From Baekduia sp. (lineage in GTDB: Bacteria > Actinomycetota > Thermoleophilia > Solirubrobacterales > Solirubrobacteraceae): 64,000 nucleotides of DNA. Below are positions 1-64,000 of this stretch, piece by piece. The first letter of the stretch is position 1, and the number at the start of each line of letters is the position of its first letter. The DNA lies in the NCBI GenBank assembly GCA_037045385.1, contig JBAOHN010000008.1, positions 754,481 to 818,480 of the forward strand. The letters run 5' to 3'. A program made the translations under genes and the position numbers. The notes beneath the pieces were generated by a model, which was not told where the DNA came from, made no database searches, and saw nothing but the letters and a program-made list of their open reading frames with translations.

Positions 1-1
1 C

Positions 2-130
2 ACCGTCACCGGCCTGTTCACAGGCGACATGACCGGCGAGTGCTGGTGGATCCAGCCGGGCCGGCCGGCTGAGCCGTTCGCCTTCAAGAACCTTCCCGGC
101 CCACGGGCCGCCACCAACGAGGAGCACTGA
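2..130 (+). CDS. 3' end of an upstream gene (last 42 codons); product not identifiable
   Basis: Frame 2 is open from the window edge to TGA at 128-130 (..WWIQPGRPAEPFAFKNLPGPRAATNEEH*). The start lies outside the window. Confidence 0.4.
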   Translation, partial: TVTGLFTGDMTGECWWIQPGRPAEPFAFKNLPGPRAATNEEH

Positions 131-136
131 CACCGC

Positions 137-1354
137 ATGGACTTCGAGCTGACCGACAAGGCCAAGGACTTCCGCGAGCGGCTGCTCGCCTTCATGGACG
201 AGCGGATCTACCCGAACGAGCCGGTCTGGGCCGAGCAGGTCGCCGCCGACCCGCACGGTCAGCCGCAGATCGTCGAGCAGCTCAAGGCCGAGGCGCAGGA
301 GCGCGGGCTCTGGAACATGTTCCTGCCCGACGAGCACGACGGCGCCGGGCTCTCGAACTGCGACTATGCGCCGCTCGCCGAGATCCTCGGCCGGACCAAG
401 TTCGCCTCCGAGGTCTGCAACTGCAGCGCGCCCGACACCGGCAACATGGAGGTGCTGCACCAGTTCGGCACCGAGGCGCAGAAGCAGCGCTGGCTCGAGC
501 CGCTGCTCGCCGGCGAGACGCGCTCGGCGTTCTGCATGACCGAGCCCGACGTCGCTTCGTCCGACGCGACCAACATCGGTATGCGGATCGAGCGAGACGG
601 TGACGACTACGTGCTGAACGGCCGCAAGTGGTGGACGACCGGCGCGACCCATCCGAACCTCGAGATCCTGATCGTGATGGGGAAGACCGACGTCGACGCC
701 CCCACCTATCAGCAGCAGTCGATGATCCTCGTGCCACGCGACACGCCCGGCGTCGAGGTCGTCCGCGACCTCACGGTCTTCGGCTACCACGACACCGAGG
801 GCCACGGCGAGCTCACATTCACCGACGTCCGCGTGCCGGCCGAGAACATCCTGATGGGCGAGGGCGCTGGCTTCCTGATCGCCCAGGCGCGGCTCGGCCC
901 CGGCCGCATCCACCACTGCATGCGGGCGATCGGCGCCGCCGAGCGGGCGATCGAGCTGATGTGCGCGCGCGCCGACGGGCGCGTCGCGTTCGGCCATCCG
1001 GTCAGCCACTACGGCAACATCAAGGACTGGATCGCCGAGGCCCGGATCGAGCTCGAGATGGCGCGTCTGCTCGTGATGAAGACGGCGTGGCTGATGGACA
1101 CCGTCGGCAACCAGCATGCGCGGATCGAGATCTCCGGGATCAAGTTCGCCGTCCCCAACATCTGCCTGAAGATCATCGACCGTGCGATCCAGGTCCACGG
1201 CGGCGGCGGCGTCTCGCAGGACTTCCCGCTCGCCTACATGTACGCGCAGCTGCGCACGCTGCGGCTTGCCGACGGCCCCGACGAGGTGCACAAGATGTCA
1301 CTGGCGCGGCAGGAGCTGAAGCGGCAGCGGGAGCTGCGCGGCGACGTGCGTTAG
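137..1354 (+). CDS. acyl-CoA dehydrogenase
   Basis: 405-aa ORF with typical ACAD sequence (..[15 protein letters not shown].., ..WWTTGA.., C-terminal ..ADGPDEVH..). Confidence 0.85.
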
Positions 1355-1370
1355 CGAGCCGCCCACACCC

Positions 1371-1419
1371 GTCGATGGTCATCAGATCGCGCGATATGCG
1401 CGATCTGATGACCATCGAC
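1371..1419. terminator. perfect 22-bp inverted repeat (5-nt loop) between convergent genes; candidate bidirectional terminator
   Basis: GTCGATGGTCATCAGATCGCGC-gatat-GCGCGATCTGATGACCATCGAC. It lies between the stop at 1352-1354 (+) and the stop at 1422-1424 (-). No U-tract. Confidence 0.5.
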
Positions 1420-1421
1420 GC

Positions 1422-2801
1422 TCAGGTGAGCGCTGCGCGCACCTGCCGGGCCGCGCGGCGGCCGGACAGGAGCGCCCCGTGGACGGTCGCGCTGTAGTCC
1501 GGTTCGGTCGCCTCACCGGCGAGGAACACGCGCTCCTCGACCGGCTCGGTCAGTGCGCGGCGGTCGGCCGGGGTCGCGCCGACGACCGTCGCCGAATAGG
1601 AGCCGAGCGCGTAGCGGTCGGTCGACCAGGACGTCGTCCGGGTCGCGACCGGATCGGGAACCGACCGGCCGAACATCTCGCGCAGCGTGCGCATCGCCTC
1701 GGCCTGCACCTCGCTGCGGGCGCTCCGCTCGACCGCTCGGCCGAGGTCGCCGCCGTTGAAGCCGACGAGCACCGGGGCGCCGGCGCGCGCGAGGCTGACC
1801 CATTCGGCCCAGGCCCCTGCCCGCGGCCCGACGTACTCGAGCCAGTCGACGTCCTGCGGCCAGAACGGGCGCTCGAACCGCAGGAACGTCTTGCTGAGCA
1901 CGCCCATCCGCAGCCGCTCGACGGCCTCGGCGATCTTCGGCGGGATCGAGAAGCGGAAGTCGATCGACTCGTCGCGCAGGACACCGAGCGGCACCGTCAC
2001 GATCATCGCGTCGGCCAGCCACGCACCCCGGTTGGTCGCCAGATACACCCCGCCGGGTCGCAGGTCGACCCGGCGCACGACGACGCCGAGCCGGACCGGC
2101 ACGTTGCGCGCCAGGTACCGCGGGATCGCGTCGTACCCCCACGGCAGCAGCGCGTCCTCGCCGTCCTCGCCGAACGTCCTGCCGTCGTCGGCGTGCCAAG
2201 CCGACATCCGGCGCGGAGCCTCGCCGAACTCGGTCGTCACCGTGCTGTTCAGGAAGAAGGCGAGGTCGGCGCGCTCGGCGGGGTCGAGCGGCGGGCGCCG
2301 CGCCAGCTCGCGGTCGATCGCGCGCTCGATCGAGATGTCGCGCGGCGCGGCTCCGGCGCGCTCCAGGGCCCGTTCGCTCAGGCGCTGCCAGCGCGCGGTG
2401 TCGGGCTCGGTCAGGCCGGTCGCCCGCAGCGCGCGGTCGACGTACACCTCGCCGGAGTCGTAGGAGGTCCGCAGCACCCGGGCGCCGGCGGTGCGGGCGA
2501 CCTCGGTCAGCGGGTTGCCGGAGGCGCCGTGGATCCACGACGCGCCGACGTCGATCGTCGCACCCGGCCAGCTGCGGTCGGTGCGGATCCTGCCGCCGAT
2601 CCGCGGGCGCGCCTCGAGCACCTCCACGGCGAACCCGGCGGCCCGCAGATCCTGCGCGGCTGAGAGCCCGGCGACACCGGCGCCGACCACGAGCACCCGC
2701 TGGACCGAGCGCCTGATCGGCCGGCAGCCGCTGCCGGCGGACGTCGCCAAGGCGGCTCCGGCGGCACCGGCGAGGAACGTTCGGCGCGTGTGCGGCCCCA
2801 T
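1422..2801 (-). CDS. FAD-dependent amine oxidase with twin-arginine signal
   Basis: N-terminus MGPHTRRTFLAGAAGAALA (TAT-like), dinucleotide-binding VVGAGVAGLSAA, flavin amine oxidase-like C-terminus (..VFLAGEAT..). Confidence 0.8.
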   Translation of the reverse strand: MGPHTRRTFLAGAAGAALATSAGSGCRPIRRSVQRVLVVGAGVAGLSAAQDLRAAGFAVEVLEARPRIGGRIRTDRSWPGATIDVGASWIHGASGNPLTEVARTAGARVLRTSYDSGEVYVDRALRATGLTEPDTARWQRLSERALERAGAAPRDISIERAIDRELARRPPLDPAERADLAFFLNSTVTTEFGEAPRRMSAWHADDGRTFGEDGEDALLPWGYDAIPRYLARNVPVRLGVVVRRVDLRPGGVYLATNRGAWLADAMIVTVPLGVLRDESIDFRFSIPPKIAEAVERLRMGVLSKTFLRFERPFWPQDVDWLEYVGPRAGAWAEWVSLARAGAPVLVGFNGGDLGRAVERSARSEVQAEAMRTLREMFGRSVPDPVATRTTSWSTDRYALGSYSATVVGATPADRRALTEPVEERVFLAGEATEPDYSATVHGALLSGRRAARQVRAALT

Positions 2802-2844
2802 CGGCGGGCACTCTACGGCCGCTCCAAGCGGCCTTTTTCAAGCG

Positions 2845-2898
2845 CCGCAAGGGTTGAATCGCGTTCTTCCGCCGCAGGGTCTGTTTAGGGTTCTCCCG
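2845..2898 (+). repeat. two imperfect 27-bp direct repeats in the hup upstream region
   Basis: CCGCAAGGGTTGAATCGCGTTCTTCCG / CCGCAGGGTCTGTTTAGGGTTCTCCCG (about 19/27 identical, hand count), 32 nt upstream of the hup ATG. Confidence 0.4.
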
Positions 2899-2929
2899 TA
2901 CCGCAGTCCAACGAGGAGAACCTCACGAC

Positions 2930-3208
2930 ATGAACAAGACAGAGCTGATCGATGCTGTCGCCGCCGACAGTGGCCTGAGTGGGGCCGACGCCCGTAGGGC
3001 CGTCGAGTCGCTCCTCGGCACGATCGAGGGCGCGCTGAAGAAGGGCGACGAGGTCGCGATCACCGGCTTCGGCAAGTTCTCGGTCGCCCATCGCGGCGCC
3101 CGTACCGGCCGCAACCCGCAGACCGGCGCCCCGGTCCAGATCGCGGCGAGCAAGGCCCCGAAGTTCTCCGCGGGCGCAGGCCTCAAGGCCAGCGTCAAGG
3201 GCAGCTAG
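2930..3208 (+). CDS. hup: HU family nucleoid-associated DNA-binding protein
   Basis: 92 aa, MNKTELIDAVA...RNPQTGAP.. signature, SD-like GAGGAGAA upstream. Confidence 0.95.
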   Translation: MNKTELIDAVAADSGLSGADARRAVESLLGTIEGALKKGDEVAITGFGKFSVAHRGARTGRNPQTGAPVQIAASKAPKFSAGAGLKASVKGS

Positions 3209-3492
3209 ACGGCGGGCGTTCCGCCCGCTTCCTTTCGGACCGCGATCGTCCAGGGCTCGATGCGTGAGCCCTGGACGAGTCCGGCCGCCCCGTAAGGGTC
3301 GGCCGCGCGGAACGCCTCGGCCTGCTCGGCGCTCTCGAAGACGATCGCCGCGCCGTGCGGCGGATCGCCGAGCGCCCCGGCGAGAACCGATCCGTGCTCG
3401 TTCAGCAGCGCCAGATGCTGCTCTCGGTGTGGGCCGCGGCGCTCGACGATGTCGGGCACGTAGTCGTAGAAGAGGACGGTCAGGCGCTCCAT
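3205..3492 (-). CDS. YciI-like protein
   Basis: 95 aa, ..REQHLALL.. and ..DPY..AGL.. pattern typical of the YciI family. Confidence 0.7.
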   Translation of the reverse strand: MERLTVLFYDYVPDIVERRGPHREQHLALLNEHGSVLAGALGDPPHGAAIVFESAEQAEAFRAADPYGAAGLVQGSRIEPWTIAVRKEAGGTPAV

Positions 3493-3502
3493 GCGCCCGA
3501 CG

Positions 3503-4213
3503 CTACAGGGCGTCGAAGCGCGCTTGGCGCAGCCGTCGCGCGGTCAGCTCCGACCAGGGCTCACCGATCGCGTCGAGCGCTGCCGCCGATCGCTCGTCGT
3601 CGTAGGCGACCCGCCGCAGCGTGACCGCGAGGTCCGGTCCGATCAGCGCGTAGGCTGCGCGGCGGTCGCCGTCCCACGGCAGCCCGACGCTGCCGGGGTT
3701 GACGATCCGGATGCCACCAGCCCCGTCCCGCGCGTACTGCACGTGGACGTGGCCGCCGAGCTGGAGGCGTTCACCGGCACCGGCCAGGACTCGCTCGTCA
3801 TCGCCGGCCGCCGGCGCGAACGCCTCCATGTCGCCGAGCGGTGACGCGTGGCTGATCCGCAGCCCTGCGGTCGCGAGCGTCTGCGGCAGCGCCGCCAGCC
3901 GCTCCACACGAGCGGCGCCGAGCGCTGCGACCGCGAAGGCGCCGGCGCCCTGCACGACTTCGGTTTGCGGCGCGCCGTCCGGCTCTGCCTGCCAGCGCTC
4001 CCAGTTGCCGCGGATCCAGGTCGCAGCGTCACCGAGCGCTTCGAGCCGCCCGACCGTCTCGAGCGGCCAGGCGCCGAACGCTGCGTAGTCGCCTCCGAGC
4101 AGGAAGCGCTCGGCGCCGGCGGCGCGCGCGTCGTCCAAGGTCGCGTCGAGCGCCGGCAGGTTGCCGTGGAGGTCGAACAGCGCGGCGATCATGCTGCTGC
4201 CGAGCCTACGCAT
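3503..4213 (-). CDS. metallophosphoesterase
   Basis: DLHGN near the N-terminus, GDY.., GNWE.., GHVHV motifs of calcineurin-like phosphoesterases. Confidence 0.75.
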   Translation of the reverse strand: MRRLGSSMIAALFDLHGNLPALDATLDDARAAGAERFLLGGDYAAFGAWPLETVGRLEALGDAATWIRGNWERWQAEPDGAPQTEVVQGAGAFAVAALGAARVERLAALPQTLATAGLRISHASPLGDMEAFAPAAGDDERVLAGAGERLQLGGHVHVQYARDGAGGIRIVNPGSVGLPWDGDRRAAYALIGPDLAVTLRRVAYDDERSAAALDAIGEPWSELTARRLRQARFDAL

Positions 4214-4226
4214 ACGCTGACGCCCG

Positions 4227-4826
4227 ATGTCCGGGCGCGTGCTCCTCTCGATCGTCGGGCTCGTGATGCTGTTGGCGGCGTTCGCCTACCTGTCGGCGCG
4301 GCGTTCGATCGAGGCGACTGAGCAGCTCGCCGAGAAGGCCGCGCTCGCGCAGACGGGGCGCGAGATCGACGTCCGCTGCCCTGGACCGATCGCCGAGCGG
4401 TTCGACAAGCCGCTGCTCGAAGGCCAGGTCCGGTTCGACGGCGACGGTGTGCCACTGCCGTACACGAAGCTGTCGCCGAAAGCCTGCAAAGGGCTGCGTG
4501 TGCTCGAGCAGCGGATCACGCGGCTCGATTGGGACTGCCTGCCCGCCACCTTCACTCCAGGGTTCGAGTTGGCGTCGTCAGACGGGACGACCTGCCGCAA
4601 CGAGGAGCCCAAGGCCGCGCTCGGGGTCGCGGTCCTGGCGCACGAGCTGATGCACCTGCGCGGCGTCGCCGACGAGGCGCGGGCTGAGTGCCTGGCGCGA
4701 AAACGGCTACCTGCCGTCGCCGCCGCGCTCGGGCTCGATGAGCGCGAGATCGCCGCGGTCTCGGCGTACCAGGTCAACGTGCTCGGTCCGCAGCTCGGTC
4801 CTCAGTACCAGGGTGGGAGTTGCTGA
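4227..4826 (+). CDS. membrane-anchored hypothetical protein with HExxH motif
   Basis: N-terminal TM helix (LLSIVGLVMLLAAFAYL), several Cys, VLAHELMHLRG (HExxH). Confidence 0.5.
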   Translation: MSGRVLLSIVGLVMLLAAFAYLSARRSIEATEQLAEKAALAQTGREIDVRCPGPIAERFDKPLLEGQVRFDGDGVPLPYTKLSPKACKGLRVLEQRITRLDWDCLPATFTPGFELASSDGTTCRNEEPKAALGVAVLAHELMHLRGVADEARAECLARKRLPAVAAALGLDEREIAAVSAYQVNVLGPQLGPQYQGGSC

Positions 4827-4890
4827 CCGCGGACAGCCTTCGGCATTACCGGTGCTCGGGCGCAGCCCGAGCACGTACTACCGTCGGCAC

Positions 4891-5799
4891 ATGAGCGCTG
4901 AGGCCCAGTACGGCAAGGAGAGCGGCGGCGACGGTTCGTTCAACCGCCAGCAGAGCGCTTTCCGCGAACACGTGACCGAGCGGCCCGAGCCGGGCCGCTA
5001 CCACCTCTACGTCTCGCTCGCCTGTCCGTGGGCGTCGAGGATCCTGATCGCACGGAAGCTCAAGCAGCTCGAGGAGCTGCTGACGGTCACCGTCGTCGAT
5101 CCGATCCGCGACGAGCGCGGCTGGCGGTTCACCGACGAGCCCGACCCGGTCAACGGCTTCGAGTTCCTGGCCGAGGCCTACGAGCAGACCCAGCCCGGGT
5201 TCTCCGACCGTGTCACGGTGCCGGTGCTGTGGGACATCGCCGAGGGGCGGATCGTCAACAACGAGAGCGCCGAGCTGCTGCGGATGCTGAACGGATGGTC
5301 GAGCGACGGCCCCGACCTCTACCCCGAGACGCACCGGGCCGAGATCGACGAGCTGAACGAGCGCATCTACAACACGCTCAACAACGGCGTCTACCGCGCC
5401 GGCTTTGCGACCCGGCAGGCGGCCTACGAGGAGGGCGTCCGCGGCGTCTTTGAGACGCTCGCTTGGCTCTCGGAGCGGCTCGCGGGCCAGCGCTGGCTGG
5501 TAGCCGGCAACGATCAGCCGACCGAGGCCGACTGGCGTTTGTTCGTCACGCTCGTCCGCTTCGACGCGGCCTACGTCGGCCACTTCAAGTGCAACATCCA
5601 CCGGATCGCCGACGACCCGGTGCTCGAGGGCTACCTGCGTGACCTCTACCAGCAGCCCGGGATCGCCGAGACCGTCTCGATCGACCACATCAAGCGCCAC
5701 TACTACGGCACGCACGAGAAGATCAACCCGACGCGGATCGTGCCGGTCGGGCCGACGCTCCACCTCGACGGTCCGCACGAGCGCGACCGGCTCGGTTAG
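4891..5799 (+). CDS. yqjG: glutathionyl-hydroquinone reductase (Xi-class GST, YqjG-like)
   Basis: CPWASR active-site motif. Start moved to the in-frame ATG at 4891, because the track ORF from 4738 overlaps the preceding gene. Confidence 0.8.
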   Translation: MSAEAQYGKESGGDGSFNRQQSAFREHVTERPEPGRYHLYVSLACPWASRILIARKLKQLEELLTVTVVDPIRDERGWRFTDEPDPVNGFEFLAEAYEQTQPGFSDRVTVPVLWDIAEGRIVNNESAELLRMLNGWSSDGPDLYPETHRAEIDELNERIYNTLNNGVYRAGFATRQAAYEEGVRGVFETLAWLSERLAGQRWLVAGNDQPTEADWRLFVTLVRFDAAYVGHFKCNIHRIADDPVLEGYLRDLYQQPGIAETVSIDHIKRHYYGTHEKINPTRIVPVGPTLHLDGPHERDRLG

Positions 5800-6629
5800 G
5801 CGATCTCGAACCTGACCTCCTGCCCGGGCCGCACTTGGGCGGCGAGCGGCAGGTCGTCGTGGACGACGACTCCGATCACGGGGTAGCCACCGGTCGTCGG
5901 ATGGTCTGCGAGCAGAACGATCGGCTCGCCCGATGGCGGCACCTGGATAGCGCCGGTGACGATGCCCTCGGAGCGCAGCTCGCCGTCGCGAGCGCGCGCG
6001 AGCGGCGGGCCGGTGAGCCGGAGCCCGGTGCGGTTGCTGGCCGGTGACGCGGTGTAGGCGCGGCCGTCGAGCCCAGTGGAGAACCAATCGTCGCGCGGGC
6101 CGGCGACGATGCGCAGCGTCACCGGTCCGGCCTGAGGAGTTGCAGGCGTGGCGGCCTCGCGCGGATGGCCGTGCGCGGGGCCCAGCGTGAACCGGTCGCC
6201 GTCACGCAGCGGCGGCGGGCCGAGGCCGGTCAGCAGGTCGGTCGCGCGGCTGCCGAGCACCGGTGGGCCGTCGATCCCGCCGCTGAACGCCACGTATGAG
6301 CGCAGGCCGGCGCTCGCCGCGCCGATCTCGATCAGCGCCCCGGCAGCCACCGCGTGCGCCGCGCCGTGCACCGCCGGCGTGCCGTCGACGGTGATTGCTG
6401 CCGGAGCGCCGGTGACCGCGAAGGTGAGCGCCGTCGCGGCTCGCAGCGCTGGCCCGCGAACCGTCGTCTCGAGCATCGCGTCACCAGCATCGCCGCCGAC
6501 GAGCGCGAGCGCGGCCTCCAGCGCCGGCAGGTCGAGCGCACCGGAGGGCGGCACGCCGATGTGCGCCCAGCCCGGTCGCCCGCGGTCCTGGATCGTCGTC
6601 AGCGGCCCGGCACGGACGACCTCGATCAC
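5796..6629 (-). CDS. pxpC: 5-oxoprolinase subunit C (KipA / allophanate hydrolase subunit 2 family)
   Basis: VIEVVRAGPLTTIQDRGRPG.. N-terminus. The GTG start overlaps the pxpB stop (GTGA at 6626-6629). The track ORF extends spuriously to 7058. Confidence 0.85.
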   Translation of the reverse strand: MIEVVRAGPLTTIQDRGRPGWAHIGVPPSGALDLPALEAALALVGGDAGDAMLETTVRGPALRAATALTFAVTGAPAAITVDGTPAVHGAAHAVAAGALIEIGAASAGLRSYVAFSGGIDGPPVLGSRATDLLTGLGPPPLRDGDRFTLGPAHGHPREAATPATPQAGPVTLRIVAGPRDDWFSTGLDGRAYTASPASNRTGLRLTGPPLARARDGELRSEGIVTGAIQVPPSGEPIVLLADHPTTGGYPVIGVVVHDDLPLAAQVRPGQEVRFEIA

Positions 6630-7251
6630 GCGCGTGGCTCCCGCGTGAAGCGCACGGTCATCCCCGGCTCGAGCAGCGCGGGGCGCTCGCGTTCCTGGTC
6701 GAACAGGACGGCGCCGGTCGTCCCGATCAGCCGCCAGCCTCCCGGCGACTCGCGTGGGTAGACGGCCGAGTACGGCCCGCCGAGGGCGACCGACCCGGCC
6801 GGGACCGACTGCCGCGGCGCGTCGAGGCGCGGCACGGCCAGCAGCGGATCGCCGCCGAGCAGATACGCGAACCCCGGCATGAAGCCGCAGAACGCGACCT
6901 CGTAGCTGGCGGCGACATGCCGCGCCACCACCTCCTCGGGCGACACGCCGGCGTGGGCGGCGACATCGGCCAGATCGGCACCGTCGTAGCGCACCGCGAT
7001 CTCGACCTCGCGTGCCCTGGGACTTTCTGTCGCTGAGCGAGAGAAACTCACATGGCACGCGTCGCGGATCGCTCCGATCGGCGGTGCCTGGGCGCTGAAG
7101 ACGAGCAGGACCGTCTCGTGGCCAGCTACGACATCGGTGAGCTGCGCGCCAAAAGCGGCACGGGCCGCGTCCGCGATCGCGTGCACGGCGGAGTGGCCAG
7201 CGGCCGGCTCGACCAGGACGGCGCGGTCACCGGCGGGGAGGACGGTGACGC

Positions 7252-7255
<4 letters not shown>
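6626..7255 (-). CDS. pxpB: 5-oxoprolinase subunit B (KipI family)
   Basis: ..FCGFMPGFAYL.. and ..GGPYSAVYP..SPGGW.. motifs. ATGA overlap with pxpA. Confidence 0.85.
7012..7058. repeat. 47-nt imperfect palindromic element, copy A (inside pxpB)
   Basis: GTGCCCTGGGACTTTCTGTCGCTGAGCGAGAGAAACTCACATGGCAC. The arms pair at about 18/22 positions. Same design as the copies at 28789 and 29710. Confidence 0.7.
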
Positions 7256-10798
<3,543 letters not shown>

Positions 10799-10816
10799 GC
10801 GGCGAACCCTACGCCG

Positions 10817-12583
10817 CTATGGAAGCCGGACCTCGAAGTCGGCGCCGGTCGTGTTGGCGCCGCCGGGCTGCTCGGCTCCCATCGCGATCAGGCCGACGAG
10901 CGTGCCGATGCCGCTGCCGGTCGGCGCCCCGGCGGCGGCGAGGCAGGCCTTGACGTCGACGGTGAAGCCGATCGTGCGCTCGGCCGCGCGTGAAGCGTCG
11001 GTCGGCGTGTCGGTCGTGACCGTGTCGGCCATCGTGATCGTCGAGAACTGGCTCGGCGCCGTCGCCTGCAGTCCGACGAGATCGGACACCGGGCAGGCGG
11101 TCGGGCGGCCGATCGAGCGGAACTGGCCGTTCTCGAAGTAGGACTCGACGCCGACGCCCCACTTGAGGCCACCGATGTCGAAGTACTCACCCGACTCCCC
11201 GGTCAGTGCGAACCGCTGCGGCCGCCACAGCCGCACCGTCAGCTTGCCGGAGTCGTCGAGCTGGATCGGATTGCCGGCACTCGACCCGGGGGCGTCGCTC
11301 GCGACCGGGTAGCTGACGTTCGTCGGCTCAGCGCCCGGCAGTGCGTACGACGCGAGTGCCGGCGAGGTGACGAAGTACGGCGGGATCGTCATCGGGAGCG
11401 TCGTCACCGCGCCGGCCGCGGTGCGGGCGTTCAGGGTCAGGAGATCGCCGGGGACGACCTGCCCGAAGGTGTCGCTCGCAGACGGCCGCACCGAGGCGAC
11501 GTAGGTTGGGACCGGGTCGCCGCCGCGCGAGATCTGCGCGAGCGAGTTCGGGTCGCTGCCGCCGAGCGGGCTGCACGAGTCGGTGCACCGCGATCCGTGG
11601 AACGTGAACCACGGGTTCTGCGCGAAGCGGTCGCTGCCGCCGTCGATCGGCGGCACGTCGCCGAGGCCGCTGACCTTCGCCGTCGCGCTGCCCGGCGCGC
11701 ACCAGGGCTGACCGGTCGAGCACGTGATCCAGACGTTCGCGAACGGCGTCTGCGACAACGGGTCGATCGTGCGCTGGTTCAGGTAGACGATCATGTTGAG
11801 GCCGGTCTCCTCGGAGCTCGCGCCCAGGTAGCCGTTGATCGACGCGCGCGTCGCCCCGGCGTAGACGTTGACCTGGTTGCGGAAGTGCGGCCGGATCGAG
11901 AAGAACGGGTTGGCGCTGGCCGATCCCTGCGCGGACGCCGGGTCGACGCCGTCGAGCGAGCCGTTGCCGTTGTCGTCGACGTCGACGACGTTCGGCACGC
12001 CGTCGCGGTCGCAGTCGCCGCCCGCGCCGTTCTCGGTCGCCTGCTGGGAGCCACAGTTGCCGCCGGCCTGCCCGGCCTGGCTCGCCTTCGCGCCTGAGTT
12101 CGTCTTGCCGAGCGTGCCGGCGCCTGCCGGCGCGCCCTTGACGAGCTTGACGGCGCCGCTGCCGGACAGCAGGACGGCCTGCTTGGCGAGCGGGGTCTTG
12201 AGCGTCGCGTACCCCTTGCGCAGCTGGATCGCGCCGAGCTTCAGCGAAGCGACCTTGAGCTTGCCGAACCTGACCGACCCCTTGGCGCCCTTTGCGTAGA
12301 GCACGACCGGCCCGAGGTAGCTCCCGTCCGATCCGAGCAACTGGAGCGACAGGCCCGAGACGCTCGCAGGCTTGACCTTGACCGAGAACGCGCCCTTCTT
12401 GAGGCTGCTCGTGACGATCGCGCCCTGTGTCGGGAGCGCCATCACCTTCGCGCCCTTTGGGGCTCCGGAGACGGTTCCGGAGATCGACGTCGACGAGGCG
12501 GCGAGCGCGTGTCCGGGCACGGCCAGCGAGAGCGCAATCAGAGCAACCAGCGAGAAGCGAGGCATCGGCTCGATGTTCGGCAT
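10817..12583 (-). CDS. secreted hypothetical protein with Asp-rich calcium-binding-like loop
   Basis: Signal peptide (..LIALSLAVPGHALA), Lys-rich beta-like N-terminal region, DCDRDGVPNVVDVDDNGNGSLDGVD (thrombospondin type 3-like). Confidence 0.6.
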   Translation of the reverse strand: MPNIEPMPRFSLVALIALSLAVPGHALAASSTSISGTVSGAPKGAKVMALPTQGAIVTSSLKKGAFSVKVKPASVSGLSLQLLGSDGSYLGPVVLYAKGAKGSVRFGKLKVASLKLGAIQLRKGYATLKTPLAKQAVLLSGSGAVKLVKGAPAGAGTLGKTNSGAKASQAGQAGGNCGSQQATENGAGGDCDRDGVPNVVDVDDNGNGSLDGVDPASAQGSASANPFFSIRPHFRNQVNVYAGATRASINGYLGASSEETGLNMIVYLNQRTIDPLSQTPFANVWITCSTGQPWCAPGSATAKVSGLGDVPPIDGGSDRFAQNPWFTFHGSRCTDSCSPLGGSDPNSLAQISRGGDPVPTYVASVRPSASDTFGQVVPGDLLTLNARTAAGAVTTLPMTIPPYFVTSPALASYALPGAEPTNVSYPVASDAPGSSAGNPIQLDDSGKLTVRLWRPQRFALTGESGEYFDIGGLKWGVGVESYFENGQFRSIGRPTACPVSDLVGLQATAPSQFSTITMADTVTTDTPTDASRAAERTIGFTVDVKACLAAAGAPTGSGIGTLVGLIAMGAEQPGGANTTGADFEVRLP

Positions 12584-12613
12584 GGCCAGGGCACGTCCTG
12601 CATCGGACTGGAC

Positions 12614-14047
12614 CTATGTTCCGCAGTAGGTCACGACGAGGTCACCCGGTGCGCCGGGTTCGGCGTAGCGCTCTCGCCCCGGCTTCTCGTCGAACGGTTG
12701 CGTGACGACCCTGAGCAGCTCGCTGAACGGGTCGACGTCACCGGCAGTCGCCGCAGCGAGAGCGTCCTCGACGAGGTGGCTGCGCGGGATGTAGACGGGG
12801 TTGACGCGGTCCATCAGGCCGGCGTCGGGCCCGGCCTCGACCCAGCCGCTCGCCCACTCCGCCAGCTCGGGTGGCGGCCGGTCCCCGCGCGCGACCGCCG
12901 ACAGCCCGCGCAGCGTGCCCGTGTAATCGAGCTCCTGCGCGCGCATCAGGTCGAGCAGGTCGCGGATCAGCTCCTCGCCCTCGGCGGGCGCGGTGGCAAG
13001 CCCGAGCTTGCGGTACATCCCGGCGCGCCAATGCGTGCCGAAGGTCTCGGCGAAGCGGTCCAGCTCGGCGGTCGCCGCCGCGACGGCCTGGTCCGTGTCG
13101 CCCGCGATCAGCGGCACCAACGTCTCGGCGAGCCGGGCGAGGTTCCACTGCGCGACGCTCGGCTGGGCGCCGTATGCGTAACGGCCACTGTGATCGATTG
13201 AGCTGAACACCACCTGCGGGTCGAAGCGGTCGATGAACGCGCACGGGCCGTAATCGATCGTCTCGCCGGAGATCGTCGTGTTGTCGGTGTTCATCACACC
13301 GTGGACGAAGCCGGCGCTCATCCAGAGCGCGACGAGCCGCGCCTGCACCTCGCAGACCGACCGCAGCAACGCGAGGTAGGGGTCCTCCGCATCCGCGGCC
13401 GAGGGGTGGTGGCGGTCGATCGCCTCGTCGGCGAGGCGACGGACTAGACCGGGGTCGTCGTTCCGGGCTGCGTACTCGAAGCTGCCGACGCGCAGATGGC
13501 TCGCCGCCACCCGGGTCAGCACCGCGCCGGGCAAGTCGCCCTGCTCGCGCGCTACCTGCTCGCCGGTGACACAGACGGCGAGCGAGCGCGTGGTCGGGAT
13601 CCCGAGCGCGTGCATCGCCTCGCTGACGAGGTACTCGCGCAGCATCGGGCCGATCACGGCACGGCCGTCGCCGCCCCGCGCGAACACGGTTCGGCCGGAG
13701 CCCTTGAGATGGACGTCGACCAGATCTCCCGCAGGTGTCCTCAGCTCGCCGAGCAGCACGGCGCGGCCGTCCCCGAGCCTCGGAACCGGCATCCCGAACT
13801 GGTGGCCTGCGTATGCCTGGGCCACGGGGTGTGCGCCCGGCGGCTCGGCCGCACCGCTCAGAACATCGACCGTCGACTGCTCCTGCAGGGTTGCCGGGTC
13901 GAGTCCGAGCTCGAGGGCAAGCGGCGCGTTGAGCACGACCAGCCGTGGATCAGGGCAGGCCGCAGGGTGCCACGGTGCGCTCAGCTCCGGGAACCGGTCG
14001 GCGAACCGGGTGCTGAGCGGGAGCGGAGTCGGGCCGGCGAACGGCAC
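12614..14047 (-). CDS. selO: protein adenylyltransferase SelO (YdiU family)
   Basis: AGHQFG motif and kinase-like core. Start set to the in-frame GTG at 14045-14047, because the track extension to 14266 is antisense to the neighbouring protease signal peptide. A TTG at 14128 is not excluded. Confidence 0.8.
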   Translation of the reverse strand: MPFAGPTPLPLSTRFADRFPELSAPWHPAACPDPRLVVLNAPLALELGLDPATLQEQSTVDVLSGAAEPPGAHPVAQAYAGHQFGMPVPRLGDGRAVLLGELRTPAGDLVDVHLKGSGRTVFARGGDGRAVIGPMLREYLVSEAMHALGIPTTRSLAVCVTGEQVAREQGDLPGAVLTRVAASHLRVGSFEYAARNDDPGLVRRLADEAIDRHHPSAADAEDPYLALLRSVCEVQARLVALWMSAGFVHGVMNTDNTTISGETIDYGPCAFIDRFDPQVVFSSIDHSGRYAYGAQPSVAQWNLARLAETLVPLIAGDTDQAVAAATAELDRFAETFGTHWRAGMYRKLGLATAPAEGEELIRDLLDLMRAQELDYTGTLRGLSAVARGDRPPPELAEWASGWVEAGPDAGLMDRVNPVYIPRSHLVEDALAAATAGDVDPFSELLRVVTQPFDEKPGRERYAEPGAPGDLVVTYCGT

Positions 14048-14069
14048 GTCCTCACGGTACCCGCGCGCC

Positions 14070-14098
14070 TTGTGGACGACGCGTCCCCGAGCTACGGT
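14070..14098 (+). promoter_or_regulatory. candidate promoter TTGTGG-17nt-TACGGT for protease gene 14133
   Basis: Identical -35 hexamer and 17-nt spacing as upstream of the paralog at 16058. The -10 fits the actinobacterial TAnnnT pattern. Confidence 0.45.
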
Positions 14099-14132
14099 GC
14101 TGTGACAACGAGATCCAAGGGGGATCAAGGGG

Positions 14133-14765
14133 ATGAAGAACCGTTCGAGGCTGCGCCGGGGCGCGGCTGTCACATTCGCGGCGGCGTTCGGCGCCGCCGC
14201 ACTACCGGCGGCAAGCTCGGCGACGTACGTCGCGCAGACCTGCGCCTTCAGCAAGAAGGCGTTCACCGTCGGCTTTTCCTACGGGTTTCCGAAGGCGTAC
14301 CGCCCGGGTCCCGAGGCGGCGATCGCCGACTGGAGCAACCGCACGAAGGTCGACATCACGCTCGTCGCCTCGGGTGCGCCGGCCGACGTCACGATCTCGT
14401 GGTACAGCCTCGATTACGTCTTCCCGGGAGCACCCGGCAATGCGACGGCGCTCGGCAGGATGTCGGCGCCCTGCCCCTCGAACGGGACGGCGTGGATCGT
14501 GGTCGATGCCGACAACAGCCCGGCCTACCAGCACACCCAGGGCCAGATGACCGCGGTCGTCGCCCACGAGCTGGGCCATGTGCTCGGGCTCGCCGACAAC
14601 AACCAGACGAACGGCTTCTGCGAGGCCAAGGAGGGGTCGGTGACGGTCCGCCGGGCGAGGCCCGCGAACCTGATGAGCCCGGCCGGATTCGTCGGCAACC
14701 AGACCTGCGGGCCAATGTTCGCCACGCAGGGCGAGGTCGACGCGGTCAACGCGCTCTACAAGTAG
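14133..14765 (+). CDS. small secreted zinc metalloprotease, snapalysin-like (HExxHxxGxxD)
   Basis: Signal peptide MKNRSRLRRGAAVTFAAAFGAAALPAASSA, HELGHVLGLAD, Met-turn-like ..NLMSP.., C-terminus ..EVDAVNALYK. Confidence 0.8.
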   Translation: MKNRSRLRRGAAVTFAAAFGAAALPAASSATYVAQTCAFSKKAFTVGFSYGFPKAYRPGPEAAIADWSNRTKVDITLVASGAPADVTISWYSLDYVFPGAPGNATALGRMSAPCPSNGTAWIVVDADNSPAYQHTQGQMTAVVAHELGHVLGLADNNQTNGFCEAKEGSVTVRRARPANLMSPAGFVGNQTCGPMFATQGEVDAVNALYK

Positions 14766-14766
14766 C

Positions 14767-15948
14767 TCAGGGCCGCAGGACGACCTTGAACCACTCGTCC
14801 TTGTCCTTCTGGAAGCGCTCGTAGGCGTCGGGAGCGTCCGCGAGCGGGACGTGATGGGTGGCGAAGTCCTCGACGCCGAGGACGTCGTCACCGGTCACGA
14901 GCGGGAGCAGGTCGTCGGTCCAGCGGCGCACGTTGGCCTGGCCCATTCGGATCGTCAGCTGCTTGTCGAACATCGTCATCATCGGCATCGGGTCGAGCAT
15001 CCCGCCGTAGACGCCGGAGATCGACAGCGTGCCGCCGCGGCGGACGAGCTCGATTGCGAGGTGCAGCGCTGCCATCCGGTCGACGCCGGCGTGATCCATC
15101 AGCGGCTTGGCGAGCGCGTCCGGCAGCAGCCCGACCATCTGGTGAGCGATCTTGCCGACCGGGGCGCCGTGCGCCTCCATTCCGACCGCTTCGAGCACGG
15201 AATCGGGCCCGCGACCGCCGGTCAGTTCGCGCACGTGGGCGACGATGTCATCGCCGGCGCTGAGGTCGAGTCCCGTCACCCCGAGCGCACGGGCGCGCTC
15301 GATCCGGCCCTCGACGAGGTCGATGCCGATCACGTTCTCGATCCCGCGGTGCAGCGCGATCCGGCAGGCCATCTGCCCGATCGGTCCGAGGCCGAGCACG
15401 ACCAGCGAGCCGCCGGCGGGAACGTTCGCGTACTCGACACCCTGCCACGCCGTCGGCATCACGTCCGACAGGAAGAGGAAGCGATCATCCGGCGGGCCTT
15501 CGGGGACCTTGACCGGGCCATAGCCCGCTTGCGGGATCCGCAGGTACTCGGCCTGGCCGCCGGGCACCTGGCCGTAGAGCTTCGTGTAGCCGAACAGGGC
15601 GGCACCGGAACCCTGCTCGTGGACCTGCGTCGTCTCGCACTGCGTCTGCAGGCCCTGGTCGCACATGAAGCAGTGGCCGCAGGAGATGTTGAACGGGACC
15701 ACGACGCGGTCGCCGACCCTCAGCTCGCCGGCCTCCGCACCGACCTCCTCGACGATGCCCATCGGCTCGTGGCCGAGGATGTCGCCGGCCTCCAGGTACG
15801 GGCCGAGCACCTCGTAGAGGTGGAGGTCTGAGCCGCACAGCCCGGTCGACGTGACGCGGATGATCGCGTCGGTCGGCTCCTCGATCCGCGGGTCGTCGAC
15901 CTCGTCGACGCGGACGTCGCGTTTGCCATGCCAGGTCAGTGCCTTCAT
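14767..15948 (-). CDS. zinc-dependent alcohol dehydrogenase (formaldehyde dehydrogenase-like)
   Basis: GHEPMGIVEEVG zinc signature, GLGPIG Rossmann motif, 393 aa. Confidence 0.85.
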   Translation of the reverse strand: MKALTWHGKRDVRVDEVDDPRIEEPTDAIIRVTSTGLCGSDLHLYEVLGPYLEAGDILGHEPMGIVEEVGAEAGELRVGDRVVVPFNISCGHCFMCDQGLQTQCETTQVHEQGSGAALFGYTKLYGQVPGGQAEYLRIPQAGYGPVKVPEGPPDDRFLFLSDVMPTAWQGVEYANVPAGGSLVVLGLGPIGQMACRIALHRGIENVIGIDLVEGRIERARALGVTGLDLSAGDDIVAHVRELTGGRGPDSVLEAVGMEAHGAPVGKIAHQMVGLLPDALAKPLMDHAGVDRMAALHLAIELVRRGGTLSISGVYGGMLDPMPMMTMFDKQLTIRMGQANVRRWTDDLLPLVTGDDVLGVEDFATHHVPLADAPDAYERFQKDKDEWFKVVLRP

Positions 15949-15991
15949 CGCCGGGGTATCCCCGGCCGCGGCCCGGCTGAATCAGAGCAAG

Positions 15992-16020
15992 TTGTGGGAT
16001 TGCCGATGCCTGGTTACGCT
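15992..16020 (+). promoter_or_regulatory. candidate promoter TTGTGG-17nt-TACGCT for protease gene 16058
   Basis: Same architecture as 14070-14098, followed by the conserved leader TGTGACA..CCAA(A)GGGGGAT. Confidence 0.45.
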
Positions 16021-16057
16021 CGTGTGACATCCAGGGGTCCAAAGGGGGATTTGAGAA

Positions 16058-16660
16058 ATGAAGAACCATTCGAGGCTGCGGCGGACCGCTGCCGTCACGT
16101 TCGCGATGACGGTCGGCGCTGCGGCTGTTCCGGCGGCAAGCTCGGCTGCCTGTCCGTTTCCGAAACTGGACTTGACCTGGGCGCGCGGCGTAGGTCTGAC
16201 CGACATGATGATCTGGAACACGACGGTCGCGATGAACGACTGGTCGGCCAGGACGAAGGTCAACATCACGGAGATCGGAGACCAGGCGAGGGCCGACATC
16301 GTCGTCAGCGCGGCCGATGTTCAGGTCTGGCCGATCGGGCAACCTGCGAACGTGAACGCGGTCACGGCACAGAAATGCCAGAACGGCAAGTCCGTCGGCC
16401 AGAAGACGATCGCGTTCGACAACAACCGTCCCGAGGTCTTCGGCTTCAACGACCGGGCACGTCGAACCGCGGCTCACGAGGTCGGGCACGCGCTCGGGCT
16501 CGAGGACAACAACCGGACGGAAGGGACGTGTGGGCCCGGCATCCCGAGGAACGTCACGATCATGACGATTCCTGCCAGTTACACGCCCAACGGCGGAGTC
16601 TGCGGTCCGACTCTCGCGGCGACCGACGACATCAACGGCGTCAACGCGATCTACAAGTAG
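16058..16660 (+). CDS. small secreted zinc metalloprotease, snapalysin-like (HExxHxxGxxD)
   Basis: Signal peptide MKNHSRLRRTAAVTFAMTVGAAAVPAASSA, HEVGHALGLED, ..VTIMT.., C-terminus ..DDINGVNAIYK. Confidence 0.8.
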   Translation: MKNHSRLRRTAAVTFAMTVGAAAVPAASSAACPFPKLDLTWARGVGLTDMMIWNTTVAMNDWSARTKVNITEIGDQARADIVVSAADVQVWPIGQPANVNAVTAQKCQNGKSVGQKTIAFDNNRPEVFGFNDRARRTAAHEVGHALGLEDNNRTEGTCGPGIPRNVTIMTIPASYTPNGGVCGPTLAATDDINGVNAIYK

Positions 16661-17220
16661 CCGGCTCGCGCGCCCGCGAGCAGCGCGCGCGTGATCGCTA
16701 CGACCTCGTCCCCGGACGGCTCGTCGCCGGCGACGAGCGACGGCCAGACCAGCGACATGCCGACATGGACAACCGAGCGCGCCGCTGCAGCGGCGCGCTC
16801 GGCGTCCTCCGGCATCGCTTCGGCGATCAGCTCGCGGACGTGGCGTTCGAGTTCCGACCGCGGTCCGCGTTCCTTGCCGACGAGCAGCCGCAGCGCGACC
16901 TCGGGCTCGCGGACCACGAAGTCGCGTAGCGACTCGACGGCGACCGCCTGCGTCACGAGCGAGCGGACCACGCTGACGACGAGGGCCTCACCGCGGCCGC
17001 GGGCTGCCGATCGCGCCTCGGCGAAGTACTCGCTGCTGAGCTCGCAGAGGACGCCGTCGATCAGATCCTCACGCGTTCCGTACCAGCGGTGGAGCGTGGT
17101 GCGGCCGATCCCGAGCTCGGCGGCGATCGCGCCCATGTCGATCCGCCGGCCATCCATGAACGCCTCGCGGGCGGCGGCCAGCGCGTCGGCGGCGACCGGT
17201 CTGCGGATCGTCTCGGCCAT
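16651..17220 (-). CDS. TetR family transcriptional regulator
   Basis: HTH ..MGAIAAELGIGRTTLHRWYGTRE.. ATG at 17218-17220 chosen. Divergent from the P450 gene. Confidence 0.8.
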   Translation of the reverse strand: MAETIRRPVAADALAAAREAFMDGRRIDMGAIAAELGIGRTTLHRWYGTREDLIDGVLCELSSEYFAEARSAARGRGEALVVSVVRSLVTQAVAVESLRDFVVREPEVALRLLVGKERGPRSELERHVRELIAEAMPEDAERAAAAARSVVHVGMSLVWPSLVAGDEPSGDEVVAITRALLAGARAGYL

Positions 17221-17261
17221 GACTTGGGACAGTCTCGCACAACGCCCCGAATGAAACAAAC

Positions 17262-17291
17262 TTGACATATGTTCCAGCGACGTGCGACTAT
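17262..17291 (+). promoter_or_regulatory. candidate promoter (TTGACA -35, GACTAT-like -10) and 8-bp palindrome ACATATGT; possible TetR operator
   Basis: TTGACA at 17262-17267. TAnnnT-like hexamer about 18 nt downstream, ending about 7 nt before the ATG at 17298. Confidence 0.3.
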
Positions 17292-17297
17292 CGCGGC

Positions 17298-18527
17298 ATG
17301 CCGCAGCTCGCCGACCGCCCCGTCAGCCAGATCGACCTCGGAGACCTCGAGCTCTGGGAGGGCGGGTTCCCGCACGACGTCTTCGATCGCATCAGGCGCG
17401 AGGACCCGGTCCACTGGAGCCCGATGGACAGCTGGCCCGGCGAGCCGGGCTTCTGGTCGATCACCCGACCTGAGGACATCCACGAGATCAGCCGCCGCTG
17501 GCAGGACTTCTCCTCGCAACGCGGCGGCATCGTGTTCACCGATCACGGCACGCCGATCGAGCTGCAGACGCAGATGTTCATCGCGATGGACCCGCCGCGC
17601 CACGACCGCATCAAGGCGCTGTTCCAGCGCGGCTTCACGCCGAAGCGGATCGGCGAGCACGAGCAGCGGATCCGCGAGATCGTGACGACGGTCCTCGACC
17701 GGCTCGAAGGCCGTGACGAGATCGACCTCGTCACCGAGCTGGCGACGCCGGTCGTCAGCCGCGTGATCGGCAGCTTCGTCGGCACGCCGGAGAAGGACGA
17801 CGCTGCCTGGTCTGAGTTCGCCCTGCGCGCGATGGCGTTCGGAGACGAGGACCTTCAGCCCGGCGGCATCGAGACCGTGATGCAGCAGATCCACAAGGCG
17901 TTCGAGGACGGCGGCAAGCTCGTCGCCGAGCGCCGCGAGCAGCCGGCCGATGACCTCACGAGCCTGCTCGTCACCGCCGAGGTCGACGGCGAGGGCCTCA
18001 GCGACGACGAGATCATCATGGGCTTCGCGCTGCTCCAGCTGGCCGGCAACGACAGCACCAAGGCGACCTTCACGAACGGCATGGTCGCGCTGCTCGAGAA
18101 CCGCGAGCAGTGGGACAAACTCGTCGCCGAACCGTCGCGGGCCGAGGTCGCGACCGAGGAGCTGCTGCGCTGGGCGCCCGCGTTCTCGCACTTCCGCCGC
18201 ACCGCGACCCGAGACGTCGAACTGCACGGCAAGCAGATCCGCGAGGGCGACAAGGTCGTCATGTGGTACCCGGCATCGAACCGCGACGAGGCGACGTACG
18301 AGTGCCCGCACCGCTTCGACATCGATCGTGGCGCCGACCACCAGGCGTTCGGCGCCGGCGGCCGCCACTTCTGCCTCGGCACGGCGCTCGCCCGGCTCGA
18401 AATCCGGGTCCTGCTCGAGGAGACCGCGAAGCGTTTCCCGGAGATGACGCTCGCCGCGCCGCCGGTGCCGATCCGGTCGCTGTTCCTCAACCAGCAGCGA
18501 GAGATCCGCGTGGCGCTCAGGGCCTGA
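17298..18527 (+). CDS. cytochrome P450
   Basis: Heme-binding loop FGAGGRHFCLG, EELLRW (ExxR). Start ATG at 17298 (the track TTG at 17262 is also possible). Confidence 0.9.
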   Translation: MPQLADRPVSQIDLGDLELWEGGFPHDVFDRIRREDPVHWSPMDSWPGEPGFWSITRPEDIHEISRRWQDFSSQRGGIVFTDHGTPIELQTQMFIAMDPPRHDRIKALFQRGFTPKRIGEHEQRIREIVTTVLDRLEGRDEIDLVTELATPVVSRVIGSFVGTPEKDDAAWSEFALRAMAFGDEDLQPGGIETVMQQIHKAFEDGGKLVAERREQPADDLTSLLVTAEVDGEGLSDDEIIMGFALLQLAGNDSTKATFTNGMVALLENREQWDKLVAEPSRAEVATEELLRWAPAFSHFRRTATRDVELHGKQIREGDKVVMWYPASNRDEATYECPHRFDIDRGADHQAFGAGGRHFCLGTALARLEIRVLLEETAKRFPEMTLAAPPVPIRSLFLNQQREIRVALRA

Positions 18528-19236
18528 TCGCCAGGAACACGAACGCGAGCGCCAGCGCGAGGTGAACGGCGCCCTGCTGCACCGTGGCGCGCCCGGGCAG
18601 CACCGTCAACGCGCCGACGAGCGCGCTGATCGTCAGCAGCACGATCTGCGTCTCGCCGAGGCCGAGCAGCAGCGGCCCGTCGAGCCAGATCGACGCGATC
18701 GCGATCGCCGGGATCGTCAGGCCGAGCGATGCCACGGCAGCGAACGCGAGCTGGGCCGGTGCGAACTCCGCGCCCGGACGGCTTGTCGTGAACGACGGCA
18801 GGACGAGCGTCAGTGTCGCGAGCGTCGCGACGCTCGTCAGCGCGGTCGCCGCACCCTCGGAGTTGAACTCGGCCTGGCCGTCACGGAGCGCGGCGACGAG
18901 CACCGACAGCCCGACGATGCCGTTGAGCGTGATCATCACCGCGGCGAAGACGGTGTCCCGGGCGAGCGTGTCGGCGGCCGGTCCGCCGGCGGTCATCAGC
19001 GCGACGATCAACCCGACCTCGATCACCGTGACCGCGACCGCGAGCACCAGTGAGCCGTACGGCTCGCCGGCGCGGTGGGCGATGAGCTCGGCGTGCTGGA
19101 CTGCGGCGACGACGCTCGTGGCGAGCAGGAGTCCGCCGAACACCAGCACCAGCGTCCCCGGCTTGCCGCCCCACGTCAGCGCGACGGCGGCGGCCCCGGC
19201 GAGCGGCGTCCAGGTCGTCCATGAGCGGAGCAGCAT
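18517..19236 (-). CDS. CaCA-family (Ca2+/H+ antiporter-like) membrane protein, unusually short
   Basis: Hydrophobic 239-aa ORF resembling ChaA/y4hA-type ionic transporters (..GEPYGSLVLAVAVTVIEV.., ..GLTIPAIAIAS..). Confidence 0.55.
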   Translation of the reverse strand: MLLRSWTTWTPLAGAAAVALTWGGKPGTLVLVFGGLLLATSVVAAVQHAELIAHRAGEPYGSLVLAVAVTVIEVGLIVALMTAGGPAADTLARDTVFAAVMITLNGIVGLSVLVAALRDGQAEFNSEGAATALTSVATLATLTLVLPSFTTSRPGAEFAPAQLAFAAVASLGLTIPAIAIASIWLDGPLLLGLGETQIVLLTISALVGALTVLPGRATVQQGAVHLALALAFVFLAIRP

Positions 19237-19273
19237 CCGCGGGGGAGGCTACCCCCGCGGACCGCCCGCTCGC

Positions 19274-19717
19274 TCAGGTCTCGGTTGTCGTCGTACTCGT
19301 CCCGGTCGGCGGGGTCGTCTGCTGCGGGACGGTTCCCTGCGGCGGGTTCGGCGGTGGGCCGTAACCGTTCGGCGGAGCGCCGCCCGGGCCGCCCTGGCGG
19401 CTGCCGTCCGGCCGGCTCGGCAGGTACTTGCGGCATGCCTTGAACGCCGCCTGCTGCTCCTCGGTCATCTGGGCCGGGCCGCCGCTGCTGGTTCCCGGCG
19501 GCTGGGCGCTCACGCCCCGGTTCTTCAGGCACGCTTCGAACTTCGCCATCTGCGCGCTGCTCTGGGTGGTGCCCGCCCGGTTCTGGCTCCCGCTCGCGGC
19601 AGCGGGCGGCGCCGAGCCGGTCGTGCCGCCGACCGAAGTGCCGCATGCCGCGAGCGGCAGCGTGCAGGCGACGGCGAGCGCCGCCAAAGCGTTCGTTCTC
19701 ATCAGCCGTCGGTGCAT
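19274..19717 (-). CDS. Pro-rich lipoprotein, hypothetical
   Basis: Lipobox-like ..TLPLAAC-G after the basic N-terminus MHRRLMRTNALAALAVA. Confidence 0.55.
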   Translation of the reverse strand: MHRRLMRTNALAALAVACTLPLAACGTSVGGTTGSAPPAAASGSQNRAGTTQSSAQMAKFEACLKNRGVSAQPPGTSSGGPAQMTEEQQAAFKACRKYLPSRPDGSRQGGPGGAPPNGYGPPPNPPQGTVPQQTTPPTGTSTTTTET

Positions 19718-19846
19718 GCCGGGAGGGAACCGCGCAACCCTGGGACGACGCCGAGACCCGGGCCAGAGATCGCCGAGAGGACGCGGGCGTGCGCGCGCCT
19801 GCCAGAAGCGTTACCGTGCCCGCGGCGCTCCCCGCCGCCCCCTGGC

Positions 19847-20953
19847 ATGGAAAGCGATCTGATCCTCATCGTTGTGGTCTGCGCGGCGCTCGCGTTCGAC
19901 TTCACCAACGGCTTCCACGACACCGCCAACGTCGTCGCCACGGCGATCTCGACACGAGCGATGCCGCCGAAGGTCGCGATCGCCGGCGCGGCGATCCTCA
20001 ACTTCGTCGGCGCGTTCCTTTCGCTCGAGGTCGCGGCGGTCGTCGCCAAGGGCGTCGTCGACGCCGAGATCATCACGATGAACATCGTCTTCGCCGGCCT
20101 GATCGGGGCGATCGTATGGAACATCGCGACTTGGTACGTGGGCCTGCCGTCGAGCTCCTCGCACGCGCTGATCGGGGGGCTCGTCGGTGCCGCGTTCTTC
20201 GCCAACGGGCCTGACGCGGTCCTCGGCGACGGCATCCTCAACAAGGTCCTGATCCCGGCGTTGCTCTCACCGGTGCTCGCGTTCGCGGTCGCCGGAGCGT
20301 CGGTGCTGATCTTCTACCGGGCACTCGGTCGCCGCCGGCCCGGCCCGGTCAACCGCGGTTTCCGTCTCGGCCAGGTGATCTCCGGGGGACTGCTCGCGAT
20401 CGCGCACGGCACCAACGACGGCCAGAAGACGATGGGCATCATCGCGCTCGCGCTGATCGCCCACGGCAGCCTCGGGCCGAATGCCGATCCGCCGACGTGG
20501 GTGATCGTCTCGGCGGCGACCGCGCTCGCCGCCGGCACCTGGGTCGGTGGCTGGCGGATCATCAACACGCTCGGCAACCGGATTCACAAGATGGACGCGG
20601 CGCAGGGCTTCGCCGCGCAATCAGGCGGCGCGGTCGTGATCCTGACGGCATCCCATCTCGGCTTCCCGCTGTCGACCACCCACACGATCTCCGGCGGCGT
20701 GATCGGCTCGGGCGCCGCGAAGAGCATCTCGACCGTCAAGTGGGGCGTCGCCGGCAACATGCTCGCCGCCTGGGTGCTGACGCTGCCGGCGGCCGGCCTG
20801 ACCGCCGGTGCCGTCTACGGGTTCACGCGCCTCTTCGGCGAGGGTGCCGCCGGTCCCGTGATCGTCTCTGCGATCGCGGTCGTGCTGCTCGCAGCCGCGT
20901 TCGTTCGCCGCGGCCGCGCCGGCCGCCCGACGACGATGGCGGCGCCGTCGTGA
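19847..20953 (+). CDS. pit: inorganic phosphate transporter (PiT family)
   Basis: NGFHDTANVVAT and HGTNDGQKTMG motifs. ATG at 19847 lies within a much longer spurious track ORF. Confidence 0.9.
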   Translation: MESDLILIVVVCAALAFDFTNGFHDTANVVATAISTRAMPPKVAIAGAAILNFVGAFLSLEVAAVVAKGVVDAEIITMNIVFAGLIGAIVWNIATWYVGLPSSSSHALIGGLVGAAFFANGPDAVLGDGILNKVLIPALLSPVLAFAVAGASVLIFYRALGRRRPGPVNRGFRLGQVISGGLLAIAHGTNDGQKTMGIIALALIAHGSLGPNADPPTWVIVSAATALAAGTWVGGWRIINTLGNRIHKMDAAQGFAAQSGGAVVILTASHLGFPLSTTHTISGGVIGSGAAKSISTVKWGVAGNMLAAWVLTLPAAGLTAGAVYGFTRLFGEGAAGPVIVSAIAVVLLAAAFVRRGRAGRPTTMAAPS

Positions 20954-21186
20954 CCGCCGTCGTCGACTTCCACGCGCTGTTCGAGGTCGTGTACGTCTCG
21001 CTGGCCCTGGGTCTGCTCGTCGCCGTGACGTTCTCGGCGATCCTTTACGGGGCGATCCGGTCGATGGACCTTCGGCGCGAGGGTCACGGTGCTGCGGCCG
21101 TCGGGCTCGCGTTCGTTGCCGCCGTCGCTGCAACCGGGTTGGCGGCGATCGTCGTCTACGGCTTCAACGTCATCACCACCAAATGA
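20950..21186 (+). CDS. small two-helix membrane protein (hypothetical), coupled to pit
   Basis: The GTG start overlaps the pit stop (GTGA at 20950-20953). 78 aa with two hydrophobic segments. Confidence 0.4.
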   Translation: MTAVVDFHALFEVVYVSLALGLLVAVTFSAILYGAIRSMDLRREGHGAAAVGLAFVAAVAATGLAAIVVYGFNVITTK

Positions 21187-21202
21187 CCAGAGGACACCTG
21201 TC

Positions 21203-21829
21203 ATGAGTCGTTTCTCGGAGATCTTCGTCTCGAAGGACCGCGCCTACTTCGACCTGTTCGAAGCAGCGGCGACGAACATGGCGCACGCCGCCGAGATGCT
21301 GAGCACGATGCTCGCCGACTACCCCGACAAGAAGCACCTCGTCGACGACATCCGCGCGACCGAGTCGGCTGGCGACAGCATCACGCATGATTTGATCAAC
21401 CGGCTGAACAACACGTTCGTGACGCCGATCGACCGCGAGGACATCATCGAGCTGGCGTCGTCGCTGGATGACATCACCGACTTCATCGAGGAGGTCGCCG
21501 ACTACCTCGGCCTCTACAAGATCGAGGCGCCGATGGAGCAGGCGCAGCGGCTCGCAGTGATCCTCCACCAGGCGGCGATCCAGATCGAGAAGGCGATGCC
21601 GCGGCTGCGCGACTTCAAGGACATGGACAAGTACACGGTCGAGATCCACCGGCTCGAGAACGAGGGCGACAAGGTTGTCCGCGAGGGGCTCGCCTCGCTG
21701 TTCGAGGGCGGGATCGACCCGATGGTCGTGATCCGCTGGAAGGACCTGTTCGGCCGGCTCGAAGAGGCGATCGACGCCTGCGAGCGGGTCGCGAACATCC
21801 TCAGCGGGATCGTGATCCGCAACAGCTAG
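21203..21829 (+). CDS. DUF47 (PhoU-like, Pit accessory) protein
   Basis: ..TPIDREDI..SLDDITD..LENEGD.. typical of the DUF47/YkaA family. ATG at 21203. Confidence 0.85.
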   Translation: MSRFSEIFVSKDRAYFDLFEAAATNMAHAAEMLSTMLADYPDKKHLVDDIRATESAGDSITHDLINRLNNTFVTPIDREDIIELASSLDDITDFIEEVADYLGLYKIEAPMEQAQRLAVILHQAAIQIEKAMPRLRDFKDMDKYTVEIHRLENEGDKVVREGLASLFEGGIDPMVVIRWKDLFGRLEEAIDACERVANILSGIVIRNS

Positions 21830-21897
21830 TTCCGGGTCGTGACCGAGAAGCGACGAGCCGCAGCGTCGCGAGATGCGAAGCACAACGACCCGCTCGA

Positions 21898-21969
21898 TGG
21901 GCGCGGCGGGTTTCGAACCTGCGACCTCTCGCGTGTGAAGCGAGCGCTCTCCCACTGAGCTACGCGCCC
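21898..21969 (-). tRNA. tRNA-Val: tRNA-Val (anticodon CAC)
   Basis: Folded by hand: GGGCGCG-TA-GCTC-AGTGGGA-GAGC-G-CTCGC-TTCACAC-GCGAG-AGGTC-GCAGG-TTCGAAA-CCCGC-CGCGCCC-A. There is one A-C mismatch in the T stem. CCA is not encoded. Confidence 0.85.
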
Positions 21970-21986
21970 TCAGGGTGCGGTGAAGC

Positions 21987-23633
21987 CTAGCGAGGCCCGT
22001 TGTCGCGGGCGCGGCCGGACTTCTCGGCGTACATCGCCCTGTCGGCGGCGACGAACGCCTCGTCGGCGCTGCTCGTCGCCTGCTCGATCGTGGCGACGCC
22101 GATGCTCGCCGTGACGCTGAGGTGCCTGCCGGCGGTCGCGACGCTGGTCGCCGCGATCGCGTCCCGGAGCTCGGCGGCGATCTGCTCGGCTTCCGGGCGG
22201 CTCACGTTCGCGAGCAGGACGGCGAACTCGTCGCCGCCGATCCGCGCGAGCGCGTCGCCGTCGCGGAGCCGCGCCCGTAGCCGGCCGCCGATCGCGTGTA
22301 GCAGCTTGTCGCCAGCCTGGTGCCCGGCGGTGTCGTTGACCGGCTTGAATCCGTTGAGGTCGAGGACCAGCAACGCCGCCCGCTCGTCGTAGCGTTGCGC
22401 GCGGGCAACCTGGCGGCTGAGCTCCTCGTCGAACCGGCGCCGGTTCCAGAGCCCGGTCAGCGGGTCGTGGTCGGCGAGGTGGTGCAGGGTCGCCTCGAGA
22501 CGCTTGCGGTCGGAGACGTCGGTCGTCTGCGAGACGAAATACAGCGGCCTGCCGCCGCTCGCCCGGACGAGTGCGATCGAGACGACGACCCAGATCTGCT
22601 CGCCGCGCTTGTTCCGATAGCGCTTCTCCATCGAGCATCGCTCGATCTCGCCGGCGAGCAGGCGCCCCACTGCGCGCTGCGTGCTCTCGATGTCCTCCGG
22701 GTCGGTCAGGTCGGTGAAGCCGCGCGTGAGTAGCTCCTCCTCGCTGTAGCCGGTGATCTGGCAGAGCGCCTGGTTGACACGCTGCCAGCGCCCGTCGAGC
22801 CCGACGATCGCCATCCCTCGCGGGGCCTCGTCGAACGCGACTTCGAACAGCTGCTCGGCGGTCTCGGCGGCAACGCGATCGGTGATGTCGCGCGCGACCA
22901 CGTGGAGGTCGGCGACCTCGCCGTTGGGGCCGGTACGGGGGTGGGCGACGCTCTCGACGAGGACCGTCGATCCGTCCGGCCGCCGCATTCTGTGCCGGCC
23001 GGAGAGGGTGTCGGTGCTGGCCGCGATCGCCGTCCGGGCCTCGTCTGTGTCCGGCAGGTCTTGGGGATGGAAGAGCTCGTACGCGGACCGTCCGACGAGC
23101 TCCTCGGGCTCATACCCGAGCAGCCGCCGGCACGCGGGCGAGATGTAGAGGATCGTCCCGTCGGGCGCGATCCGCGCGATCACGTCGAACGCGTCCTCGG
23201 TCAGGTACCGGTAATGCTCCTCGCGGGCCGCGAGCTCGGCCTGCGCCCGGCGCTCGGCGGTGACGTCGCGCGAGACCGCGATGCCGCCGAGGACGGCGCC
23301 GTCGTCGTCGCGCAGCGGCGAGAACTCCGTCACGAAGACGAACCGCTCGTCGGCGCTGACGACCTCGATGCTCGTCGTTTCGCCGCGGAGCGCCGACTCG
23401 TAGCGCGGTGCGTAGCGGTCGAACATGGGTGCCGGCAGGACGTCACGGATGTCGCGACCGGTGATCGTGCTGGGGTCGAATCCGCTGGCGGTGAGCGGCT
23501 TACCGGCCGCCGCGACGATCGTCAGGTCGTGGTCGAACACGACGACGGAGGTGCTCGGGAGCGACTCGAAGACGGACCAGGCCAGACGGCCGGAGGCGAT
23601 CAGGTCGGCGAGTGAGGAATGGGATACGGGCAC
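21987..23633 (-). CDS. PAS-domain diguanylate cyclase (GGDEF)
   Basis: Three PAS-like segments followed by ..RIGGDEFAVLL.. GTG start. Confidence 0.85.
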   Translation of the reverse strand: MPVSHSSLADLIASGRLAWSVFESLPSTSVVVFDHDLTIVAAAGKPLTASGFDPSTITGRDIRDVLPAPMFDRYAPRYESALRGETTSIEVVSADERFVFVTEFSPLRDDDGAVLGGIAVSRDVTAERRAQAELAAREEHYRYLTEDAFDVIARIAPDGTILYISPACRRLLGYEPEELVGRSAYELFHPQDLPDTDEARTAIAASTDTLSGRHRMRRPDGSTVLVESVAHPRTGPNGEVADLHVVARDITDRVAAETAEQLFEVAFDEAPRGMAIVGLDGRWQRVNQALCQITGYSEEELLTRGFTDLTDPEDIESTQRAVGRLLAGEIERCSMEKRYRNKRGEQIWVVVSIALVRASGGRPLYFVSQTTDVSDRKRLEATLHHLADHDPLTGLWNRRRFDEELSRQVARAQRYDERAALLVLDLNGFKPVNDTAGHQAGDKLLHAIGGRLRARLRDGDALARIGGDEFAVLLANVSRPEAEQIAAELRDAIAATSVATAGRHLSVTASIGVATIEQATSSADEAFVAADRAMYAEKSGRARDNGPR

Positions 23634-23757
23634 GCGGATTCCGGAGAAGGGACTGTGGGCTGCATCGGCGCCGGCCGGGCGGCGCTCAAGGCCGTTCTAT
23701 GACCACGCTCAGGAAAGCGCCGCTCGTTGCGGTGAATCCGGCACTAGACTCGCGCCT

Positions 23758-23865
23758 GGTTCCCGGGCGCGGCCCGTGTGACGCCGGCTCGTGAATCAGG
23801 TCAGGTCCGGAAGGAAGCAGCCTTAAGCGATTCCCGGCGGGTGCGCAGCGGTCGCGTCCGGGGCC
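23758..23865 (+). ncRNA. ffs: signal recognition particle RNA (small 4.5S type)
   Basis: The core CAGGTCAGGTCCGGAAGGAAGCAGCC (23797-23822) matches the E. coli 4.5S domain IV / GGAA tetraloop region as I recall it. The flanks pair into one long imperfect hairpin, followed by GTCTTTCTTT. Ends are approximate. Confidence 0.8.
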
Positions 23866-23938
23866 GTCTTTCTTTGCGTCCGGCCCTTGTCGCGCAGTAG
23901 GTTTCCCGCGCTCGTAAACGAACAAGGGGACGGGGAGA

Positions 23939-24556
23939 ATGAAGATGAGATCGATGCGGCGCAGGGCCGCAGCGGTTGGGTTTGCCTGTGCGATCGGAGC
24001 CGCCGCTGTGCCGGCGACGAGTTCGGCGTCGTGCCGCGCCTTCTCCAAGAAGGATCTGGTGATCGGGTGGGACACCAACATCGGCGCCTACATGCGTGGC
24101 CATGTCGATGCGGCAGCGGCGGTGTGGGACGCGAAGACGAATGTCAATTTCACCAATTCGCCTGAACTGGCCACGGTCGACGTGCGCGTGCGGATGATGG
24201 ACATCCAGGCCTGGCCGTTCTCCCAGGCGGCGAACGTCTGGGGCTTCACGACTTGGCCGTGCAACGCTGCCGGCGGGGGCAACGGGCAGTCGGTCGTCTA
24301 CCTCGACACGCAGTACGTCGCTGTCATGACCGGCGCGAAACGAGATGTCTGGGCGCGGAACCTCGCGGCACACGAGATCGGACATGCGATCGGACTCGAC
24401 CACAACCAGGCCAGCTCCGGGAAATGTGCCGACGGAACGGCGAAGCCGACGACCGTCATGTACGACCCCATCGTCAAGTACTCGAACGGCGGCATATGCG
24501 GCTTCTACGAGCCGACGACGGACGACATCAACGCCGTCAACGCGCTCTACAAGTAG
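23939..24556 (+). CDS. small secreted zinc metalloprotease, metzincin-type (HExxHxxGxxH)
   Basis: Signal peptide ..AAAVGFACAIGAAAVPATSSA, HEIGHAIGLDH, ..TTVMYDP.., C-terminus ..DDINAVNALYK. Confidence 0.8.
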   Translation: MKMRSMRRRAAAVGFACAIGAAAVPATSSASCRAFSKKDLVIGWDTNIGAYMRGHVDAAAAVWDAKTNVNFTNSPELATVDVRVRMMDIQAWPFSQAANVWGFTTWPCNAAGGGNGQSVVYLDTQYVAVMTGAKRDVWARNLAAHEIGHAIGLDHNQASSGKCADGTAKPTTVMYDPIVKYSNGGICGFYEPTTDDINAVNALYK

Positions 24557-24662
24557 CGGTCGCGCCGATCCGGGCGCAGGTCGTCGGAACGGAATGCGGT
24601 GTAAGGTGGCCCTCGCACAGGTGCTCGCAGGGGGCGACGCCGCTTCCTGACAGGGGACCACA

Positions 24663-25274
24663 ATGAGGATCAGACGCGCCGCTCAGGCGATGGCGCTCGC
24701 AACCGGCCTGGCGGCAGCGATGCCCGCCGCTTCCGGTGCTGCGGTGCCGTACAACGGTTGCAAGTGGCCGAAGCGGACGTTGACGTACGGCGTCAGCAGC
24801 AACGTGCCGGCGAACGTCAAGTGGTACATCGGCGAGGCGGCGAACGCCTGGACGAACGCGACCGTGATCAACTTCAACGTCGGCGACTGGGCGACGGCGA
24901 ACGTCAGGGTCCAGGTCGACGACATCCAGTCGGCGCGATGGGGCGTGACCAGCCCGACCGCAGGTGCCGTGACCCGCACCACGTGTCCCGGCGGCAAGAC
25001 GTCGGTCGCGGAGGTCGTGTTCGACCGCGAGTGGCTCGCGCGCAACCCGATCCAAGACGATCTCCGGCTCGGATCGGTGCACGAGTTCGGGCACTCGCTC
25101 GGCCTTGCGCACAACAACCTCGCCTCGGGCAACTGCTTCAGCAGCGCCCGGCCGGTCTCGGTCATGTCCGAGTTCCCCTCGATCCACAACGGCGTGATCT
25201 GCGGTCCGGTCTGGCCTTCGCAGACCGACATTGACGGCATCAACTCGCTGTACAACGGCACGCCCTGCTCCTGA
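24663..25274 (+). CDS. small secreted zinc metalloprotease, metzincin-type (HExxHxxGxxH)
   Basis: Signal peptide ..LATGLAAAMPAASGA, HEFGHSLGLAH, ..VSVMSEF.., ..TDIDGINSLY.. Confidence 0.8.
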   Translation: MRIRRAAQAMALATGLAAAMPAASGAAVPYNGCKWPKRTLTYGVSSNVPANVKWYIGEAANAWTNATVINFNVGDWATANVRVQVDDIQSARWGVTSPTAGAVTRTTCPGGKTSVAEVVFDREWLARNPIQDDLRLGSVHEFGHSLGLAHNNLASGNCFSSARPVSVMSEFPSIHNGVICGPVWPSQTDIDGINSLYNGTPCS

Positions 25275-25369
25275 GTCCGAGTGCGCGGGGCTGGGTTGAC
25301 GAGGTGTCAACGCCGCCCTACCCTTCAGCGACGCCGGTGGGGAGCCGGCACTCAACCCAGGGGGATTCG

Positions 25370-25981
25370 TTGTCCAGCAAGACCACGCGCGCCTGCGTCG
25401 CCGCAGCCGCTACCGCGACCGTCGTCGCCGCACTGCCCGCCGCCGCCGAGGCCGCGCCGACGCCGTCCATCGGCTGCAAGCTCGGCGGCGCGAACCAGAC
25501 CTGGAACTACAACTCCTACGGAATCGGCCGCAACATGTCGGCCGTGTACGCGGCGGCCGAGGCGGCGTCGATGTGGTCGAACGCGACCGACATCAATTTC
25601 ACGATTGCCAACTACGGCTACAAGGTCAACGTCGACATGATCGACCTCCAGGCGTGGCCGTACAGCCGGGCTGCCAACGTCGCGGGCTTGGTGCCCGGTG
25701 GCATCTGCTCGAACGGAGTCCGGCAGGGCGAGGTGGCGGTGCTCGGCGACACCGAGTACTTCAACCGCGCCAGCTACGACATGATGAAGCAGGTGATGCT
25801 GCACGAGTTCGGCCACGCGATCGGGCTCGGGCACAACGACGCGACCTCGGGCGAGTGCAGCCCCGGTGTCCCGAAGCCGGTCTCGGTGATGCACTCGCGG
25901 ATCGAGTCGCAGGTCAGCGCGACGTGCGGCCCGCTCGCCCCGGCGGCCGACGACATCACGACCGTCAACAACCTCTACTGA
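25370..25981 (+). CDS. small secreted zinc metalloprotease, metzincin-type (HExxHxxGxxH)
   Basis: HEFGHAIGLGH, ..VSVMHSR.., ..DDITTVNNLY. TTG at 25370 (after SD-like CAGGGGGA) gives a normal signal peptide. The track start is GTG at 25304. Confidence 0.75.
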   Translation: MSSKTTRACVAAAATATVVAALPAAAEAAPTPSIGCKLGGANQTWNYNSYGIGRNMSAVYAAAEAASMWSNATDINFTIANYGYKVNVDMIDLQAWPYSRAANVAGLVPGGICSNGVRQGEVAVLGDTEYFNRASYDMMKQVMLHEFGHAIGLGHNDATSGECSPGVPKPVSVMHSRIESQVSATCGPLAPAADDITTVNNLY

Positions 25982-25988
25982 GCGCGGC

Positions 25989-26034
25989 CCGCCGAGTCCC
26001 GACGGCCCCGCTCGCGGGGCCGTAGACTCGGCGG
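25989..26034 (+). terminator. two-tier GC hairpin after the protease cluster, abutting the dnaX start
   Basis: Outer stem CCGCCGAGTC/GACTCGGCGG encloses CGGCCCCG-ctcg-CGGGGCCG. No U-tract. It ends 3 nt before the dnaX GTG. Confidence 0.4.
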
Positions 26035-26037
26035 CCC

Positions 26038-27690
26038 GTGGACGCCGGACCTTCGCTCTACCGCCGCTACCGCCCGCGCACGTTCGCGGACGTCGTCGGG
26101 CAGGAGCACGTCGTCCGCACGCTGCGCAACGCCGTCGAGTCCGGGCAGGTCCATCACGCCTACCTGTTCGTCGGCTCGCGCGGGACCGGCAAGACGTCGA
26201 TGGCGAAGATGCTCGCGGCATGCCTGAACTGCGAGCGCGGGCCGACGACCGACCCGTGCGGCGAGTGCGACTCCTGCCAGGCGATCGCCGCCGCGACGTC
26301 GCTCGACGTGATCGAGATGGACGCGGCGTCCAACAACTCGGTCGATGACATCCGCGACCTGCGCGACTCGGTGCAGTTCGCGCCGGTATCGGGCCGCTCG
26401 AAGGTCTACATCCTCGACGAGGCGCACATGCTCACGCCGCAGGCGTGGAACGCGTTTCTCAAGACGCTCGAGGAGCCGCCGCCAAACACGGTCTTCGTGC
26501 TCGCCACGACCGAGGCGCACAAGATCATGGACACGGTCGTCGACCGGTGCCACCGCTTCGACTTCCACCGGCCGACGGTCGAGCAACTCGTCACGGTGGT
26601 CCGTCGCGTCGCCGAGCGCGAGCAGATCGAGATCGCTCCCGACGCGGCGATGCTGATCGCCCGTGGGGCGACCGGCTCCTACCGCGACGCGCTCGGCACG
26701 CTCGAGCAGCTCCTGACGTACGCCGGTGCGCAGATCGCCGCCGCCGATGTCGCCGCCGTACTCGGCGTCTCCGACGACGAGCTGCTGTTCGGAGCGATCG
26801 ACGCGATTGCCGGCGCCGAGGCCGCCGACTGCTGGCGCGTGGCTGCCCGTCTCGCCGAGTCCGGGCGGGACGCACGGCGGTTCATCGAGGATCTCGAGGC
26901 CCACGCGCGCGACCTGCTCGTCGTGCAGACGCTGGCGGCGGTTCCCCCGCAGCTGGCGACGACCGAGGACCGCGACAGGCGGCTGCTCGAGCAGGCGCAG
27001 CGCTCGCCGGGCACGGCGATCATCCGCCTGCTAGATCTGCTTGGCGCCGCGCTCCACCGGATCAAGGATGGCGGCGACGAGCAGACCCAGCTCGAGATCG
27101 CGCTCGTCAAGGCGGCATCGCCGCAGATCGATCCGACCACGAAGGCCCTGCTGGCGCGGATCGAGCGGCTCGAGCAGAGCGCGCCGGCGCCCGCGCCCGC
27201 GGAGGCGATGATGACGACGGAGGCGCCCGCGATGGCGCCCGAACCAGAGGTCGTCAGCGAGCCGGTCGCTGTTACTGCGGCGCGGGCAGTCCCTGCCGCG
27301 CCGGCGGCCGCACCCGATCTCGCCTTCATCGAGGAGCTCTGGCCGGCGGTCATCGACGCGATCCGCGAAGAGCATCAGCTAGTGGCCGTCAGTGTCGGTG
27401 ACGCGCGCCCGACCGCCCTGCAAGGCGGCGAGCTGACGCTGACGTTCCCACCGGACAAGGGCTTCCAGCGCCGTAAAGCCGAGTCGACCGAGGGGCGCCA
27501 GCTGATTGTGAACGCGGTCCGCAGCCTGACCGGCGCAGGCGTGAGCCTCGCGTTCACCTCCGGCGAGCTGCCCGATTCGGGTGGCGGCACGGGGGTGCTC
27601 AGCGAGGAGGACCTGGTCGACCGGCTGCGGGCCGAGTTCGACGCCGTTGACGATGCCCCTGCCGGGGGCGCCCCCGAAGGAGCCGCGTAG
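26038..27690 (+). CDS. dnaX: DNA polymerase III subunit gamma/tau
   Basis: ..YRPRTFADVVGQEHV.., Walker A GSRGTGKTS, zinc module CGECDSC, Ala/Pro-rich C-terminus. Confidence 0.95.
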   Translation: MDAGPSLYRRYRPRTFADVVGQEHVVRTLRNAVESGQVHHAYLFVGSRGTGKTSMAKMLAACLNCERGPTTDPCGECDSCQAIAAATSLDVIEMDAASNNSVDDIRDLRDSVQFAPVSGRSKVYILDEAHMLTPQAWNAFLKTLEEPPPNTVFVLATTEAHKIMDTVVDRCHRFDFHRPTVEQLVTVVRRVAEREQIEIAPDAAMLIARGATGSYRDALGTLEQLLTYAGAQIAAADVAAVLGVSDDELLFGAIDAIAGAEAADCWRVAARLAESGRDARRFIEDLEAHARDLLVVQTLAAVPPQLATTEDRDRRLLEQAQRSPGTAIIRLLDLLGAALHRIKDGGDEQTQLEIALVKAASPQIDPTTKALLARIERLEQSAPAPAPAEAMMTTEAPAMAPEPEVVSEPVAVTAARAVPAAPAAAPDLAFIEELWPAVIDAIREEHQLVAVSVGDARPTALQGGELTLTFPPDKGFQRRKAESTEGRQLIVNAVRSLTGAGVSLAFTSGELPDSGGGTGVLSEEDLVDRLRAEFDAVDDAPAGGAPEGAA

Positions 27691-28101
27691 ATGCCTCAGC
27701 CTCAGAACCTCCAGAAGATGCTCGCCCAGGCCCAGGAGATGATGGCCGCCCAGCAAGAGGCGCAGGAGCGTCTCAAGGACGAGTCGGTCGACGCGTCGGC
27801 GGGCGGTGGGATGGTCAAGGTCACGATCAGCGGCGACATGCAGATCAAGTCGCTCACGATCGACCCCGACGCGATCGATCCTGACGATCCTGAGATGCTC
27901 GAGGACCTCGTGCTCGCGGCGGTGAACGAGGGTCTGCGGCAGGCAGCGCAGCTCGCCGAGCAGGCGACGTCCGGGTCGGGCGGAGCGGACTTCGACCCGA
28001 TGGCGGCGCTCGAGTCGCTCGGGCTCGGCGGGCCTGCACCGGGCGGTGCCGGGGCGATGAACCGCGCGCAGCGCAGGGCGGCGCAGCGTAAGGGCAAGTA
28101 G
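27691..28101 (+). CDS. ybaB: YbaB/EbfC nucleoid-associated protein
   Basis: ..MLAQAQEMMAAQQEAQERL..GGMVKVTISG.. Canonical position between dnaX and recR. Confidence 0.9.
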   Translation: MPQPQNLQKMLAQAQEMMAAQQEAQERLKDESVDASAGGGMVKVTISGDMQIKSLTIDPDAIDPDDPEMLEDLVLAAVNEGLRQAAQLAEQATSGSGGADFDPMAALESLGLGGPAPGGAGAMNRAQRRAAQRKGK

Positions 28102-28104
28102 CGC

Positions 28105-28728
28105 GTGCTCGCACCTCCGGTCGAGCGCCTGATCGCCGAGCTGTCGCGTCTTCCCGGCATCGGCCAGCGGACGGCGCAGCGGCTCGCGTTCCACATCCTG
28201 CGCGCCGACGCCGAGCAGGCCGGCGCGCTCGCTGCGGCCATCGGCGAGGTCCGCGAGCGGATCGGCTTCTGCCACATCTGCTTCAACCTGGCCGAGAAGC
28301 CGGCCGACGGTTCTCCGTTGGTCTGTCCCGTATGCGCCGATGCCCGTCGCGACACGGCGGAGATCTGCGTCGTTGAGGAGTTCGGCGACGTGCTGCCGAT
28401 CGAGCGCACGCACGAGTTCCGCGGCCGCTACCACGTGCTCGGCGGCGCGCTGTCGCCGATCGACGGCGTCGACCCCGAAGACCTGCGGCTCGACGAGCTG
28501 TACGCGCGCGTGACCGGCTCAGACGGGGTCCGCGAGGTGGTCATCGCGACCAACCCGACGACGACCGGCGAGGCGACCGCGCTGCACATCGCCCGCGTCC
28601 TCGGCGAGCGGGCCCCTGATGTGGTCGTGACGCGCCTCGCCTCCGGTCTGCCCGTCGGTGGCGACCTCGAGTACGCCGACGAGCTGACCCTCGGCCGCGC
28701 CTTCCTCGGCCGCCGCACGATCTCCTGA
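28105..28728 (+). CDS. recR: recombination protein RecR
   Basis: HhH ..[14 protein letters not shown].., Cys4 CHICFNL..CPVC, Toprim region. GTG start. Confidence 0.95.
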
Positions 28729-28788
28729 GCGCCGGCGCAGCGGCGCCGCAACTGTGTCTGGAGTCGCCGCAGGCGCGGCGGTTTGCTC

Positions 28789-28835
28789 GTGCCATGCGAC
28801 TTATGCCGCTGGAGGCGGCAGAACTCACAGGGCAC
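28789..28835. repeat. 47-nt imperfect palindromic element, copy B (5' flank of the DUF559 gene)
   Basis: GTGCCATGCGACTTATGCCGCTGGAGGCGGCAGAACTCACAGGGCAC. About 36/47 identical to copy C (hand count). Confidence 0.7.
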
Positions 28836-29720
28836 GAGCAGGTGGCGCGGATCGCCTCAACGCAGGATGGCCTAATCACGACTGCTCAGCTGCGGGCTGC
28901 CACCGGCAGCCGTCACGCCCCGAGTGACTGGGCGGCACGTGGGCTGGTTCACCGGCTGCATCTCGGCGTCTACGCGGTCGGGCACACGGCGCTGACGGTG
29001 CGCGCGCACCGGCGCGCCGCGTTGCTCGCGATCGGGCGCGGGGCGGCGCTGAGCCATTGGAGTGCATCTGCGCTGCTGAACATGCAGCGCAGCGAGCCCG
29101 ACGTCGTCCATGTCGGCGTCTCGTCCGGCCGCGTCGTCTCTCGACCGGCCATCGTGGTCCACCACCTGCACTCGCTACGCCCCGGCGATGTCACCGTCGT
29201 CGATGGGGTTCGCTGCACTACGGCGGCGCGCACGCTCGTCGACCTGGCCGGCAAGAAGGAGTGCCGGAACCTCAAACGGCTCTGCGAGCAGACGGAGTTC
29301 CTCGGCCTCCTCGACCTGCCGGCGATCGCGGAGACGATCGAACGCATGAGCTACCCACACGGCTCGAGGGTTCTCCGCGAGTTGCTCGCGATCACGACGC
29401 TCGGCACCTCGAAGGCCGGCAGCAAGTTCGAGCGCCGCGTGCTCAAGGCCATCCTCGACGCTCCCCTCGGTGATCCGGTTCTCCAGCAGCCGTTCGACCT
29501 GCCCAGCATTGGCCGCATCTACGTCGACTTCTACTGGCCCGAGCACAACCTCGTCGTCGAGGCCGACGGCCCGCATCACAAGCTCCCGCTCCAGCGCGCC
29601 AAGGACATCGTGCGCGACGAGGCGCTTGCAGCGATCGGCGTCCCGGTCGTCCGCATCCCGCAGGAGGACTTCGACGCCGATCCGCGCGGCCAGATCGCCC
29701 GCATCGCATCTGCGATGTGA
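28794..29720 (+). CDS. DUF559 (Vsr-like endonuclease fold) domain protein
   Basis: C-terminus ..VDFYWPEHNLVVEADGPHHKLPLQRAKDIVRDEALAAIGVPVVRI.. typical of DUF559. The first 16 codons lie inside palindrome B, so the GTG at 28842 is an alternative start. Confidence 0.75.
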   Translation: MRLMPLEAAELTGHEQVARIASTQDGLITTAQLRAATGSRHAPSDWAARGLVHRLHLGVYAVGHTALTVRAHRRAALLAIGRGAALSHWSASALLNMQRSEPDVVHVGVSSGRVVSRPAIVVHHLHSLRPGDVTVVDGVRCTTAARTLVDLAGKKECRNLKRLCEQTEFLGLLDLPAIAETIERMSYPHGSRVLRELLAITTLGTSKAGSKFERRVLKAILDAPLGDPVLQQPFDLPSIGRIYVDFYWPEHNLVVEADGPHHKLPLQRAKDIVRDEALAAIGVPVVRIPQEDFDADPRGQIARIASAM

Positions 29721-29756
29721 CTTTCGCCGCGAGGAGCGGCAGAAGTCACAGGCCAC
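29710..29756. repeat. 47-nt imperfect palindromic element, copy C (3' flank of the DUF559 gene)
   Basis: CTGCGATGTGACTTTCGCCGCGAGGAGCGGCAGAAGTCACAGGCCAC. It contains the DUF559 stop codon (29718-29720). Confidence 0.7.
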
Positions 29757-29782
29757 GCGGGGGATACCATGGCTCGCTCCCC

Positions 29783-31048
29783 ATGGAGCGCACGATTGTC
29801 ATGAAGTTCGGCGGCACCTCGGTCGCTGACGCGGAGCGGCTGAAGAACGCCGCGCGCAAGATCGTCGCCAAGCGCGAGGAGGGCTACGGCGTCGTCGCCG
29901 TCCTGAGCGCGCGCGGCAAGGAGACCGACCGGCTGATCGCCGATGCGTTCGAGGTCTCCCCGGCGCCCGACCCGCGCGAGATGGACATGCTGTTGTCGAC
30001 CGGCGAGCGCGTCAGCTGCGCGCTCTGCGCGATGGCGATCAACGACCTCGGCCACCGCGCGATCAGCCTCACCGGCTCGCAGGCCGGGATCGTTACCGAC
30101 ACGAGCCACACGAAGGCGCGGATCCTCGACGTGCGCGCTGACCGCATCCGCGAGGCCCTCAGCGAGGACCACATCGTGCTCGTCGCCGGCTTCCAGGGTG
30201 TCTCGACCGCCAAGGACGTTACGACCCTCGGCCGTGGCGGCTCGGACACGACCGCCGTTGCACTCGCGGCGGCCGTCGGCGCCGAGGAGTGCGAGATCTA
30301 CACCGACGTTCCTGGCGTCTTCAGCGCCGACCCGCGGATCGTCGCCAACGCCAAGAAGCTCGACGTCGTCAGCTTCGACGAGATGCTCGAGATGTCGGCC
30401 TCCGGCGCCGGCGTGCTCCAGCTCCGCAGCGTCGAGTACGCCCGCAACCACGGCGTGCGCGTGCACTGCCGCTCGAGCTTCGACCACCGTGACGGGACGC
30501 GCGTCGTCTCACAAGAGGAAGCGAAGGATCATCCGATGGAGAACCCGCTGATCACCGCCGTGACCCACTCGCGCAGCGAGGCGCGCGTGACGCTCGTCGG
30601 CGTGCCCGACAGCCCCGGCGTCGCCGGGCGCGTGACGACCGCGCTCGCGGACGCCGGCGTCAACATCGACATGATCATCCAGAACGAGCCTCGCTCCGAG
30701 GGTGCGCTGGCGGAGCTGTCCTTCACGGTCCCGCAGGACGACGCGCAGGCCGCTGGCGCTGCGCTCGCGCCGATCGCGAGCGAGCTCGGGATCGGCGTCG
30801 AGACCGACGACGGGATGGGGAAGGTGTCGATCGTCGGCGCCGGGATGAAGTCCCACCCAGGCGTGGCCGCGACGGTCTTCAGCGTGCTCGGTGAGGCCGG
30901 CATCAACATCGAGATGATCTCGACCTCGCCGATCCGGATCTCCTGCGTCGTCGCCGGCGATCGTGTCGATGACGCGGTCACGGCGCTCCACGACGCGTTC
31001 GAGCTGAGCGGCGAGGACACGATCCAGGTCGAGGACCCGTTCGCATGA
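29783..31048 (+). CDS. ask: aspartate kinase
   Basis: ..VMKFGGTSVAD.. and two C-terminal ACT domains. ATG at 29783 chosen (the track starts at GTG 29717 inside palindrome C). Confidence 0.9.
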   Translation: MERTIVMKFGGTSVADAERLKNAARKIVAKREEGYGVVAVLSARGKETDRLIADAFEVSPAPDPREMDMLLSTGERVSCALCAMAINDLGHRAISLTGSQAGIVTDTSHTKARILDVRADRIREALSEDHIVLVAGFQGVSTAKDVTTLGRGGSDTTAVALAAAVGAEECEIYTDVPGVFSADPRIVANAKKLDVVSFDEMLEMSASGAGVLQLRSVEYARNHGVRVHCRSSFDHRDGTRVVSQEEAKDHPMENPLITAVTHSRSEARVTLVGVPDSPGVAGRVTTALADAGVNIDMIIQNEPRSEGALAELSFTVPQDDAQAAGAALAPIASELGIGVETDDGMGKVSIVGAGMKSHPGVAATVFSVLGEAGINIEMISTSPIRISCVVAGDRVDDAVTALHDAFELSGEDTIQVEDPFA

Positions 31049-32079
31049 GCGGCTACAAGGTCGCCGTCGTCGGTGCCACCGGCGCGGTCGGCAGCAGGAT
31101 GCGCCAGCTGCTGCGGAGCCGCGACTTCCCGTTCAGCGAGATCGTCCCGTTCGCGTCCGAGCGCTCGGCGGGAAAGACGCTCGACGATGGGCTGACGGTC
31201 CAGGGACTCGTCGATGACGAGCGTCTTGACGGCTTCGACGTCGCGATCTTCTCCGCGGGCGGCGGCGTGTCCAGAGAGTGGGCGCCGAAGTTCGCCCAGC
31301 ACGGCGCGATCGTCGTCGACAACTCGAGCGCGTTCCGGATGGACGACGATGTGCCGCTCGTCGTCGCCGAGGTCAACCCCGAGGCGCTCGACCAGATCGG
31401 CAAGGGCATCGTCGCCAACCCGAACTGCACCACGATGGCGATCATGCCGCCGCTGAAGGCGCTACACGACCGCTTCGGCCTGCGCGCGCTCGTCGCGACC
31501 AGCTACCAGGCAGCAGGCGGCGCCGGCCAGCAGGGGATCGACGAGCTGATGGCGCAGATCCCGGTACTCGCCGGGCACCCCCAAGAGCTCGCGGACGACG
31601 GCGCCCAAGCGGCGCGCCGCGTCGAGCCGAGCACCTTCTCGAAGCCGATCGCGTTCAACGTGATCCCACTGCTCGGCACGCCTGACGAGAACGGGTACAC
31701 CGACGAGGAGATGAAGCTGCAGAACGAATCACGCAAGATCCTGGGCGTCCCGGATCTCGCCGTGTCACCGACCTGCGTGCGCGTGCCGGTCGTCGTCGGC
31801 CACGCGATCGAGGTCCGCGCGACGTTCGAGCGCGAGCCGTCGGTCGCGGAGGCGCTCGAAGCGATGGCCGCCCACGAGGGCGTCGAGCTCGACGACGTGC
31901 CGACGCCGCTCGAGTGGGCGGGCCGTGACGAGGTCGTCGTCGGCCGCGTGCGCAAGGACCTCGCCGACCCGAACGCGCTCAACATGTTCGTCGTCGGCGA
32001 CAACCTGCTCAAGGGTGCGGCGCTGAACACGGTGCAGATCGCCGAGCGTCTCGTCGAGCGCGGCCTGCTGACACAGTGA
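31045..32079 (+). CDS. asd: aspartate-semialdehyde dehydrogenase
   Basis: VAVVGATGAVG, active-site ..NPNCTT.. ATGA overlap with ask. Confidence 0.95.
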   Translation: MSGYKVAVVGATGAVGSRMRQLLRSRDFPFSEIVPFASERSAGKTLDDGLTVQGLVDDERLDGFDVAIFSAGGGVSREWAPKFAQHGAIVVDNSSAFRMDDDVPLVVAEVNPEALDQIGKGIVANPNCTTMAIMPPLKALHDRFGLRALVATSYQAAGGAGQQGIDELMAQIPVLAGHPQELADDGAQAARRVEPSTFSKPIAFNVIPLLGTPDENGYTDEEMKLQNESRKILGVPDLAVSPTCVRVPVVVGHAIEVRATFEREPSVAEALEAMAAHEGVELDDVPTPLEWAGRDEVVVGRVRKDLADPNALNMFVVGDNLLKGAALNTVQIAERLVERGLLTQ

Positions 32080-32151
32080 TTTGACAAAAACCGGCCTATA
32101 GCGCATCCTTCCTCAGGCAGCGCGCAGATCGTCCAGCTTGTGGGAGGCGGC

Positions 32152-32188
32152 GCGCGGTGGCGGCCTCGGGGGAGGGCCGCCGCCGCGC
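32152..32188. terminator. 14-bp GC-rich hairpin between convergent asd and the ABC permease
   Basis: GCGCGGTGGCGGCC-tcgggggag-GGCCGCCGCCGCGC (one G-U pair). Confidence 0.4.
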
Positions 32189-32208
32189 TACGCCGCGCCG
32201 GACGCGTG

Positions 32209-32979
32209 CTACCCGCTGACCGCGGCGCGCCGGTAGCGCCGGACGGCGAGCGGCGCGAAGACCGCGATCAGCCCGAACGACCAGAGGAAGCCGAAGAGCA
32301 CGTCGTTGCCGGTGTCGGTTCCGAGCCAGAGGCCACGGATCGCATCGGTCACGATCGTGAACGGGTTGACGCCGGCGAACCACTCGAGCGGCGCCGGCAT
32401 CGTCTCGGCCGGGACGAAGATGCTCGAGATGAAGGTCAGCGGGAAGACGGTGATGAAGCCGAGCGTGTTCGCTGCCTCGGTCGAGGAGACGAGCATCCCG
32501 AGCAGCGCGAAGATCCAAGAGAACGCGTAGCCGAAGAGGATCAGCAGGACTATCCCGAGCAGCACGTCGGGAGCGCCGCCGTGGAAACGGAAGCCGACGA
32601 TGTAGCCGGTCGTGATCAGCACCAGCATCGAGACGAGGTTGGTCGCAACGTCGGCGAGCGTCCGCCCCGCGAGGACCGCGGGCCGCGCCATCGGCAGCGA
32701 GCGGAAGCGATCGATCAGGCCCTTGTGCAGGTCCTCGTTGAGCCCGAGCGCCGTCACGAACCCGCCGAACGCGATGTTCTGGACGATGATCCCGGGGATC
32801 AGGAAGTCCTCGTAGCTGCCGAAGCCGGGCGTCCGGATCGCGCCGCCGAACACGTAGACGAACAGCAGCGTGAACATGATCGGCTGGATCGTGAACGCGG
32901 TCCACAGTTCCGGATTGCGCTTGAGCCGCGTGAGGTTGCGCTCGGCGACGATCAGCGTGTCCTGCACGGTGCGGGCCAT
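32209..32979 (-). CDS. ABC-2 type transporter permease (DrrB-like)
   Basis: 256 aa, about six TM helices. Start overlaps the stop of the ATPase gene. Confidence 0.8.
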   Translation of the reverse strand: MARTVQDTLIVAERNLTRLKRNPELWTAFTIQPIMFTLLFVYVFGGAIRTPGFGSYEDFLIPGIIVQNIAFGGFVTALGLNEDLHKGLIDRFRSLPMARPAVLAGRTLADVATNLVSMLVLITTGYIVGFRFHGGAPDVLLGIVLLILFGYAFSWIFALLGMLVSSTEAANTLGFITVFPLTFISSIFVPAETMPAPLEWFAGVNPFTIVTDAIRGLWLGTDTGNDVLFGFLWSFGLIAVFAPLAVRRYRRAAVSG

Positions 32980-33953
32980 CAGCGGCTCCCCTCCTCTGCG
33001 TCGCCGTCTTCCTCGGCGGCTCGTCCGGTCAGTGTCAGGAAGACGTCATCGAGCGTCGGCCGGCGGAGCGCGAGGTCGTCGACGTCGATGTCCGCCCCGC
33101 CGAGCAGCCGGACGGCCTCGACGATCGCGCCGCTGCGCTCGCGCACATTCACGTGGACGACCGCGCCGTCGATCACCGGCGGCTCGGCTCCCATCGGCGC
33201 GAGCGTCTCCGCGGCGCGGGCGGCGTCGCTCTCGCTGACGAGGTGCACGTCGAGGCGCTCGCCGCCGACGCGGTCCTTGAGCTCCGTCGCGGTGCCCTCG
33301 GCAATCACGCGCCCGTGGTCGATCACGACGATCCGGTCGGCGAGCCGGTCGGCCTCGTCGAGGTACTGCGTGGTCAACAGCACCGTTGTGCCGTCGGAGA
33401 CGAGCGTCTCGATCGTCTCCCAGAGCGCGATCCTGCTGCGCGGGTCGAGCCCGGTCGTCGGCTCGTCGAGGAACAGGACCGGCGGCTTGGCGACGAGCGC
33501 AGCCGCGAGGTCGAGCCTGCGGCGCATGCCGCCGCTGTAGGTCTTGGCCGGGCGGCTCGCGGCGTCGGACAGCGAGAAGCGCTCGAGCAGCTCGGTTGCC
33601 CGGGCAGTCGCGACGGCGCGGCTCATCCCGTAAAGACGGCCGACCATGATCAGGTTCTCCGCGCCGGTCAGGTTCTCGTCGACGGCGGCGTACTGGCCCG
33701 CCAGGCCGATCTCCTCGCGCAGCGCTGCGGCGTCGCGCTCAACGTCGAGCCCGGCGACGGTCGCGCTACCGGCGTCGGGCTCGAGCAGCGTCGTGAGCAC
33801 ACGGACGCAGGTCGTCTTGCCGGCGCCGTTCGGTCCGAGCAGGCCGAGCACGGTCCCCTGCTCGACGGTCAGGTCGACGCTGTCGAGGGCGCGTACGTCA
33901 CCGAAGCGCTTGCTGAGGCCGGTGGCCGTGATCGCCGGGGCGGTGGCGGGCAT
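32979..33953 (-). CDS. ABC transporter ATP-binding protein (DrrA-like)
   Basis: Walker A GPNGAGKTT, signature YSGGMRRRL, Walker B VLFLDEPT. Confidence 0.9.
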   Translation of the reverse strand: MPATAPAITATGLSKRFGDVRALDSVDLTVEQGTVLGLLGPNGAGKTTCVRVLTTLLEPDAGSATVAGLDVERDAAALREEIGLAGQYAAVDENLTGAENLIMVGRLYGMSRAVATARATELLERFSLSDAASRPAKTYSGGMRRRLDLAAALVAKPPVLFLDEPTTGLDPRSRIALWETIETLVSDGTTVLLTTQYLDEADRLADRIVVIDHGRVIAEGTATELKDRVGGERLDVHLVSESDAARAAETLAPMGAEPPVIDGAVVHVNVRERSGAIVEAVRLLGGADIDVDDLALRRPTLDDVFLTLTGRAAEEDGDAEEGSR

Positions 33954-34011
33954 GGCGGGACACGATAGGAGTCGCGCCCTACCGAGCTATGGGGAGATCG
34001 GGCCGGCTGCG

Positions 34012-34305
34012 TCAGCCGCGGCGTGTCGTGAGCGTGCGGCTCTTGGCCTGGGCGCCGCTGACGGTGACGCGCAGCTTGGTGCGCAGCGACGGTGTCTTCT
34101 TGAGCTTGATCGTGCCGGTTGCGCGGCAGGCGCCGTTCTTGGTTGAGAGGCGCAGCGTGGTCTTGTAGGTCTTGCCGCCGAACGCGGTTGTGGCCTTGAC
34201 GCTCCCGCTGCAGCGCTTGCCCTTCTTGAGCGCCAGCTTGGCGTTGAGCGTGATCGTGCGACCGGAGAGGCGGGCCTCGATCAGCGGCGGCGTGACCACG
34301 GGTGG
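34012..34305 (-). repeat. conserved 3' module (C-terminal domain coding), copy in P1
   Basis: About 294 nt from the stop codon. Contains the 45-nt string CTTCTTGAGCTTGATCGTGCCGGTTGCGCGGCAGGCGCCGTTCTT (34096-34140), identical in P1-P4. Confidence 0.85.
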
Positions 34306-35937
34306 CGGATCGTTGCGGACGGCCGGCGCCGGCGGGTCGGTGACGCTGACCACCGAGCTGCGCGTCGCGGAGTTGCCGGCGGCGTCGGTCGCGGTGACGC
34401 TGACTCGGTACTCGCCGGTAGCGGCGAATGTGTGGCTGGGCGATTCGCCGGTCGCCGAAGTGCCGTCACCGAAGTCCCAGCGGACGCTCCTCATCTCGGA
34501 CCAGTCGTCGGAGGCTTCGGCCGAGACCGGCACTTCCTCGCCGGTGGTCGCTTGGTCCGGCACCGAGAGCGCCGACACCTGCGGCGGGCCGAAGTCAGCG
34601 ATCGCCGCGTGGACCGAGTACCGGCCGCTGGCGGTTGAGGTCCACGCGATGGCCACGTTGCCCTTGAGGTCGCTCTGGGAGACCGGCGTCGAGCTGAGAT
34701 CGACAGACGAGCCTGGAATCGGTGCCGGATCTGCCCAGGCACCGGTCGCGCTGTCGCGGACGGTGATGCCGATGCCCCTGGCACCGGTCACACGGGTCTG
34801 GGCGACGCCTGCAATCGCTCCGGACGGGAGCGGGACGAGATCGGCGAGTCCCCAAGAGGCGTCGGCGACCGGTGTGACCTGCTGCAGCTCGCCCCAACCG
34901 CCGCTCGCGGAGAAGATCCGCGTAGATGTTCCTGCGTGGACCGTCAGGAGGTCGTTGTTCACGATGCTGTTCAGATCGACGGCGAGCCAGGAGACGAGAA
35001 GGTCCCCGCCGCCGAGCGGAGCGACCGACGGTGCGACGTCGAACCAATCGTCGCTGGCGGCGTCGACCGGTGCATCCCAGCTGCTACCGGCCGAGCGCCT
35101 CAGCACCCACGCGGCTGCGTCCGGGCCCGGGTCCGCGAACCAGGTCGCCACCTGACCGCCCGCTCCGTCGCTGACGAGCTTGAGCAGCGCTGCGCCGCCG
35201 GGCTTGCTGAAGCTCTCGGGCACGCTCCAAGTGCTCTGGCTCGAGTCGTAGGTGGTCGTGCCGATGCCGCTACCGCTCCCGCTGTCGAGCGTGAACGCCA
35301 CGGTGATGTCGCCGTCATCGACGATCGCCCGGGGGTTCGACACCGCCAAAGAGCCCGACACGATCTCGCCGGCCGGCCATTGCCCCCCCTGCCCGGCTCG
35401 GCGGGCGGCGACGACGTGCCCGCCGTACTCGCGCCAGATCAGGGTCTGCACGCCGGATCGATCGGTCAGCAGCACAGGATCGGTCGACTCGGCGCCGTTG
35501 TTGCCTCCCGGCGTGTCCGAAAGCCGGTCGGTTGATGTCCACTCCCCCGTAGCGGCGAGCCGGGTCGAGGTCTCGATCTTGGTCACGCCTCCGACGGTCC
35601 GCGACCAGGCGACCGTGACGTCGTTCGACGCGCTCACGGTGATCGCCGGGTTTCCCAGCGCCGCTCCAGGCCCGCTGATCTCCTCTCGTGCCGACCAGCT
35701 CGTATCGCCGGGCGAACGGCGGCTCGAGTACACGTGGGACGCCGCGTCGTCGCCCTCGCCGATCCAGGCTGCGTGCGCCGTCCCGCCGCCGTCGAACCGC
35801 ACCGTCACGCCACCGCCCTGGTGGTCGGGGTCGCCGAGCAGTTCCTCACCGCCGACCCACGGAGCCGCTGATGCGGAGCTCGCAGCGAAGGCCGCGAGCA
35901 GGGTTGCGATGAGCGTGGCGAGAGGCCGGGTACGCAT
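34012..35937 (-). CDS. array paralog P1: secreted repeat/PKD protein with conserved basic C-terminal domain
   Basis: ATG at 35937 gives the signal peptide MRTRPLATLIATLLAAFAASSASA. PKD motif WDFGDGTSATGESPSHTFAATGEYRVSVTATD. Tail ..IEARLSGRTITLNAKL..TLTTRRG. The track ORF over-extends to 36126. Confidence 0.85.
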   Translation of the reverse strand: MRTRPLATLIATLLAAFAASSASAAPWVGGEELLGDPDHQGGGVTVRFDGGGTAHAAWIGEGDDAASHVYSSRRSPGDTSWSAREEISGPGAALGNPAITVSASNDVTVAWSRTVGGVTKIETSTRLAATGEWTSTDRLSDTPGGNNGAESTDPVLLTDRSGVQTLIWREYGGHVVAARRAGQGGQWPAGEIVSGSLAVSNPRAIVDDGDITVAFTLDSGSGSGIGTTTYDSSQSTWSVPESFSKPGGAALLKLVSDGAGGQVATWFADPGPDAAAWVLRRSAGSSWDAPVDAASDDWFDVAPSVAPLGGGDLLVSWLAVDLNSIVNNDLLTVHAGTSTRIFSASGGWGELQQVTPVADASWGLADLVPLPSGAIAGVAQTRVTGARGIGITVRDSATGAWADPAPIPGSSVDLSSTPVSQSDLKGNVAIAWTSTASGRYSVHAAIADFGPPQVSALSVPDQATTGEEVPVSAEASDDWSEMRSVRWDFGDGTSATGESPSHTFAATGEYRVSVTATDAAGNSATRSSVVSVTDPPAPAVRNDPPPVVTPPLIEARLSGRTITLNAKLALKKGKRCSGSVKATTAFGGKTYKTTLRLSTKNGACRATGTIKLKKTPSLRTKLRVTVSGAQAKSRTLTTRRG

Positions 35938-35941
35938 CGGA

Positions 35942-36235
35942 TCAGCCGCGGCGGGTCGTGAGCGCGCGGGTCTTCGCCTGGGCGCCGCTGACGGTGATAC
36001 GCAGCTTGGTGCGCAGCGACGGTGTCTTCTTGAGCTTGATCGTGCCGGTTGCGCGGCAGGCGCCGTTCTTGGTTGAGAGGCGCAGCGTGGTCTTGTACGA
36101 GCGGCCGCCGAAGGCGGTGGTGGCACGCACGGTGCCGCTGCAGCGCTTGCCCTTCTTGAGCGTGAGCTTGGCGTTGAGTGTGATCGTGCGGCCGGAGAGG
36201 CGCGCCTCGATCACCGGCGGGGTCACAACCGGCGG
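35942..36235 (-). repeat. conserved 3' module, copy in P2
   Basis: 36084-36220 matches P3 38002-38138 at 135/137 nt (hand count). Confidence 0.85.
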
Positions 36236-37855
36236 CGGGTCGTCTTCGCTGCCGTCATCGGCCGGCGGCGCCGGCGGGTCGCTGACGGCGATCATCCGCG
36301 TCTCGGTCGTCACGTGCCCGGCGTTGTCGATCGCCGTCACGCGCAGCGAATAGGTACCGGCCGCCGCGTACACGTGCGAGGCGGCTTCGCCGCTCGCCGA
36401 ACCGCCGTCGCCGAACTCCCACGCGGTCGACGCGACCCCGGACAGCGTGTCCGATACGCCCGCCGAGACGGCGACGCGCTCGCCGGTCGTCGCCGTTGCC
36501 GGAACGCTGAGCCCGTCGATGTCGGGGGCATCTCCGTCGCCCTCAGCGACGGCGACCGTCAGCGTCGGCGTGTCGGCGCGCAGCAGCGTGATCGCCGCGT
36601 TGCCGTTGTCGTCGAGCGCGGAGCCGAGCAGGCCGTTCGGCCCGACGCTGCTCGCCTCGCCGAAGAACGGGTCGATGTCGCCCCATCGGCCTCCGGACGG
36701 GCGGAACGCCGAGCCAACCTTGACCGAGCCGCCGTCCAGGATCGCGACCGCGGCGAGCATGTCGCCGTGCCGGTTGACCGAAAGCATCGGGGCGCCGGTC
36801 CAGGCGCTGGCGACCGGTTCTGGGTCGCCCCAGGCCTGCGCGTCGGCGTCGAAGGTCGCGGTGGTGACGTGGGCCTCGTCGGCGAAGTTGCCGCCGTTGA
36901 ACTCCTGCCAGACGACGACGAAGTTGCCGTCGGCATCGGCTCGGGCCTGACCGAAGTAGGTGTTCGGGCCGTTCTTGAACAGGGTGTGCGGCGGCGACCA
37001 CGTGTGGTCCGCGCTCATCGTCGCCGCGTTGATCCCCGTCGACGAGGGGGAGTTCCAGACCGCGACCGCGCGGCCAGCCGAATCGATCGCCGTCCCAGCG
37101 GAGATGTCGTTGCCGTCGGAGAACCCGGTCGTCGCGCCCGACCACTCACCGGTTGCCGGGTCCCGGAGGGCGTAGCGGAGGTGGTTGCCGTTGTCGTAGT
37201 GCTGCCACGAGGCGATCGCGTTGCCGTTCGGCGCGAACGAGAGTGCAGGGTCGCCCTGGCCGGTATCGGGCTCGTCGAAGGTCTCTGCGAGCGTCAAAGC
37301 ATCGGCGCCTGCGGGGAACCGCCAGAGCCGTGAGCGCCAGTCGCCGCCGCCCGTCGATCCGGTCGTGAGGAAGTAGACGCCGTCCGGGCCGCTCGCGATC
37401 GCGCTGCCGGTGAACATTTCGCCCGGCTCGGTCGCCGACGTCGCGGGCGTCCAACCCTCGTTCGGGTGGGAGATGGCGTACTCGCCTGTGCCGTTGGCCA
37501 GGAGCCAGAGCACGACCGCCGTCCCGTCCGGGCCGACGGCGACGCGCAGGTTGGTGTCGAACACGGCGATGTTCGAGTCCGGGTCCGAGACGACGCGCGC
37601 CTCGCCCCAGGTCCCGTCAGCCTCGCGGACCCTCGCGAATGCGCGCCGCAGTCCGCCTGCGATCTGGTTCCAGGCTACGACCACGCGCCCGTCAGGTGAC
37701 GTGGCGACATTCGCGTAGTGGGCGGCACCGCTCTCAGCGGAGAACGTCTGGGCCGGTTGCCAGACCGGCTCGAGGCCGGCGGCCGATGCAGCCGTCGTGC
37801 CTGCGGCCAGGGCGGCGGCAGTCAGCAGGGCGGTGGTGGTCAGGCGAGCGCGCAT
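35942..37855 (-). CDS. array paralog P2
   Basis: Signal peptide MRARLTTTALLTAAALAAGTTAASA, PKD WEFGDGGSASGEAASHVYAAAGTYSLRVTAID, conserved tail. The stop lies 4 nt from the P1 start. Confidence 0.85.
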   Translation of the reverse strand: MRARLTTTALLTAAALAAGTTAASAAGLEPVWQPAQTFSAESGAAHYANVATSPDGRVVVAWNQIAGGLRRAFARVREADGTWGEARVVSDPDSNIAVFDTNLRVAVGPDGTAVVLWLLANGTGEYAISHPNEGWTPATSATEPGEMFTGSAIASGPDGVYFLTTGSTGGGDWRSRLWRFPAGADALTLAETFDEPDTGQGDPALSFAPNGNAIASWQHYDNGNHLRYALRDPATGEWSGATTGFSDGNDISAGTAIDSAGRAVAVWNSPSSTGINAATMSADHTWSPPHTLFKNGPNTYFGQARADADGNFVVVWQEFNGGNFADEAHVTTATFDADAQAWGDPEPVASAWTGAPMLSVNRHGDMLAAVAILDGGSVKVGSAFRPSGGRWGDIDPFFGEASSVGPNGLLGSALDDNGNAAITLLRADTPTLTVAVAEGDGDAPDIDGLSVPATATTGERVAVSAGVSDTLSGVASTAWEFGDGGSASGEAASHVYAAAGTYSLRVTAIDNAGHVTTETRMIAVSDPPAPPADDGSEDDPPPVVTPPVIEARLSGRTITLNAKLTLKKGKRCSGTVRATTAFGGRSYKTTLRLSTKNGACRATGTIKLKKTPSLRTKLRITVSGAQAKTRALTTRRG

Positions 37856-37859
37856 CGGG

Positions 37860-38153
37860 TCAGCCTCTGCGGGTGGTGAGGGTTCGGCTCTTCGCTTGGC
37901 TGCCGCTGATCGTCACGCGCAGCTTGCTGCGCAGCGACGGGGTCTTCTTGAGCTTGATCGTGCCGGTTGCGCGGCAGGCGCCGTTCTTCGAGGCGAGGCG
38001 GAGCGTGGTCTTGTACGAGCGGCCGCCGAAGGCGGTGGTGGCGCGCACGGTGCCGCTGCAGCGCTTGCCCTTCTTGAGCGTGAGCTTGGCGTTGAGTGTG
38101 ATCGTGCGGCCGGAGAGGCGGGCCTCGATCACCGGCGGAATCACGACCGGCGG
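37860..38153 (-). repeat. conserved 3' module, copy in P3
   Basis: See the P2 copy. The 45-nt identical string is at 37944-37988. Confidence 0.85.
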
Positions 38154-39791
38154 CGCGTCGTCCGCATCGTCGGCGTCATCCGCCGGCGGCGCCGGCGGGT
38201 CGCTGACCGTGATCGTGCGAGTCGTCGTGGTCGACTGGCCCGACAGGTCGGAGCTCGTGACGCGAACCGTGTAGGTGCCGCCGGCGGCGTACGTGTGCCC
38301 GACCGAGGAGCCGGTCGCCTCCGAGCCGTCGCCGAACGACCAGTTCGTGGTCTCGACACCCGACCAGAGGTCGAACGGGGAGACAGAGAACGACACACGC
38401 TCCCCGGCGACCGCCGTCTGCGGCACCGACACCGCGCTGAGCGTCGGACCGAACGCATCACCGACTACGACCGCGATTGTGGTGTCGGTTGTGGCCCAGG
38501 CGGCAAAGGCGTTGCCGCGACGATCGGTTGCTATCGCCGGGATACCCGGCACCGGACCGGTCGCGATCGGGTTGGCCGAGGACAGCACCTCACCGGAGCC
38601 GAAGTCGCCGCCGCTCGGGCGGTGGAGCCCGACCAGCGCAGGAACGCCGCCGTCGATCCCGAAGACGACCGCGGTGATGTTGCCCGACCCGTCTGCGGTC
38701 AGTGTCGCGGCGCCGCCGTTCGGGCCGATGAGATCCTCGGTCGGCGACCACTGACCGGTCGCGGTGTCGAAGGTCGTCATCAGCGCGCGCGGGAGCAGCA
38801 AGTCGTCGGAGAAGTCGAACTCCTGCCAGAGCGCGACGAACTGCCCGTCGTGGTCGGCGGCGATCCGCGTCAGCACCGCATTCGGCCCGGCTACGAACTT
38901 CGAGCCGCCGTCGGTCCAGACTCCGGAGCTGCCGTCGAGGCTGGCGACGTGGACGTCGGTCGCGGTCCCTGAGGACCAGACCATCGCCGCGTCGCCGTCG
39001 TCGTTGAACGCGAGCGCCGGGTCCTGCGTGCCGTTGCCGTCGGTCGTGGCGATCGTCGCGATCGGCGACCAGTCGCCGTTGCCCGCGTCGTAGGTCGCGC
39101 CCTGCATCTCCGGGGTCCCGGAGTACGGGTTCTTCCACCACGTGGCGACGGCGTCGCCGTGCGAGTTGTAGGCCAGCCGGGGGTTCGCGTAGCCGGCGTC
39201 GTCCGGCAGGTCGATCTCGCCCGTGACCGAGAAGTCGTCGCTGCCCGCGGGGCGCGTGCGGATGCGCAGCCGCTTGTCGCCGCTCAGGTTGCTGAGGTTC
39301 ACGCCGGCCATTGCCGAGCCTGGCCCGGCGACCGTGTAGCCGCCTTCGAAGCTCTCGCCGCTGTCGGCGAAGGAGGCCGCGGTGCTCCACTGCGACGAGC
39401 CCGGCTGACGAGTGCTCGCGTAGACGACCGAGAAGTCGCTGTTGCCGAACGCGACGCTCGCGGAGCCGTCTGCGGCGGTCGCGAGCTGGTACGAGCCGTA
39501 GCCGGAGATGTCGATGCCGGCCGGGGAGATGTAGCTGACCGGCGTCCAGGCGCCGGCGGCGATCCGCGTGCGCTGCGCGAGCCGCAGGTGGCTGCCGTCG
39601 CTCTGCGCCCAGATCACCGAGACGGTTCCGTCGTCGGCGGCGGAGATCTTTGGCCAGCCGGTGGCGGCTGCCGGCGAGGAGATCGGCTCAGGCGTGCCCC
39701 ACGAAGGCGCTGCGGCGCCTGCACTCGGTATCGGCGCGGTGCAGGCGGCAGCGGTGAGCAGAGCAGCGAGGAACGGACGGCGCGAGGTCAT
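37860..39791 (-). CDS. array paralog P3
   Basis: Signal peptide MTSRRPFLAALLTAAACTAPIPSAGA, PKD WSFGDGSEATGSSVGHTYAAGGTYTVRVTSSD, conserved tail. The stop lies 4 nt from the P2 start. Confidence 0.85.
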   Translation of the reverse strand: MTSRRPFLAALLTAAACTAPIPSAGAAAPSWGTPEPISSPAAATGWPKISAADDGTVSVIWAQSDGSHLRLAQRTRIAAGAWTPVSYISPAGIDISGYGSYQLATAADGSASVAFGNSDFSVVYASTRQPGSSQWSTAASFADSGESFEGGYTVAGPGSAMAGVNLSNLSGDKRLRIRTRPAGSDDFSVTGEIDLPDDAGYANPRLAYNSHGDAVATWWKNPYSGTPEMQGATYDAGNGDWSPIATIATTDGNGTQDPALAFNDDGDAAMVWSSGTATDVHVASLDGSSGVWTDGGSKFVAGPNAVLTRIAADHDGQFVALWQEFDFSDDLLLPRALMTTFDTATGQWSPTEDLIGPNGGAATLTADGSGNITAVVFGIDGGVPALVGLHRPSGGDFGSGEVLSSANPIATGPVPGIPAIATDRRGNAFAAWATTDTTIAVVVGDAFGPTLSAVSVPQTAVAGERVSFSVSPFDLWSGVETTNWSFGDGSEATGSSVGHTYAAGGTYTVRVTSSDLSGQSTTTTRTITVSDPPAPPADDADDADDAPPVVIPPVIEARLSGRTITLNAKLTLKKGKRCSGTVRATTAFGGRSYKTTLRLASKNGACRATGTIKLKKTPSLRSKLRVTISGSQAKSRTLTTRRG

Positions 39792-39862
39792 CGTCCTCCA
39801 GTGATCGGCCGCCGGTCGCCGCCCCTTCAGGCGACGCTGGACGACTTTGGACGCGGCTGCGG

Positions 39863-40156
39863 TCAGCCGCGGCGGGTCGTCAGCGTGCGGCTCTTGGTCT
39901 GGCTGCCGCTGACGGTGACGCGCAGCTTGGTGCGCAGCGACGGTGTCTTCTTGAGCTTGATCGTGCCGGTTGCGCGGCAGGCGCCGTTCTTGGTCGCGAG
40001 GCGAAGCGTGGTCTTGTACGAGCGGCCGCCGAACGCGGTCGTTGCGCGCACGGTGCCGCTGCAGCGCTTGCCCTTCTTGAGCGACAGCTTGGCGTTGAGG
40101 GTGACCGTGCGGCCGGCGAGCCGCGCCTCGATCAGCGGCGGGTTCACGACCGGTGG
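39863..40156 (-). repeat. conserved 3' module, copy in P4
   Basis: The 45-nt identical string is at 39947-39991. Confidence 0.85.
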
Positions 40157-41740
40157 AGCGTCGTCGTCCGAGTCATCGTCCGGCGGCGCCGGCGGGTCGC
40201 TGACCACGATCGTCGCCGACCGTGACGCGCTGTTGCCGGACTCGTCGGTCGCCGTGACGGTGACGTCGTATGTCCCGGCGGCGAACGTGTGCGACGCGGA
40301 TGCGCCGCCGGCCGACCGGCCGTCGCCAAAGTCCCAGTCGTAGCTGATGTCGCTCCAGACATCCGATGCGGACGCGTGCATGGTCACCGGAACGCCACTG
40401 ACAGCGCTCGCCGGCACCGACACCCCGGAGAGGCTCGGTGCCGAGCCATCGAGCGCGGCGACGTTGACGCGTTCGCCGGACCCGTCGACCCACGTGACAA
40501 GGCCGTTGCCGAGCCCGTCGAGGTCGCCGCGGACGAGGCCGTAGTTGTAGTTGAAGCTGAACTCGTCGACCGCGAGGCCGGAGTCCCACGCCGAGGCGCC
40601 GTGCGCGAGCAGTGCGCCTCCGACGCCGGGGAGCTGCGCGCCGTCATTCGCGCCGAGCATGGAGACGAAGGCGTCGCCAGCCGCGTTGGTGTGCACGGAC
40701 GGCATCCCGCCGAGGTTCGGCGTCATGTTGACCTCAGGTCCCCAGCCCCCGGCTCCGGGCTCGAAGGAGCGCCGGATCGCGGTCGCGCTGTACATCGAGG
40801 TCATCCGCTGGTAGGTCGCGACGAACCGGCCGCCGGGAAGGGCGCCGACGCTGGCAAGCAGCTCTGGGCCGGTGCCGATCTGATCCGCGGCGCTCCAGTC
40901 GCTCGACCCGGCGGGCAGATACGCCGCCGTCGCGATGTCATCGCCGATCCAGACCGCCGTCGCGCTGCCGTCGGACGCGATGTCGACGCCCTGATGAAAG
41001 GCGTTGCCGGTCATCGTGGTGATGTCGTCCGCCTGCTCCCACGAACCGGCCTCCGCGCCGAAGCGGGCGGCGCGGAGTGCCTTCTGACCACCCACGTTCG
41101 CGATCCAGAAGGCGACGCCGGAGCCGTTTCGGTTGACAGCCGCCGCAACGCTGTTCAGCCCGGTGGCGTCGCTCTGGGCGAGCTCGGTGACCGGGCCCCA
41201 ACCGGTGCCGTCCGCGTCACGCACGCTGAGCCGCACCGTGTACGAGCCGGCGTCGTCGTTCGTCCAGACGGCCACCATCCGGCCGCCGGGGAGCGGAGCG
41301 AGCGACGGCCCGGTGTCGTTGCCGACACCGGGCTCGACCGGCGTGGGGGTGCTCCACACGCCGCTGCTCTTGGTCTTCGTGGCGGTCCACAGCTCGGAGG
41401 AGCCGGACCAGGCGACCGTGACGTTGCCGTGATCGTCGACCTCGGTCACGTACTCCTGGTTGAGGCTCGCAGCCGGGCCCGCGACCTCGGTGGTTGCCGA
41501 CCAGGTTCCGCTCGAGCTACGCGAGTCGTTGACGAGGGCTAGATCGTTGCCACGCTGCTCGAAGCGCAGCACGTCGACGGCGCCGTCGGGGCCGCCGGCG
41601 ACCTCGGGGAAGCCGGTCACGCCGCCCGCAGCTTCGAACGAGTGCGGCTCGGTCCAACCGGCGGCGCCCGCGACCGGGGCGGCGGCCGCGCAGGCGGCAG
41701 CGGTGAGCAGAGCAGCGAGGAACGGACGGCGCGAGGTCAT
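39863..41740 (-). CDS. array paralog P4
   Basis: Signal peptide MTSRRPFLAALLTAAACAAAAPVAGA (first 17 codons plus RBS identical to P3), PKD WDFGDGRSAGGASASHTFAAGTYDVTVTATD, conserved tail. Confidence 0.85.
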   Translation of the reverse strand: MTSRRPFLAALLTAAACAAAAPVAGAAGWTEPHSFEAAGGVTGFPEVAGGPDGAVDVLRFEQRGNDLALVNDSRSSSGTWSATTEVAGPAASLNQEYVTEVDDHGNVTVAWSGSSELWTATKTKSSGVWSTPTPVEPGVGNDTGPSLAPLPGGRMVAVWTNDDAGSYTVRLSVRDADGTGWGPVTELAQSDATGLNSVAAAVNRNGSGVAFWIANVGGQKALRAARFGAEAGSWEQADDITTMTGNAFHQGVDIASDGSATAVWIGDDIATAAYLPAGSSDWSAADQIGTGPELLASVGALPGGRFVATYQRMTSMYSATAIRRSFEPGAGGWGPEVNMTPNLGGMPSVHTNAAGDAFVSMLGANDGAQLPGVGGALLAHGASAWDSGLAVDEFSFNYNYGLVRGDLDGLGNGLVTWVDGSGERVNVAALDGSAPSLSGVSVPASAVSGVPVTMHASASDVWSDISYDWDFGDGRSAGGASASHTFAAGTYDVTVTATDESGNSASRSATIVVSDPPAPPDDDSDDDAPPVVNPPLIEARLAGRTVTLNAKLSLKKGKRCSGTVRATTAFGGRSYKTTLRLATKNGACRATGTIKLKKTPSLRTKLRVTVSGSQTKSRTLTTRRG

Positions 41741-41811
41741 CGTCCTCCTGTGATCGGCGGCGGGCGCCAGCGTCCAGAGGTGCTGGTGGACGACGTTGGA
41801 CGCGCTTCCGG

Positions 41812-42105
41812 TCAGCCACGGCGGGTCGTCAGCGTGCGGCTCTTGGCCTGGGCGCCGCTGACGGTGACGCGCAGCTTGGTGCGCAGCGACGGTGTCTTCT
41901 TGAGCTTGATCGTGCCGGTTGCGCGGCAGGCACCGTTCTTGGTCGCGAGCCGGAGCGTGGTCTTGTACGTGCGCCCGCCAAAGGCGGTCGTCGCGCGCAC
42001 GGTCCCGCTGCAGCGCTTGCCCTTCTTGAGCGTGAGCTTGGCGTTGAGGGTGATCGTGCGGCCGGAGAGGCGGGCCTCGATCACCGGCGGAATCACGACC
42101 GGCGG
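41812..42105 (-). repeat. conserved 3' module, copy in P5
   Basis: Same module with a few substitutions (for example GGCAGGCACCG). Confidence 0.8.
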
Positions 42106-43719
42106 CTTCGGGTCGTCCGAGTCGTCGGCGTTGTCGTCGCGGGCCGGCGGAGCGGGCGGGGCGCTGACGACGAGCTGCCGGGTCTGCGTGGCCGAGTGCC
42201 CGACGGCGTCGGTTGCGGTTACGCGCACCGAGTAGGTGCCGGCGGCGCTGTAGGCGTGTGAAGCAGATTCCCCGGTCTTGCGAGCGCCGTCGCCGAAGTC
42301 CCAGGAGACCGAGTCGACGTCGGACAGGACGTCGAACGCCGACGCGCTGACCGGTACCTGCTCACCGACCGTTGCGGTGGCAGGCACCTCGACATCCGAG
42401 ATCGCCGGAGGCGCGCCGTCGCCGGTCGCGATGACGAGCGTGCCGTCGGCCCGCTCCCAGGCCATCGCGACATCGCCGTGCGCGTCCGCGCCGATGCCGG
42501 CTCCGTCGAGCAGGCTGATCGTCTCGCCGGCGAACTCGGTGTCGTCGGCCCAGCTCGTCCCGAGCGGCTCGCGCACCGTCGTGCCGACGTGGATGTCCAT
42601 GAAGCTCGACCCCGAGAACTGGGCGCCGAAGATCGAGCCGTCCGGGCGCTGCGCAAACGAGGGCACGACCGTCATCCCGTTCCCGTCACCGAAGGCCGCG
42701 GGCGCTGCGAACGCGCTGTCGTCCCGGCCGATCGACGTGTGGCCCGAGCCGTAGGACATGCCGTCGGTCGAGATCCAGGTCACGATCAGCGAGTCGCTTG
42801 CGTCGAACCCGAGCCAGCCGCTGACCGACTGCGCCTCGGGTGCCTGTTCGGCCGCCGTCCACGTGCCGTTCAGCCGGCGCGCGAACGTGGCCTTCGAGAC
42901 CCAGTTCGGCGAAGAGCCGGTCTGCTGGATCCAAATCGCGCCGAGCTGGTCACCGGCCGCGTTGACGGCGAACTTGAGGCCGTAGCCGCTGTCGGGCGCT
43001 CCGACCGTGAGATCGGTCGGGGGGCCCCAGCTCTGCGACCCGGCGGCGCGCTCGGCGACGATCTGCCGCTGCGAGCCGCCGCTCTGCTCGCGCCAGCCCG
43101 CGGTCAGCGAGCCGTCCGGGAGCGCGACGATCGCCGGGTCGTAGCCGGGCGCCGAGTTGACCGGCTCTGGCGGCCCCCACTCGCTGCTCCCCGGCGCGAG
43201 CGCGCGCAGATAGACCCGATCGCCGTTGTAGATCGCGTACGTGGTGCCGTCCGGGGCGGTGGTGAAGTTCGTCCCCCCGGAAGCGACGTTCGGGTCCGAC
43301 AGCGTCTCCTGCGGCCCCCACGTTCCACTGTCGCGGTCGAGCCGGCGGACGGTCGCCTTCCAGGTCGAGCCGTCGTTGACGGTCAGGCCGAGAAGGAGGT
43401 CACCGTCTGCCGTGGTGGCGGCGTTCACGCCGGTCGGGGTTTCGCCGTTCTCGCTGATGAACTGGGTCGGTCCCCAATCGCCTCCGGCACGCCGGAACCG
43501 CGCCTTGAGGCGTTGCTGCCCACCGTTGCTGATCGCCCAGCCGGCGAACAGGTCGCCGGACGGCGTCATGTAGCCGATGATCCCCTGGCCGTCGGCCTCG
43601 CCGGGAGCTGTGACTGCGACCGGCGTCTGCCAGGTCGGCATCGGCAGGTCTGCGGCAGCGGGCGCCGCGCAGGCGACCGTCGCGGCGATCGTGGCAATTG
43701 CAGTCGGGTGAACGCGCAT
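41812..43719 (-). CDS. array paralog P5
   Basis: ATG at 43719 (MRVHPTAIATIAATVACAAPAAA) is preceded by CCGATCAC as in P3/P4. The alternative GTG at 43764 overlaps the P6 stop. PKD WDFGDGARKTGESASHAYSAAGTYSVRVTATD, conserved tail. Confidence 0.8.
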   Translation of the reverse strand: MRVHPTAIATIAATVACAAPAAADLPMPTWQTPVAVTAPGEADGQGIIGYMTPSGDLFAGWAISNGGQQRLKARFRRAGGDWGPTQFISENGETPTGVNAATTADGDLLLGLTVNDGSTWKATVRRLDRDSGTWGPQETLSDPNVASGGTNFTTAPDGTTYAIYNGDRVYLRALAPGSSEWGPPEPVNSAPGYDPAIVALPDGSLTAGWREQSGGSQRQIVAERAAGSQSWGPPTDLTVGAPDSGYGLKFAVNAAGDQLGAIWIQQTGSSPNWVSKATFARRLNGTWTAAEQAPEAQSVSGWLGFDASDSLIVTWISTDGMSYGSGHTSIGRDDSAFAAPAAFGDGNGMTVVPSFAQRPDGSIFGAQFSGSSFMDIHVGTTVREPLGTSWADDTEFAGETISLLDGAGIGADAHGDVAMAWERADGTLVIATGDGAPPAISDVEVPATATVGEQVPVSASAFDVLSDVDSVSWDFGDGARKTGESASHAYSAAGTYSVRVTATDAVGHSATQTRQLVVSAPPAPPARDDNADDSDDPKPPVVIPPVIEARLSGRTITLNAKLTLKKGKRCSGTVRATTAFGGRTYKTTLRLATKNGACRATGTIKLKKTPSLRTKLRVTVSGAQAKSRTLTTRRG

Positions 43720-43760
43720 CGGTTCTGTGATCGGCGGGGCGCGCGCGATCTTGCGGCGCG

Positions 43761-44054
43761 TCACCCGCGCCGCGTCGTCAGCGTGCGGCTCTTGGCCTGG
43801 CCGCCGCTGACGGTCACGCGCAGCTTGGTGCGCAGCGAGGGGGTCTTCTTGAGCTTGATCGTGCCGGTCGCGCGGCAGGCTCCGTTCTTCGTCGCGAGCC
43901 GGAGTGTCGTCCTGTACGTGCGCCCGCCGAACGCGGTCGTCGCGCGCACGGTGCCGCTGCAGCGCTTGCCCTTCCTCAGCGTCAGCTTTGCGTTCAGCGT
44001 CACGGTGCGACCGGCGAGCCGCGCTTCGATCAGTGGCGCCGTGACGACCGGCGG
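43761..44054 (-). repeat. conserved 3' module, copy in P6
   Basis: Same module, slightly more diverged. Confidence 0.8.
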
Positions 44055-45728
44055 GCGCACCTCAGGCGGAGGGCTGGGCGGGTCGGTGACGACGATCTCT
44101 CGCGTTGTTCGCGCGGCGTTCCCGAACAGGTCGGCCGAGGTCGCCGTGACGGTGTAGGTAGCGGCCCGTGTGTACGCGTGCGTGACGCTCGCCCCGGTTG
44201 CCGCCGCTCCATCACCGAAGTTCCAGCCGGTCGTCAGCGACGGTGCGAACGTGTCGACCGCGTCGGCCGTCATCGGCACCGGTTCACCGGTCGTCGCCGA
44301 TTCCGGCACGGTCACCGACCGCTGCTCTGGTGCGGTCGCGTCACCGACGACGACCTCGAGGTGGCGGTTCGTTCCGGCATCGGCGCGGGCCCAGGCGATC
44401 GCCGGGTTGCCAGCGTTGTCCAAGGCCAGGGACGGCGGCGCCGCGGCCATCGACAGGACGCCGCCGTAGCCGGGGTCGGCCTCGGTGAAGTCGTCCGACC
44501 CGTCCGGGCGGAAGACCAGGTCGCCGGCGACGCCGGTCACGGCGAAGTCGGTCTGGACACGCGAGAAGTTGACGCCGCCGGGATCTGCCGCCATGAACGA
44601 GATCGCGATGTCGTAGTTGTCGTTGACAGTGAGTGCCGGTCCGCCGGAGAAGCGGGTTCCGGCGTCCAGCGTCTCGAGCGGTGACCACTGGCCGGTCTCT
44701 GCGTCACGGGTCCGCATCCGTGCGCGGCTGGTCGGGTACATGACGTTCGGGTCGGCGTCGAACGTGAGCGTCTGCATCACGAGGACGACGTCGCCGTCAC
44801 GATCGCTGGCGACCTGGCTTAGGATCGCGTTCCAGCCCGGTGCGGTCGCGATCACGGTGCTCCAGGCGGCGCCGGGATCGGCGTCGACCGAGGTCGCCTG
44901 CGGCGTGAAGTCGGTGCCGCGGGTCCAGGCGGCGGTCGCGGCGCCGTCCGGCGTCGTCGCCACCGACAGGAACTCAGGGCCGGCGCCGTCGGTGTCGAGC
45001 GTCGCCGGAGCGCCCCATGTGCCGTGCTCGCCGTCGTAGCGCGCCGCCATCACCGCGTGGTCCGAGGTGCCGTCGAGGTTCTTGCCCCAGACGACCGTCG
45101 CGTCGCCGGCGGCGTTGGTCGACAGTGCGACCTGGCCCGGATGGTCGTTGCCGGGATCGACGTCGGTCGGGGCGCCCCAGGTCGCCGCGTTCGCGTCGCG
45201 GATCCGTACGCGGATGCAGTCGCCACCGTGGTAGCTGCTGTAGGCGAGCATCACTCGGCCGCCGCTGAGCGCCTTCACATCGGCGCCGTGGACGCCCTCG
45301 CCGCTCACGACCTCGGCCGCCTCGGACCATGTCCCGCTGCCGGCAAGCCGGGTACGGGCCTTGATCGCCTCGCTGCCGCTGACCCTCCAGACGACCGTGA
45401 GGTTGCCTGCGTCGTCATAGGTGAGCCAACGACCCCGCGTGTAGACCGACTCGCCCGCAGGCGATACCGGATTGGGTGCCGTCCACTCGCCGCTCGGTGT
45501 CCGCTCGGTGAGGTAGAGCCGATCGCCGGTGCCGTCCGACTGGGTGTATGCGATGACGCGCTGATCGCCGCGCGCGGCGATCAGCGGTTGGTCGAGCGTA
45601 GAGTCGCTCGGGGAAAGCGCGATCGATGGGTTGAACCCGACCGCCTGTGCTGAGATCGGCAACCCGGCGAGCATCGTCGCCACGGCGACGGCGCACGAAC
45701 GGAACAGGGGTAGCCGACGAGGTCGCAT
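43761..45728 (-). CDS. array paralog P6
   Basis: ATG at 45728 with SD-like GGTGAGG that overlaps the P7 stop (the track start is GTG 45740). PKD WNFGDGAAATGASVTHAYTRAATYTVTATSAD, conserved tail. Confidence 0.8.
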   Translation of the reverse strand: MRPRRLPLFRSCAVAVATMLAGLPISAQAVGFNPSIALSPSDSTLDQPLIAARGDQRVIAYTQSDGTGDRLYLTERTPSGEWTAPNPVSPAGESVYTRGRWLTYDDAGNLTVVWRVSGSEAIKARTRLAGSGTWSEAAEVVSGEGVHGADVKALSGGRVMLAYSSYHGGDCIRVRIRDANAATWGAPTDVDPGNDHPGQVALSTNAAGDATVVWGKNLDGTSDHAVMAARYDGEHGTWGAPATLDTDGAGPEFLSVATTPDGAATAAWTRGTDFTPQATSVDADPGAAWSTVIATAPGWNAILSQVASDRDGDVVLVMQTLTFDADPNVMYPTSRARMRTRDAETGQWSPLETLDAGTRFSGGPALTVNDNYDIAISFMAADPGGVNFSRVQTDFAVTGVAGDLVFRPDGSDDFTEADPGYGGVLSMAAAPPSLALDNAGNPAIAWARADAGTNRHLEVVVGDATAPEQRSVTVPESATTGEPVPMTADAVDTFAPSLTTGWNFGDGAAATGASVTHAYTRAATYTVTATSADLFGNAARTTREIVVTDPPSPPPEVRPPVVTAPLIEARLAGRTVTLNAKLTLRKGKRCSGTVRATTAFGGRTYRTTLRLATKNGACRATGTIKLKKTPSLRTKLRVTVSGGQAKSRTLTTRRG

Positions 45729-45736
45729 GGTGCGCC

Positions 45737-46030
45737 TCACCCGCGCCGCGTCGTCAGCGTTCGGCTCTTGACCTGGCCGCCGCTGACGGTCACGCGGAGC
45801 TTGGTGCGCAGCGACGGGGTCTTCTTGAGCGTCGTCCGGCCGGTGGCGCGGCAGGCGCCGCCGGCGGTCGCGAGCTTGAGGTTCGTGCGGTAGCGCTTGC
45901 CGCCGAAGACGACCGTCGCGCTGACCTTGCCTGAGCAGACCTGACCGCGCTTCAGCGTCAGCTTGGCGTTGAACGTGATGATCCGGCCGGCGAGCCGCGC
46001 CTCGATCACCGGGGCGGCGATCGCCGGCGG
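45737..46030 (-). repeat. conserved 3' module, copy in P7 (most diverged of the array)
   Basis: ..VIEARLAGRIITFNAKLTLKRGQVCSGKVSATVVFGGKRYRTNLKLATAGGACRATG..TLTTRRG. Confidence 0.75.
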
Positions 46031-47767
46031 CTTGACGTCCTCGACCACCGTGTCCTCGTCGTCCGCGGCCGGAGCATCGGCCGGCGGCGCCGGCGGCGCC
46101 GGCGGCGGGTCGGCCGCTGCGTCGGTGACGGTCACCTGCCTCGTCGCCGAAGTCGAGTGCCCCTGGAGATCCGAAGCCGTGATCGTCACCGTGTAGGTGC
46201 CGGCCGCCCGGTAGGCGTGGGCGGTGCTGCTGCCGGTCTCAGCGCCGCTGCCGTCACCGAAGGTCCAGGTCACCGCCGCCACGCTCGAGAAGAGGTCGAA
46301 CGGGTCGACCGAGACATCAATCTGCTGACCGGTCTCGGCCGATGACGGGACGGCGATGCCGTCGAGCCGCGGCCCGCTCGCGTCGGACACCGCGAACGCA
46401 CTGTGGACGGCCGGGTCGCCCATCGTCCCGTGCGGGTACACGACGAGGCCGTCGAGGTCGTCGGTGAGCGTGCCGCTCGGCGTGCCGAACTGGACGTTGA
46501 CCGTGCTCGTCGTGATCAGCCCGCGATCGGACCACCCGGACGCGCCGCTCTCGCGGACCGCGAGCCCGGCCTTGAGCGTTGCGCCGTTGTCGTCGGAGCC
46601 GATGTAGGCGAGGCTGATGTCGCCGTGCGCGTTGCGCCACGGCATCGGCGCTCCGCCGAACGGGGTCACCGCCTGTGCGCTGTCCCAGGTGTTCGAGGCG
46701 CCGTTGTAGGCCCGTGCGGTGGGTGACGGGATGTAGTAGCCACCCTGGTCGTTGTACTGCTGGTAGGTGAGGACGACGTTGTCGTCGTTGTCGGGCGTCA
46801 GCGCCGGGATGATCACGGCCGCGCCCGATGCCGGCGTCAGCCGTTCCGGCGTGCTCCAGTTGACGGTGCCGGGTGCGGCGACGGTCGCGTAGACAGAGTT
46901 CTCGGCGGTCGGCTGGCCGGATTGGTTGATGTGGACGTCGCCGTCGCTCCAGACCACCACGAGGGCGCCTCCGGAGGAGATCGCGCCGGCGACCTTGTTG
47001 ACGCCGGCTGTCGCCGCCAGCGCCTCGGTCACACCGGAGCAGACACCGTCGCTGCCACAGCGTTTGGCGCGGACGCCCTGGTCGCCGCCTCCGGTCGAGT
47101 AGCTCCAGAACACTGCGAGCTCACCGCTGTCGTTCGAGGAGACCTGCGTGCTCCAGATGTTGAGCGCTCCCTCGTGGATCGTGTTTTCGACCGACCACGT
47201 CGCCGTCCCGGCGGCGCGCCGCGCGATGACGACGTCGTTGTCGCCGGACTCCTGGCGAATGAAGGCAAGGGCGCTCGAGCCGCCGGCGAGCGCCGTCGCC
47301 GTCCCGCCGTAGACGCCGTCGGTCTGCGGGACCATGTCGTTGAGGCTCCAGCTGTCCCACTCGGTCTCGCCGGACAGCAGCGTGTCGACCTCGGTCTCGT
47401 TCCCGGCGTTCCAGATCACCGAGAAGCTGCCGTCCCGGTTCGCCTGCACCTGCGCGTTGTCACCGACATCCTGGCCGGCGGGAGAGAGCCACTCCGCCGC
47501 GCCCCAGGTTCCGTTCGCGTCGCGAACACGGACGCGGAGGCGCCGGTTCGAGCCGTCGATCTGGAACCAGCCGGCGAGGATCCGGTCGTCGGTTCCGAGC
47601 ACGGCGATGCCCTGTCCCGCGACCTCGCCGGCGGTCGACAGCTGCTGTGTTGCGGTCCACGACGGCGGGGCAGCGGTTGCGGCCGCGGGAGCGGTCGCGA
47701 TCACGGCAGCGGTCAGAAGTAGGGCACGGGCGATCGACACGGGGCTCATCGCCTGATCCATCGGCAT
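45737..47767 (-). CDS. array paralog P7
   Basis: Signal peptide ..MSPVSIARALLLTAAVIATAPAAATA (start could be 47767, 47761 or 47749), PKD WTFGDGSGAETGSSTAHAYRAAGTYTVTITASD, longest acidic/Pro linker, conserved tail. Confidence 0.8.
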   Translation of the reverse strand: MPMDQAMSPVSIARALLLTAAVIATAPAAATAAPPSWTATQQLSTAGEVAGQGIAVLGTDDRILAGWFQIDGSNRRLRVRVRDANGTWGAAEWLSPAGQDVGDNAQVQANRDGSFSVIWNAGNETEVDTLLSGETEWDSWSLNDMVPQTDGVYGGTATALAGGSSALAFIRQESGDNDVVIARRAAGTATWSVENTIHEGALNIWSTQVSSNDSGELAVFWSYSTGGGDQGVRAKRCGSDGVCSGVTEALAATAGVNKVAGAISSGGALVVVWSDGDVHINQSGQPTAENSVYATVAAPGTVNWSTPERLTPASGAAVIIPALTPDNDDNVVLTYQQYNDQGGYYIPSPTARAYNGASNTWDSAQAVTPFGGAPMPWRNAHGDISLAYIGSDDNGATLKAGLAVRESGASGWSDRGLITTSTVNVQFGTPSGTLTDDLDGLVVYPHGTMGDPAVHSAFAVSDASGPRLDGIAVPSSAETGQQIDVSVDPFDLFSSVAAVTWTFGDGSGAETGSSTAHAYRAAGTYTVTITASDLQGHSTSATRQVTVTDAAADPPPAPPAPPADAPAADDEDTVVEDVKPPAIAAPVIEARLAGRIITFNAKLTLKRGQVCSGKVSATVVFGGKRYRTNLKLATAGGACRATGRTTLKKTPSLRTKLRVTVSGGQVKSRTLTTRRG

Positions 47768-47818
47768 TCGGCCGCGCCCGGTCGAGCGATCTGGACGATC
47801 GGCCGGTTCGGCCTCCTG

Positions 47819-48112
47819 CTAGCCGCGGCGGGTGGTCAAAGTCCGGCCCTTGGCCTGCTTGCCGGAGATCGTGACACGCAGCTTGGTACGCAGCGACGGC
47901 GTCTTCTTCAGTTTGATCGTGCCGGTTGCGCGACATGCGCCGTTCTTGGTCGCGAGGCGCAGCGTGGTCTTGTAGCTGCGGCCGCCGAAGGCGGTGGTCG
48001 CCTTTACGGTGCCGCTGCAGCGCTTGCCCTTCTTGAGCGTGAGCTTGGCGTTGAGTGTGATCGTGCGTCCGGAGAGGCGGGCCTCGATCACCGGCGGGAT
48101 GACGACCGGCCG
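47819..48112 (-). repeat. conserved 3' module, copy in P8
   Basis: Same module with scattered substitutions. Confidence 0.8.
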
Positions 48113-49714
48113 GTTGTCGTCATCGCCCGAGTCGTTATCGCTCGGCGGAGCGGGCGGGTCGCTGACGGTGATCGTGCGGGTCGTCGTGGTCGGTTGACCT
48201 CTGCCGTCGGTCGCGCGGACGGTGACCGTGTAGGTGCCCCCGGCCGCGTAGGTGTGGCCGGCCTGCTCGCCGGTCGCGGCGCTGCCGTCGCCGAACTCCC
48301 AGCGCACCGACGCGACATCGGACCAGCGGTCGTCGGCCGAAACCGACACCGGGACGCGCTCGCCGGCGGTCGCGGCTGCCGGGACGCTCAGGTCGCTGAG
48401 CGCCGGGCCTGCGCCGTCACCGAGGGAGACCATCACCGTTCCGTCGGACTGTGCCCAGGCCATCACGACGTTGCCCTCGTCGTCGCCGCTGAGGCCCAAG
48501 CCGGCCATCGCGTAGACCGGCTCACCGTCGAAGCTCTTGGCCATCGACCACTCGCCGCTGTCCGGATCCCAGGCGGCCACGCCGGCTGTGACAGACATGA
48601 TCGATGGGCCGAACGGCAACGCGGCGTAGACGGTCCCGTCGGGCCGGGCGGCCGGTTCGAGCATGCCGCTGAAGATGCCGGTGCCGAGCGGTGCGACCTG
48701 CGCCGACCACCCGGTCTCGCCCGCTCGAAGCACGCTGGCGTAGCCGACGAGGTCGGCGCCGGTGCCCGCGAGGCCGGTCTGGACGAAGTCCCCGCGTGCC
48801 GTCAGCGTCAGGCCTGGGGCCGCGCCCGACTGGTAGATGAGGTCGGGCGGGTTCCAGCTGCCGTCGGCCGAGCGGACGACACGCCGGGCTCCGACGTCGC
48901 CGCCCATCTGCTCGAGCCAGAGCAGCACGGCGGTTCCATCGTCGCGGATCCTGCCTGCGGTCGGGAAGAAGCCGGCGGCTTCCCCGGAGATCGTCGTGAC
49001 GTCACCCCACGCGGCATCCGTTGTCGACCGTGACCTGGCGCGCATCACATGGTGTCCGGAGCCGCCGCTCGTGTCGGTCCAGGCGGCGATCTGCTCGCCG
49101 TCGCCAGCCGCGTAGACCCGGGCGCCGCCCGCGTTGTCGGTTCCGGGGGAGGCGTAGGCCGGCGTGTCGAAGCCCACGGCGCCCCGCTGGCGGACCGCCA
49201 CCGCAGCCCGTGAGGTCGACCCGTCGTTCTCGGTCCAGGCGGCAAAGACCCGGCCCGCGCCGTCGGCCGCGAGCGAAGGCCCCCACGAGCCGTTCACGTC
49301 TCCGAGCTGGTCGGACTCCCACTGCTGCGAGTCGGCGAGGAGCATGGCGACCGTCACCCTCGTGACGCCGCCGTTCGAGACTTGGCCGGCGATGAGGAAG
49401 TCGCCGTCAGAGGAGGCGACGGCGGTGATGTTGCTGACGTCGTCGCCGGTGAGGACCGGCTCCTGGGGCCGCCAATCGCCGCCGGGGTCGCGGACCGCGA
49501 CCATGAACGACTGCCCCAGCTCCCAGCCTGCGATCAGCCGGCCCTGCGGCGTCGCTCGCACGTTGACCGGGGCGTTGTCGAGGGTCCCGACCGCCTGCGG
49601 CGTCTCCCAGACCGGCTGCGGCAGCTTGGCGGCGGCCTGCGCGGTGGCAGCCGTCGCTGTCAGCGCGGCCGTAGCCACGAGCGAGCAGAGCAGGGGGAAC
49701 CGGCGCGCAGGCAT
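47819..49714 (-). CDS. array paralog P8 (promoter-proximal)
   Basis: Signal peptide MPARRFPLLCSLVATAALTATAATAQA, PKD WEFGDGSAATGEQAGHTYAAGGTYTVTVRATD, conserved tail. TAG stop, whereas the others use TGA. Confidence 0.85.
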   Translation of the reverse strand: MPARRFPLLCSLVATAALTATAATAQAAAKLPQPVWETPQAVGTLDNAPVNVRATPQGRLIAGWELGQSFMVAVRDPGGDWRPQEPVLTGDDVSNITAVASSDGDFLIAGQVSNGGVTRVTVAMLLADSQQWESDQLGDVNGSWGPSLAADGAGRVFAAWTENDGSTSRAAVAVRQRGAVGFDTPAYASPGTDNAGGARVYAAGDGEQIAAWTDTSGGSGHHVMRARSRSTTDAAWGDVTTISGEAAGFFPTAGRIRDDGTAVLLWLEQMGGDVGARRVVRSADGSWNPPDLIYQSGAAPGLTLTARGDFVQTGLAGTGADLVGYASVLRAGETGWSAQVAPLGTGIFSGMLEPAARPDGTVYAALPFGPSIMSVTAGVAAWDPDSGEWSMAKSFDGEPVYAMAGLGLSGDDEGNVVMAWAQSDGTVMVSLGDGAGPALSDLSVPAAATAGERVPVSVSADDRWSDVASVRWEFGDGSAATGEQAGHTYAAGGTYTVTVRATDGRGQPTTTTRTITVSDPPAPPSDNDSGDDDNRPVVIPPVIEARLSGRTITLNAKLTLKKGKRCSGTVKATTAFGGRSYKTTLRLATKNGACRATGTIKLKKTPSLRTKLRVTISGKQAKGRTLTTRRG

Positions 49715-49778
49715 CGCTCATGAGGTCGGCAGGCCGAGCGCTGCGGTCGAGCGCAACTGGACGCCCGTCGGATCTGCG

Positions 49779-51452
49779 TCAGCGACCGGCGACGTCGAGC
49801 GCGAATCGCGCGAGCTCGATCGGAAGGGGAGCGGCGCTGCCGTCGGCACGGCGCTCCGAGGCGGTGCCGACGTCGAGGTGCGAGTGCCCGTCGATCACGA
49901 TCGTCCGCTGGCCTGCCGGTGCGGCGCCCATCGCGGGTGCGAGGCCGCGGCCGGCGTCGAGGTTGAGCACCGGGCGTCCGTTGACGCCGGCGGGGTAGCG
50001 CGCCTGCGCGAGCCCGCCGCTTCGGTCACCGAACCCGAACGCCGTCAGGTCGGTGACGATCCGCGTCGGGAAGTACTGCTCGAGGAAGTCGACGTCGTCG
50101 CCGGCGATCGCCCGCGCGAACTGGCGCATGTCGGTGACCTCGTCTCCGGGGGCGCTGTAGGGCCGGCCGTCGGGAGCGAGCAGCGGCGGCTCGGCGAGCG
50201 TCTGCTGCCAGTCGCGCCAGCGGTAGACCGGCGCCGACGGGCCGTACGCGGACGGCGCGCCGAGGCGGCCGCCGCCGAAGACCCCGAGCGTCACCGGTGC
50301 GCCGAACGGCACCGGGAAGTCCTTCGCGGCGATCGGCCCACCGGCCGGCATCCCGAGCCCGGCGCGAAGGATCGTGATCGGCGAGGAGTTGTCGTCGAAG
50401 ACCGATGCGAGCGCGGCGGTGTTCGTCGCGCGCAGCGTGCGGATGTCCGGCTGCCCGGTCAGCGCCTGGATCCAGTTGCCGGAGAGCAGCAGCCCGAGCG
50501 CCGAGTTGAAGTTGTCGTTGCGCGGTAGCTGGCCGATCAGCGACGAGGTCCCTTCCGGTGCCAGCTCGGCGGCGAGGCCGAGGATCGGCACGATCTGGAA
50601 GACCTCTGCGGAGAACGGCGGGCCGCCGGTGATCGTCGGCGCGCCGCCGGTCGCCCCGGCGAGGCCGTCGTTGAGGCCGAGTGCGGTCGTCAGCGGGTTC
50701 GGGTCGCCGCCCGTCGGGATCCTCGAGTCGAGCGTGAAGAAGCCGGCGCACTGCTTGCCTCCGGCGTCATTCGTCGTCTTCGGGTCGCCGTCGAAGTCCC
50801 AGCTTGCGAGCGCGCCGGTCAGCGGTCCGCCGAGCGAGTGCCCGCCGCAGATCAGCTTCTTGGTCCGGTACGACTCGGGCAACTCGCTCGTGATCACCGA
50901 GACCTCGTCGCGGACGGTCTGCGCGAGTCCGACGCGGCTCAGCCAGGCGGTGCGGGCGCCGCTGGCGATCCCGGCGAACCGGCGTCCGCCGACCTCGCGA
51001 TCGCCGAACGCGTAGTCGAACGCAAGCTGTGGGTCACGCGCGGCGCGGGCGCTGAGCACGCCCCAGTGATCCTCGAGGCAGTTCGAGCGGCGCTCGAGCG
51101 CCCAGAACTCGAGCTTCTTGCCGGCGGCGGCCGCGGCGCGGATCGTGTTGCGGCCGGTGATCTCGATCGACTCGGCGCCGGCGAGGATTCCGGGCATCGC
51201 GATCAGCACCGCATCGCTCTTGGTCGCCCGGCGTGGGCCGTTCGCGCTGCGCAACCGCAGGTAAGCGAGCGTGTCGCAGACCGCCGGATGCGCCGGCGTA
51301 CCGGCCGGCATCGGCGCGTCGATCCGGACGACGCTCGCGCTGACGCCGTCGCCGCGCGATGGCAGTGGCGATTCGGTCCGCGCGGCGAACGCGGAGGCCG
51401 GGGCGAGCAGCGCCGTCAGCGCAGCGGCGATCGAAAAACGGAGCGTCGGCAC
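49779..51452 (-). CDS. secreted alpha/beta-hydrolase-like protein (GxSxG)
   Basis: Signal peptide MPTLRFSIAAALTALLAPASAFA. Nucleophile-elbow-like ..ICGGHSLGGPL.. 557 aa. Confidence 0.6.
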   Translation of the reverse strand: MPTLRFSIAAALTALLAPASAFAARTESPLPSRGDGVSASVVRIDAPMPAGTPAHPAVCDTLAYLRLRSANGPRRATKSDAVLIAMPGILAGAESIEITGRNTIRAAAAAGKKLEFWALERRSNCLEDHWGVLSARAARDPQLAFDYAFGDREVGGRRFAGIASGARTAWLSRVGLAQTVRDEVSVITSELPESYRTKKLICGGHSLGGPLTGALASWDFDGDPKTTNDAGGKQCAGFFTLDSRIPTGGDPNPLTTALGLNDGLAGATGGAPTITGGPPFSAEVFQIVPILGLAAELAPEGTSSLIGQLPRNDNFNSALGLLLSGNWIQALTGQPDIRTLRATNTAALASVFDDNSSPITILRAGLGMPAGGPIAAKDFPVPFGAPVTLGVFGGGRLGAPSAYGPSAPVYRWRDWQQTLAEPPLLAPDGRPYSAPGDEVTDMRQFARAIAGDDVDFLEQYFPTRIVTDLTAFGFGDRSGGLAQARYPAGVNGRPVLNLDAGRGLAPAMGAAPAGQRTIVIDGHSHLDVGTASERRADGSAAPLPIELARFALDVAGR

Positions 51453-51495
51453 GGCGCGAGCCTACACTCGACTTAGGGGTTGGTGGAGGAGGCCG

Positions 51496-52404
51496 CTAGG
51501 CGACGGAGCCGACCACGGACGTCGACCAGTCGACGACGCTCGTCGGCTTGACGACGTGCTTGCCGAAGCCGAGTTCCTTCGGCGACAGCCCGAGGGCGAG
51601 GCCGACAAGCTGCGGCAGGTGCAGCACCGGCATGTTCAGGTTCGGGTTGCCGGCGTAGCTCTTGGCGAGCGGCTGCTGCATGTCGAGGTTGAGGTGGCAG
51701 AGCGGGCAGGGCGTGACGAGGCAGTCGGCCTCCGCGTTCTGCGCGTCGGTCAGGTGGCGGCCGGCCTGCGTCAGCGACGCTTCCTTGTTCATCGTGATGA
51801 TCGGGAAACCGCAGCACTTGTGCGAGCCGGCGTAGTCGATCACGGTGCCGCCGAGCGCCTCGATCACCATCCCGAGGTACTGGTCACGCGGGTTCTCGTC
51901 GTCGATCCCGAGCCGGTCGGTCGGGCGGACGATGTAGCAGCCGTAGAACGGCCCGACGCGCAGGTCGGTCAGTGGCCGCTTGACGCGCGACTTCAGCTCG
52001 TCGAGACCGAGTTCTTCCACGAGCACCCAGAGGAAGTTCTTGTTCGCGAGCGCGCCCGACTCGTAGTTCAGGTCATACGTCGCCAGCGTCTCGTTGACCT
52101 GGCCGCGGTACTCGGCCGAGGCGTCGAGCCGCTCCTGCGACTCGCCCTGCGCGCCCTGGCAGGTCGAGCAGATGTTCATCATCACGTCGGCGCCCTCGAC
52201 CTGCTGGGCGAGCGCGAACGTGCGCGCGTTGAGCGTGTCGGCGAGCTCCTGGTTGTGCTCGGCGATCACGCCGGCGCCGGTGCAGCAGGCGCGATCGAGC
52301 GGGACGAGCTCGATGTCGAGCATTGGTGCGACCTTCGCCATCGAACCGTGCAGCTCCGGAGTGAAGCCGCGGCTCACACAGCCGGGCCAGTACGCGACCT
52401 TCAT
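51496..52404 (-). CDS. CCG-domain (HdrB-like) subunit, probable SdhE-type subunit of non-classical succinate dehydrogenase
   Basis: MKVAYWPGC.. with two Cys-rich CCG-type motifs (..CCTGAG.., ..CSTCQG.., ..CCGFP.., ..CPLCHLN..). ATG at 52404 after GAGGAGG. ATGA overlap with sdhB. Confidence 0.75.
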
Positions 52405-53528
52405 GCCTTCGCCTCCTCGGAGACGTTCTCCGCGTTGTCTTCGTCTGTACCTGAGATGTACAGGTTGAACTCGTTGCGCTCGTCGCGGCCGTGGATGGTG
52501 TCGTAGATGTCGCGGACCTCGCGGATGTCCTTCGAGTCGAGCTTGTGCGCGATCAGCGCCGTGCGCGGCGTGACCTTCCCGCGCAGCAGCGCCTTCGTCA
52601 GGAACGGGAGCGTGGAGACGATCTCCTTGACAGCCTTCGGGTGGAACTTCGCGAGGGCGCTGTCGGCGACCAGCGACCTCGGCACGACCTCGGCCTCGGC
52701 AAGCAGGCCGTACTTGCCGACCAGCGTGACGAACGCCGACTCGTGGCGCTCGCCGTTGTTCTGGTCTTCGATGTGGTGATCTTGGCCGGCGCGGCGGCGC
52801 AGGCGCATGATCTGGTTCATCGGCGCGACGCCCTTCGGGCATGCCTCGATGCACTTGAAGCAGTGCGTGCAGTCGTAGATGCCGTGCGGATCCTCGGCGA
52901 GGTCCTTGAGGCGCTCGGCCTGCATCGCGTCGCGTGGGTCACCAACGAAGCGGTAGGCCTTCGCGAGCGCGGCCGGGCCGACGAACAGCGGGTCGACTTC
53001 GAGCGAGAGGCAGTCACCGACGCAGGCACCGCACTGGATGCAGGCCATCGTCTGGGTCACGTCGACCATCGAGAGCCGGTCGACGATGTACTCGCGCTCG
53101 GGCACCGGCTCCTTGCCGATCAGCCACGGGGTGACGCGCTGGATCTTCTTCCAGTGGACCGCGTCCATGTCGACGACGAGATCCTTGATCACCGGCATGT
53201 TGCCGAGCGGCTCGATCTCGATCACGCCGTCCTCGCCGGCGCTCTTCTTGGCGTGGTCGAGGTGGGTGTGGCAGGCGAGCCCGGCCTTGCCGTTGACCTT
53301 CACTCCGCAGGAGCCGCAGATCGCGCCGCGGCAGGAGCAGCGGATCGCGATCGAGCCGTCGGTCTCGTTGCGCGCTTGAAGGATCCCCTCGAGGACCGAG
53401 CGGTGCGGCTCGAGCGAGACGGTGTGCTCATCCCAGTAAGCGGGCTTCCCGGATTCGGGGTCGTAGCGGCGGATCCGGAGCGTGAACTCCTCGGCAACCC
53501 GGCTCACGGGGGCAGGCGCGGACGACAT
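52401..53528 (-). CDS. sdhB: succinate dehydrogenase/fumarate reductase iron-sulfur subunit with C-terminal extension
   Basis: [12 protein letters not shown] (2Fe-2S), [23 protein letters not shown]. 375 aa, which is about 120 aa longer than I recall for classical SdhB. Confidence 0.85.
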
Positions 53529-55223
53529 CTAGTACTTCCTCTCTTCGGGCTGCCACTGGGTGACGGTCACGGGCGCTTCCCCAATCTCAGGGCCGTCGCC
53601 ATTCTTCGTCAGCGTGATGTGCTTCATCCATTCCGCGTCGTTGCGGTCCGGGTAGTCCGAGCGCGACTGCGCGCCGCGCGACTCCTTGCGCTCGAGCGCG
53701 GCGGTCACGATGCACTCCGAGACCTCGAGCATGTACCCGAGCTCGATCGCGCCGAGCACGTCCTGGTTGAAGATCGTGCCCTTGTCGTCGACGTAGGCGG
53801 TCTTCGCCTCGTCCTTGAGCCGCTTGACGACCTCGAGCGCGTGACTGAGGCCCTCCTCGTTGCGGTAGACCGCGACGTTGCGGTTCATCTCGGTGCCGAG
53901 CTCGTCCTTGATCTGCGAGACGCGCTTGCCGGTCTTCGGCCGATCGGTGATCGCCTGGATCTGCGCCTCCTCGTCGGCGAGGCGGCCGTGGCCGGGCGAG
54001 TCCGGCATGTCGAGCCCGTGCGCGCGCTCGGCGGCGTGGGCGCCGGCGCGGCGGCCGAAGATCAGCGTGTCGAGCAGCGAGTTGGCGCCGAGGCGGTTTC
54101 CGCCGTGGACCGAGACGCAGGCCGCCTCACCGGCGGCGTACAGCCCGGGGATCTCGGTGGCGCCGTTGACGTCCGTCTTGATGCCGCCCATCGTGTAGTG
54201 CTGGCCGGGGCGGATCAGGATCGGCTCGCGGGTGATGTCGACGCCGGCGAAGTCCTTGCCGATGTTGACGATCTCGCGCAGCGCCTCGAGCGTGCGCTTC
54301 TTCGGCACGACCGTGATGTCGAGGTAGATGCCCTCTTTGTTCGGTCCGGCGCCGCGGCCCTCGTTGATCTCGGTCTGCTCGGCGCGGCTCACGACATCTC
54401 TAGAGGCGAGCTCGAGCTTGTTGGGCGCGTACTTGTGCATGAAGCGCTCGCCCTCGCCGTTGATCAGGTGCGCGCCCTCGCCGCGGGCGCCCTCGGTGAT
54501 CAAGAGTCCGTTCTCGACCAGGCAGGTCGGGTGGTACTGGATCATCTCCATGTCCATCAGCGGCGCGCCGAGCGCGTACGCCTGGGCCATGCCGTCACCG
54601 GTGCAGATCAGGCCGTTCGTCGTCGGCTTGAACGCCTGGCCGGCGCCGCCGGTCGCGACTATCACGTTCTTGGCGGTGAAGACCTCCATCGCGCCGGTGC
54701 GGATGTCGCGGGCGATGCAGCCGATGCAGGCGCCTGTCTCGTCCTGCAGCAGCGACGTCGTGAACCACTCCTCGTAGCGGTCGACCTTCTCGTGGTACTT
54801 CATCAGCTGCTCGTAGAGCACGTGCAGGATCGCCTGGCCGGTGATGTCGGCGACGTAGGCGGTGCGCTTCATCGACGCGCCGCCGAAGGCGCGCAGGTCG
54901 AGGTTGCCGGTCTCGTTGCGGTGGAAGGTGACGCCGATGTGCTCGAGATGCATGATCTCGTCGGGCGCCTCGGAGCACATGACCTCGATCGCGTCCTGGT
55001 CGCCGATGAAGTCAGAGCCCTTGACGGTGTCGTAGGCGTGCGAGCGCCAGTCGTCGGCCGGGTTGATCGCCGCGTTGATGCCGCCGGCGGCGGCGACCGA
55101 GTGCGAGCGCACCGGGTGGACCTTGCTCATGATCGCGACGGTCGCGCCGGCGTCTGCGGCGGCGGTGGCGGCGCGCTGGCCGGCGAGGCCGGCGCCGAGT
55201 ATCAGGACGTCGTGTTGGGGCAT
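53529..55223 (-). CDS. sdhA: succinate dehydrogenase/fumarate reductase flavoprotein subunit
   Basis: DVLILGAGLAG.., ..RSHSVAAAGGINAA.. (FAD histidyl site region), 564 aa. Confidence 0.95.
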   Translation of the reverse strand: MPQHDVLILGAGLAGQRAATAAADAGATVAIMSKVHPVRSHSVAAAGGINAAINPADDWRSHAYDTVKGSDFIGDQDAIEVMCSEAPDEIMHLEHIGVTFHRNETGNLDLRAFGGASMKRTAYVADITGQAILHVLYEQLMKYHEKVDRYEEWFTTSLLQDETGACIGCIARDIRTGAMEVFTAKNVIVATGGAGQAFKPTTNGLICTGDGMAQAYALGAPLMDMEMIQYHPTCLVENGLLITEGARGEGAHLINGEGERFMHKYAPNKLELASRDVVSRAEQTEINEGRGAGPNKEGIYLDITVVPKKRTLEALREIVNIGKDFAGVDITREPILIRPGQHYTMGGIKTDVNGATEIPGLYAAGEAACVSVHGGNRLGANSLLDTLIFGRRAGAHAAERAHGLDMPDSPGHGRLADEEAQIQAITDRPKTGKRVSQIKDELGTEMNRNVAVYRNEEGLSHALEVVKRLKDEAKTAYVDDKGTIFNQDVLGAIELGYMLEVSECIVTAALERKESRGAQSRSDYPDRNDAEWMKHITLTKNGDGPEIGEAPVTVTQWQPEERKY

Positions 55224-55271
55224 CGAACTGGCAACTCTATAGACGCGCCGCCGCGGAGAACCCGCTGAAAT

Positions 55272-55312
55272 GCTGGGGGTTGGTGTTAGGTGCCCCTAAC
55301 CCCAACCCCAGC
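55272..55312 (-). terminator. about 17-bp hairpin downstream of the M50 protease gene
   Basis: GCTGGGGGTTGGTGTTAGG-tgcc-CCTAACCCCAACCCCAGC (one bulge, one mismatch). It lies between the stop at 55328 and the sdhA start at 55223. Confidence 0.45.
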
Positions 55313-55327
55313 TGAACGGCTGGGGTG

Positions 55328-56506
55328 TCAGCGGACGCGGAGGGCTTGGCGGACGCGGTCGACGGTTACGAGCCCGCGCAGGCCGCCGGCCGCGTCGACG
55401 ACCGGGACGACGCCCCACTGCTGGAGTCGCTCCGATTTCAGCAGCTGCTCGAGCGGCGTCTCACCGGGGATCTGCTCGGGCCCGGGGCCGTGGTCGGCGA
55501 TCAGGTCGGCGGCGGTCAGCATCGGCCGGCCCTGGGCGAGCGCGTGCTCGAGGTGGTCGCGCGGGACGACGCCGATGAAGACCCCGGCGCCATCGATCAC
55601 CGCCGCGGCCGGCGGTGTGTCGGGCGCGCGCGGGTAGGAGTCGAGCGCGTCGGTCGCCGTCGTGAGGTCGGCGAACGTCGGCGGCTCGCGATCCATCACG
55701 TCCTCGGCGGTGACGCCGGTCAGCCGCTCGTGGAATTCGCCGACCATCACGGCGCCGCGGGCGCCCTGCGCGAGGAACCAGCCGAGCAGCATCAGCGAGA
55801 AGCCCGCGATCGAGTCGCTCGTCCACAGCAGGACGAGCCCGCCGGTCGCGATCAGCAGGCCGAACGTGCGCCCGGCGATGCCGGTCAGCCGAGTCGCACG
55901 GCCGCGGCTGCCGGTCAGCTTCCAGATCACCGCCTGCGCCATCCGGCCGCCGTCGAGCGGATAGCCGGGCAGCAGGTTGAAGAGCAGCAGGCCGCCGTTG
56001 ATCAGCGCGAGCCAGGAGCCGAGGACGACGAGCGCGCTATCGGTCTCGGTGCCAGCGAGCGCTTCCGTGAGCGACATCCCGTCCGGCGCGGCGGCGGCCG
56101 TCAGCAGCAGGCAGAGCGCGACGAGGACGACGTTGACCGCGGGGCCGGCCGCGGCGATCAGGAACTCCTCGCGCGCCCGTTCGGGCTCGCGCGAGAGGTG
56201 TGTGAAGCCGCCGAGCACCCAGAGGTCGATGCCGATCACGTCGATGCCGAAGCGGCGGGCGGTCAGCGCGTGGCCGAGCTCGTGCAGCGCGACCGACGCC
56301 GAGAACGCGAGCGCCGCGGCAGCGGCGAGGCCGAACAGCTCGCCCTGTGACGCCGACGGGATCCACTCGTCGAAGTTCGTCGTCAGGAAGACGATCGCGA
56401 GCCCGAGGAAGACGAACCAGCTCGGCGCAGCGCCGATCCGCACGCCGAAGACGTGCGCCAGCGGCATGGTCTGCGGGCGGCGCATCGGGATCATTGTGAC
56501 GCGCAC
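55328..56506 (-). CDS. site-2 protease family (M50) metalloprotease with CBS pair
   Basis: HELGHALTARRFG, multiple TM helices, C-terminal CBS-like region. Confidence 0.85.
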   Translation of the reverse strand: MRVTMIPMRRPQTMPLAHVFGVRIGAAPSWFVFLGLAIVFLTTNFDEWIPSASQGELFGLAAAAALAFSASVALHELGHALTARRFGIDVIGIDLWVLGGFTHLSREPERAREEFLIAAAGPAVNVVLVALCLLLTAAAAPDGMSLTEALAGTETDSALVVLGSWLALINGGLLLFNLLPGYPLDGGRMAQAVIWKLTGSRGRATRLTGIAGRTFGLLIATGGLVLLWTSDSIAGFSLMLLGWFLAQGARGAVMVGEFHERLTGVTAEDVMDREPPTFADLTTATDALDSYPRAPDTPPAAAVIDGAGVFIGVVPRDHLEHALAQGRPMLTAADLIADHGPGPEQIPGETPLEQLLKSERLQQWGVVPVVDAAGGLRGLVTVDRVRQALRVR

Positions 56507-56531
56507 GGCGCTCGCCTGCGACCCGTGCCGG

Positions 56532-58277
56532 TCAGGTGCGCTTCGCGAGCACGGCGCGAGCCGCGATCTGCCTGCCGTCGATCGACAGCTTGACCGCCGC
56601 GGACCTCGCCGGCGCCTTCCGCAGCTTGATCGTGCCCTTGGCCACGCACGCGCTCCTGCCGGCGATCGTCGTTCGCACCAGCCGCAGCGTGGCCCGGTAC
56701 GTACTGCCGCCCACCCGCGTGCGTCCTCGAACCGTGCCCGAGCACCGGGCGGACGCCCGCAGGGCGACTCGAGCGTTGACCGTCAGCGTCTTGCCTTTGA
56801 GGACGAGGTCGAATGCGGGGCGCAGGGCGAGGAGGTGAGGCGCGGGGGCCGGCGCCGGCGTCGGCGCGGGCTCCGGGGCGGTCTGCTCCGGCGCGCTCGC
56901 CGGCGGCTCGCCGGCCGGCGGCCGGGCGCTGCGGTCACCGGTGAGGTCGGCGGCGTAGACGGGGTTGCCGGGGCCGGCGTCGTTCCAGGCGAACGCGAGA
57001 TCGCCGAAGCGGTTGCCGTCGATCGACGCCGGGCCGACGTCGAACGAGGCGTTCGAGACGATCTCGGTCGGCGCCGAGAACGCCGCGCCGAACGTGGGGC
57101 GCGTGGCGTGACCGGCGCCAAAGACGGTCATGTCCGGCGAGTAGCTCCAGAGCGCGTTGGTCGTGCCCGAGATCGTCGGGAAGACCTTGCCGTAGGCCGA
57201 CACGGCGCCGTACGGCGACATCAGCGCGAGCCCGGTCCACGAGCCTGCGGCCGGCCGATCGGCGCTGAAGTTCGCCATCAGCGCGCCGGCCTCGGGGGCG
57301 TTCAGCTTCATCACGGTAACTGTGACGTTGCTGTCCTCATCGGCGACGACCTGGCTGACCCACACGCGCTCGCCCGGCTGCGTGATCGAAACCGGGGTGC
57401 CCCAGCCGCCGCTGGCGCTGCGGGTGTTGGCGCGGAGCGTGTCGGGGCCGTCGCCGCCGGTTTCGTCGAGGTCGTAGACGGCGGTGACCTCACCGTTCGG
57501 CGCGGCGGCGACGTCGATGTTGAACGACCCGTACGCGAGGTCCTCGACGGTCTGCGGAGGATCCCAGTCCGCCGCCGCCGACCCGAGCCGCGCGCTCGTC
57601 ACCGTCGCCGCGTCCGGCTGCTGGTGCCGGCGCGAGTAGACGGCCGTGACGTCGCCTGTGTCGTCGGCGTCGAGCGCGAACGCCTGGAACGTGTCGTCCC
57701 CACCGCCGTCGTCGTCGACGACCAGCTCGGGACCCCAACCGCCGTCGAAGACGCGTGAGCGCATCGCCGCCGAGTAGTCGCCCCAGACTGCGACGAACGT
57801 GCCGTCGGGGCGGCCGACGATGTCGCGGTCGCCGATGTTGCCGGCCCCGTCGAGCTGCTCGGCCGGGCCGAAGGTCGCCGAGCCGGCAGGCCTGACCGCC
57901 GCCTCGATGTGGGTCTGGGGATTGGTGAGCCAGGTGACCGCGACCGAACCGTCCCCTGCCGCAGCGATCCGATAGTCGTTGCGGCTGACGTTCGTGCCGT
58001 CCGCGGAGATCGGCTCAGGGTCGCTCCAGGTGGTCTCGCCGGCGAGCCGGGTCGCGGCGGTCATGCGCCAGTCGCTTCCGTCCTGCTGGTACCAGATGAC
58101 GGTCGTCGAGCCGTCTGGTGCTGAGACGACCTGGGGGCCGTAGACGGTCGCCCCGTCATCCGAGATCTGGACGGGCGCGCGCCATCCACCGGCGGCCGCG
58201 GCCTGTGGCAGCACGACACAGGCGAGCAGGGCGGCGAGGACGGTCGCGCGCAGGCGGGCGTGGGCAGACGCAGGCAT
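56532..58277 (-). CDS. dispersed family member P9: repeat domain plus Pro linker plus diverged C-terminal domain, no PKD
   Basis: Signal peptide ..VLAALLACVVLPQAAAAG, blade-like repeats (..PDGSTTVIWYQ.., ..GDGSVAVTW..). Tail ..LKGKTLTVNARVALRASARCSGTVRGRTRVGGSTYRATLRL..ACVAKGTIKLRK.. is alignable to the array tail. Confidence 0.8.
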   Translation of the reverse strand: MPASAHARLRATVLAALLACVVLPQAAAAGGWRAPVQISDDGATVYGPQVVSAPDGSTTVIWYQQDGSDWRMTAATRLAGETTWSDPEPISADGTNVSRNDYRIAAAGDGSVAVTWLTNPQTHIEAAVRPAGSATFGPAEQLDGAGNIGDRDIVGRPDGTFVAVWGDYSAAMRSRVFDGGWGPELVVDDDGGGDDTFQAFALDADDTGDVTAVYSRRHQQPDAATVTSARLGSAAADWDPPQTVEDLAYGSFNIDVAAAPNGEVTAVYDLDETGGDGPDTLRANTRSASGGWGTPVSITQPGERVWVSQVVADEDSNVTVTVMKLNAPEAGALMANFSADRPAAGSWTGLALMSPYGAVSAYGKVFPTISGTTNALWSYSPDMTVFGAGHATRPTFGAAFSAPTEIVSNASFDVGPASIDGNRFGDLAFAWNDAGPGNPVYAADLTGDRSARPPAGEPPASAPEQTAPEPAPTPAPAPAPHLLALRPAFDLVLKGKTLTVNARVALRASARCSGTVRGRTRVGGSTYRATLRLVRTTIAGRSACVAKGTIKLRKAPARSAAVKLSIDGRQIAARAVLAKRT

Positions 58278-58332
58278 GAGCGTTCCATCGGCAGCTGCGT
58301 CCGATCGGCCTGTCTGCGAGGGTGAGGATGCG

Positions 58333-58953
58333 ATGGATGTCCACGAGCTCGTCGCGCACTACGCCGCCGGGCTGTTCCCGATGGACGACGGAGATGCCGA
58401 TCCGCCGCCGCCCGAGCTGCCGTGGTGGGCGTGCGACCCGCGCGCCGTCTTCGAGCTCGACGACGCGTCGTTGGACGCGTTCGACCGGCGGCTGCGGCGC
58501 TCGCTGCGGGCCGCCCAGCCCGGCTGGCGCCTGACGACCGACACGAATTTCGAGGCGGTGCTCGACCGCTGCGCGCGCCCTCGCGGCGAAGGCGACGGCG
58601 TCTGGCTGACGCCACGAATGCGCGAGCTGTACCGGACGCTGCGCGAGGCCGGGCTCGCCCACACGTTCCAGCTCGTCGACGACAACGACGCGCTCGTCGC
58701 CGGCATCGTCTGCGTCGCGCTCGGCCGCGCAGCGATGCTCGAGTCGATGTGCCACACCGTCCCGCACGCCGGCAACGTGCTGCTCGCGCGGACGCTGCGA
58801 GCGCTCGCCGGTGCCGGCTGCCAGCTCTGTGACATCCAGACACCGACCGACCACACGCTGCGGCTCGGCGCACGGCTGATCCCGCGCGCCGAGTACGAGG
58901 CGCGGCTCGCCGCGGCGCTCAGGCCGCCCGGGACGGCGGACTCAGCCGGCTGA
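58333..58953 (+). CDS. aat: leucyl/phenylalanyl-tRNA--protein transferase
   Basis: ..YAAGLFPM..WW.CDPRAV.. and ..GESMFH-like ..LESMCH.. pattern. ATG at 58333 chosen. Confidence 0.7.
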   Translation: MDVHELVAHYAAGLFPMDDGDADPPPPELPWWACDPRAVFELDDASLDAFDRRLRRSLRAAQPGWRLTTDTNFEAVLDRCARPRGEGDGVWLTPRMRELYRTLREAGLAHTFQLVDDNDALVAGIVCVALGRAAMLESMCHTVPHAGNVLLARTLRALAGAGCQLCDIQTPTDHTLRLGARLIPRAEYEARLAAALRPPGTADSAG

Positions 58954-60387
58954 GCGGTGCAGGTCGACGACTGAGGCGGCGTCCTCGTCCTCGTCGTCGG
59001 GCGGCCGCGGGTCGTCCTCGGGCTGGTGGCGCGTGACCCAGTCCTCGAGCGCCGACGGAAGCCGCGTGCGGCGATTGCCCCAGTGGACCATCACCTGCGA
59101 GCGGGCGACGAGGTCGTGCAGGCAGCGGAGGTCGTCGCGAAGCAGGCCGATCAGGAAGCCGATGCCCAGCACCGTGCTGAAGGGGAAGGCGAGCGCGCGG
59201 ACGGCCGCGTGCCTGGCGCTGAGCGGGCCACCGCTCGTCGAGGAGATCCGCAGCCCCATCAGCGCCTTGCCTGGCGTGCGGCCTGTGATCGTGACCGAGC
59301 CCCAGAGGTAGAGGAACCACCAGACCATGTAGACGCCGAACCAGATCGGGCCGCCGGTCGCGTAGTCCGAGAGCTGCCGGTTCGTGAACAGCTCGAACAG
59401 CGACCGCGCGAGCAGGTTGCCTGCGCTGAACAGCAGCGCGACCATCGCGGCGTCGGCGAAGAAGGCGAGGCTGCGCGCGAGCGGTCCGGCGGGCCAGCCG
59501 GAGGCGTCGACCTTGCCGTCGACCCGGACGGCCGGGCGGACCGGCCGCCGCGCGACGCGGTCGGCAGCGCGCTCGATCAGCACATCGATCCCGAGGATCT
59601 GGCGGCGGGCCATGTCGAGCGTCGCCGAAGCGACGCTCGTCGTCGCCTCGCTGACGATCTTGTCGATCTCGGCGCGCTGGACGATCGCCGGGATGTCGAC
59701 CGATTCGATCTGCTTGTCGAGGTCGATCCGCGAGACGAGCGCATCGATGTCGATCCGGTCGACGACGGCCGCGATGTCGATCCGCTCGATCACGCCGGGC
59801 ACGTCGATTCGCCGCACGACCTCCGCGACGTCGATCCGCTCGATCACGCCCGGCACATCGATCCGCTCGACGACGTCGGCCACGTCGATCCGGCGGACCA
59901 CGTCAGCCACATCGATCCGCTTGACCACATCGTCGACGTCGATCCCGCGTACGAGCTCGGCGACATCGATCCGGCCGACGAGCGCGGCGATGTCGATGCC
60001 GCCGACCAGCTCGTCGAGGTCGATCCGCGCCACCAGCGCGTTCATGTCGATCCGCGAGACCAGCGCGTTCACGTCGACGCCGGCGAGCAGCCCGTTGAGG
60101 TCGAGGTCTGCGAGCAGCGCGTTGACGTCGGCGCCGTCGAGCAGCGCGTTCACGTCGATCCGGGTCAGCAGCTCGTCGACGTCGACCTGTGCGAGCAGTG
60201 CGTTGATGTCGATCCGGCGGACGAGGTCGTCGATGTCGAGCCGCTGCGCCAGCGAATCGACGTCGATCCGCTCGACGAGCGCCTCGACGTCGACGCGCTC
60301 GATCACTTGGTCGGGGTCGACGGCGTCGACCGCCGGCGAGATCAGCGCGCCGAGCAGGCGGCTCGCGGGGGATCGCTCCTCAGCCAT
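58942..60387 (-). CDS. RDD-family membrane protein with N-terminal nonapeptide-repeat array
   Basis: 24 tandem 9-aa units (R-I-D-V-x-x-L/V-V-x) at aa 31-246, then a TM region with ..ITGRTPGKALMGLR.. typical of RDD domains. Confidence 0.8.
   Translation of the reverse strand: MAEERSPASRLLGALISPAVDAVDPDQVIERVDVEALVERIDVDSLAQRLDIDDLVRRIDINALLAQVDVDELLTRIDVNALLDGADVNALLADLDLNGLLAGVDVNALVSRIDMNALVARIDLDELVGGIDIAALVGRIDVAELVRGIDVDDVVKRIDVADVVRRIDVADVVERIDVPGVIERIDVAEVVRRIDVPGVIERIDIAAVVDRIDIDALVSRIDLDKQIESVDIPAIVQRAEIDKIVSEATTSVASATLDMARRQILGIDVLIERAADRVARRPVRPAVRVDGKVDASGWPAGPLARSLAFFADAAMVALLFSAGNLLARSLFELFTNRQLSDYATGGPIWFGVYMVWWFLYLWGSVTITGRTPGKALMGLRISSTSGGPLSARHAAVRALAFPFSTVLGIGFLIGLLRDDLRCLHDLVARSQVMVHWGNRRTRLPSALEDWVTRHQPEDDPRPPDDEDEDAASVVDLHRSAG
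59650..60297 (-). repeat. 24 tandem 27-bp coding repeats (nonapeptide array)
   Basis: RVDVEALVE RIDVDSLAQ RLDIDDLVR ... RIDLDKQIE SVDIPAIVQ RAEIDKIVS. The period was checked against the codon index. Confidence 0.85.
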
Positions 60388-60396
60388 GCGGCGACA

Positions 60397-62070
60397 CTAC
60401 GCGACCGGCGCGTGCCGGTCGACGATCGCGCGGGTGTCGAACCCCGCCGGCAGCGTGCCGTAGTGCAGGCCGCCGTCGCCCGACAGCCTCGTCGCCACGA
60501 ACGCGTCGGCGACCTGCTGCGGCGCGTGACGGAGCAGCAGCGACGCCTGCAGCGCCACTGCCAGCTTCTCGACGACCCGGCGCGCCCGAACCTCGAGCGT
60601 CGCCGCGTCGGTGAACTCACCGGGCAGCGCGGCGACGAACGCGTCGTAGCGCGCGTCGGCGCCGGTCGCCTCGCCGAGCTCGTCGAGCAGCACCTCCAGG
60701 GAGGCCGGCGCCTTGATCAGCGCGCGCAGCGTGTCGAGCGCCATGATGTTGCCCGAGCCCTCCCAGATCGAGCACAGCGGAGCCTCGCGGTAGATCCGCG
60801 GCATCCCGGTGTCCTCGACGTAGCCCGGCCCACCGAGGCACTCCATCGCCTCGAACGCGTGGTTTGGGAAGCGCTTGCAGACGTGGTACTTCGCGACGGG
60901 CGTCGCCAGCCGGGCGAACAGCGCCGCCCGCTCGTCGCCGGCGGCGACCTCGTCGTAGGCGCGGCAGAGCCGCAACGCGAGCGCGGTCGCCGCTTCGGAC
61001 TCGACCGCGAGGTCGGCGAGCACGGTCGTCATCAGCGGCTGGTCGATCAGCGTCTTGCCGAAGGCGCTGCGGTGCTGCGTGTGCCAGATCGCCATCGCGG
61101 TCGCGGCGCGCATCCCGGCCGCAGAGCCGATCACGCAGTCGAGCCGCGTGTGGGCGACCATCTCGATGATCGTCGCAACTCCTCTGCCGGGCTCGCCGAG
61201 CATCCGGCCCCAGGCGCCGCGCAGCTCGATCTCCGAGCTCGCGTTCGAGTGGTTGCCGAGCTTGTCCTTGAGCCGCTGGATCTGGAAGCCGCGGTTGCGC
61301 TCGCCGTCGGGCGTGAACTGCGGCACCGCAAAGCAGCAGAGGCCCTCGTCGGTGTAGGCGAGCATCAGGAAGAGATCCGACATCGGCGCGCTGCAGAACC
61401 ACTTGTGCCCGGTCAGGAGGTGCTCGGCGCCCTCGCCGCCGCCGTTCAACGGCTCGGCGCGGGTCGTGTTGGCGCGCACGTCCGAGCCGCCCTGCTTCTC
61501 GGTCATCGACATCCCGCAGATCGCGCCGGGCTTCTCGCTCGCGGGGCGGAGCGCGCCGTCGTAGCCGGTCGCGGTCAGCCGCGGGATCCACTCCTCGGCG
61601 ATCTCGGGCGTGTGCCGAAGCGCCGGGATCGCGGCGAACGTCATCGTGATCGGGCAGCCGAACCCGGCCTCGGCCTGCGTGCCGGACATGTAGATCGCCG
61701 CGCGCGCGACGTGAGCCCCCGGTCGCGGGTCGTTCCACGGCAGCGCGTGCATCTCGTCGGCGACGCCGCGCGCCATCAGTCGGTGGTAGTCGGGGTGGTA
61801 GTCGACGCGGTCGATCCGCTCGCCGGTCGCGTTGTGCGAGCTGAACCGCGGCTTGTCGCGGTTGGCCTCCGCGCCCCACTGCTGCGGCTCGCCGCCCCAG
61901 AACGCACCGACGCCGGCGGCGCGTTCGTGCGCCCAGCCGCCGCCCTCGCGAGCGACCCCCTCGACCAGCGCGGCGTGGTCGAGGTAGAGGTTGCGGCCCG
62001 TCAGCGGCGGGACCTGGTTCGTGACGTCGTGGGTGGCTTGGTCGGCGCTGCCTGAGACGGTCATCGACAT
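60397..62070 (-). CDS. AidB-like acyl-CoA dehydrogenase
   Basis: 557 aa, ..MTEKQGGSDV.., ..KWFCSAP.., ..IWEGSGNI.. motifs. Confidence 0.85.
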   Translation of the reverse strand: MSMTVSGSADQATHDVTNQVPPLTGRNLYLDHAALVEGVAREGGGWAHERAAGVGAFWGGEPQQWGAEANRDKPRFSSHNATGERIDRVDYHPDYHRLMARGVADEMHALPWNDPRPGAHVARAAIYMSGTQAEAGFGCPITMTFAAIPALRHTPEIAEEWIPRLTATGYDGALRPASEKPGAICGMSMTEKQGGSDVRANTTRAEPLNGGGEGAEHLLTGHKWFCSAPMSDLFLMLAYTDEGLCCFAVPQFTPDGERNRGFQIQRLKDKLGNHSNASSEIELRGAWGRMLGEPGRGVATIIEMVAHTRLDCVIGSAAGMRAATAMAIWHTQHRSAFGKTLIDQPLMTTVLADLAVESEAATALALRLCRAYDEVAAGDERAALFARLATPVAKYHVCKRFPNHAFEAMECLGGPGYVEDTGMPRIYREAPLCSIWEGSGNIMALDTLRALIKAPASLEVLLDELGEATGADARYDAFVAALPGEFTDAATLEVRARRVVEKLAVALQASLLLRHAPQQVADAFVATRLSGDGGLHYGTLPAGFDTRAIVDRHAPVA

Positions 62071-62102
62071 GCGCTCAGTGTCGCATGCCGGTCGCGCTCT
62101 CG

Positions 62103-62396
62103 TCAGCCGCGGCGCGTCGTCAGCGTCCGGCTCTTGACCTGTTTGCCGGAGACGGAGATCCGCAGCTTGGTCCGCAGGCTCGGCGTCTTCTTGAGGCTGA
62201 TCGTGCCGGTGCCGCGGCAGGCGCCGCCGATGGTCTTCAGCTTCAGCGTCGTGCGGTAGGAGCGGCCGCCGAACGCGGTCGTCGCCTTGACCGTGCCGCT
62301 ACAGCGGGCGCCCTTCTTCAAGGTCACCTTCGCGTTCAGCGAGATCGTCCGGCCGGCGAGCCGCGCCTCGATCACCGGCGCGAGCGTCTGCTTGGG
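62103..62396 (-). repeat. conserved 3' module, copy in P10
   Basis: Same module, about 12 kb away from the array. Confidence 0.8.
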
Positions 62397-64000
62397 CTTC
62401 TGCTCCGGTTCGTCGGCATCGTCCGGCGCCGGGGGCGGGTCGCTGACCGTCACGTGGCGTGTCTCGGTCGCGCTGTTGCCGGCGGTGTCTGTGACCGTGA
62501 CGGTCACTGTGTAGGTGCCGGCGGTCGGGTAGGCGTGGGTGGCCGACGCGCCCGAGCCGGTCTCGCCGTCACCGAAGGCCCACGAGACCGAGCCGACGTC
62601 CGACCAGCGGTCGGTCGCCGAGACGGAGACCGGGACCGGGTCGCCGGTCGTCGCCGACGACGGGACCGAGACGGCCGAGACCACCGGCGCCGTCCCGTCG
62701 CCGGCCGCGAAGCCGACCCCGTGGTTGCCCGGCGTCGTGTTCTGTGACCACATCGTCGCGAGGTCGCCGTCCGCCGTCAGGGCAGCGACCGGGCTCGAGC
62801 CGTGGCCGGTCATCGAGAAGGCGTTGAAGACGGTCGCGCTTGCGCCCTCGACGTTCTCGAGCGGACCCCACGAGCCGGTCTGCGAAGACCACTCGGTCGT
62901 GGCGATGCCGAAGTCGGAGATATCGGCGATCGAAGCGCCGTCTGCGAAAACGAGGCGCACGACGCCGCGATCGTTCGAGGTCAGCGTGATCGGTGCGCCT
63001 GCGGTGCCCCGCGGCGTCCGGGCGGCCGTGGACCAGCTGCCCGAACCGGGTTCCACTACCGAGTACCAGGACTCCGCGGCGCCGGTACCGAGGTCGAGCG
63101 CCTCCCATGTCACGACGATGCGGCCCGCCGCGTCGATCGCGAGCTGCGGGATCAGCTGCAACGCGCCGCTGAGCTGGTGGTCGTCACCGAGCGAGCCGTC
63201 GGCGCCGATCGTGCGCGCGAGCGCCTCGAAGTTGCCGTTGACCGAGACGACCGCGGCGGAGCCGTCGTTCTTGAGGACGGCGTCGACCATGCCGGTACCG
63301 CCGCTTGCGACGTTCGCGAAGACCTCGGTCGGCGTGCCTGACCACGTCTCAGAACCGGCGTCCCAGCGCGAGACGTAGCCCTTGGTGACGCCAGAGGTCT
63401 GGCCTTGGGAGTAGAGGATCGCGTCGCCCGACGCGTTGAAGTCGAGAGCGAGCGAGCCGCCAACTGCGTCGACCGTCGGCACGGTGACCGGCGTGCCCCA
63501 ATCCGCGGAGTTGCGTGTGCGCGTGGCGGTGCGGATCTCGTTCGGACCCGAACCCGGCACGACGTAGGCGGCGGTCACGGTGCCGTTCGGCGCCGCGGCA
63601 AAGCCGAGTCCGTAGACGCTGGTGGCGAGCGTCTCGGTGTCGCTCCAGGTGGTCGAGCCGGCGAGCATCGTCGAGGTTCTGAGGTCGGTGAAGTTCGGCG
63701 GCGCCCAGAAGGCGGTCGTGTTGCCGTCCTTGTCGACGACGAGGTCGAAGATCGCAACGTCCTCACCGGCGGGCGACACGTCCTGCGGAGCGTCCCAGGA
63801 GTCGCCGGCTCCGGAGAACCGCCGCACGACGAGCACGTCGTGACCGTTCTTGTGCTCGGCCCACGCAGCCGCGATTGTGCCGTCGTCGCCGGCCGAGATC
63901 CGGTTGTTGACCGACGCGTTCGAGAGCTGGGCGACGTCCGACCCGGGCGCGTTCAGCAGCTCCATCTCGGTCCAGCCGAACGCGCCGGCGGTGGCGGGGA
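62103..64000 (-). CDS. dispersed family member P10 (5' end outside the window)
   Basis: Frame open to the window edge. Blade-like repeats, PKD WAFGDGETGSGASATHAYPTAGTYTVTVTVTD, conserved tail ..VIEARLAGRTISLNAKV..TLTTRRG. Confidence 0.85.
   Translation of the reverse strand, partial: PATAGAFGWTEMELLNAPGSDVAQLSNASVNNRISAGDDGTIAAAWAEHKNGHDVLVVRRFSGAGDSWDAPQDVSPAGEDVAIFDLVVDKDGNTTAFWAPPNFTDLRTSTMLAGSTTWSDTETLATSVYGLGFAAAPNGTVTAAYVVPGSGPNEIRTATRTRNSADWGTPVTVPTVDAVGGSLALDFNASGDAILYSQGQTSGVTKGYVSRWDAGSETWSGTPTEVFANVASGGTGMVDAVLKNDGSAAVVSVNGNFEALARTIGADGSLGDDHQLSGALQLIPQLAIDAAGRIVVTWEALDLGTGAAESWYSVVEPGSGSWSTAARTPRGTAGAPITLTSNDRGVVRLVFADGASIADISDFGIATTEWSSQTGSWGPLENVEGASATVFNAFSMTGHGSSPVAALTADGDLATMWSQNTTPGNHGVGFAAGDGTAPVVSAVSVPSSATTGDPVPVSVSATDRWSDVGSVSWAFGDGETGSGASATHAYPTAGTYTVTVTVTDTAGNSATETRHVTVSDPPPAPDDADEPEQKPKQTLAPVIEARLAGRTISLNAKVTLKKGARCSGTVKATTAFGGRSYRTTLKLKTIGGACRGTGTISLKKTPSLRTKLRISVSGKQVKSRTLTTRRG

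What the first reader, a model, noticed from the sequence alone, without database searches (positions are those of the whole stretch)
14133..25981. Five-member family of small secreted metzincin/snapalysin-like proteases, with the third zinc ligand switching between Asp and His
Five ORFs of about 200 aa (14133, 16058, 23939, 24663, 25370) share four features: a signal peptide, an HExxHxxGxx[D/H] site, a Met-turn-like ..(V/I/L)M.. and a C-terminal ..D(I/V)xx(V/I)NxLY.

Two have HExxHxxGxxD (HELGHVLGLAD, HEVGHALGLED). This is the ligand arrangement known for snapalysin (family M7). Three have the canonical metzincin His (HEIGHAIGLDH, HEFGHSLGLAH, HEFGHAIGLGH).

Finding both ligand types within one clearly paralogous family in one locus is unusual. 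It is useful for understanding the Asp/His switch.
Basis: partly seen in the sequence, partly recalled or inferred. Interest (0 to 1): 0.6.

Follow-up and report, generated by a model that had tools for sequence, protein, structure and literature searches.

The report
Five small secreted zinc protease genes
A soil or freshwater actinobacterium carries five related genes for small secreted zinc proteases of the matrixin type; two have swapped one of the three zinc-holding residues from histidine to aspartate, a swap that turns out to recur in about a tenth of this protein family.

Summary
Five + strand genes of 200-210 aa encode paralogues that are 31-44% identical. Each has a signal peptide, an HExxHxxGxx[D/H] motif, a Met-turn Met and a C-terminal helix motif. 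Copies 1 and 2 have Asp (GAC) at the third zinc-ligand position; copies 3-5 have His (CAC).

The reading is only partly supported.
- All five pass the Pfam Peptidase_M10 (matrixin) threshold. Their snapalysin (M7) matches do not extend beyond the motif.
- AlphaFold models of an Asp copy and a His copy both resemble MMP and karilysin catalytic domains most closely.
- The proteins form a distinct matrixin-like subfamily. They have no prodomain, no histidines for the MMP structural-zinc site, four conserved cysteines and a long connector before the Met-turn.

The His/Asp mix is real but not exceptional.
- Among 103 small relatives, 7 have Asp and 3 have Glu, in several independent lineages.
- An archaeal locus carries a mixed His/Glu cluster.
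- ADAMDEC1 is a published His-to-Asp precedent within a metzincin family.

Copies 1 and 2 group together in the best tree, with moderate support. The simplest account is therefore one CAC-to-GAC change in their common ancestor. They keep every other conserved residue, so they are probably active proteases with a modified zinc site. Interest is modest.

The parts
14133..14765 (+). c1: Asp-type matrixin-like protease, 210 aa, HELGHVLGLAD, Met-turn M181, Cys 37/114/163/192
   Evidence: ORF. PF00413 31.5 bits against a cut-off of 24. AF2 model with pLDDT 83 and an MMP-like fold. Residue positions.
16058..16660 (+). c2: Asp-type matrixin-like protease, 200 aa, HEVGHALGLED. The only His residues in the mature protein are the two of HExxH.
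   Evidence: (26.2 bits).
23939..24556 (+). c3: His-type copy, 205 aa, HEIGHAIGLDH. First gene of the c3-c4-c5 tandem, directly downstream of the SRP RNA gene.
   Evidence: (37.4 bits). AF2 model with pLDDT 87 and an MMP/karilysin-like fold.
24663..25274 (+). c4: His-type copy, 203 aa, HEFGHSLGLAH. The Pfam match starts at residue 34 (profile position 1), right after the signal peptide.
   Evidence: 43.5 bits.
25370..25981 (+). c5: His-type copy, 203 aa from TTG 25370 (the longest ORF starts at GTG 25304), HEFGHAIGLGH
   Evidence: 27.5 bits; ribosome-binding site. Orthologue-like partner P0006, support 97/97.
14595..14597 (+). c1 third-ligand codon GAC (Asp155)
   Evidence: It aligns with the third zinc-binding His of MMP-1 in the profile alignment.
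16505..16507 (+). c2 third-ligand codon GAC (Asp150)
24401..24403 (+). c3 third-ligand codon CAC (His155)
25110..25112 (+). c4 third-ligand codon CAC (His150)
25832..25834 (+). c5 third-ligand codon CAC (His155)
14070..14132 (+). c1 promoter-like TTGTGG-17-TACGGT, conserved leader and AAGGGGGAT ribosome-binding site, shared with c2
   Evidence: Alignment and sequence print. The consensus sigma-70 scan found nothing, so this is promoter-like by similarity between the two copies only.
15992..16057 (+). c2 promoter-like TTGTGG-17-TACGCT, leader and ribosome-binding site, paralogous to the c1 upstream region

Best explanation
The five genes encode exported single-domain zinc endopeptidases of the metzincin clan. 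Each has a signal peptide of about 30 residues and a mature chain of about 170 residues. They belong to the matrixin (Pfam PF00413, MEROPS M10-like) superfamily.

They form a bacterial subfamily with these features:
- No prodomain or cysteine switch.
- No MMP-type structural zinc site.
- Four conserved cysteines, which probably form two disulfides after export (inferred).
- A connector of 18-26 residues between the third ligand and the Met-turn.

The set arose by old duplications. c5 and c3 have closer relatives in metagenomes than in their own genome. It now sits as two solo genes (c1, c2), each with its own copied promoter-like region, and one tandem (c3-c5) between the SRP RNA gene and dnaX.

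In the lineage leading to c1 and c2, one CAC-to-GAC transversion replaced the third zinc-binding His with Asp. The Asp carboxylate most likely still holds the catalytic zinc together with the two HExxH histidines, and the Glu acts as general base, as in snapalysin and ADAMDEC1. The Asp copies are therefore probably active proteases with altered zinc affinity, activity level or inhibitor sensitivity, rather than dead genes.

The likely role of the whole set is extracellular protein breakdown for nutrition.

Shown: paralogy, family assignment, fold, ligand states and recurrence of the switch. Inferred: zinc binding by Asp, activity, disulfides, export route and physiological role.
For: Family and fold:
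- All five exceed the PF00413 cut-off.
- A profile of the five hits MMP-1/3/13, serralysin and karilysin in the PDB at E 4e-11 to 1e-8. Asp155 aligns to the third His of MMP-1.
- AF2 models of c1 (pLDDT 83) and c3 (pLDDT 87) have the same architecture. Their best Foldseek hits are MMP-8/1/13/3 and karilysin, with TM-scores of 0.66-0.71 normalised to the target.

The Asp copies are intact:
- c1 and c2 keep HExxH, Gly, the Met-turn Met, Trp67, all four Cys and the C-terminal N..Y.
- GC3 is 0.84-0.91.
- Mature c2 has no other His that could act as third ligand.

Asp-type proteins are stably maintained elsewhere:
- P0016 is found with an identical sequence on 17 contigs from several samples, and P0011 on 13.
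- Asp- and Glu-type proteins score 68-77 bits on PF00413.

Origin of the switch:
- c1 and c2 group together in the best tree, with support 79/87, even with signal peptides and the ligand column removed.
- They also share upstream DNA.

Precedent: Asp is an accepted third ligand in snapalysins, thuringilysins and igalysins (PMC12237041). ADAMDEC1 (H362D) is proteolytically active and escapes TIMP1-3 (PMC5174729).
Against: - No zinc-site geometry could be measured, because model coordinates were not readable. No metal was modelled.
- c1 has the longest branch of the five (1.66 against 0.54 for c3). It also has Glu in place of the 97%-conserved Asp of the C-terminal helix and an extra insertion in the connector. 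These could reflect relaxed constraint.
- Support for the c1+c2 clade is only moderate. A wider Asp clade including P0011 is not rejected (p-AU 0.38), so the timing and number of His-to-Asp events is not settled.
- The only other sampled strain differs by 1 base in 927, so no selection test was possible.
Confidence: 0.7

Rival explanations
1. The two Asp copies are catalytically impaired or dead pseudo-proteases. They could be decaying duplicates or binding proteins, and the Asp marks loss of the zinc site.
For: c1 has a long branch, the D201E change and an insertion in the connector. The ADAMDEC1 paper title cited in 15 papers speaks of 'dampened proteolytic activity'.
Against: - All other catalytic and structural residues are retained in both copies: the HExxH Glu, Gly, Met-turn and 4 Cys.
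- The frames are intact with high GC3.
- Each copy has its own conserved promoter-like region and ribosome-binding site.
- c2 has an ordinary branch length.
- Asp-type relatives are conserved in many samples.
- Asp is a working ligand in other metzincins.
Confidence: 0.13
2. c1 and c2 are snapalysin (M7) family members and c3-c5 are matrixins. On this view the five share only clan-level similarity.
For: c1 and c2 have the HExxHxxGxxD motif. The snapalysin structure 4hx3 is rank 15 in the fold search for c1, with a target-normalised TM-score of 0.68.
Against: - PF02031 and NF033628 scores are far below their cut-offs and cover the motif only.
- c2 against the PDB finds no snapalysin at E<=10.
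- c2 is 42-44% identical to c3 over the full length.
- All five share the same four Cys and the same connector.
Confidence: 0.02
3. The family assignment is as in the best explanation, but Asp arose differently. Either it arose twice independently in c1 and c2, or it is older than the local duplication, coming from an Asp lineage shared with metagenomic relatives such as P0011.
For: - The c1+c2 clade has only 79/87 support.
- c2's nearest sequence by identity is c3 (His), not c1.
- P0011 (Asp) has c2 as its nearest sequence, at 34%.
- A c1+c2+P0011 clade is not rejected, p-AU 0.38.
- The switch is demonstrably recurrent in the family.
Against: The best ML tree joins c1 and c2 in both analyses. 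They also share upstream and leader DNA and a near-identical signal peptide. One change is more parsimonious than two.
Confidence: 0.15

Closest known systems
Matrixins: MMP catalytic domains and bacterial karilysin (MEROPS M10A, Pfam PF00413)
   Same: - Best sequence-profile family for all five copies.
- Best fold matches.
- The catalytic domain starts with a K/R-W-x-x-x-x-L-T-Y-like strand (c4 KWPKRTLTYGV).
- HExxHxxGxxH in c3-c5, a Met-turn and a C-terminal DDIxxVNxLY helix like the MMP DDIDGIQAIY.
   Different: - No propeptide or cysteine switch.
- No histidines available for the MMP structural-zinc site. Mature c2 has only the two HExxH histidines.
- Four conserved cysteines.
- A connector of about 30 profile positions between motif and C-terminal helix, where MMP-1 has 13 residues.
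- Asn rather than Ser follows the third ligand.
- Asp replaces the third His in c1 and c2.
Snapalysin (Streptomyces small neutral protease, MEROPS M7, Pfam PF02031)
   Same: It is a small secreted actinobacterial metzincin with the HExxHxxGxxD zinc site, as in c1 and c2. The overall fold is similar (4hx3, target-normalised TM-score 0.68 with c1).
   Different: The profile scores are below their cut-offs and restricted to the motif. There is no sequence hit in the PDB for c2. c3-c5 have His. The four-Cys pattern and long connector are not features captured by the M7 models.
Serralysins (MEROPS M10B)
   Same: The PDB profile alignment runs continuously through the connector and C-terminal helix (query 52-205 against serralysin 81-246). 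The spacing between third ligand and Met-turn is therefore of similar length.
   Different: NF035945 scores 13-24 bits against a cut-off of 500. There is no RTX beta-roll domain and no type I secretion. These proteins have N-terminal signal peptides and are only about 200 aa long.
ADAMDEC1 (decysin-1), the one mammalian ADAM with HEXXHXXGXXD
   Same: A His-to-Asp replacement of the third zinc ligand inside an otherwise His-type metzincin family, arising after gene duplication. The protein is still proteolytically active, and its inhibitor sensitivity is changed (PMC5174729, PMC4885070).
   Different: It belongs to a different metzincin family (M12B) and is a eukaryotic multidomain protein. No biochemical data exist for the proteins here.

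Membership tests
Metzincin clan (MA(M)) | Extended zinc motif HExxHxxGxx[H/D] followed by a conserved Met-turn | tested here: met
   The motif is present in all five. The Met column is 94% conserved in 98 relatives and present in all five.
Pfam PF00413 Peptidase_M10 (matrixin) | Score at or above the curated gathering threshold (24 bits) | tested here: met
   31.5, 26.2, 37.4, 43.5 and 27.5 bits for c1-c5. Confirmed on the genome.
Matrixins sensu stricto (M10A) | Third catalytic zinc ligand is His (HExxHxxGxxH) | tested here: not met
   Met in c3-c5. Not met in c1 and c2, which have Asp (GAC codons).
Matrixins sensu stricto (M10A) | Structural zinc (three His plus one Asp) and calcium sites in the loop between strands III and IV | tested here: not met
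   Mature c2 has no His outside HExxH. c1 has one (H134), and c3-c5 have one extra each. That is too few for a 3-His site. The ligand set is taken from general knowledge and PMC12587646.
Matrixins sensu stricto (M10A) | N-terminal propeptide with a cysteine switch | tested here: not met
   The Pfam catalytic-domain match starts 0-7 residues after the predicted signal-peptide cleavage site, for example c4 residue 34 = profile position 1. There is no room for a prodomain.
Matrixins sensu stricto (M10A) | MMP catalytic-domain fold | tested here: met
   Foldseek top hits for both models are MMP-8/1/13/3 and karilysin, E 3e-8 to 5e-8, target-normalised TM-score 0.66-0.71.
Snapalysin (M7) | Match to PF02031 / NF033628 above the curated cut-off | tested here: not met
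   PF02031 scores 17.2 bits against 25, for c1 only. NF033628 scores 21.9 and 11.9 bits against 300, over residues 133-158 only. The PF02031 genome search found nothing, but its controls did not ring, so that search is uninformative.
Snapalysin (M7) | Asp as third zinc ligand (HExxHxxGxxD) | tested here: inconclusive
   The motif is present in c1 and c2 and absent in c3-c5. Actual coordination by Asp was not testable, because no coordinates were available.
Serralysin (M10B) | NF035945 match above cut-off and a C-terminal RTX beta-roll domain | tested here: not met
   13-24 bits against 500. The proteins end at the catalytic-domain C-terminal helix.

The most novel reading that the evidence does not exclude
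The third zinc ligand of prokaryotic matrixin-like proteases is evolutionarily labile. His, Asp and Glu interchange repeatedly, in about 10% of small family members, and the change tends to occur in one duplicate of a paralogue set (here, and in the archaeal locus L096). On this reading the swap is a recurrent route to functional divergence, for example in metal affinity, activity level or escape from protease inhibitors. This five-gene set, with mature proteins of about 170 aa that are almost His-free, would be a minimal natural system to measure what the swap does. Published PF00413 phylogenies removed all non-canonical motifs before analysis (PMC12587646), so this variation is essentially unstudied.
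Probability: 0.3. Interest if true: 0.5.

Novelty: new variant of a known kind. Interest (0 to 1): 0.3.

Why it matters
If the Asp copies are active, this locus offers matched natural paralogues from one genome and one scaffold of about 170 residues. They have no prodomain and no second metal site. They could be used to measure how His versus Asp at the third ligand changes zinc affinity, catalysis and inhibitor binding. So far that question has been addressed mainly in the single mammalian case, ADAMDEC1.

The survey also shows that Asp and Glu variants are a regular minority within the matrixin family. Motif-based filters therefore discard real family members. Beyond that, the genes are ordinary secreted proteases of an uncultured soil or freshwater actinobacterium.

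Tried and rejected
- The search for homologous proteins with c1 alone found only c1 itself. With alignment A3 it was swamped by more distant matrixins.
It worked with A5.
- Model coordinates are not exposed, so no zinc-site distances or disulfide geometry could be measured.
- A dN/dS test against the only near-identical strain (L036) was impossible: 1 difference in 927 nt.
- A test for gene conversion at the 5' ends was uninformative. c1/c2 show 80% identity over the first 93 nt against 70% for the rest, and the background for this GC content is 60-75%.
- The sigma-70 consensus scan found no promoter, and no terminators separate c3, c4 and c5.
- The snapalysin membership hypothesis was rejected.
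- The hypothesis that all five copies are a species-specific burst was rejected: AU p=0.0016 against a single clade.
- A Zur-box or other zinc-regulation idea for the c1/c2 promoters was considered, but no AT-rich palindrome is present in the conserved leader (read by eye). It was not pursued.
- Lipoprotein and Tat export readings were considered. The Cys right after SSAA/SSAS in c2 and c3 is loosely lipobox-like. However, that Cys is 88% conserved together with three others in relatives where it lies 4-7 residues after the cleavage site, which favours a disulfide. An RR pair is conserved in the signal peptides, but no Tat-signal model matched.


Full report
**1. What is there**

- c1, 14133-14765
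- c2, 16058-16660
- c3, 23939-24556
- c4, 24663-25274

The proteins are 200-210 aa and 31-44% identical in pairs. A profile of the five finds exactly these five places in the 2.94-Mb genome, at E 1e-84 to 1e-93, and nothing else. GC3 of 0.84-0.95 fits real genes in a 70% GC genome.

The zinc motifs are as reported: HELGHVLGLAD and HEVGHALGLED in c1 and c2, and HEIGHAIGLDH, HEFGHSLGLAH and HEFGHAIGLGH in c3-c5. The third-ligand codons are GAC against CAC, one transversion apart. The Met proposed as the Met-turn lies in a column that is 94% Met among relatives.

The N-termini look like signal peptides: a basic start, an Ala-rich core and an SSA/GAA/EAA cleavage motif. The structure models give them pLDDT below 50. 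No dedicated predictor was available.

**2. Which family**

All five exceed the gathering threshold of Pfam PF00413, Peptidase_M10 or matrixin, with 26-43 bits against 24 (confirmed on the genome). The snapalysin models fail. PF02031 gives 17 bits against 25, for c1 only. NF033628 gives 12-22 bits against 300, over about 20-26 residues around the motif.

A profile of the five against all PDB sequences gives MMP-1, -3, -11, -13 and -8, serralysin and karilysin at E 4e-11 to 1e-7. The Asp/His column aligns with the third zinc-binding His of MMP-1. The Asp-type c2 on its own hits only MMPs and karilysin, plus chance malate dehydrogenases. Snapalysin does not appear even at E<=10.

The outcome is the opposite: they are one family, but that family is M10-like, not M7.

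**3. Fold and anatomy**

AlphaFold2 models were built with a 22-sequence family alignment. They are confident: c1 has mean pLDDT 83.4 and c3 has 87.0, with cores above 90. Both show the same order of elements:
- a strand and helix
- three more strands
- the long active-site helix carrying HExxH
- a beta-hairpin connector
- the C-terminal helix

Foldseek against the PDB ranks MMP-8, -1, -13, -3 and karilysin first for both models (E 3e-8 to 5e-8, target-normalised TM-score 0.66-0.71). Snapalysin (4hx3) appears at rank 15 for c1 with a similar TM-score (0.68) and is not in the top 50 for c3. By fold, the proteins therefore resemble minimal metzincins generally, and MMPs slightly more than snapalysin.

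They differ from true matrixins in several ways:
- The catalytic domain begins 0-7 residues after the signal peptide, so there is no prodomain or cysteine switch.
- Mature c2 has no histidine apart from the two in HExxH, and the other copies have one extra each besides the motif histidines. The three-His structural zinc site of MMPs therefore cannot exist.
- Four cysteines are conserved in 85-88% of small relatives and in all five copies. They most likely form two disulfides (inferred).
- The stretch between the motif and the C-terminal helix spans about 30 profile positions where MMP-1 has 13 residues. The serralysin alignments, by contrast, run through it.

**4. Distribution and origin**

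The family is very patchy.
- Of 24 same-genus genomes, only two have any relative: G019, a His-type at 92 bits, and G015, which is weak.
- In 401 genomes of the class, only remote and mostly multidomain relatives appear, at under 60 bits against about 200-240 for the window's own copies.
- Across one genome for each of 185,579 species, the best matches are 25-35% identical. They are scattered over Nocardioides, Actinacidiphila, Dormiibacterota, Chloroflexota, Frankia, Thermoactinomycetaceae, Paenibacillus, Bacillus and others.
- The exhaustive search of 1.84 billion representatives gave 2121 hits at E<=1e-3 but only 7 at E<=1e-30. Five of these are the window's own proteins or a near-identical strain. 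The other two are P0006 and P0007.

In the trees, c5 pairs with P0006 (support 97/97) and c3 with P0007. A single clade of all five window copies is rejected (AU p=0.0016). The duplications are therefore older than this species, and uncultured relatives carry orthologues. The P0007 contig also encodes a PAS-GGDEF protein that is 55% identical to c3's neighbour.

An aquatic-metagenome contig (L036) carries c1 with 1 difference in 927 nt.

c3-c5 lie between the SRP RNA gene (23765-23862) and dnaX. In same-order genomes this interval is either empty or filled with other genes. In six congeners the SRP RNA gene is not near dnaX at all.

**5. The ligand switch in context**

Among 103 small (150-240 aa) family members, the third position is His in 93, Asp in 7 and Glu in 3. 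HExxH is invariant.

On a maximum-likelihood tree the state changes at least 9 times by parsimony. Many branches are weak, but several departures from His are well supported:
- P0016 (Asp) is nested in a His clade, with support 100/100 and 98/86.
- P0137 (Asp) and P0111 (Glu) are sisters, with support 99/94.
- P0091 (Asp) is sister to P0089 (His).

Independently of any tree, most non-His sequences have a His-type sequence as their nearest relative.

Among larger multidomain hits, 15 of 47 motifs end in Asp. Several Asp or Glu proteins are unambiguous PF00413 members, at 68-77 bits over the full profile. P0016 and P0011 (both Asp) occur with identical sequence on 17 and 13 contigs from several samples, so Asp-type genes are stably maintained.

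One archaeal locus (L096, a Methanimicrococcus MAG) holds three paralogues, two with Glu and one with His. This is a second mixed cluster.

In the literature, Asp is described as the rare alternative typical of whole families: snapalysins, thuringilysins and igalysins (PMC12237041). ADAMDEC1 is the known within-family exception. It is active and escapes TIMP inhibition (PMC5174729, PMC4885070). A 2025 phylogeny of PF00413 discarded every sequence lacking the canonical HEXXHXXGXXH (PMC12587646), which explains why this variation has gone unremarked.

**6. How it most likely works**

c1 and c2 join in the best tree in both analyses: SH-aLRT 88 in the first, and 79/87 in the second, with signal peptides and the ligand column excluded. 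They also share promoter-like, leader and signal-peptide sequence. One CAC-to-GAC change in their common ancestor is the simplest history.

Two independent changes remain possible. So does an older Asp lineage that includes P0011, which the AU test does not reject (p-AU 0.38).

Both Asp copies keep every other conserved catalytic and structural residue. In c2 no other His is available. The Asp carboxylate is therefore the only plausible third protein ligand. Given the precedents, I infer that the Asp copies are active zinc endopeptidases with a modified metal site.

The longer branch of c1, its D201E change and its connector insertion leave room for relaxed constraint in that copy.

The biological role is inferred from the class of enzyme only: extracellular proteolysis for nutrition. 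The absence of an adjacent inhibitor, chaperone or transporter gene was judged by inspecting the ORFs and was not tested with profiles.

**7. Verdict**

The snapalysin label is wrong, and the claimed rarity is overstated.

What remains of interest is modest. This is an uncharacterised matrixin-like subfamily with no prodomain and four conserved cysteines, in which the third ligand varies among paralogues. There is also evidence that such variation recurs across prokaryotic M10-like proteases.

The organism is called Baekduia in earlier notes of this scan. I did not verify that name.

Noticed in passing
L096:2723-7608 (MAG Candidatus Methanimicrococcus odontotermitis, JAITUZ010000059.1): Three small matrixin-like protease genes: two with Glu and one with His at the third ligand position. 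Each is followed by a paralogous companion ORF of about 230-260 aa (3361-4140, 5134-5922, 6922-7608). These could be protease plus partner (inhibitor or chaperone) modules in an archaeon.
   Followed up: partly
window 23765-23862 (+); L044, L045: The SRP RNA gene sits directly upstream of c3. Only the small-SRP Rfam model rings here, whereas same-order genomes have a 256-nt large SRP RNA next to dnaX (G031) or 2.6 kb from it (G025). Six same-genus genomes have no SRP RNA within 4 kb of dnaX. The ffs-dnaX interval is a variable spot.
   Followed up: partly
window 14133-14225, 16058-16150, 23939-24031, 24663-24740; alignment A3: An Arg-Arg pair is conserved in the signal peptides of most family members (RRGAAV, RRTAAV, RRAAAV, RRAAQA). 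This raises the possibility of Tat export of a folded metalloprotease. No Tat-signal model matched in the Pfam and NCBIfam scans.
   Followed up: no
window 14070-14132 and 15992-16057: c1 and c2 share a TTGTGG-17-TACG(G/C)T promoter-like element and a conserved leader containing TGTGACA before the ribosome-binding site. The duplication copied the regulatory region. The conserved leader could be an operator.
   Followed up: partly
L046:1-5800 and L050:10992-16600 (JGI metagenome 3300009870): The two best-sampled Asp-type relatives (P0016, P0011) both lie a few kb from integrase / AAA_25 / HTH gene islands (integrated elements) in contigs of the same metagenome. This may be coincidence or a hint of mobility.
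   Followed up: no
window 25260-25274 (c4 C-terminus): c4 ends in an extra ..NGTPCS tail with a fifth Cys. Similar Cys-containing tails (..VPCS..CPIPCSC..PLNCCA) occur in relatives P0008, P0010 and P0009. Their function is unknown.
   Followed up: no
window 12614-14266 (-): The longest SelO-like ORF on the minus strand overlaps the c1 start by about 130 nt. Its true start is probably further downstream, which leaves a divergent intergenic region that holds the c1 promoter-like element.
   Followed up: no
G000:C9:98558-98659 (-): A sixth, sub-threshold PF00413 hit (23 bits, motif region only) lies inside a 690-aa open frame on another contig. It is probably an unrelated larger zincin.
   Followed up: no

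Follow-up and report, generated by a model that had tools for sequence, protein, structure and literature searches.

Predicted operator-like palindromes bracket a selfish-looking AbiEi-DUF559 nuclease gene between recR and ask in Baekduia

Described systems and the recR-ask locus

An integron cassette is an open reading frame (ORF) that is tightly bracketed by imperfect palindromes (attC sites), the outer parts of which are conserved and the inner parts variable. In REP/REPIN-RAYT systems a vertically inherited, nuclease-like gene at a single locus is flanked by its own cognate palindromes. The latter systems were reportedly described by Nunvar in 2010 and by Bertels and Rainey in 2011. AbiEi, the repressor of the type IV AbiE system, binds two 23-bp inverted repeats lying 3 bp apart in its own promoter, just upstream of the start codon, and the sites of Rv2827c are two tandem pairs that lie between -1 and -131 relative to its start (PMC7319586). 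An odds ratio of 14.3 was found for the overlap of long-range inverted repeats with DUF559 coding sequences, and predicted targets of programmed inversion were annotated as 'DUF559 domain-containing protein' (Milman et al., 2023; PMC9881135); the study gave an enrichment statistic only and described neither the anatomy nor palindromes nor a link to AbiEi.

The window analysed here is a stretch of 64,000 nucleotides (64 kb) from a Baekduia contig, in which a gene for an AbiEi-DUF559 fusion protein lies between recR (28105-28728) and ask (29801-31048). Its features are as follows.

28784..28840, no strand assigned: palindrome B (core 28789-28835), a predicted AbiEi-type operator or binding site
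28794..29720, plus strand: gene for the 308-aa AbiEi-DUF559 fusion (Pfam, PADLOC, AlphaFold2, Foldseek)
28806..29405, plus strand: AbiEi-like part of the protein (residues 5-204), with a winged-helix N-terminal domain and an AbiEi C-terminal domain
29508..29711, plus strand: DUF559 domain (residues 239-306), a predicted nuclease with a Vsr-like PD-(D/E)xK fold
29710..29757, no strand assigned: palindrome C, which repeats B in direct orientation (36-37/47 identical)
7009..7061, no strand assigned: copy A, a third member of the palindrome family, which shares its outer arms and 33-nt arm spacing with B and C

The locus resembles AbiEi and Rv2827c in the winged-helix N-terminal domain and the fold of the C-terminal domain, in the two inverted repeats of about 23 bp that are separated by a short gap and lie directly upstream of or overlapping the start, and in the tandem pairs found at some homologous loci, as at Prv2827c. 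It differs from AbiE in lacking an AbiEii (DUF1814) toxin gene, in having recR and ask as neighbours, in the DUF559 nuclease domain that forms the C-terminus, and in further copies of the site at the stop codon and in another gene. The DUF559 domain is similar by profile and fold to EDxHD (Vsr-like) homing endonucleases such as I-Bth0305I and to the DUF559 structure 3HRL, with which it shares conserved E-x-D...H...D residues and a free-standing gene wedged into conserved gene strings; unlike these enzymes, however, it is not in an intron or intein, it is joined to an AbiEi-like DNA-binding module, it is flanked by two whole palindromes rather than target halves, and no recent homing is seen. 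The likeness to REP/REPIN-RAYT lies in lineage-specific palindrome types, concerted evolution and at least one dispersed copy, but the protein is not an HUH/Y1 transposase, dispersed copies are apparently rare (one in 64 kb) and the dispersed copy is in a coding region, not outside genes. As with attC, start and stop codons fall within the sites, and the sites are more alike within than between genomes, whereas there is no integrase, no array and no RYYYAAC/GTTRRRY core, the genes on either side are housekeeping genes, and the site sequence is wholly different between paralogs. As in programmed inversion, the orientation of the cassette varies between species at two other loci, but there is no invertase gene nearby and there are no inversion variants at the recR-ask locus.

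The fusion protein and its palindromes

The protein is a stand-alone and complete AbiEi-type repressor fused to a DUF559 domain, without an AbiEii partner. Two PADLOC models of AbiEi match it (E 6.9e-27, residues 5-179; E 1.8e-18, residues 15-204), and the best PDB fold match of its AlphaFold2 model (pLDDT 92.5, with residues 1-10 at low confidence) is AbiEi (6Y8Q_A; Foldseek E 6e-7, probability 1.00), with a TM-score of 0.66 normalised to the target over 202 columns. The Pfam model AbiEi_4 does not reach E 0.01 on the window protein but does so on close homologs, and no NCBIfam family matches the protein. The DUF559 assignment made in the initial annotation was correct, with PF04480 scoring 35.3 bits at residues 239-306, above the cut-off of 20.6; the AbiEi-type repressor at residues 5-204 had been overlooked. 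Among 46 homologs, D245 and D258 are invariant and E256, H262 and D271 are at least 90% conserved. The DUF559 domain gives profile matches to 3HRL (3e-10) and I-Bth0305I (3R3P; 2e-4), with target-normalised TM-scores of 0.73 to 3R3P and 0.70 to 3HRL, and it is predicted to be a nuclease from the profile match and the conserved catalytic residues. No gene for an AbiEii (DUF1814 nucleotidyltransferase) toxin is adjacent, here or in any ortholog, and the protein has AbiEi and DUF559 domains only, with no recombinase, transposase or HUH/Y1 domain.

B (28789-28835) and C (29710-29756) had been described as 47-nt copies with 36/47 identical positions, and this was borne out; in the register 28790-28836 / 29711-29757, identity is 37/47 (79%). 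The 64 kb contain exactly two matches to the design that B and C share, GACTTNNGCCGCN5GCGGCAGAANTCACAGG, against 0.00 expected from shuffles. The stems of about 21 bp that had been proposed are also present. The core of B consists of two 21-nt arms around a 5-nt centre, with 17/21 Watson-Crick pairs, and its arms extend to 26 nt (28784-28809 / 28815-28840) at 85% complementarity; folded as single-stranded DNA, B reaches -22.6 kcal/mol (z = -6.4). C has 15/21 pairs and a weaker fold (-15.4 kcal/mol, z = -2.6). C is in direct orientation relative to B (score 45, against 29 for inverted), and the two are also 72% complementary to one another because both are palindromic. The outer arms of this type (GTGCC...GGCAC) are different in every paralog.

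The start and stop codons of the ORF do lie inside the elements, the ATG (28794) within the left arm of B and the TGA (29718-29720) within the left arm of C, and the repeat is in the same frame at both ends of the ORF (spacing 921 = 3 x 307), with a CGA in B at the repeat position that is TGA in C. B starts 56 nt past the recR stop and ends 1 nt ahead of an in-frame GTG (28842), an alternative start that would give 292 aa and is conserved in the orthologs L011 and L012; the GTG directly after B may be the real start. From the end of C to the first possible ask start (29783) there are 25 nt. A scan of the window at Rfam gathering thresholds returned only tRNA and SRP RNA, with no match at the palindromes, and no T-run follows B or C. 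Consensus scans found no terminator-like site within 28500-30000 and no sigma-70-like promoter in or near B, the promoter scan being weak for high-GC actinobacteria. Two further candidates were discarded. That the 3-nt periodic mismatches of hairpins B and A might be a sign of coding was rejected, given that any reading of A, B and C would fall in different frames and on different strands, and the peptide 'ARIAS' at both protein ends, with an extra inverted repeat (I8), was considered as a longer repeat and taken as chance because the DNA similarity is not kept in L011 or L012.

Copy A falls within the coding sequence of pxpB (6626-7255, minus strand), where it encodes a hypervariable linker, and its fold has z = -5.7. 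It matches the palindromes flanking the L181 ortholog at 41/47 positions, compared to 29/47 for B and 26/47 for C of the window; copy A retains the ancestral palindrome sequence. Its position inside pxpB shows at least one event in which the palindrome was copied to a distant place. Among PxpB homologs that could serve to trace copy A none exceeds 62% identity; in the PxpB alignment copy A falls at the hypervariable linker with no clear gain in length.

Palindromes and insertion sites across related loci

Homologous loci were collected by scanning GTDB representatives with a 10-sequence alignment as query (best match 44%). A palindrome of about 49 nt abuts the N-terminus at 46 of the 81 homologous loci, against 42/292 control windows (14%). 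In the upstream palindromes of the 81 loci the median arm is 20 nt long (IQR 19-23), the centre measures 5.5 nt and the whole 49 nt, and 28/48 end 1-20 nt ahead of the conserved N-terminus; with a stricter score, 31/83 loci have one, while 1.1 are expected. At about 20/81 loci a matching copy is also found at the stop codon, this number being that of the pairs above the 99th percentile of a mismatched-pair null (16 of them above its maximum), and the stop codon is inside the downstream copy in 14 of the 16 best pairs. The bracketed design is family-wide in Solirubrobacterales. Flanking pairs are direct at about 15 loci and inverted at 5, and orthologs may differ in this (L067 direct, L032 and L054 inverted). 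At two loci the cassette is inverted in place between identical flanks (L046 compared with L043/L057, and L066 compared with L038/L059), at L079 it lies antisense between ybaB and recR, and L046, L056 and L058 have extra or tandem palindrome copies near the gene.

The palindrome sequence is specific to each gene lineage. L022, L035, L043, L045 and L057 form one subfamily that shares a leader, start codon and palindrome in different contexts, so that the site travels with the gene. In the 590 kb that the related loci cover, strong palindromes cluster at the ends of AbiEi-DUF559 genes, and few of the same build occur elsewhere. The tie between palindrome and gene that had been suggested, as opposed to a genome-wide REP family, is upheld by these loci, where related genes have their own palindrome type at their boundaries, and by the window, which has three copies in total and one away from the gene.

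Both palindromes are kept in the five syntenic recR-X-ask orthologs. An alignment of 11 palindromes (those of the five orthologs plus copy A) has invariant positions T2 G3 T7 G8 T13 / A35 C40 A41 C45, changes on both sides at 11/21 pairs, and 74.5% paired cells, where shuffles give 65.3% and slid controls no more than 48%. Sequence is conserved in the outer arms, and compensatory changes in the inner stem preserve the dyad: when the window, L011 and L012 are compared, 17-23/28 positions are identical in the outer 28 nt and 3-9/19 in the inner 19 nt. G-T intermediates are rare, with one-sided changes of the G-U type in 1/21 pairs, so DNA dyad symmetry fits better than an RNA hairpin. Stem mismatches lie at identical positions in all copies. 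In L011 hairpin potential is lost in the upstream copy, not in the downstream one. B and C evolve in concert within a genome, being identical at 36, 38, 39 and 45 of 47 positions in four lineages and at 30/47 in L182, while palindromes of different genomes share 21-34/47.

The gene is an old insertion between recR and ask that has since been fixed and vertically inherited. It occupies the same site in four further lineages (60-69% protein identity), and 20 recR-ask spacers of less than 320 nt (30-302 nt) in more distant relatives, with 54-75% RecR identity, are without such a gene. The empty junction looked for in relatives thus exists in distant ones, but there is none within the species or in the four closest lineages. 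All 16 contigs with the exact RecR are filled. Of 12 same-species contigs, 11 have the 1072-nt interval in full at 100% identity, and the twelfth (L179) stops after 428 nt with one mismatch; within the species there is no polymorphism of presence, inversion or sequence, and all 12 contigs have a single orientation. The closest empty sites (L099, L106 and L117) have no matching palindrome, and in L104 a solo palindrome built in the same way stands in the empty spacer. Where other lineages have an enlarged recR-ask spacer, the genes in it have no relationship to the AbiEi-DUF559 family. No near-identical copies of the gene occur in different contexts among 83 loci: genes in different contexts reach about 55-65% identity at most, all closer pairs are syntenic, and the pairs above 55% identity with shared flanks are all syntenic orthologs. 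Fixation, synteny and the absence of near-identical copies together mean that the cassette has not been mobile recently. In syntenic pairs the neighbouring genes are much better conserved than the cassette gene.

Readings of the bracketed gene

Judged by homology and geometry, B and C are most likely binding sites of the protein encoded between them. B fits the AbiEi operator in geometry and position (21-26-nt arms, 5-nt gap, 1 nt before GTG 28842), and the AbiEi-type identity of the protein, together with the known operators, makes it the simpler primary reading that the palindromes are the protein's own sites. Two protomers would bind both arms of B (about 21-23 nt), abutting or overlapping the start codon, and the bound protein would repress its own gene, as AbiEi and Rv2827c do. 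C, at the stop codon, would repeat this site, may be kept similar to B by gene conversion, and would let the protein bind at both ends of its own gene. The locus as a whole thus reads as a set of putative cognate operator-like sites bracketing a selfish-looking nuclease gene, and we hold with modest confidence that the explanation in full (cognate AbiEi sites, an autoregulated nuclease gene and an old fixed insertion) is correct. Classical AbiEi operators are upstream only. The operator model does not account for the second copy in about one quarter of loci and in all five recR-ask orthologs, nor for a downstream copy that abuts the conserved C-terminus so tightly. Conservation of the dyad fits recognition of a cruciform or hairpin as well as binding by two protomers.

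The initial annotation had proposed a mobile or homing-type cassette. In such a reading, which is compatible with the operator reading and which we regard as possible but doubtful, B and C would be the terminal sites of the cassette, the DUF559 domain would cut at or beside the bound palindrome, and insertion, or recombination between a cassette site and a genomic solo site, would leave a full site on each side, while the same sites would mediate excision, inversion and the spread of solo copies. The tightness of the bracket is consistent with this: in many loci 1-15 nt separate the end of the upstream copy from the conserved N-terminus, the downstream copy begins 3-73 nt before the stop in 14/16 best pairs, direct repeats coincide with the palindromes to about 4 nt, and the excess of matching pairs over the mismatched-pair null points the same way. 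So do the insertions within conserved gene strings (recR-ask, and ybaB/recR in L079) with empty spacers in relatives, the solo palindrome in the empty spacer of L104, the in-place inversions, the occurrence of flanking pairs in both orientations even among orthologs, copy A as a remote copy of the ancestral site, and the kinship of the nuclease domain to a homing endonuclease. Of the proposed cassette, the insertion stands in the comparison with distant relatives (20 empty spacers), but recent mobility does not, as there is neither polymorphism nor any near-identical copy. Within the species the gene is fixed and shows no variation, in four further lineages it is syntenic, most loci (about 60/81) have no detectable downstream copy, the closest empty sites have no matching palindrome, and no recombinase or transposase domain is present. 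In the L043 subfamily, moreover, the palindrome is within the transferred unit, downstream of the conserved leader and ATG, and therefore cannot be a target-site duplication there; together with the empty sites that lack a palindrome, this rules out duplication of a pre-existing palindrome as a general origin. It is a further step, and an unlikely one in our estimation, to see AbiEi-DUF559 genes as unrecognised selfish cassettes whose site of about 47 bp is both operator and recombination or insertion site. The nuclease would then act at the bound palindrome, possibly as a cruciform, and could yield whole-site duplication, in-place inversion, homogenisation of sites and occasional solo sites even in coding regions (pxpB). 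If true, such cassettes would give Thermoleophilia a nuclease-based counterpart to REP/RAYT or integron-cassette biology.

The palindromes could also act as RNA hairpins, the 5' one masking the start or stabilising the mRNA and the 3' one serving as terminator or stabiliser, alike by common descent only. Both elements would be co-transcribed with the gene, the folds of B and A are far stronger than those of shuffles, compensatory changes keep the pairing, and in the L043 subfamily the palindrome is inside the 5' end of the ORF, yet we consider this quite improbable: there is no T-tract, terminator-like site or Rfam family, one-sided changes of the G-U type are almost absent, the outer arms are conserved in sequence beyond pairing, the stem mismatches recur at the same positions everywhere, and copy A is antisense-neutral inside another gene. 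The upstream palindrome of L079 lies between divergent genes, where there is nothing for it to terminate, and this locus and the L043 subfamily rule out a terminator role for the upstream copies. The other origin suggested at the outset, in which the palindromes are independent REP/MITE-like elements at gene junctions and the DUF559 gene is a bystander, now appears very improbable indeed and is mostly rejected. Copy A away from the gene, which still shows one remote copying, the solo palindrome in L104 and the extra or tandem copies in L046, L056 and L058 would fit it, but the 31 upstream palindromes against 1.1 expected in 590 kb of related loci, the rarity of the same build elsewhere in those loci, the lineage-specific sequence type conserved with the gene across species and contexts, and the mere three copies in the 64-kb window all argue for association with the gene.

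The AbiEi-DUF559 family is large and unstudied in soil actinobacteria. It numbers 13,685 cluster representatives (50% identity) at E <= 1e-3 and 5,102 at E <= 1e-10, and no characterised member of the fusion family was found in the literature searched. The cognate dyad sites of 47-49 bp provide a predicted DNA target for each protein, so that binding, cleavage and autoregulation are directly testable. Should the nuclease act at its own sites, it would open a new route by which genes move or genomes are rearranged, free of transposase and recombinase, and it would explain the prominence of DUF559 in screens for programmed inversion; if there is autoregulation only, the family would be a tidy extension of AbiEi biology to a nuclease fusion without a toxin. 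AbiEi-DUF559 genes are multi-copy in Solirubrobacterales, where routine annotation calls them 'DUF559' or 'very-short-patch-repair endonuclease' only.

The AbiEi-DUF559 gene and its palindromes

The palindromes B and C and the more remote copy A lie among the following features of the window:

6626-7255, - strand: pxpB (5-oxoprolinase subunit B)
7009-7061, inside pxpB: copy A, a 53-nt palindrome of the B/C family
26038-27690, + strand: dnaX
27691-28101, + strand: ybaB
28105-28728, + strand: recR
28789-28835: palindrome B
28794-29720, + strand: 308-codon ORF (AbiEi-DUF559)
29710-29756: palindrome C
29783 or 29801 (start) to 31048, + strand: ask
after ask, + strand: asd

Both 47-nt palindromes were confirmed where the initial annotation had placed them, and its figure of 36/47 identical positions was reproduced (37/47 when the register is shifted by one base). 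The start and stop codons of the ORF do fall inside the elements, with the ATG within B and the TGA within C; lying 921 nt apart, B and C share a reading frame, in which CGA of B corresponds to TGA of C. The palindromes are imperfect, as described, pairing at 17/21 positions in the core of B and 15/21 in C, and the arms of B can be extended to 26 nt at 85% complementarity. The stems of B (28789-28835) and A (7012-7058) carry a single mismatch at every third position (6, 9, 12, 15 and their partners), a pattern that recurs in most orthologous copies and for which no common reading frame accounts.

The assignment of the product to DUF559 was upheld by a Pfam match to residues 239-306, and this C-terminal domain, which may act as a nuclease, also matches 3HRL, a DUF559 structure, as well as the catalytic part of I-Bth0305I, a homing endonuclease. 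Across 46 homologs D245 and D258 are invariant, and conservation of E256, H262 and D271 is 90% or higher. The N-terminal two thirds of the product constitute a complete AbiEi-type repressor (PADLOC AbiEi models, E 6.9e-27), with no AbiEii toxin gene beside the ORF. The AlphaFold2 model is of high confidence (pLDDT 92.5), and its top PDB match is the AbiEi of S. agalactiae (6Y8Q; E 6e-7 over 202 columns, TM-score 0.66 normalised to the target). Residues 1-10, encoded by B, are the sole N-terminal stretch modelled with low confidence, and an in-frame GTG at 28842, directly 3' of B, is kept in orthologs.

Constraint and concerted change in the sites

Eleven palindromes (B and C of five syntenic orthologs, plus copy A) were aligned without gaps, and T2, G3, T7, G8 and T13 with partners A35, C40, A41 and C45 proved invariant. 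In these few and related sequences, changes occurred on both sides in 11 of 21 symmetric pairs, and paired cells amounted to 74.5%; shuffles gave 65% and slid controls no more than 48%. Within a genome, B and C are identical at 36, 38, 39 and 45 of 47 positions (30/47 in the ortholog L182), and identity to positional counterparts in other genomes is below this, at 21-34/47. In comparisons among the window's locus, L011 and L012, 17-23 of the outer 28 nt are identical, against 3-9 of the inner 19 nt. Another ortholog group (L032, L054, L067, L094) behaves alike, with the arms GCCGACGGGCCG...CGGCCCGTCGGC present in every member around a variable or flipped centre. These comparisons show that the dyad of the sites is under selective constraint and that B and C evolve in concert. 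As single strands B and C fold with z = -6.4 and z = -2.6, respectively. One-sided G-T states are rare among the 11 palindromes, and we regard an RNA hairpin as a less likely role.

Copy A has the same arms and 33-nt arm spacing as B and C and encodes a hypervariable linker of PxpB. It is closer to both palindromes of the ortholog L181 (41/47) than to the window's own B (29/47) or C (26/47), from which it follows that a copy of the palindrome once reached this remote site and that the inner parts of the window's B and C later changed together.

Flanking palindromes across the family

The family comprises 13,685 cluster representatives (50% identity, E <= 1e-3), with at least 572 relatives in species-representative genomes, the best 80 loci of which are all from Solirubrobacterales or Thermoleophilia, including Conexibacter, Baekduia and Solirubrobacter soli. 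In a sample of homologs selected by similarity to the window's protein, upstream and downstream gene flanks were compared by local alignment against a null of mismatched pairs; 20 of 81 loci exceeded the 99th percentile of the null and 16 its maximum. These repeats measure 31-59 nt (one compound repeat, 105 nt), are mostly palindromic and differ wholly in sequence between loci. In many pairs only 1-15 nt separate the upstream copy from the conserved N-terminus, and the downstream copy begins ahead of the stop codon in 14 of the 16 best. A second scan, seeking palindromes independently of repeats, found a hairpin of 34 nt or more adjoining the N-terminus at 46/81 loci (14% of control windows) and near the stop at 29/81 (13% of controls); under a stricter score an upstream hairpin was present at 31/83 loci, with 1.1 expected. 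The medians are 20 nt per arm, 5.5 nt for the centre and 49 nt overall. This geometry is shared with known operators of the AbiEi family: AbiEi occupies a pair of 23-bp inverted repeats separated by 3 bp, and Rv2827c binds two tandem pairs lying no more than 131 bp from its start, both sets overlapping the promoter (PMC7319586).

On the best-supported reading, B, C and A are candidate sites cognate to the AbiEi-like domain, which would bind them. B would act as an autoregulatory operator bound by the protein, which would repress its own gene, and C would be a second site held similar to B by gene conversion. An AbiEi repressor with palindromic operators and a DUF559/Vsr-like nuclease are each already known. 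A toxin-less fusion of the two, with co-evolving copies of its own putative site at either end, is apparently undescribed, as are in-place inversions of the cassette and a dispersed palindrome copy. No literature linking AbiEi, DUF559 and palindromes was found, the only prior hint being a table entry in which predicted programmed-inversion targets show enrichment for 'DUF559 domain-containing protein' (PMC9881135).

Insertion history and alternative roles

The exact protein is present in 83 blocks of the assembly collection, lies between recR and ask in 10/10 places listed (23 contigs read), and the junction is filled in 16/16 contigs with the exact RecR. Within the species no polymorphism was seen at the site: of 12 same-species contigs, 11 share the full 1072-nt interval at 100% identity, and the other, L179, breaks off after 428 nt with a single mismatch. 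Four further lineages (L011, L012, L181, L182) carry the gene at the same place (protein identity 60-69%), and in L011 and L012 the neighbours outconserve it (Ask 91-95%, RecR 80-95%, cassette protein 60-69%). The gene is absent from 80/80 more distant recR loci (RecR 54-75% identical), among which the anticipated empty sites do occur (20/80 with a spacer <320 nt); the closest short spacers held no matching palindrome. Because of this invariance across the species, the syntenic orthologs and the gene-less distant loci, the gene is judged an old insertion; it is fixed, vertically inherited and fast-evolving.

In other lineages (L108, L116, L125, L128, L140, L143, L145, L168) unrelated genes, among them glycoside-hydrolase-like and aldo-keto-reductase-like ones, take up 1.2-1.8 kb between recR and ask; the junction is generally permissive for insertions. 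An empty spacer in L104 (RecR 71% identical) has a single 48-nt palindrome of B/C build, GACGTTGGCGCGATTTCCACGTCCTGGTGTGGATTTCGCGCAAACGTC (~3115-3165), resembling those flanking the homolog in L018, which may be either a solo site or the footprint of an excision. The 167-nt spacer of L105 (~1495-1662) is filled by four consecutive, differing, perfect GC-rich palindromes of 22-24 nt with centres CATG, CATGTG or GCATGC, an element type distinct from B and C.

The operator reading leaves unexplained the tight bracketing of the ORF, the clade-wide 3' copy, the inversions and the remote copy. All four are accounted for if the palindromes also serve insertion and recombination of a nuclease-driven cassette, which is compatible with an operator role. 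The cassette is inverted in place between the same flanking genes in L046 relative to L043/L057 and in L066 relative to L038/L059, and flanking pairs are direct in ~15 cases and inverted in 5, differing even among orthologs. L046 (2880-3000, 3900-4770) has tandem palindrome copies on both sides (one extra upstream and at least three downstream) in a unit of ~70 nt containing its palindrome. In L079 (2870-3980) a 34%-identical homolog lies antisense between ybaB and recR, normally 3 nt apart, with a palindrome upstream only and its stop overlapping the end of ybaB; here the same string of genes was invaded independently. This rival reading refines the mobile or homing-type cassette originally proposed; no sign of recent movement was seen. 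The REP/MITE-like alternative is less likely, as is a terminator; the common design of B and C occurs exactly twice in 64 kb and never in shuffles.

A subfamily with 55-71% protein identity (L022, L035, L043, L045, L057) occupies differing genomic contexts with a common unit of a ~130-nt conserved leader, an ATGGAG start and the palindrome, which rules out capture of the site from the target and argues that it belongs to the gene unit. The leader, CGCGCGTGTCTTGTCACAAACGCGTCTGGATCGGTAAC ... ATGGAGGGG, lies ~-190 to -60 before the gene, 5' of the palindrome, which is translated as a basic N-terminal peptide, MEGxGxKRxxxGRF.

Elsewhere in the window, a near-perfect 51-nt palindrome, CGTCGATGGTCATCAGATCGCGCGATATGCGCGATCTGATGACCATCGACG (1370-1420; arms 23 nt, centre 5 nt), lies where an acyl-CoA dehydrogenase gene (137-1354) and an amine oxidase gene (1422-2801, - strand) converge. 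Its geometry is that of AbiEi-type sites, with no AbiEi-type gene nearby, and it could act as a bidirectional terminator or represent a solo site. A 34-nt palindrome, GGGGTTGGTGTTAGGTGCCCCTAACCCCAACCCC, is found at 55276-55309.

Follow-up and report, generated by a model that had tools for sequence, protein, structure and literature searches.

Eight neighbouring paralogs of Baekduia carry one basic C-terminal tail behind strongly diversified propellers. Comparison of the sequences between genomes indicates that the tail, together with the linker preceding it, is homogenised within each genome through gene conversion or unequal exchange; therefore, all copies keep the same tail. The pairwise amino-acid identity in the array is 22% for the propeller, 50% for the PKD domain, 60% for the linker and 86% for the tail. 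We propose, at about an even chance of being right, that the array supplies binding proteins with diversified heads, which a shared polycationic tail would anchor non-covalently to the cell envelope.

The gene array and its relatives

Baekduia is a soil actinobacterium, and the window is the whole 64,000-nucleotide stretch of its DNA that was analysed. A sequence-only reading had described an array of eight minus-strand genes at 34012-49714. Indeed, eight intact open reading frames fill this span, and their GC3 of 0.83-0.90 matches the coding expectation; the family count, however, was too low, as the window holds ten members, namely the eight-gene array, one gene at 56532-58277 and one running from 62103 to the window end. 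A further family gene probably lies just past that end. The copies match one another with HMM E-values of 1e-123 to 1e-143, which excludes chance similarity. The array genes are probably co-transcribed because they lie on the same strand with a spacing of only 1-71 nt. The features are as follows, with tail module coordinates taken from the HMM:

34012..35937, minus strand: g1, 641 aa when counted from the ATG at 35937, with signal peptide, BNR-like propeller of 8 repeats, PKD domain, linker and basic tail (tail module 34015..34299, minus strand, HMM and alignment)
35942..37855, minus strand: g2, paralog, 637 aa (tail module 35945-36229, minus strand)
37860..39791, minus strand: g3, paralog, 643 aa, identical to P0023 (tail module 37863-38147, minus strand)
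39863..41740, minus strand: g4, paralog, 625 aa, identical to P0028 (tail module 39866-40150, minus strand)
41812..43719, minus strand: g5, paralog, 635 aa, start at 43719 (tail module 41815-42099, minus strand)
43761..45728, minus strand: g6, paralog, 655 aa, with L003 gene 2 and L007 gene 6 as orthologues (tail module 43764-44048, minus strand)
45737..47767, minus strand: g7, paralog, 676 aa, with L003 gene 1 as orthologue (propeller 53% identical; tail module 45740-46021, minus strand)
47819..49714, minus strand: g8, paralog of 631 aa that opens the array (tail module 47822-48106, minus strand)
49779..51452, minus strand: companion gene directly upstream of the array, encoding a 557-aa secreted protein that carries a GHSLGG (GxSxG) motif
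56532..58277, minus strand: gA, 581 aa; propeller, Pro-rich linker and divergent tail, without PKD (tail module 56538-56819, minus strand)
62103..63998, minus strand: gB, full architecture, N-terminus truncated by the window end (tail module 62106-62381, minus strand)

The start of g1 is most likely the ATG at 35937 (MRTRPL...), picked by paralog alignment and its position 4 nt past the g2 stop; the alternative GTG at 36126 would result in an overlap with g2. A GGAGGA ribosome-binding site precedes g3, whose signal peptide contains SRRPFL. Proteins identical to g3, g4 and g5 exist in public collections, the last being 100% identical to the NCBI entry 'MAG: PKD domain-containing protein [Baekduia sp.]'. 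Within the array, g7 has the longest linker, and its tail is the most divergent. Outside the array, the gA tail is about 42% identical to the other family tails, and its positional orthologue is a 553-aa gene adjoining an RDD-family gene in L006. The positional orthologues of gB are L006 gene b and P0145, both directly upstream of an acyl-CoA dehydrogenase gene.

The family is a lineage-specific tandem expansion in Baekduia-like Thermoleophilia (Actinomycetota), with two tandem copies in L003, eight in the window array and 12 or more in GCA_964268595.1. The three arrays all adjoin sdh/CCG genes, and the companion gene accompanies each of them. In L003 it adjoins the two-copy array; in GCA_964268595.1 it sits inside the array, and the window companion shares 70% identity with that copy. 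The companion protein has no family in Pfam, NCBIfam or PDB.

Diversified heads and a uniform basic tail

The sequence-only reading had proposed a Sec-type signal peptide, about eight repeat units resembling propeller blades, a PKD module, an acidic Pro/Asp linker and a Lys/Arg/Thr-rich C-terminal domain, and this order, with the tail at the extreme C-terminus, holds. The N-termini of the array proteins are signal-peptide-like, as judged by eye from sequence. In each protein, 7-8 repeats can be detected, each about 52 aa long (consensus GGPALAADPDGDVVAAWQDDGGGTGVRAATRDAGSGTWSPP) and with an Asp-box-like turn (...D/A-G-x-G-x-W-x-x-P...). The array proteins have a single PKD domain each, which passes the Pfam threshold in 8/8 (PF18911, 46-69 bits versus 27), followed by the linker. 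An AF2 model of full-length g1 is all-beta (pLDDT 72.6), and its Foldseek matches are propellers, including lectins and the propeller-plus-PKD surface or sorting proteins SorCS2 and 1l0q, in agreement with the earlier expectation of a repeat fold.

The suggested PD40/TolB flavour finds no support: no window protein matches PD40, and judging by its repeats the propeller appears to be built of eight units of the BNR/Asp-box-like (sialidase-clan) type. Its profile matches PDB sialidases at E=4e-6; among 71 homologues, BNR_4 is matched in 21 and BNR_2 in 8, and one homologue carries the NCBI name 'sialidase family protein'. No window copy passes the Pfam BNR cut-offs, the best being g5 against BNR_2 (21.3 bits, cut-off 31.4). 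The earlier view that the N-terminal halves are diversified is borne out, as the invariant or near-invariant propeller positions are only the structural W/G of the repeat plus one R and one D; no common catalytic signature across the paralog propellers is evident from the conserved positions. An exhaustive search for relatives of the repeat gave 43,845 representatives, including giant multi-repeat proteins. The domains co-occurring with the repeat in homologues are PKD, InlB-B, Big, TIG, Invasin and PASTA, which supports an extracellular, adhesin-type use of the repeat.

The propeller is acidic (pI about 4.2), and the protein minus its tail has a pI of 4.1-4.6. The tail itself is 95 aa long, K/R/T-rich and ends in (T/A)LTTRRG, with a pI of 12, 23 K/R versus one D/E (net charge about +22) and two conserved Cys. 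It ends at most one residue from the stop codon in every case, with a conserved terminus [ST][ST][KR]R[GAS]. The module modelled alone by AF2 is a 7-strand Ig-like sandwich (pLDDT 85). No significant relative of the tail was found in Pfam, NCBIfam or PDB, and by fold the tail is matched to generic Ig-like domains (best E=0.02). These sequence and fold searches agree with the sequence-only reading that neither the whole protein nor its tail belongs to a characterised family; the tail is a previously undescribed domain. The sole sequence matches in PDB, to the Lactobacillus-type S-layer proteins 7qle, 7qld and 9rpl, are not significant (E=0.07-0.3 overall, about 3 per domain) and probably reflect the K/T-rich composition. 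No window protein matches the CWB2, SLH, SLAP, GW or LysM models. The tail is portable, as the same linker and tail terminate a secreted RCC1-repeat protein in L005.

Concerted evolution of the tails

The nearest tail of every member comes from the same genome, and the nearest propeller often comes from another genome. For example, g7 and its orthologue L003_1 are 53% identical in the propeller and 63% in the tail, and g7 and the other window paralogs 18-24% and 69-75%, respectively. L003_1 and L003_2 are 22% identical in the propeller and 92% in the tail, and genes 3 and 4 of L007 are 22% and 93% identical. Sequence comparison indicates that the paralog lineages are old, with propellers about 22% identical and orthologues in other genomes. 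At the DNA level, paralog identity jumps at the linker from about 55-65% to 90-100%, and the longest identical runs are 101 nt within the genome of the window and 15-21 nt between genomes. The gene ends form a direct repeat family (D1) of 300 nt in 8 copies, 71-91% identical to the reference copy; the repeat unit may cover the tail, the spacer and the signal peptide of the following gene. Tail codon identity at shared residues is 0.63-0.82 between genomes and 0.51-0.91 within a genome (0.78-0.88 for g1-g5), and the synonymous-site support for gene conversion is only moderate. The concerted evolution of the tails is the new result of our analysis. It was absent from the sequence-only reading.

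Possible roles and comparison with known systems

In the anchor explanation, the tail would be a shared non-covalent anchor in electrostatic contact with an anionic wall or envelope polymer, and the linker would space the acidic propeller-PKD head off the cell surface. The array would then display binding heads of differing specificities, with glycans or other extracellular molecules as their probable ligands, and homogenisation would keep each head compatible with the single envelope ligand of the strain. At the sequence level, the diversification of the propellers would fit what is expected of a binding repertoire.

We consider four further possibilities in the following. First, the proteins may be released glycan-acting enzymes (sialidase-like hydrolases or lyases) whose tail is a carbohydrate-binding module rather than a cell anchor, binding anionic substrates, for instance acidic polysaccharides, humic material or eDNA. 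We regard this as unlikely. In its favour, the propeller shows a relationship to the sialidase clan, Foldseek pairs the full-length model with members of the GH145 and PL42 families, with sialidases and with a polysaccharide lyase, and there is a weak resemblance of the tail model to a porphyran-binding CBM and to glycosidase Ig-like domains. The array is also linked to the conserved companion gene, whose secreted product is hydrolase-like. Against these stand the eight repeats versus the six blades of GH33 sialidases, the scores of all window copies under the BNR cut-offs, and the conserved polar residues, only one R and one D, from which a common active site is not evident. Moreover, the homologues pair the repeat with adhesin-type rather than catalytic domains, and within-genome homogenisation of the tail is unexpected if substrate binding alone mattered.

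Second, and somewhat less probably still, the proteins could be subunits of a self-assembling S-layer-like coat, with the tail as an oligomerisation or lattice module letting paralogs co-assemble. An S-layer protein of archaeal origin (1l0q) has propeller-PKD tandems, mixed assembly would be possible with many heads on identical tails, and the tail has the weak S-layer matches described above and a low-significance likeness to FlaF, an S-layer-binding Ig-like protein. However, these S-layer protein matches are not significant, the tail is also found on an RCC1-repeat protein, and a net charge of about +22 implies self-repulsion unless there is a counter-charged partner.

Third, the tail may be a C-terminal sorting or secretion signal, like the C-terminal domain (CTD) of T9SS cargo, read and perhaps removed by dedicated machinery, possibly the GHSLGG companion protein; we think this improbable. 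The tail invariably closes the protein with a conserved end, is portable between unrelated passengers and, like the CTD of T9SS cargo, is a predicted Ig-like sandwich of about 90 aa behind a PKD or Ig domain. In addition, each array contains or adjoins the companion gene, which is conserved at 70% identity. Yet no Pfam or NCBIfam model of the T9SS CTD or of any sorting signal is matched, N-terminal signal peptides are already present, and no homologue of the companion occurs in the 16 kb examined around the RCC1 gene in L005. The host belongs to Actinomycetota, from which T9SS is not known.

Fourth, a cassette system that generates antigenic or phase variation, with the conserved 3' module as the recombination substrate moving variable heads into an expression site, is very improbable: a conserved 300-nt DNA repeat ends every gene and there are signs of recombination between copies, but each copy is a complete gene that has a start codon and a signal peptide to itself, as well as a ribosome-binding site where one can be seen, truncated silent cassettes are absent from the window, individual paralogs have stable, position-conserved orthologues in other genomes, and no invertible promoter or recombinase is seen in the locus.

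Among known systems, the propellers of BNR_2 (PF13088) and BNR_4 (PF15892) have the Asp-box-like turn in common with the Baekduia repeat; they have six blades versus eight repeats of about 52 aa, and the Baekduia propellers, unlike BNR sialidases, are without conserved catalytic residues. The top Foldseek matches, the YVTN propeller-PKD of a Methanosarcina S-layer protein (1l0q) and the VPS10-PKD ectodomain of SorCS2 (6fg9), place a propeller before PKD in an extracellular protein, the same order as in Baekduia. One is archaeal and the other eukaryotic, at about 10-13% identity and with no sequence relationship; their repeat types differ, YVTN and VPS10 propellers have other blade counts, and both proteins are without a basic tail. 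The CTD of T9SS cargo resembles the Baekduia tail in that it is an Ig-like sandwich, about 80-100 aa long, which terminates many otherwise diverse secreted proteins, often after an Ig or PKD domain, but the tail matches no CTD model; T9SS requires an outer membrane and is known only from Bacteroidota and relatives. The SLAP-type domains of Lactobacillus S-layer and S-layer-associated proteins, which attach surface proteins to teichoic acids, are very basic like the Baekduia tail, at sequence matches that are not significant.

For the proposed anchor, the best functional analogy is the Cwp/CWB2 system of Clostridioides difficile, with different heads on one anchor and many Cwp genes clustered; the two systems are not homologous and their hosts belong to different phyla. 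The 29 paralogous Cwp surface proteins of C. difficile combine one common wall-anchoring module with varied functional domains and are held non-covalently on the anionic wall polymer PSII (PMC4973711). The Cwp anchor consists of three tandem CWB2 motifs (PF04122), whereas in Baekduia a single, predicted polycationic Ig-like sandwich at the C-terminus would take this role.

The array and further members of the family

The eight ORFs of the array (g1-g8) are intact and succeed one another head to tail, all on the minus strand, and their proteins share one plan: a signal peptide, a propeller, a PKD domain, an acidic Pro/Asp linker and a basic C-terminal tail of 95 aa. We propose that the polycationic, Ig-like tail may serve as a non-covalent envelope anchor common to a repertoire of binding heads, a reading to which we give an even chance of being right. 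The host, Baekduia, belongs to the Solirubrobacterales, class Thermoleophilia, Actinomycetota. The features referred to here are the following:

7750-10233 (+), KatG catalase-peroxidase
12614-14266 (-), SelO/YdiU protein adenylyltransferase
21898-21969 (-), tRNA gene
21987-23633 (-), PAS-GGDEF diguanylate cyclase
23765-23862 (+), small SRP RNA
26038-27690 (+), dnaX
32209-33953 (-), DrrA/DrrB-type ABC-2 exporter (TIGR01188, 361 bits)
34012-49714 (-), the eight-gene array, g8 first and g1 last
49779-51452 (-), secreted companion protein, directly upstream of the array
56532-58277 (-), gA, outlying family member
58942-60387 (-), RDD-family membrane protein
62103-63998 (-), gB, outlying family member, cut by the window end

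The window has a G+C content of ~70%, and the GC3 of the array ORFs (0.83-0.90) is an excess typical of real genes; g5 is 100% identical to an NCBI entry, 'MAG: PKD domain-containing protein [Baekduia sp.]'. Intergenic gaps in the array are 1-71 nt, start codons lie 4-9 nt past the previous stop at several genes, and GGAGGA stands ahead of two of them, thus making co-transcription of the array likely; a promoter and terminator scan gave nothing above chance. Translation of g1 should begin at the ATG at 35937; a GTG at 36126 was rejected, as it would add an Arg/Pro-rich extension overlapping g2. Twin-arginine motifs occur in some signal peptides, as SRRPFL in g3 and g4 and as RR in g6 and g8 (N-termini at 39791, 41740, 45728 and 49714, respectively), and are missing from those of g1, g2, g5 and g7; judging from these motifs, some copies may leave by Tat and others by Sec.

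The sequence-only reading had counted eight genes. HMMs of three protein regions, built from g1-g8 and run against all six-frame ORFs of the window, confirmed the observation and extended it by two members, so that the window holds ten. gB has the full architecture up to its truncation by the window end; gA lacks the PKD domain, its propeller being followed by a Pro-rich linker and a tail of divergent sequence. Both have positional orthologues, beside RDD-family and acyl-CoA dehydrogenase genes. Since the gB orthologue on a related contig (L002) is preceded by another tail, one further copy is probably located just past the window end.

Among the neighbouring genes, the RDD-family gene sits between the two outlying members, a position kept at locus L006 of GCA_964268595.1 (a related MAG, here genome A), and its product has a long N-terminal run of ~25 degenerate 9-10-aa repeats (RIDVxxLVx). 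The ABC-2 exporter, likewise on the minus strand, follows g1 downstream after 58 nt. A role as teichoic-acid exporter was considered and dropped, as the transporter is of DrrAB type; it is probably unrelated to the array, because the corresponding position in L003, a two-copy contig from a JGI metagenome, lacks it. The left half of the window carries housekeeping features (the tRNA gene, the small SRP RNA and dnaX), and the KatG, SelO/YdiU and PAS-GGDEF genes are ordinary content.

A divergent BNR-like propeller joined to a PKD domain

The PKD domain (PF18911/PF00801) scores 46-69 bits in g1-g8 against a Pfam cut-off of 27 and is above threshold in nine of the ten members, gA being the exception. 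No propeller region of the window proteins reaches a Pfam or NCBIfam threshold; the top BNR score is that of g5 against BNR_2 (PF13088), 21.3 bits, with a gathering cut-off of 31.4. Iterative HMM search resolves every propeller into 7-8 repeats of ~52 aa with the consensus GGPALAADPDGDVVAAWQDDGGGTGVRAATRDAGSGTWSPP. An AF2 model of g1, computed with the eight paralogs as alignment, is all-beta (pLDDT 72.6, pTM 0.67), and its Foldseek matches are propellers, among them SorCS2 (an Asp-box VPS10 propeller plus PKD), 1l0q (a Methanosarcina S-layer propeller-PKD), PLL lectin, several sialidases and members of the GH145 and PL42 families. With E-values of 4e-6 to 2e-5, a profile of the ten propellers matches the PDB sialidases 8gn6, 8feb and 8t26.

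The repeat has a wide distribution. Exhaustive search with the propeller profile retrieved 43,845 representative proteins at E<=1e-3, giant multi-repeat proteins included, and 3,207 at E<=1e-30. Among 71 homologues, BNR_4 (PF15892) matches 21 and BNR_2 matches eight (E<=1e-3), and the domains combined with the repeat are PKD, InlB-B, Big, TIG, Invasin and PASTA; NCBI names two homologues 'sialidase family protein' and 'cadherin domain-containing protein'. By the sialidase profile matches, the BNR homologues and the partner domains, the unit is BNR/Asp-box-like and not PD40, and it is in wide use in adhesin-type extracellular proteins. The sequence-only reading had described a shared architecture with about eight repeat units, which is borne out, and had given the units a PD40/TolB flavour, which is not: PD40 (PF07676) has no match at E<=0.1 in any of g1-g8, and matches one of the 71 distant homologues. 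Pfam covers this repeat only marginally despite its tens of thousands of relatives, and a family model of its own would bring better annotation to many proteins.

Sialidases and the GH145 and PL42 families stand among the fold matches, and the proteins could be released glycan-active enzymes whose tail is a carbohydrate-binding module. Across the ten paralogs, however, the conserved propeller positions are only the repeat W/G and, at 90%, a single R and a single D, which argues against a common active site; we consider this alternative unlikely. The GH33 exo-alpha-sialidases have a six-bladed propeller with a catalytic Arg triad and a Tyr/Glu/Asp set, and membership in GH33 was rejected on the eight sequence repeats and the same few conserved positions. 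A self-assembling coat, for which the Methanosarcina S-layer match might speak, is less probable still; for the tail, S-layer homology was rejected, as its PDB profile matches, none better than E=0.07, proved non-significant once the alignments were read.

The basic tail and the conserved companion

The tail has a pI of 12, with 23 K/R against one D/E, and contains two invariant Cys; the propeller and PKD have a pI of 4.1-4.6, and the linker is acidic. Modelled alone (AF2, 16 sequences), the tail is confidently predicted as a seven-strand sandwich (pLDDT 85), with fold matches to generic Ig-like domains only, the best at E=0.02. Past the PKD domain, no Pfam or NCBIfam family is matched at E<=0.1, tail included. 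The tail belongs to none of the known anchor families tested: the Gram-positive wall-binding modules SLH, CWB2, SLAP, LysM, GW/SH3 and choline-binding have no Pfam or NCBIfam match in it. A T9SS C-terminal domain was likewise rejected, as no CTD model in Pfam or NCBIfam matches and the host is an actinomycetote.

Searches for the tail elsewhere returned little. Word-index searches gave short fragments only and no architectures, and alignments of the tail module and of full-length proteins gave pattern matches in GTDB species genomes, none of which was confirmed by tblastn; close relatives seem to be absent from the GTDB species representatives, or the exact patterns were too strict. A metagenome scan gave only two loci. 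One of them, L005, encodes at 7715-10291 (+) a secreted protein of 858 aa with RCC1 repeats (WD40_RLD/RCC1, E=1e-85), which has neither the BNR-like propeller nor PKD and whose C-terminus is the same basic tail, again behind a Pro-rich linker. Different exported passengers thus carry the tail, which makes it a module in its own right.

In all three genomes compared (window, L003, genome A), the array adjoins succinate dehydrogenase-like genes and a CCG-domain gene, and is accompanied by a secreted protein of ~560 aa. The window copy of this companion has 557 aa, with GHSLGG as a nucleophile-elbow motif and GHSHLD towards the C-terminus; it matches nothing in Pfam, NCBIfam or the PDB. The companion flanks the two-copy array in L003 and is embedded in the array in genome A, where it is 70% identical to the window copy, compared with 26-42% for propeller orthologues. 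The companion may work together with the family proteins. The tail could be imagined as a sorting signal handled by this companion, which accompanies the array throughout, but we hold that explanation to be improbable. A sortase/LPXTG or other CTERM signal was rejected on reading the sequences, which end in KSRTLTTRRG and have neither LPXTG nor a hydrophobic segment.

Concerted evolution of a candidate envelope anchor

Among the window copies, amino-acid identity rises along the protein (propeller 22%, PKD 50%, linker 60%, tail 86%). When the window was compared with L003 and with loci L001, L006 and L007 of genome A, propellers clustered by orthologue across genomes and tails clustered by genome; for each of the 26 members compared, the nearest tail was within its own genome. 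A variation cassette system is a highly improbable account of the array.

Amino-acid identity of propellers and tails within and between genomes
g7 and L003 gene 1 (orthologues): propeller 53%, tail 63%
g7 and other window copies: propeller 18-24%, tail 69-75%
L003 gene 1 and gene 2: propeller 22%, tail 92%
Genome A, L007 genes 3 and 4: propeller 22%, tail 93%
Genome A, L007 genes 10 and 11: propeller 42%, tail 100%

The genome A tails fall into three 'homogenisation groups', largely of neighbouring genes. DNA identity jumps at the linker from ~55-65% to 90-100%, and g1, g2 and g5 share identical DNA runs of up to 98-101 nt, compared with 15-21 nt between genomes. A direct repeat of 300 nt (87% identity) marks two gene junctions:

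39712-40011, copy at the g4/g3 junction
41661-41960, copy at the g5/g4 junction

The repeat covers the tail end, a 71-nt spacer with GGAGGA and the first 27 codons of the next gene (signal peptide MTSRRPFLAALLTAAAC); homogenised tracts can therefore cross gene boundaries. Synonymous-codon identity was downgraded as a proof of gene conversion, because shared tail residues already have a codon identity of 0.63-0.82 in comparisons between genomes and the synonymous-site signal alone is modest. The case for conversion is made by the clustering of tails within genomes, the jump in DNA identity and the length of the identical runs. Such tracts would not arise from parallel selection alone, and gene conversion or unequal exchange is the best explanation of tail homogenisation. 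The locus shows clearly, for a bacterium, how concerted evolution can be restricted to one domain, with the candidate anchor homogenised and the heads diverging. Copy number also varies: L003 has two tandem copies, the window eight and genome A at least 12. Genome A further contains decayed or frameshifted copies (L006, 2318-4041 and 5766-7399; L001, 8139-10300) with propeller, PKD and tail pieces in different frames, one being split into 560 + 99 aa; these point to turnover by birth and death.

The basic terminal module, the acidic spacer and head, the portability, the homogenisation and the fast-diverging heads, which share no catalytic signature, are together best fitted by an envelope anchor. 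The evidence for this putative function is indirect and consists of the tail's pI of 12, terminal position, portability and within-genome homogenisation. A more extended proposal is tentative: the tail could be a new envelope-targeting domain of Thermoleophilia, conversion could keep one anchor on a growing set of heads (from 2 to over 12 copies in a genome), and the companion could be a dedicated partner that takes part, for instance, in processing or attachment. The Solirubrobacterales abound in soil, and their cell surfaces are, to our knowledge, essentially unstudied; this locus is a concrete candidate for their surface-protein repertoire, and the 95-aa tail a small module that is a candidate envelope anchor.

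Variable heads on a common anchor are a principle known from Firmicutes. The kinds of component here are already known, namely a BNR-like propeller, a PKD domain and an Ig-like tail, as is the principle of such an anchor being kept uniform through gene conversion; new are the tail, the concerted evolution that it shows and the conserved gene of the companion, and current concepts are not overturned by these results. The Cwp family of C. difficile has 29 proteins, whose CWB2 repeats attach to PSII, an anionic polymer (PMC4973711). The tail described here has no CWB2 match; as a candidate anchor joined to varied heads, it would be a parallel to the Cwp system.

Follow-up and report, generated by a model that had tools for sequence, protein, structure and literature searches.

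Why should one end of a family of genes remain alike while the other diverges almost beyond recognition? The stretch of Baekduia sp. DNA that we have analysed (64,000 nucleotides, hereafter the window) poses this question, since it carries ten genes for secreted proteins whose front parts are very different but which have a tail of about 300 bases in common. The host is an uncultured soil actinobacterium, and its order, the Solirubrobacterales, consists of abundant but little-studied soil bacteria. Eight of the genes, P1 to P8, form a tandem array on the minus strand (34012-49714), and P10 runs from 62103 to the end of the window (Table 1). All ten copies have start codons, signal peptides and full-length open reading frames. 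The P1 frame extends to 36126, but the ATG at 35937 is its likely start, and for P5 the library protein P0063 begins MRVHPT. P2 is a 100% match to a database protein from a Baekduia sp. metagenome-assembled genome (MAG), annotated as a PKD domain-containing protein. Long antisense reading frames overlap the modules, as expected at 71% G+C.

Table 1. Positions of the paralogous genes, their 3′ modules and the boundary-crossing tract in the window.
Feature	Position	Strand	Description
P1 gene	34012..35937	-	641 aa; signal peptide, propeller, PKD, linker, C-terminal module
P2 gene	35942..37855	-	637 aa; full-length AF2 model, pLDDT 83.6
P3 gene	37860..39791	-	643 aa
P4 gene	39863..41740	-	625 aa
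P5 gene	41812..43719	-	635 aa from ATG at 43719; alternative GTG start at 43764
P6 gene	43761..45740	-	ORF of 659 aa
P7 gene	45737..47767	-	676 aa; module is a mosaic
P8 gene	47819..49714	-	631 aa; first gene of the array in the transcribed direction
P9 gene	56532..58277	-	581 aa; older paralog, outside the homogenised set
P10 gene	62103..64000	-	Cut by window end; full-length variant P0068 has 651 aa
3′ module of P1	34012..34308	-	90% nt identity to P2
3′ module of P2	35942..36238	-	Reference copy; AF2 module model pLDDT 87
3′ module of P3	37860..38156	-	91% nt identity to P2
3′ module of P4	39863..40159	-	91% nt identity to P2
3′ module of P5	41812..42108	-	92% nt identity to P2
3′ module of P6	43761..44057	-	84% nt identity to P2
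3′ module of P7	45737..46033	-	74% nt identity to P2, most diverged tandem copy
3′ module of P8	47819..48115	-	87% nt identity to P2
3′ module of P10	62103..62399	-	77% nt identity to P2
Boundary-crossing repeat tract	39712..40164	-	P4 module, 71-nt spacer and first ~80 nt of P3

The common tail has sharp limits: a steep rise in identity between paralogs sets in ~300 nt upstream of the stop codon, and the similarity breaks off at the stop itself. This repeat forms the 3′ end of all eight tandem genes at a spacing of 1918-2082 nt; a ninth copy lies at 62103 in P10, its start 14.3 kb from the P8 module, and a tenth, diverged copy at 56532 in P9. Of the nine 0.3-kb recombination substrates in the original prediction, only eight are in tandem. 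Its 45-nt string does occur exactly at 34096, 36026, 37944 and 39947, and again at 41896 (one mismatch) and 43845 (two mismatches), where chance would give none; equally, 36084-36220 of P2 matches 38002-38138 of P3 at 135 of 137 nt. Nor is there any doubt about the strong divergence of the upstream propeller-like parts, whose N-terminal protein identity between paralogs is 18-34%. The idea that the last ~97 codons are almost the same in every member was too strong, however: the module is common to all, but the copies are 74-92% identical to P2 in nucleotides, and that of P9 can be matched at the protein level only (40-43%), its synonymous sites being saturated.

The proteins are built, in order, of a signal peptide, a predicted beta-propeller, a PKD domain, an acidic linker and a basic beta-sandwich of 92 aa. 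The PKD domain (PF18911 / PF00801) scores 49.8-65.9 bits in P2, P7, P8 and P10, against a Pfam gathering threshold of 27; P9 has no match to the PKD profile. The N-terminal ~430 aa, composed entirely of beta strands in the P2 model, matched none of the Pfam sequence families searched, but Foldseek aligned them with propeller lectins, sialidases and PDB entry 1l0q (E 1e-10 to 1e-14), and on this structural evidence a beta-propeller fold is predicted. The module itself is modelled as a seven-strand beta-sandwich, with 23 Lys+Arg, one Asp+Glu and a pI of 12, attached to an acidic ectodomain (pI 4.2). It had no Pfam or NCBIfam match even at E values up to 10 or 1, a PDB sequence search with it returned nothing, and a fold search gave only generic beta-sandwich matches (best E 0.027). 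It represents a small, previously undescribed C-terminal domain family. The C-termini, which end in ...SRTLTTRRG, have neither an LPXTG motif nor a hydrophobic stretch, and this rules out a sortase-anchored LPXTG protein.

Among 1.84 billion representative proteins, 72 clusters carry the module, in nearly every case as the extreme C-terminus of a propeller-PKD protein of ~640 aa; an RCC1-repeat protein (L006 and P0072) has it as well. Pattern scans of 185,579 species-representative genomes found none, but the patterns were narrow and this is only weak evidence of absence. Such a nearly invariable terminal position suggests that the domain probably has a specific cell-surface role in the Solirubrobacterales. 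Our best guess, a tentative one drawn from the modelled fold and charge, would be that it tethers the secreted propeller to an anionic polymer of the cell envelope.

In genomes of such high G+C content codon bias alone produces ~55-63% codon identity at conserved residues, and any claim of synonymous identity consequently needs an empirical baseline. A null based on propeller codon usage (0.54) was discarded as too low: codon bias is stronger in the module than elsewhere in the gene and makes naive synonymous similarity too high, and module pairs from different genomes, at 0.63, were adopted as the baseline instead. At identical residues, codon identity between paralogs amounts to 0.55 for the propeller and 0.58 for the PKD domain (codon-usage null 0.52-0.53), and the synonymous sites of both are saturated. 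For the module it reaches 0.83 within P1-P5 and 0.75 between these and P8, whereas P6, P7 and P10 compared with P1-P5 (0.66-0.68) are at about the between-genome level. Module dS (Nei-Gojobori) gives the same ranking, with 0.25 among P1-P5, 0.36 between them and P8, and ~0.52 between them and P6, P7 or P10, against 0.65 between genomes. The lower synonymous divergence that had been expected of the module is thus seen, against the between-genome baseline, only in P1-P5 and P8, and not in P6, P7 and P10 relative to that core.

Could the genes simply be recent tandem duplicates whose propellers have since diverged very fast under diversifying selection, leaving the module lagging behind? The propellers are certainly fast: those of the P10 orthologues are only 42% identical while the flanking housekeeping proteins are 83-91% identical, and array size and layout vary between genomes. 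Nevertheless, the saturation of synonymous sites in propeller and PKD domain is something that selection at the protein level cannot cause. Moreover, for the propellers of P1, P3, P6, P7 and P10 the nearest relative lies in a different genome, and hence the paralogs are older than the split between the genomes. P10, for instance, has evident propeller orthologues in two other genomes: its propeller scores 339 bits against L011_12059 but propeller pairs within the window score at most 118 bits, and the gene order P10, acyl-CoA dehydrogenase, RDD, L/F-transferase, M50, sdhA is kept in both L004 and L011. The second array, discussed below, points the same way, since genes 10001 and 12166, whose propellers are its most similar pair (58% identical), differ in module type, an insertion being present in one of them. 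We therefore regard recent duplication as an improbable source of the pattern.

A second alternative is that purifying selection alone is at work, the module being a slowly evolving domain whose similarity among paralogs reflects constraint. It is consistent with the module dN/dS of ~0.2 among P1-P5, with a codon bias that raises synonymous similarity even without conversion, and with a synonymous similarity to the core that stays at the baseline in P6, P7 and P10. The main evidence, however, is the comparison between genomes, all of which are MAGs or metagenome contigs in which location on one contig is proven for some paralogs only. In orthologues the module is kept no better than the propeller (51-65% against 42-56%): identities for propeller, PKD domain and module are 56, 51 and 51% between P1 and P0111, 53, 61 and 63% between P7 and P0084, and 42, 53 and 65% between P10 and L011_12059. 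Among neighbours in the window the corresponding values are 25-32, 43-57 and 73-92%, and it is mainly this reversal that upholds the predicted preference for gene conversion over purifying selection alone. Between genomes the module dN/dS is 0.65. The module tree splits by genome, whereas the propeller tree pairs genes across genomes (P10 with L004c, P9 with L004d); as far as these sequences go, the module is shown to group by genome and array position, and the propeller by orthology.

The same conclusion emerges from assembly GCA_964268595.1, where the syntenic array comprises 11 genes or more. Four consecutive genes there have one module type (89-93% nt identity) on propellers that are 23-34% identical. 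Non-orthologous paralogs also have genome-specific module residues and an insertion in common. Genes 18006 and 20053 differ at only 2-3 positions in ~300 nt of module (dS 0.01), their identity collapsing ~308 nt before the stop, and yet their propellers are 43% identical. On this sequence comparison adjacency, not propeller ancestry, predicts the module type. It is difficult to reconcile either this dS 0.01 pair or the residues and insertion held in common with constraint alone, and the same applies to the one tract in the window that extends past the module into the spacer and the next gene (Table 1). It is ~87-90% identical to 41661-42113, the corresponding P5 module, spacer and P4 start, and includes ~60 nt of perfect identity across the ribosome-binding site and signal peptide. 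Purifying selection as the sole cause is thus largely refuted, and we consider it very improbable.

There are also possible traces of recombination within the module. That of P7 is a mosaic, with a centre 64% and flanks 82-85% identical to the core modules. Tests for conversion tracts, as had been proposed, and for mosaic structure were only modestly significant and varied with the copy set and window size: a GENECONV-like run test gave Bonferroni p values of 0.018-0.036 for five pairs, and a PHI-like permutation test gave p values of 0.001-0.05 for the seven-copy set and 0.004 to 0.68 for other sets and window sizes, both tests being home-made and sensitive to rate heterogeneity along the module. 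From nearer to more distant copies along the array, module divergence increases only slightly (Mantel r 0.32, p 0.06).

That the similarity is an artefact of assembly or polishing, with repeats collapsed or cross-corrected in the MAG, is highly implausible. Repeats do disturb assembly here, as the short-read contig L001 breaks off precisely at the repeat (39795) and L010 departs from L008 inside a gene. However, the module copies differ by 7-30% and are therefore not collapsed; the independent assembly L001 repeats P1-P3 with 3 mismatches in 8035 nt (99.96%), L009 agrees with the second array over 11.4 kb except at 2 positions (99.98%), and near-identical full-length variants of P6, P8 and P10 (P0066, P0064, P0068) are among the protein library entries. 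The three differences between L001 and the window match no other paralog, those in P3 having been checked as possible conversion footprints. It is just as implausible that a structured RNA, regulatory site or antisense gene in the module constrains the DNA itself, despite the overlapping antisense frames, given that an Rfam scan of the array was without match, that module nucleotide identity between genomes is only 58-71% (74-84% for the short, unplaced L003 contig) and that substitutions follow the sense frame (dN/dS about 0.2).

We are thus led to conclude that the 3′ ~0.3 kb of these paralogs very probably evolves in concert through gene conversion, possibly supplemented by unequal crossing-over between neighbouring copies. 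Homologous recombination would repeatedly copy short stretches of DNA between members of the family, the copied region comprising the module and part of the linker and, in one instance, extending beyond the stop codon as far as the beginning of the following gene. Propeller and PKD domain, being too diverged to recombine, would evolve independently. We infer that the copying is RecA-dependent, its smallest substrate being a run of identity of at least 45 nt, and that homogenised tails are tolerated or favoured, presumably because each member of the family must fit one shared partner. The data do not show the process to be ongoing in the window, where the lowest module pS is ~0.15 and no whole-module pair is near-identical; the sister genome has the pair with dS 0.01. 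The further suggestion that the repeats reshape the array fits the differing layouts in two genomes, but no such event was seen directly.

One might speculate further, although we think it rather unlikely, that the basic module is a lineage-restricted "address tag" tying the propeller repertoire to one genome-specific envelope receptor or export partner. Conversion would then let tag and partner co-evolve, stranding no member, and the repeats would serve as handles to swap, fuse or delete propeller units. A gene with a P3-like propeller and a P10-like tail at the P10 locus of a third organism would fit such reshuffling. If true, address tag and repeat handles would amount to a constant-region/variable-region system for a bacterial surface repertoire.

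Segmental concerted evolution is known from other bacteria; what is new here is the undescribed protein domain and this array, which offer a clean natural case in which concerted evolution affects a single gene segment and the remainder diverges, in two syntenic arrays (8 and at least 11 genes). The architecture has partial counterparts. The Por_Secre_tail domain of type IX secretion (PF18962) is likewise a beta-sandwich, of ~80-100 aa, that ends many secreted proteins unrelated in the rest of their sequence and frequently follows a PKD or Ig domain, much as the module occurs on propeller-PKD and RCC1-repeat proteins; however, Por_Secre_tail does not have the extreme positive charge of the module. 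To our knowledge actinobacteria do not use type IX secretion, and a C-terminal domain of this kind was rejected, PF18962 and TIGR04183 being unmatched and the fold match generic. The archaeal surface-layer protein 1l0q (tandem YVTN beta-propeller and PKD) has the same propeller-then-PKD order, and both it and the seven-bladed propeller lectins (PLL/PHL) match the fold predicted for the N-terminal two thirds (E 8e-12 and below, TM at most 0.7 on the target) without membership of a common sequence family; neither carries the basic C-terminal module or is known from arrays homogenised by conversion.

With respect to the genetic mechanism, Neisseria pilE/pilS, Borrelia vlsE and Anaplasma msp2 transfer the variable segment to a single expression site, using silent cassettes without promoters as donors. 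They too rely on segmental non-reciprocal recombination between arrayed paralogous surface-protein sequences. In the window, however, each of the ten copies is a full-length gene that begins with a start codon and a signal peptide, and the part being homogenised is the constant one, which rules out antigenic variation from silent cassettes. The closest parallel is provided by babA/babB and homA/homB of Helicobacter pylori, in which the 5′ and middle regions are alike between strains and the 3′ segment within a strain (Pride and Blaser 2002, summarised in PMC3960876), a pattern that is read as concerted evolution by RecA-dependent intragenomic gene conversion and that yields chimeric genes. In the present family, too, divergence affects the ligand-facing part and homogenisation the C-terminal one. 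The Helicobacter genes, however, occupy two or three dispersed loci of a Gram-negative pathogen, and what becomes homogenised in them is a membrane beta-barrel, whereas the present arrays comprise 8 to at least 11 tandem genes of a soil actinobacterium, homogenise a small basic beta-sandwich and have module types that follow adjacency.

Baekduia is a member of the Solirubrobacterales (Actinomycetota); the G+C content of the window is 70.7%, and one of its proteins is an exact match to a database PKD domain-containing protein from a Baekduia sp. MAG. Eight closely packed paralogous genes (P1-P8) occupy the minus strand. The stop of P7 and the start of P6 overlap by 4 nt (45737-45740), gaps of 4 nt separate P3 from P2 and P2 from P1, and P5 has two start candidates, a GTG that shares bases with the P6 stop and, 45 nt further downstream, an ATG (43719-43764). 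Such overlapping or abutting gene ends suggest that these genes may be co-transcribed and translationally coupled. The only Rfam matches in the window are a tRNA gene (21898-21969, minus strand) and a small signal-recognition-particle RNA (23765-23862, plus strand).

Coordinates of the ten paralogous genes
Gene	Coordinates	Strand	Remark
P1	34012-35937	-	
P2	35942-37855	-	
P3	37860-39791	-	
P4	39863-41740	-	
P5	41812-43719	-	
P6	43761-45740	-	
P7	45737-47767	-	
P8	47819-49714	-	
P9	56532-58277	-	upstream of P1-P8 in the direction of transcription
P10	62103 to window end	-	cut by the window end; upstream of P1-P8 in the direction of transcription

The encoded proteins follow one plan: a signal peptide, a part of ~430 residues, a PKD domain, an acidic Pro/Asp linker and a C-terminal module of 92-98 residues. 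In profile searches the PKD domain scores 50-66 bits against a threshold of 27 and was not found in P9, and the ~430-residue part gave no match in Pfam. The original prediction called these upstream parts propeller-like, rightly so in view of the full-length AlphaFold model of P2 (pLDDT 83.6), whose N-terminal part resembles propeller lectins, sialidases and an archaeal surface-layer propeller-PKD protein (E 1e-10 to 1e-14). The module has no sequence match in Pfam, NCBIfam or the PDB; modelled alone, it is a predicted seven-strand beta-sandwich (pLDDT 87) that yields generic matches only in a fold search (best E 0.027). It carries 23 Lys+Arg and a single Asp+Glu (pI 12.0), and the mature protein without it has a pI of 4.2. 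Of 1.84 billion cluster representatives searched exhaustively by profile, just 72 contain the module, nearly all of them proteins of 600-680 residues with the module at the extreme C-terminus. A protein of ~860 residues with RCC1-type repeats in place of the propeller-PKD body (P0072; contig L006, 7616-10291) ends in the same module, which has therefore moved between protein architectures. Our best guess, drawn from the module's charge, its position and its presence on this unrelated protein, is that a basic sandwich on an acidic ectodomain might tether secreted propellers to an anionic polymer of the envelope or fit some other shared partner; if there is such a partner, every member would need to stay compatible with it. 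A type IX secretion C-terminal domain was ruled out, the module being without a profile match, as was a sortase substrate, there being no LPXTG motif.

Mean pairwise nucleotide identity among P1-P6 and P8 climbs from ~0.4 to ~0.85-0.95 at about 300 nt before the stop codon and is back to ~0.3 just past it. As predicted, a repeat of ~300 nt recurs at a spacing of 1918-2082 nt, a 45-nt string is present, exact, at all four of its claimed positions (two extra copies have 1 and 2 mismatches, where chance would give none), and the match of 135 out of 137 nt between P2 and P3 is correct; the strong upstream divergence was also confirmed, with propellers 18-34% identical between paralogs. The tail is indeed shared, but to call it near-identical was too strong: identity to the P2 module is 90% for P1, 91% for P3 and P4, 92% for P5, 84% for P6, 74% for P7, 87% for P8 and 77% for P10, and the P9 module can be aligned as protein only. 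In this last copy identity is as low as 40%, and 4 residues are inserted. The counterpart of P9 on the metagenome contig L004 (16333-18024) also has no PKD domain and is placed on the opposite side of the M50 protease gene.

The GC3 of the family is 90%, and because of this bias independent codon draws for one amino acid match about half of the time. Where paralogs share a residue, the same codon is used with a frequency of 0.55 in the propeller and 0.58 in the PKD domain, close to the codon-usage expectation of 0.52-0.53, so the synonymous sites of both are saturated. For the module, a naively expected 0.54 sets the bar too low, and the baseline was taken from between-genome module pairs (0.63), between which intragenomic conversion is impossible. 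Codon identity stands clearly above this baseline among P1-P5 (0.83) and between these and P8 (0.75), and shows no elevation for P6, P7 and P10 against P1-P5 (0.66-0.68). By the Nei-Gojobori method, module dS is 0.25 among P1-P5 (dN/dS ~0.2), 0.36 to P8, ~0.52 to P6, P7 and P10, and 0.65 between genomes. The lower synonymous divergence on which the original prediction had staked itself thus holds for six of the nine copies and fails for P6, P7 and P10; no copy in the window displays very recent conversion over the full module length.

The stretch 39712-40164 (the P4 module, a 71-nt spacer and the first ~80 nt of P3) repeats 41661-42113 (the P5 module, spacer and start of P4) at ~87-90%, with ~60 nt of perfect identity over the ribosome-binding site and signal peptide; past it, the P3 and P4 propellers are ~25% identical. 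Since this tract ignores both a protein-domain and a gene boundary, it points to a process that would act at the DNA level. The short-read contig L001 ends 4 nt beyond the P3 start codon (39792-39795), at the border of the perfect 60-nt repeat common to the P3 and P4 starts, and from this stop it follows that the array repeats break short-read assemblies. A table of polymorphic sites reveals patches common to differing subsets of the module copies, and a GENECONV-like run test gave five pairs with Bonferroni p of 0.018-0.036. A PHI-like permutation test gave p of 0.001-0.05 for a seven-copy set and of 0.004 to 0.68, varying with the window size of the test, for all nine copies and for P1-P5. 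The P7 module (45737-46033) is a mosaic whose centre (nt 61-195) is 64% identical to P1-P5 and whose flanks are 82-85% identical; its last 27 residues agree with P1-P5 at 25 positions, as against 17 with its own orthologue's module. The acidic linker of P7, DDEDTVVEDVKPP, is of a type carried by several paralogs in other assemblies (P0083-P0090). Between module divergence and distance along the array there is only a weak positive correlation (r 0.32, p 0.06). What is shown is a homogenised tract of ~0.3-0.45 kb with sharp ends, an apparently mosaic structure and one crossing of a gene boundary.

The evidence from other genomes is decisive. Contig L004 is syntenic with the window (acyl-CoA dehydrogenase 83%, M50 protease 73% and sdhA 91% identical, the RDD protein and L/F-transferase being likewise kept) and has a clear P10 orthologue with a propeller 41% identical (~260 bits), whereas no window paralog gives P10 more than 63 bits. 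Yet the P10 module clusters with the window modules (75-82%), that of the orthologue with other modules of its own metagenome (76-79%), and the two are only 64% identical. In a second genome, GCA_964268595.1, this synteny is likewise kept (L011), and at least 11 paralogs stand in tandem (L008), an array backed by independent assemblies at 99.98%. Here module type tracks adjacency: four consecutive genes with propellers 23-34% identical have one module type (89-93% at the nucleotide level), and the adjacent genes 18006 and 20053, with propellers 43% identical, have 2-3 differences per ~300 nt (module dS 0.01), an identity that collapses ~308 nt before the stop. Genes 10001 and 12166 have the two most similar propellers (58% identical, 483 bits), yet different module types, one with an insertion that is also in two other non-orthologous genes. 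Module phylogeny is thereby shown to track genome and neighbourhood.

Domain identities between orthologues and between window neighbours
Pair	Propeller	PKD	Module
P1 and P0111	56%	51%	51%
P7 and P0084	53%	61%	63%
P10 and L011_12059	42%	53%	65%
Window neighbours	25-32%	43-57%	73-92%

The module does not evolve unusually slowly: its identity is 51-65% between orthologues as against 73-92% between window neighbours, and the predicted gene conversion is supported. Recent duplication with a fast-evolving propeller is excluded: the propeller lineages were already separate before these genomes split, and their synonymous sites are saturated. Purifying selection alone is excluded as an explanation of module similarity, for between species the module has diverged at about the pace of the other domains, yet stays alike within a genome, and this is what defines concerted evolution. 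The tract may arise when tandem copies misalign and undergo RecA-dependent gene conversion, which identical stretches such as the 45-nt string could seed, and unequal crossing-over would alter copy number.

The layout of the two arrays is not the same: a lipase-like gene is at the upstream edge in the window (49779-51452) and inside the array in L008 (14242-15954), where at least 8 paralogs precede it and at least 3 follow. The independent contig L010 (7893-8416, compared with L008 from 13755 onward) matches the second genome's array at 99.9% and then, partway through the PKD part of a gene, departs into unrelated sequence; it represents a structural variant or else a chimeric assembly. Elsewhere on a contig of that genome, a lone family member (L002, 9960-10010) has a linker frameshift, because of which its module is called as a separate 99-residue protein (P0058); the frameshift may reflect a sequencing error, or the gene may truly be a pseudogene. 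A third related organism (L012, 1-2452; Logan SRR31357139) carries, immediately upstream of acyl-CoA dehydrogenase (the P10 position), a gene with a propeller closest to P3 and P0071 (154-174 bits) and a linker and module 84% identical to those of P10. Neighbouring genes may have recombined to leave this gene as a fusion, or it may be a paralog homogenised separately; it fits reshuffling without proving it.

The process is of a known kind, and the domain on which it acts is undescribed; we consider the array of moderate interest, a neat and well-controlled example rather than a surprise. Silent-cassette antigenic variation was ruled out, all copies being complete genes. Among described cases, the nearest is the 3' segment of babA/babB and homA/homB in Helicobacter pylori, where the 5' and middle parts are alike between strains and the 3' parts alike within a strain, a pattern ascribed to RecA-dependent gene conversion (PMC3960876). 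The window array differs from it in host, protein family, copy number, tandem layout and the type of domain that is homogenised.
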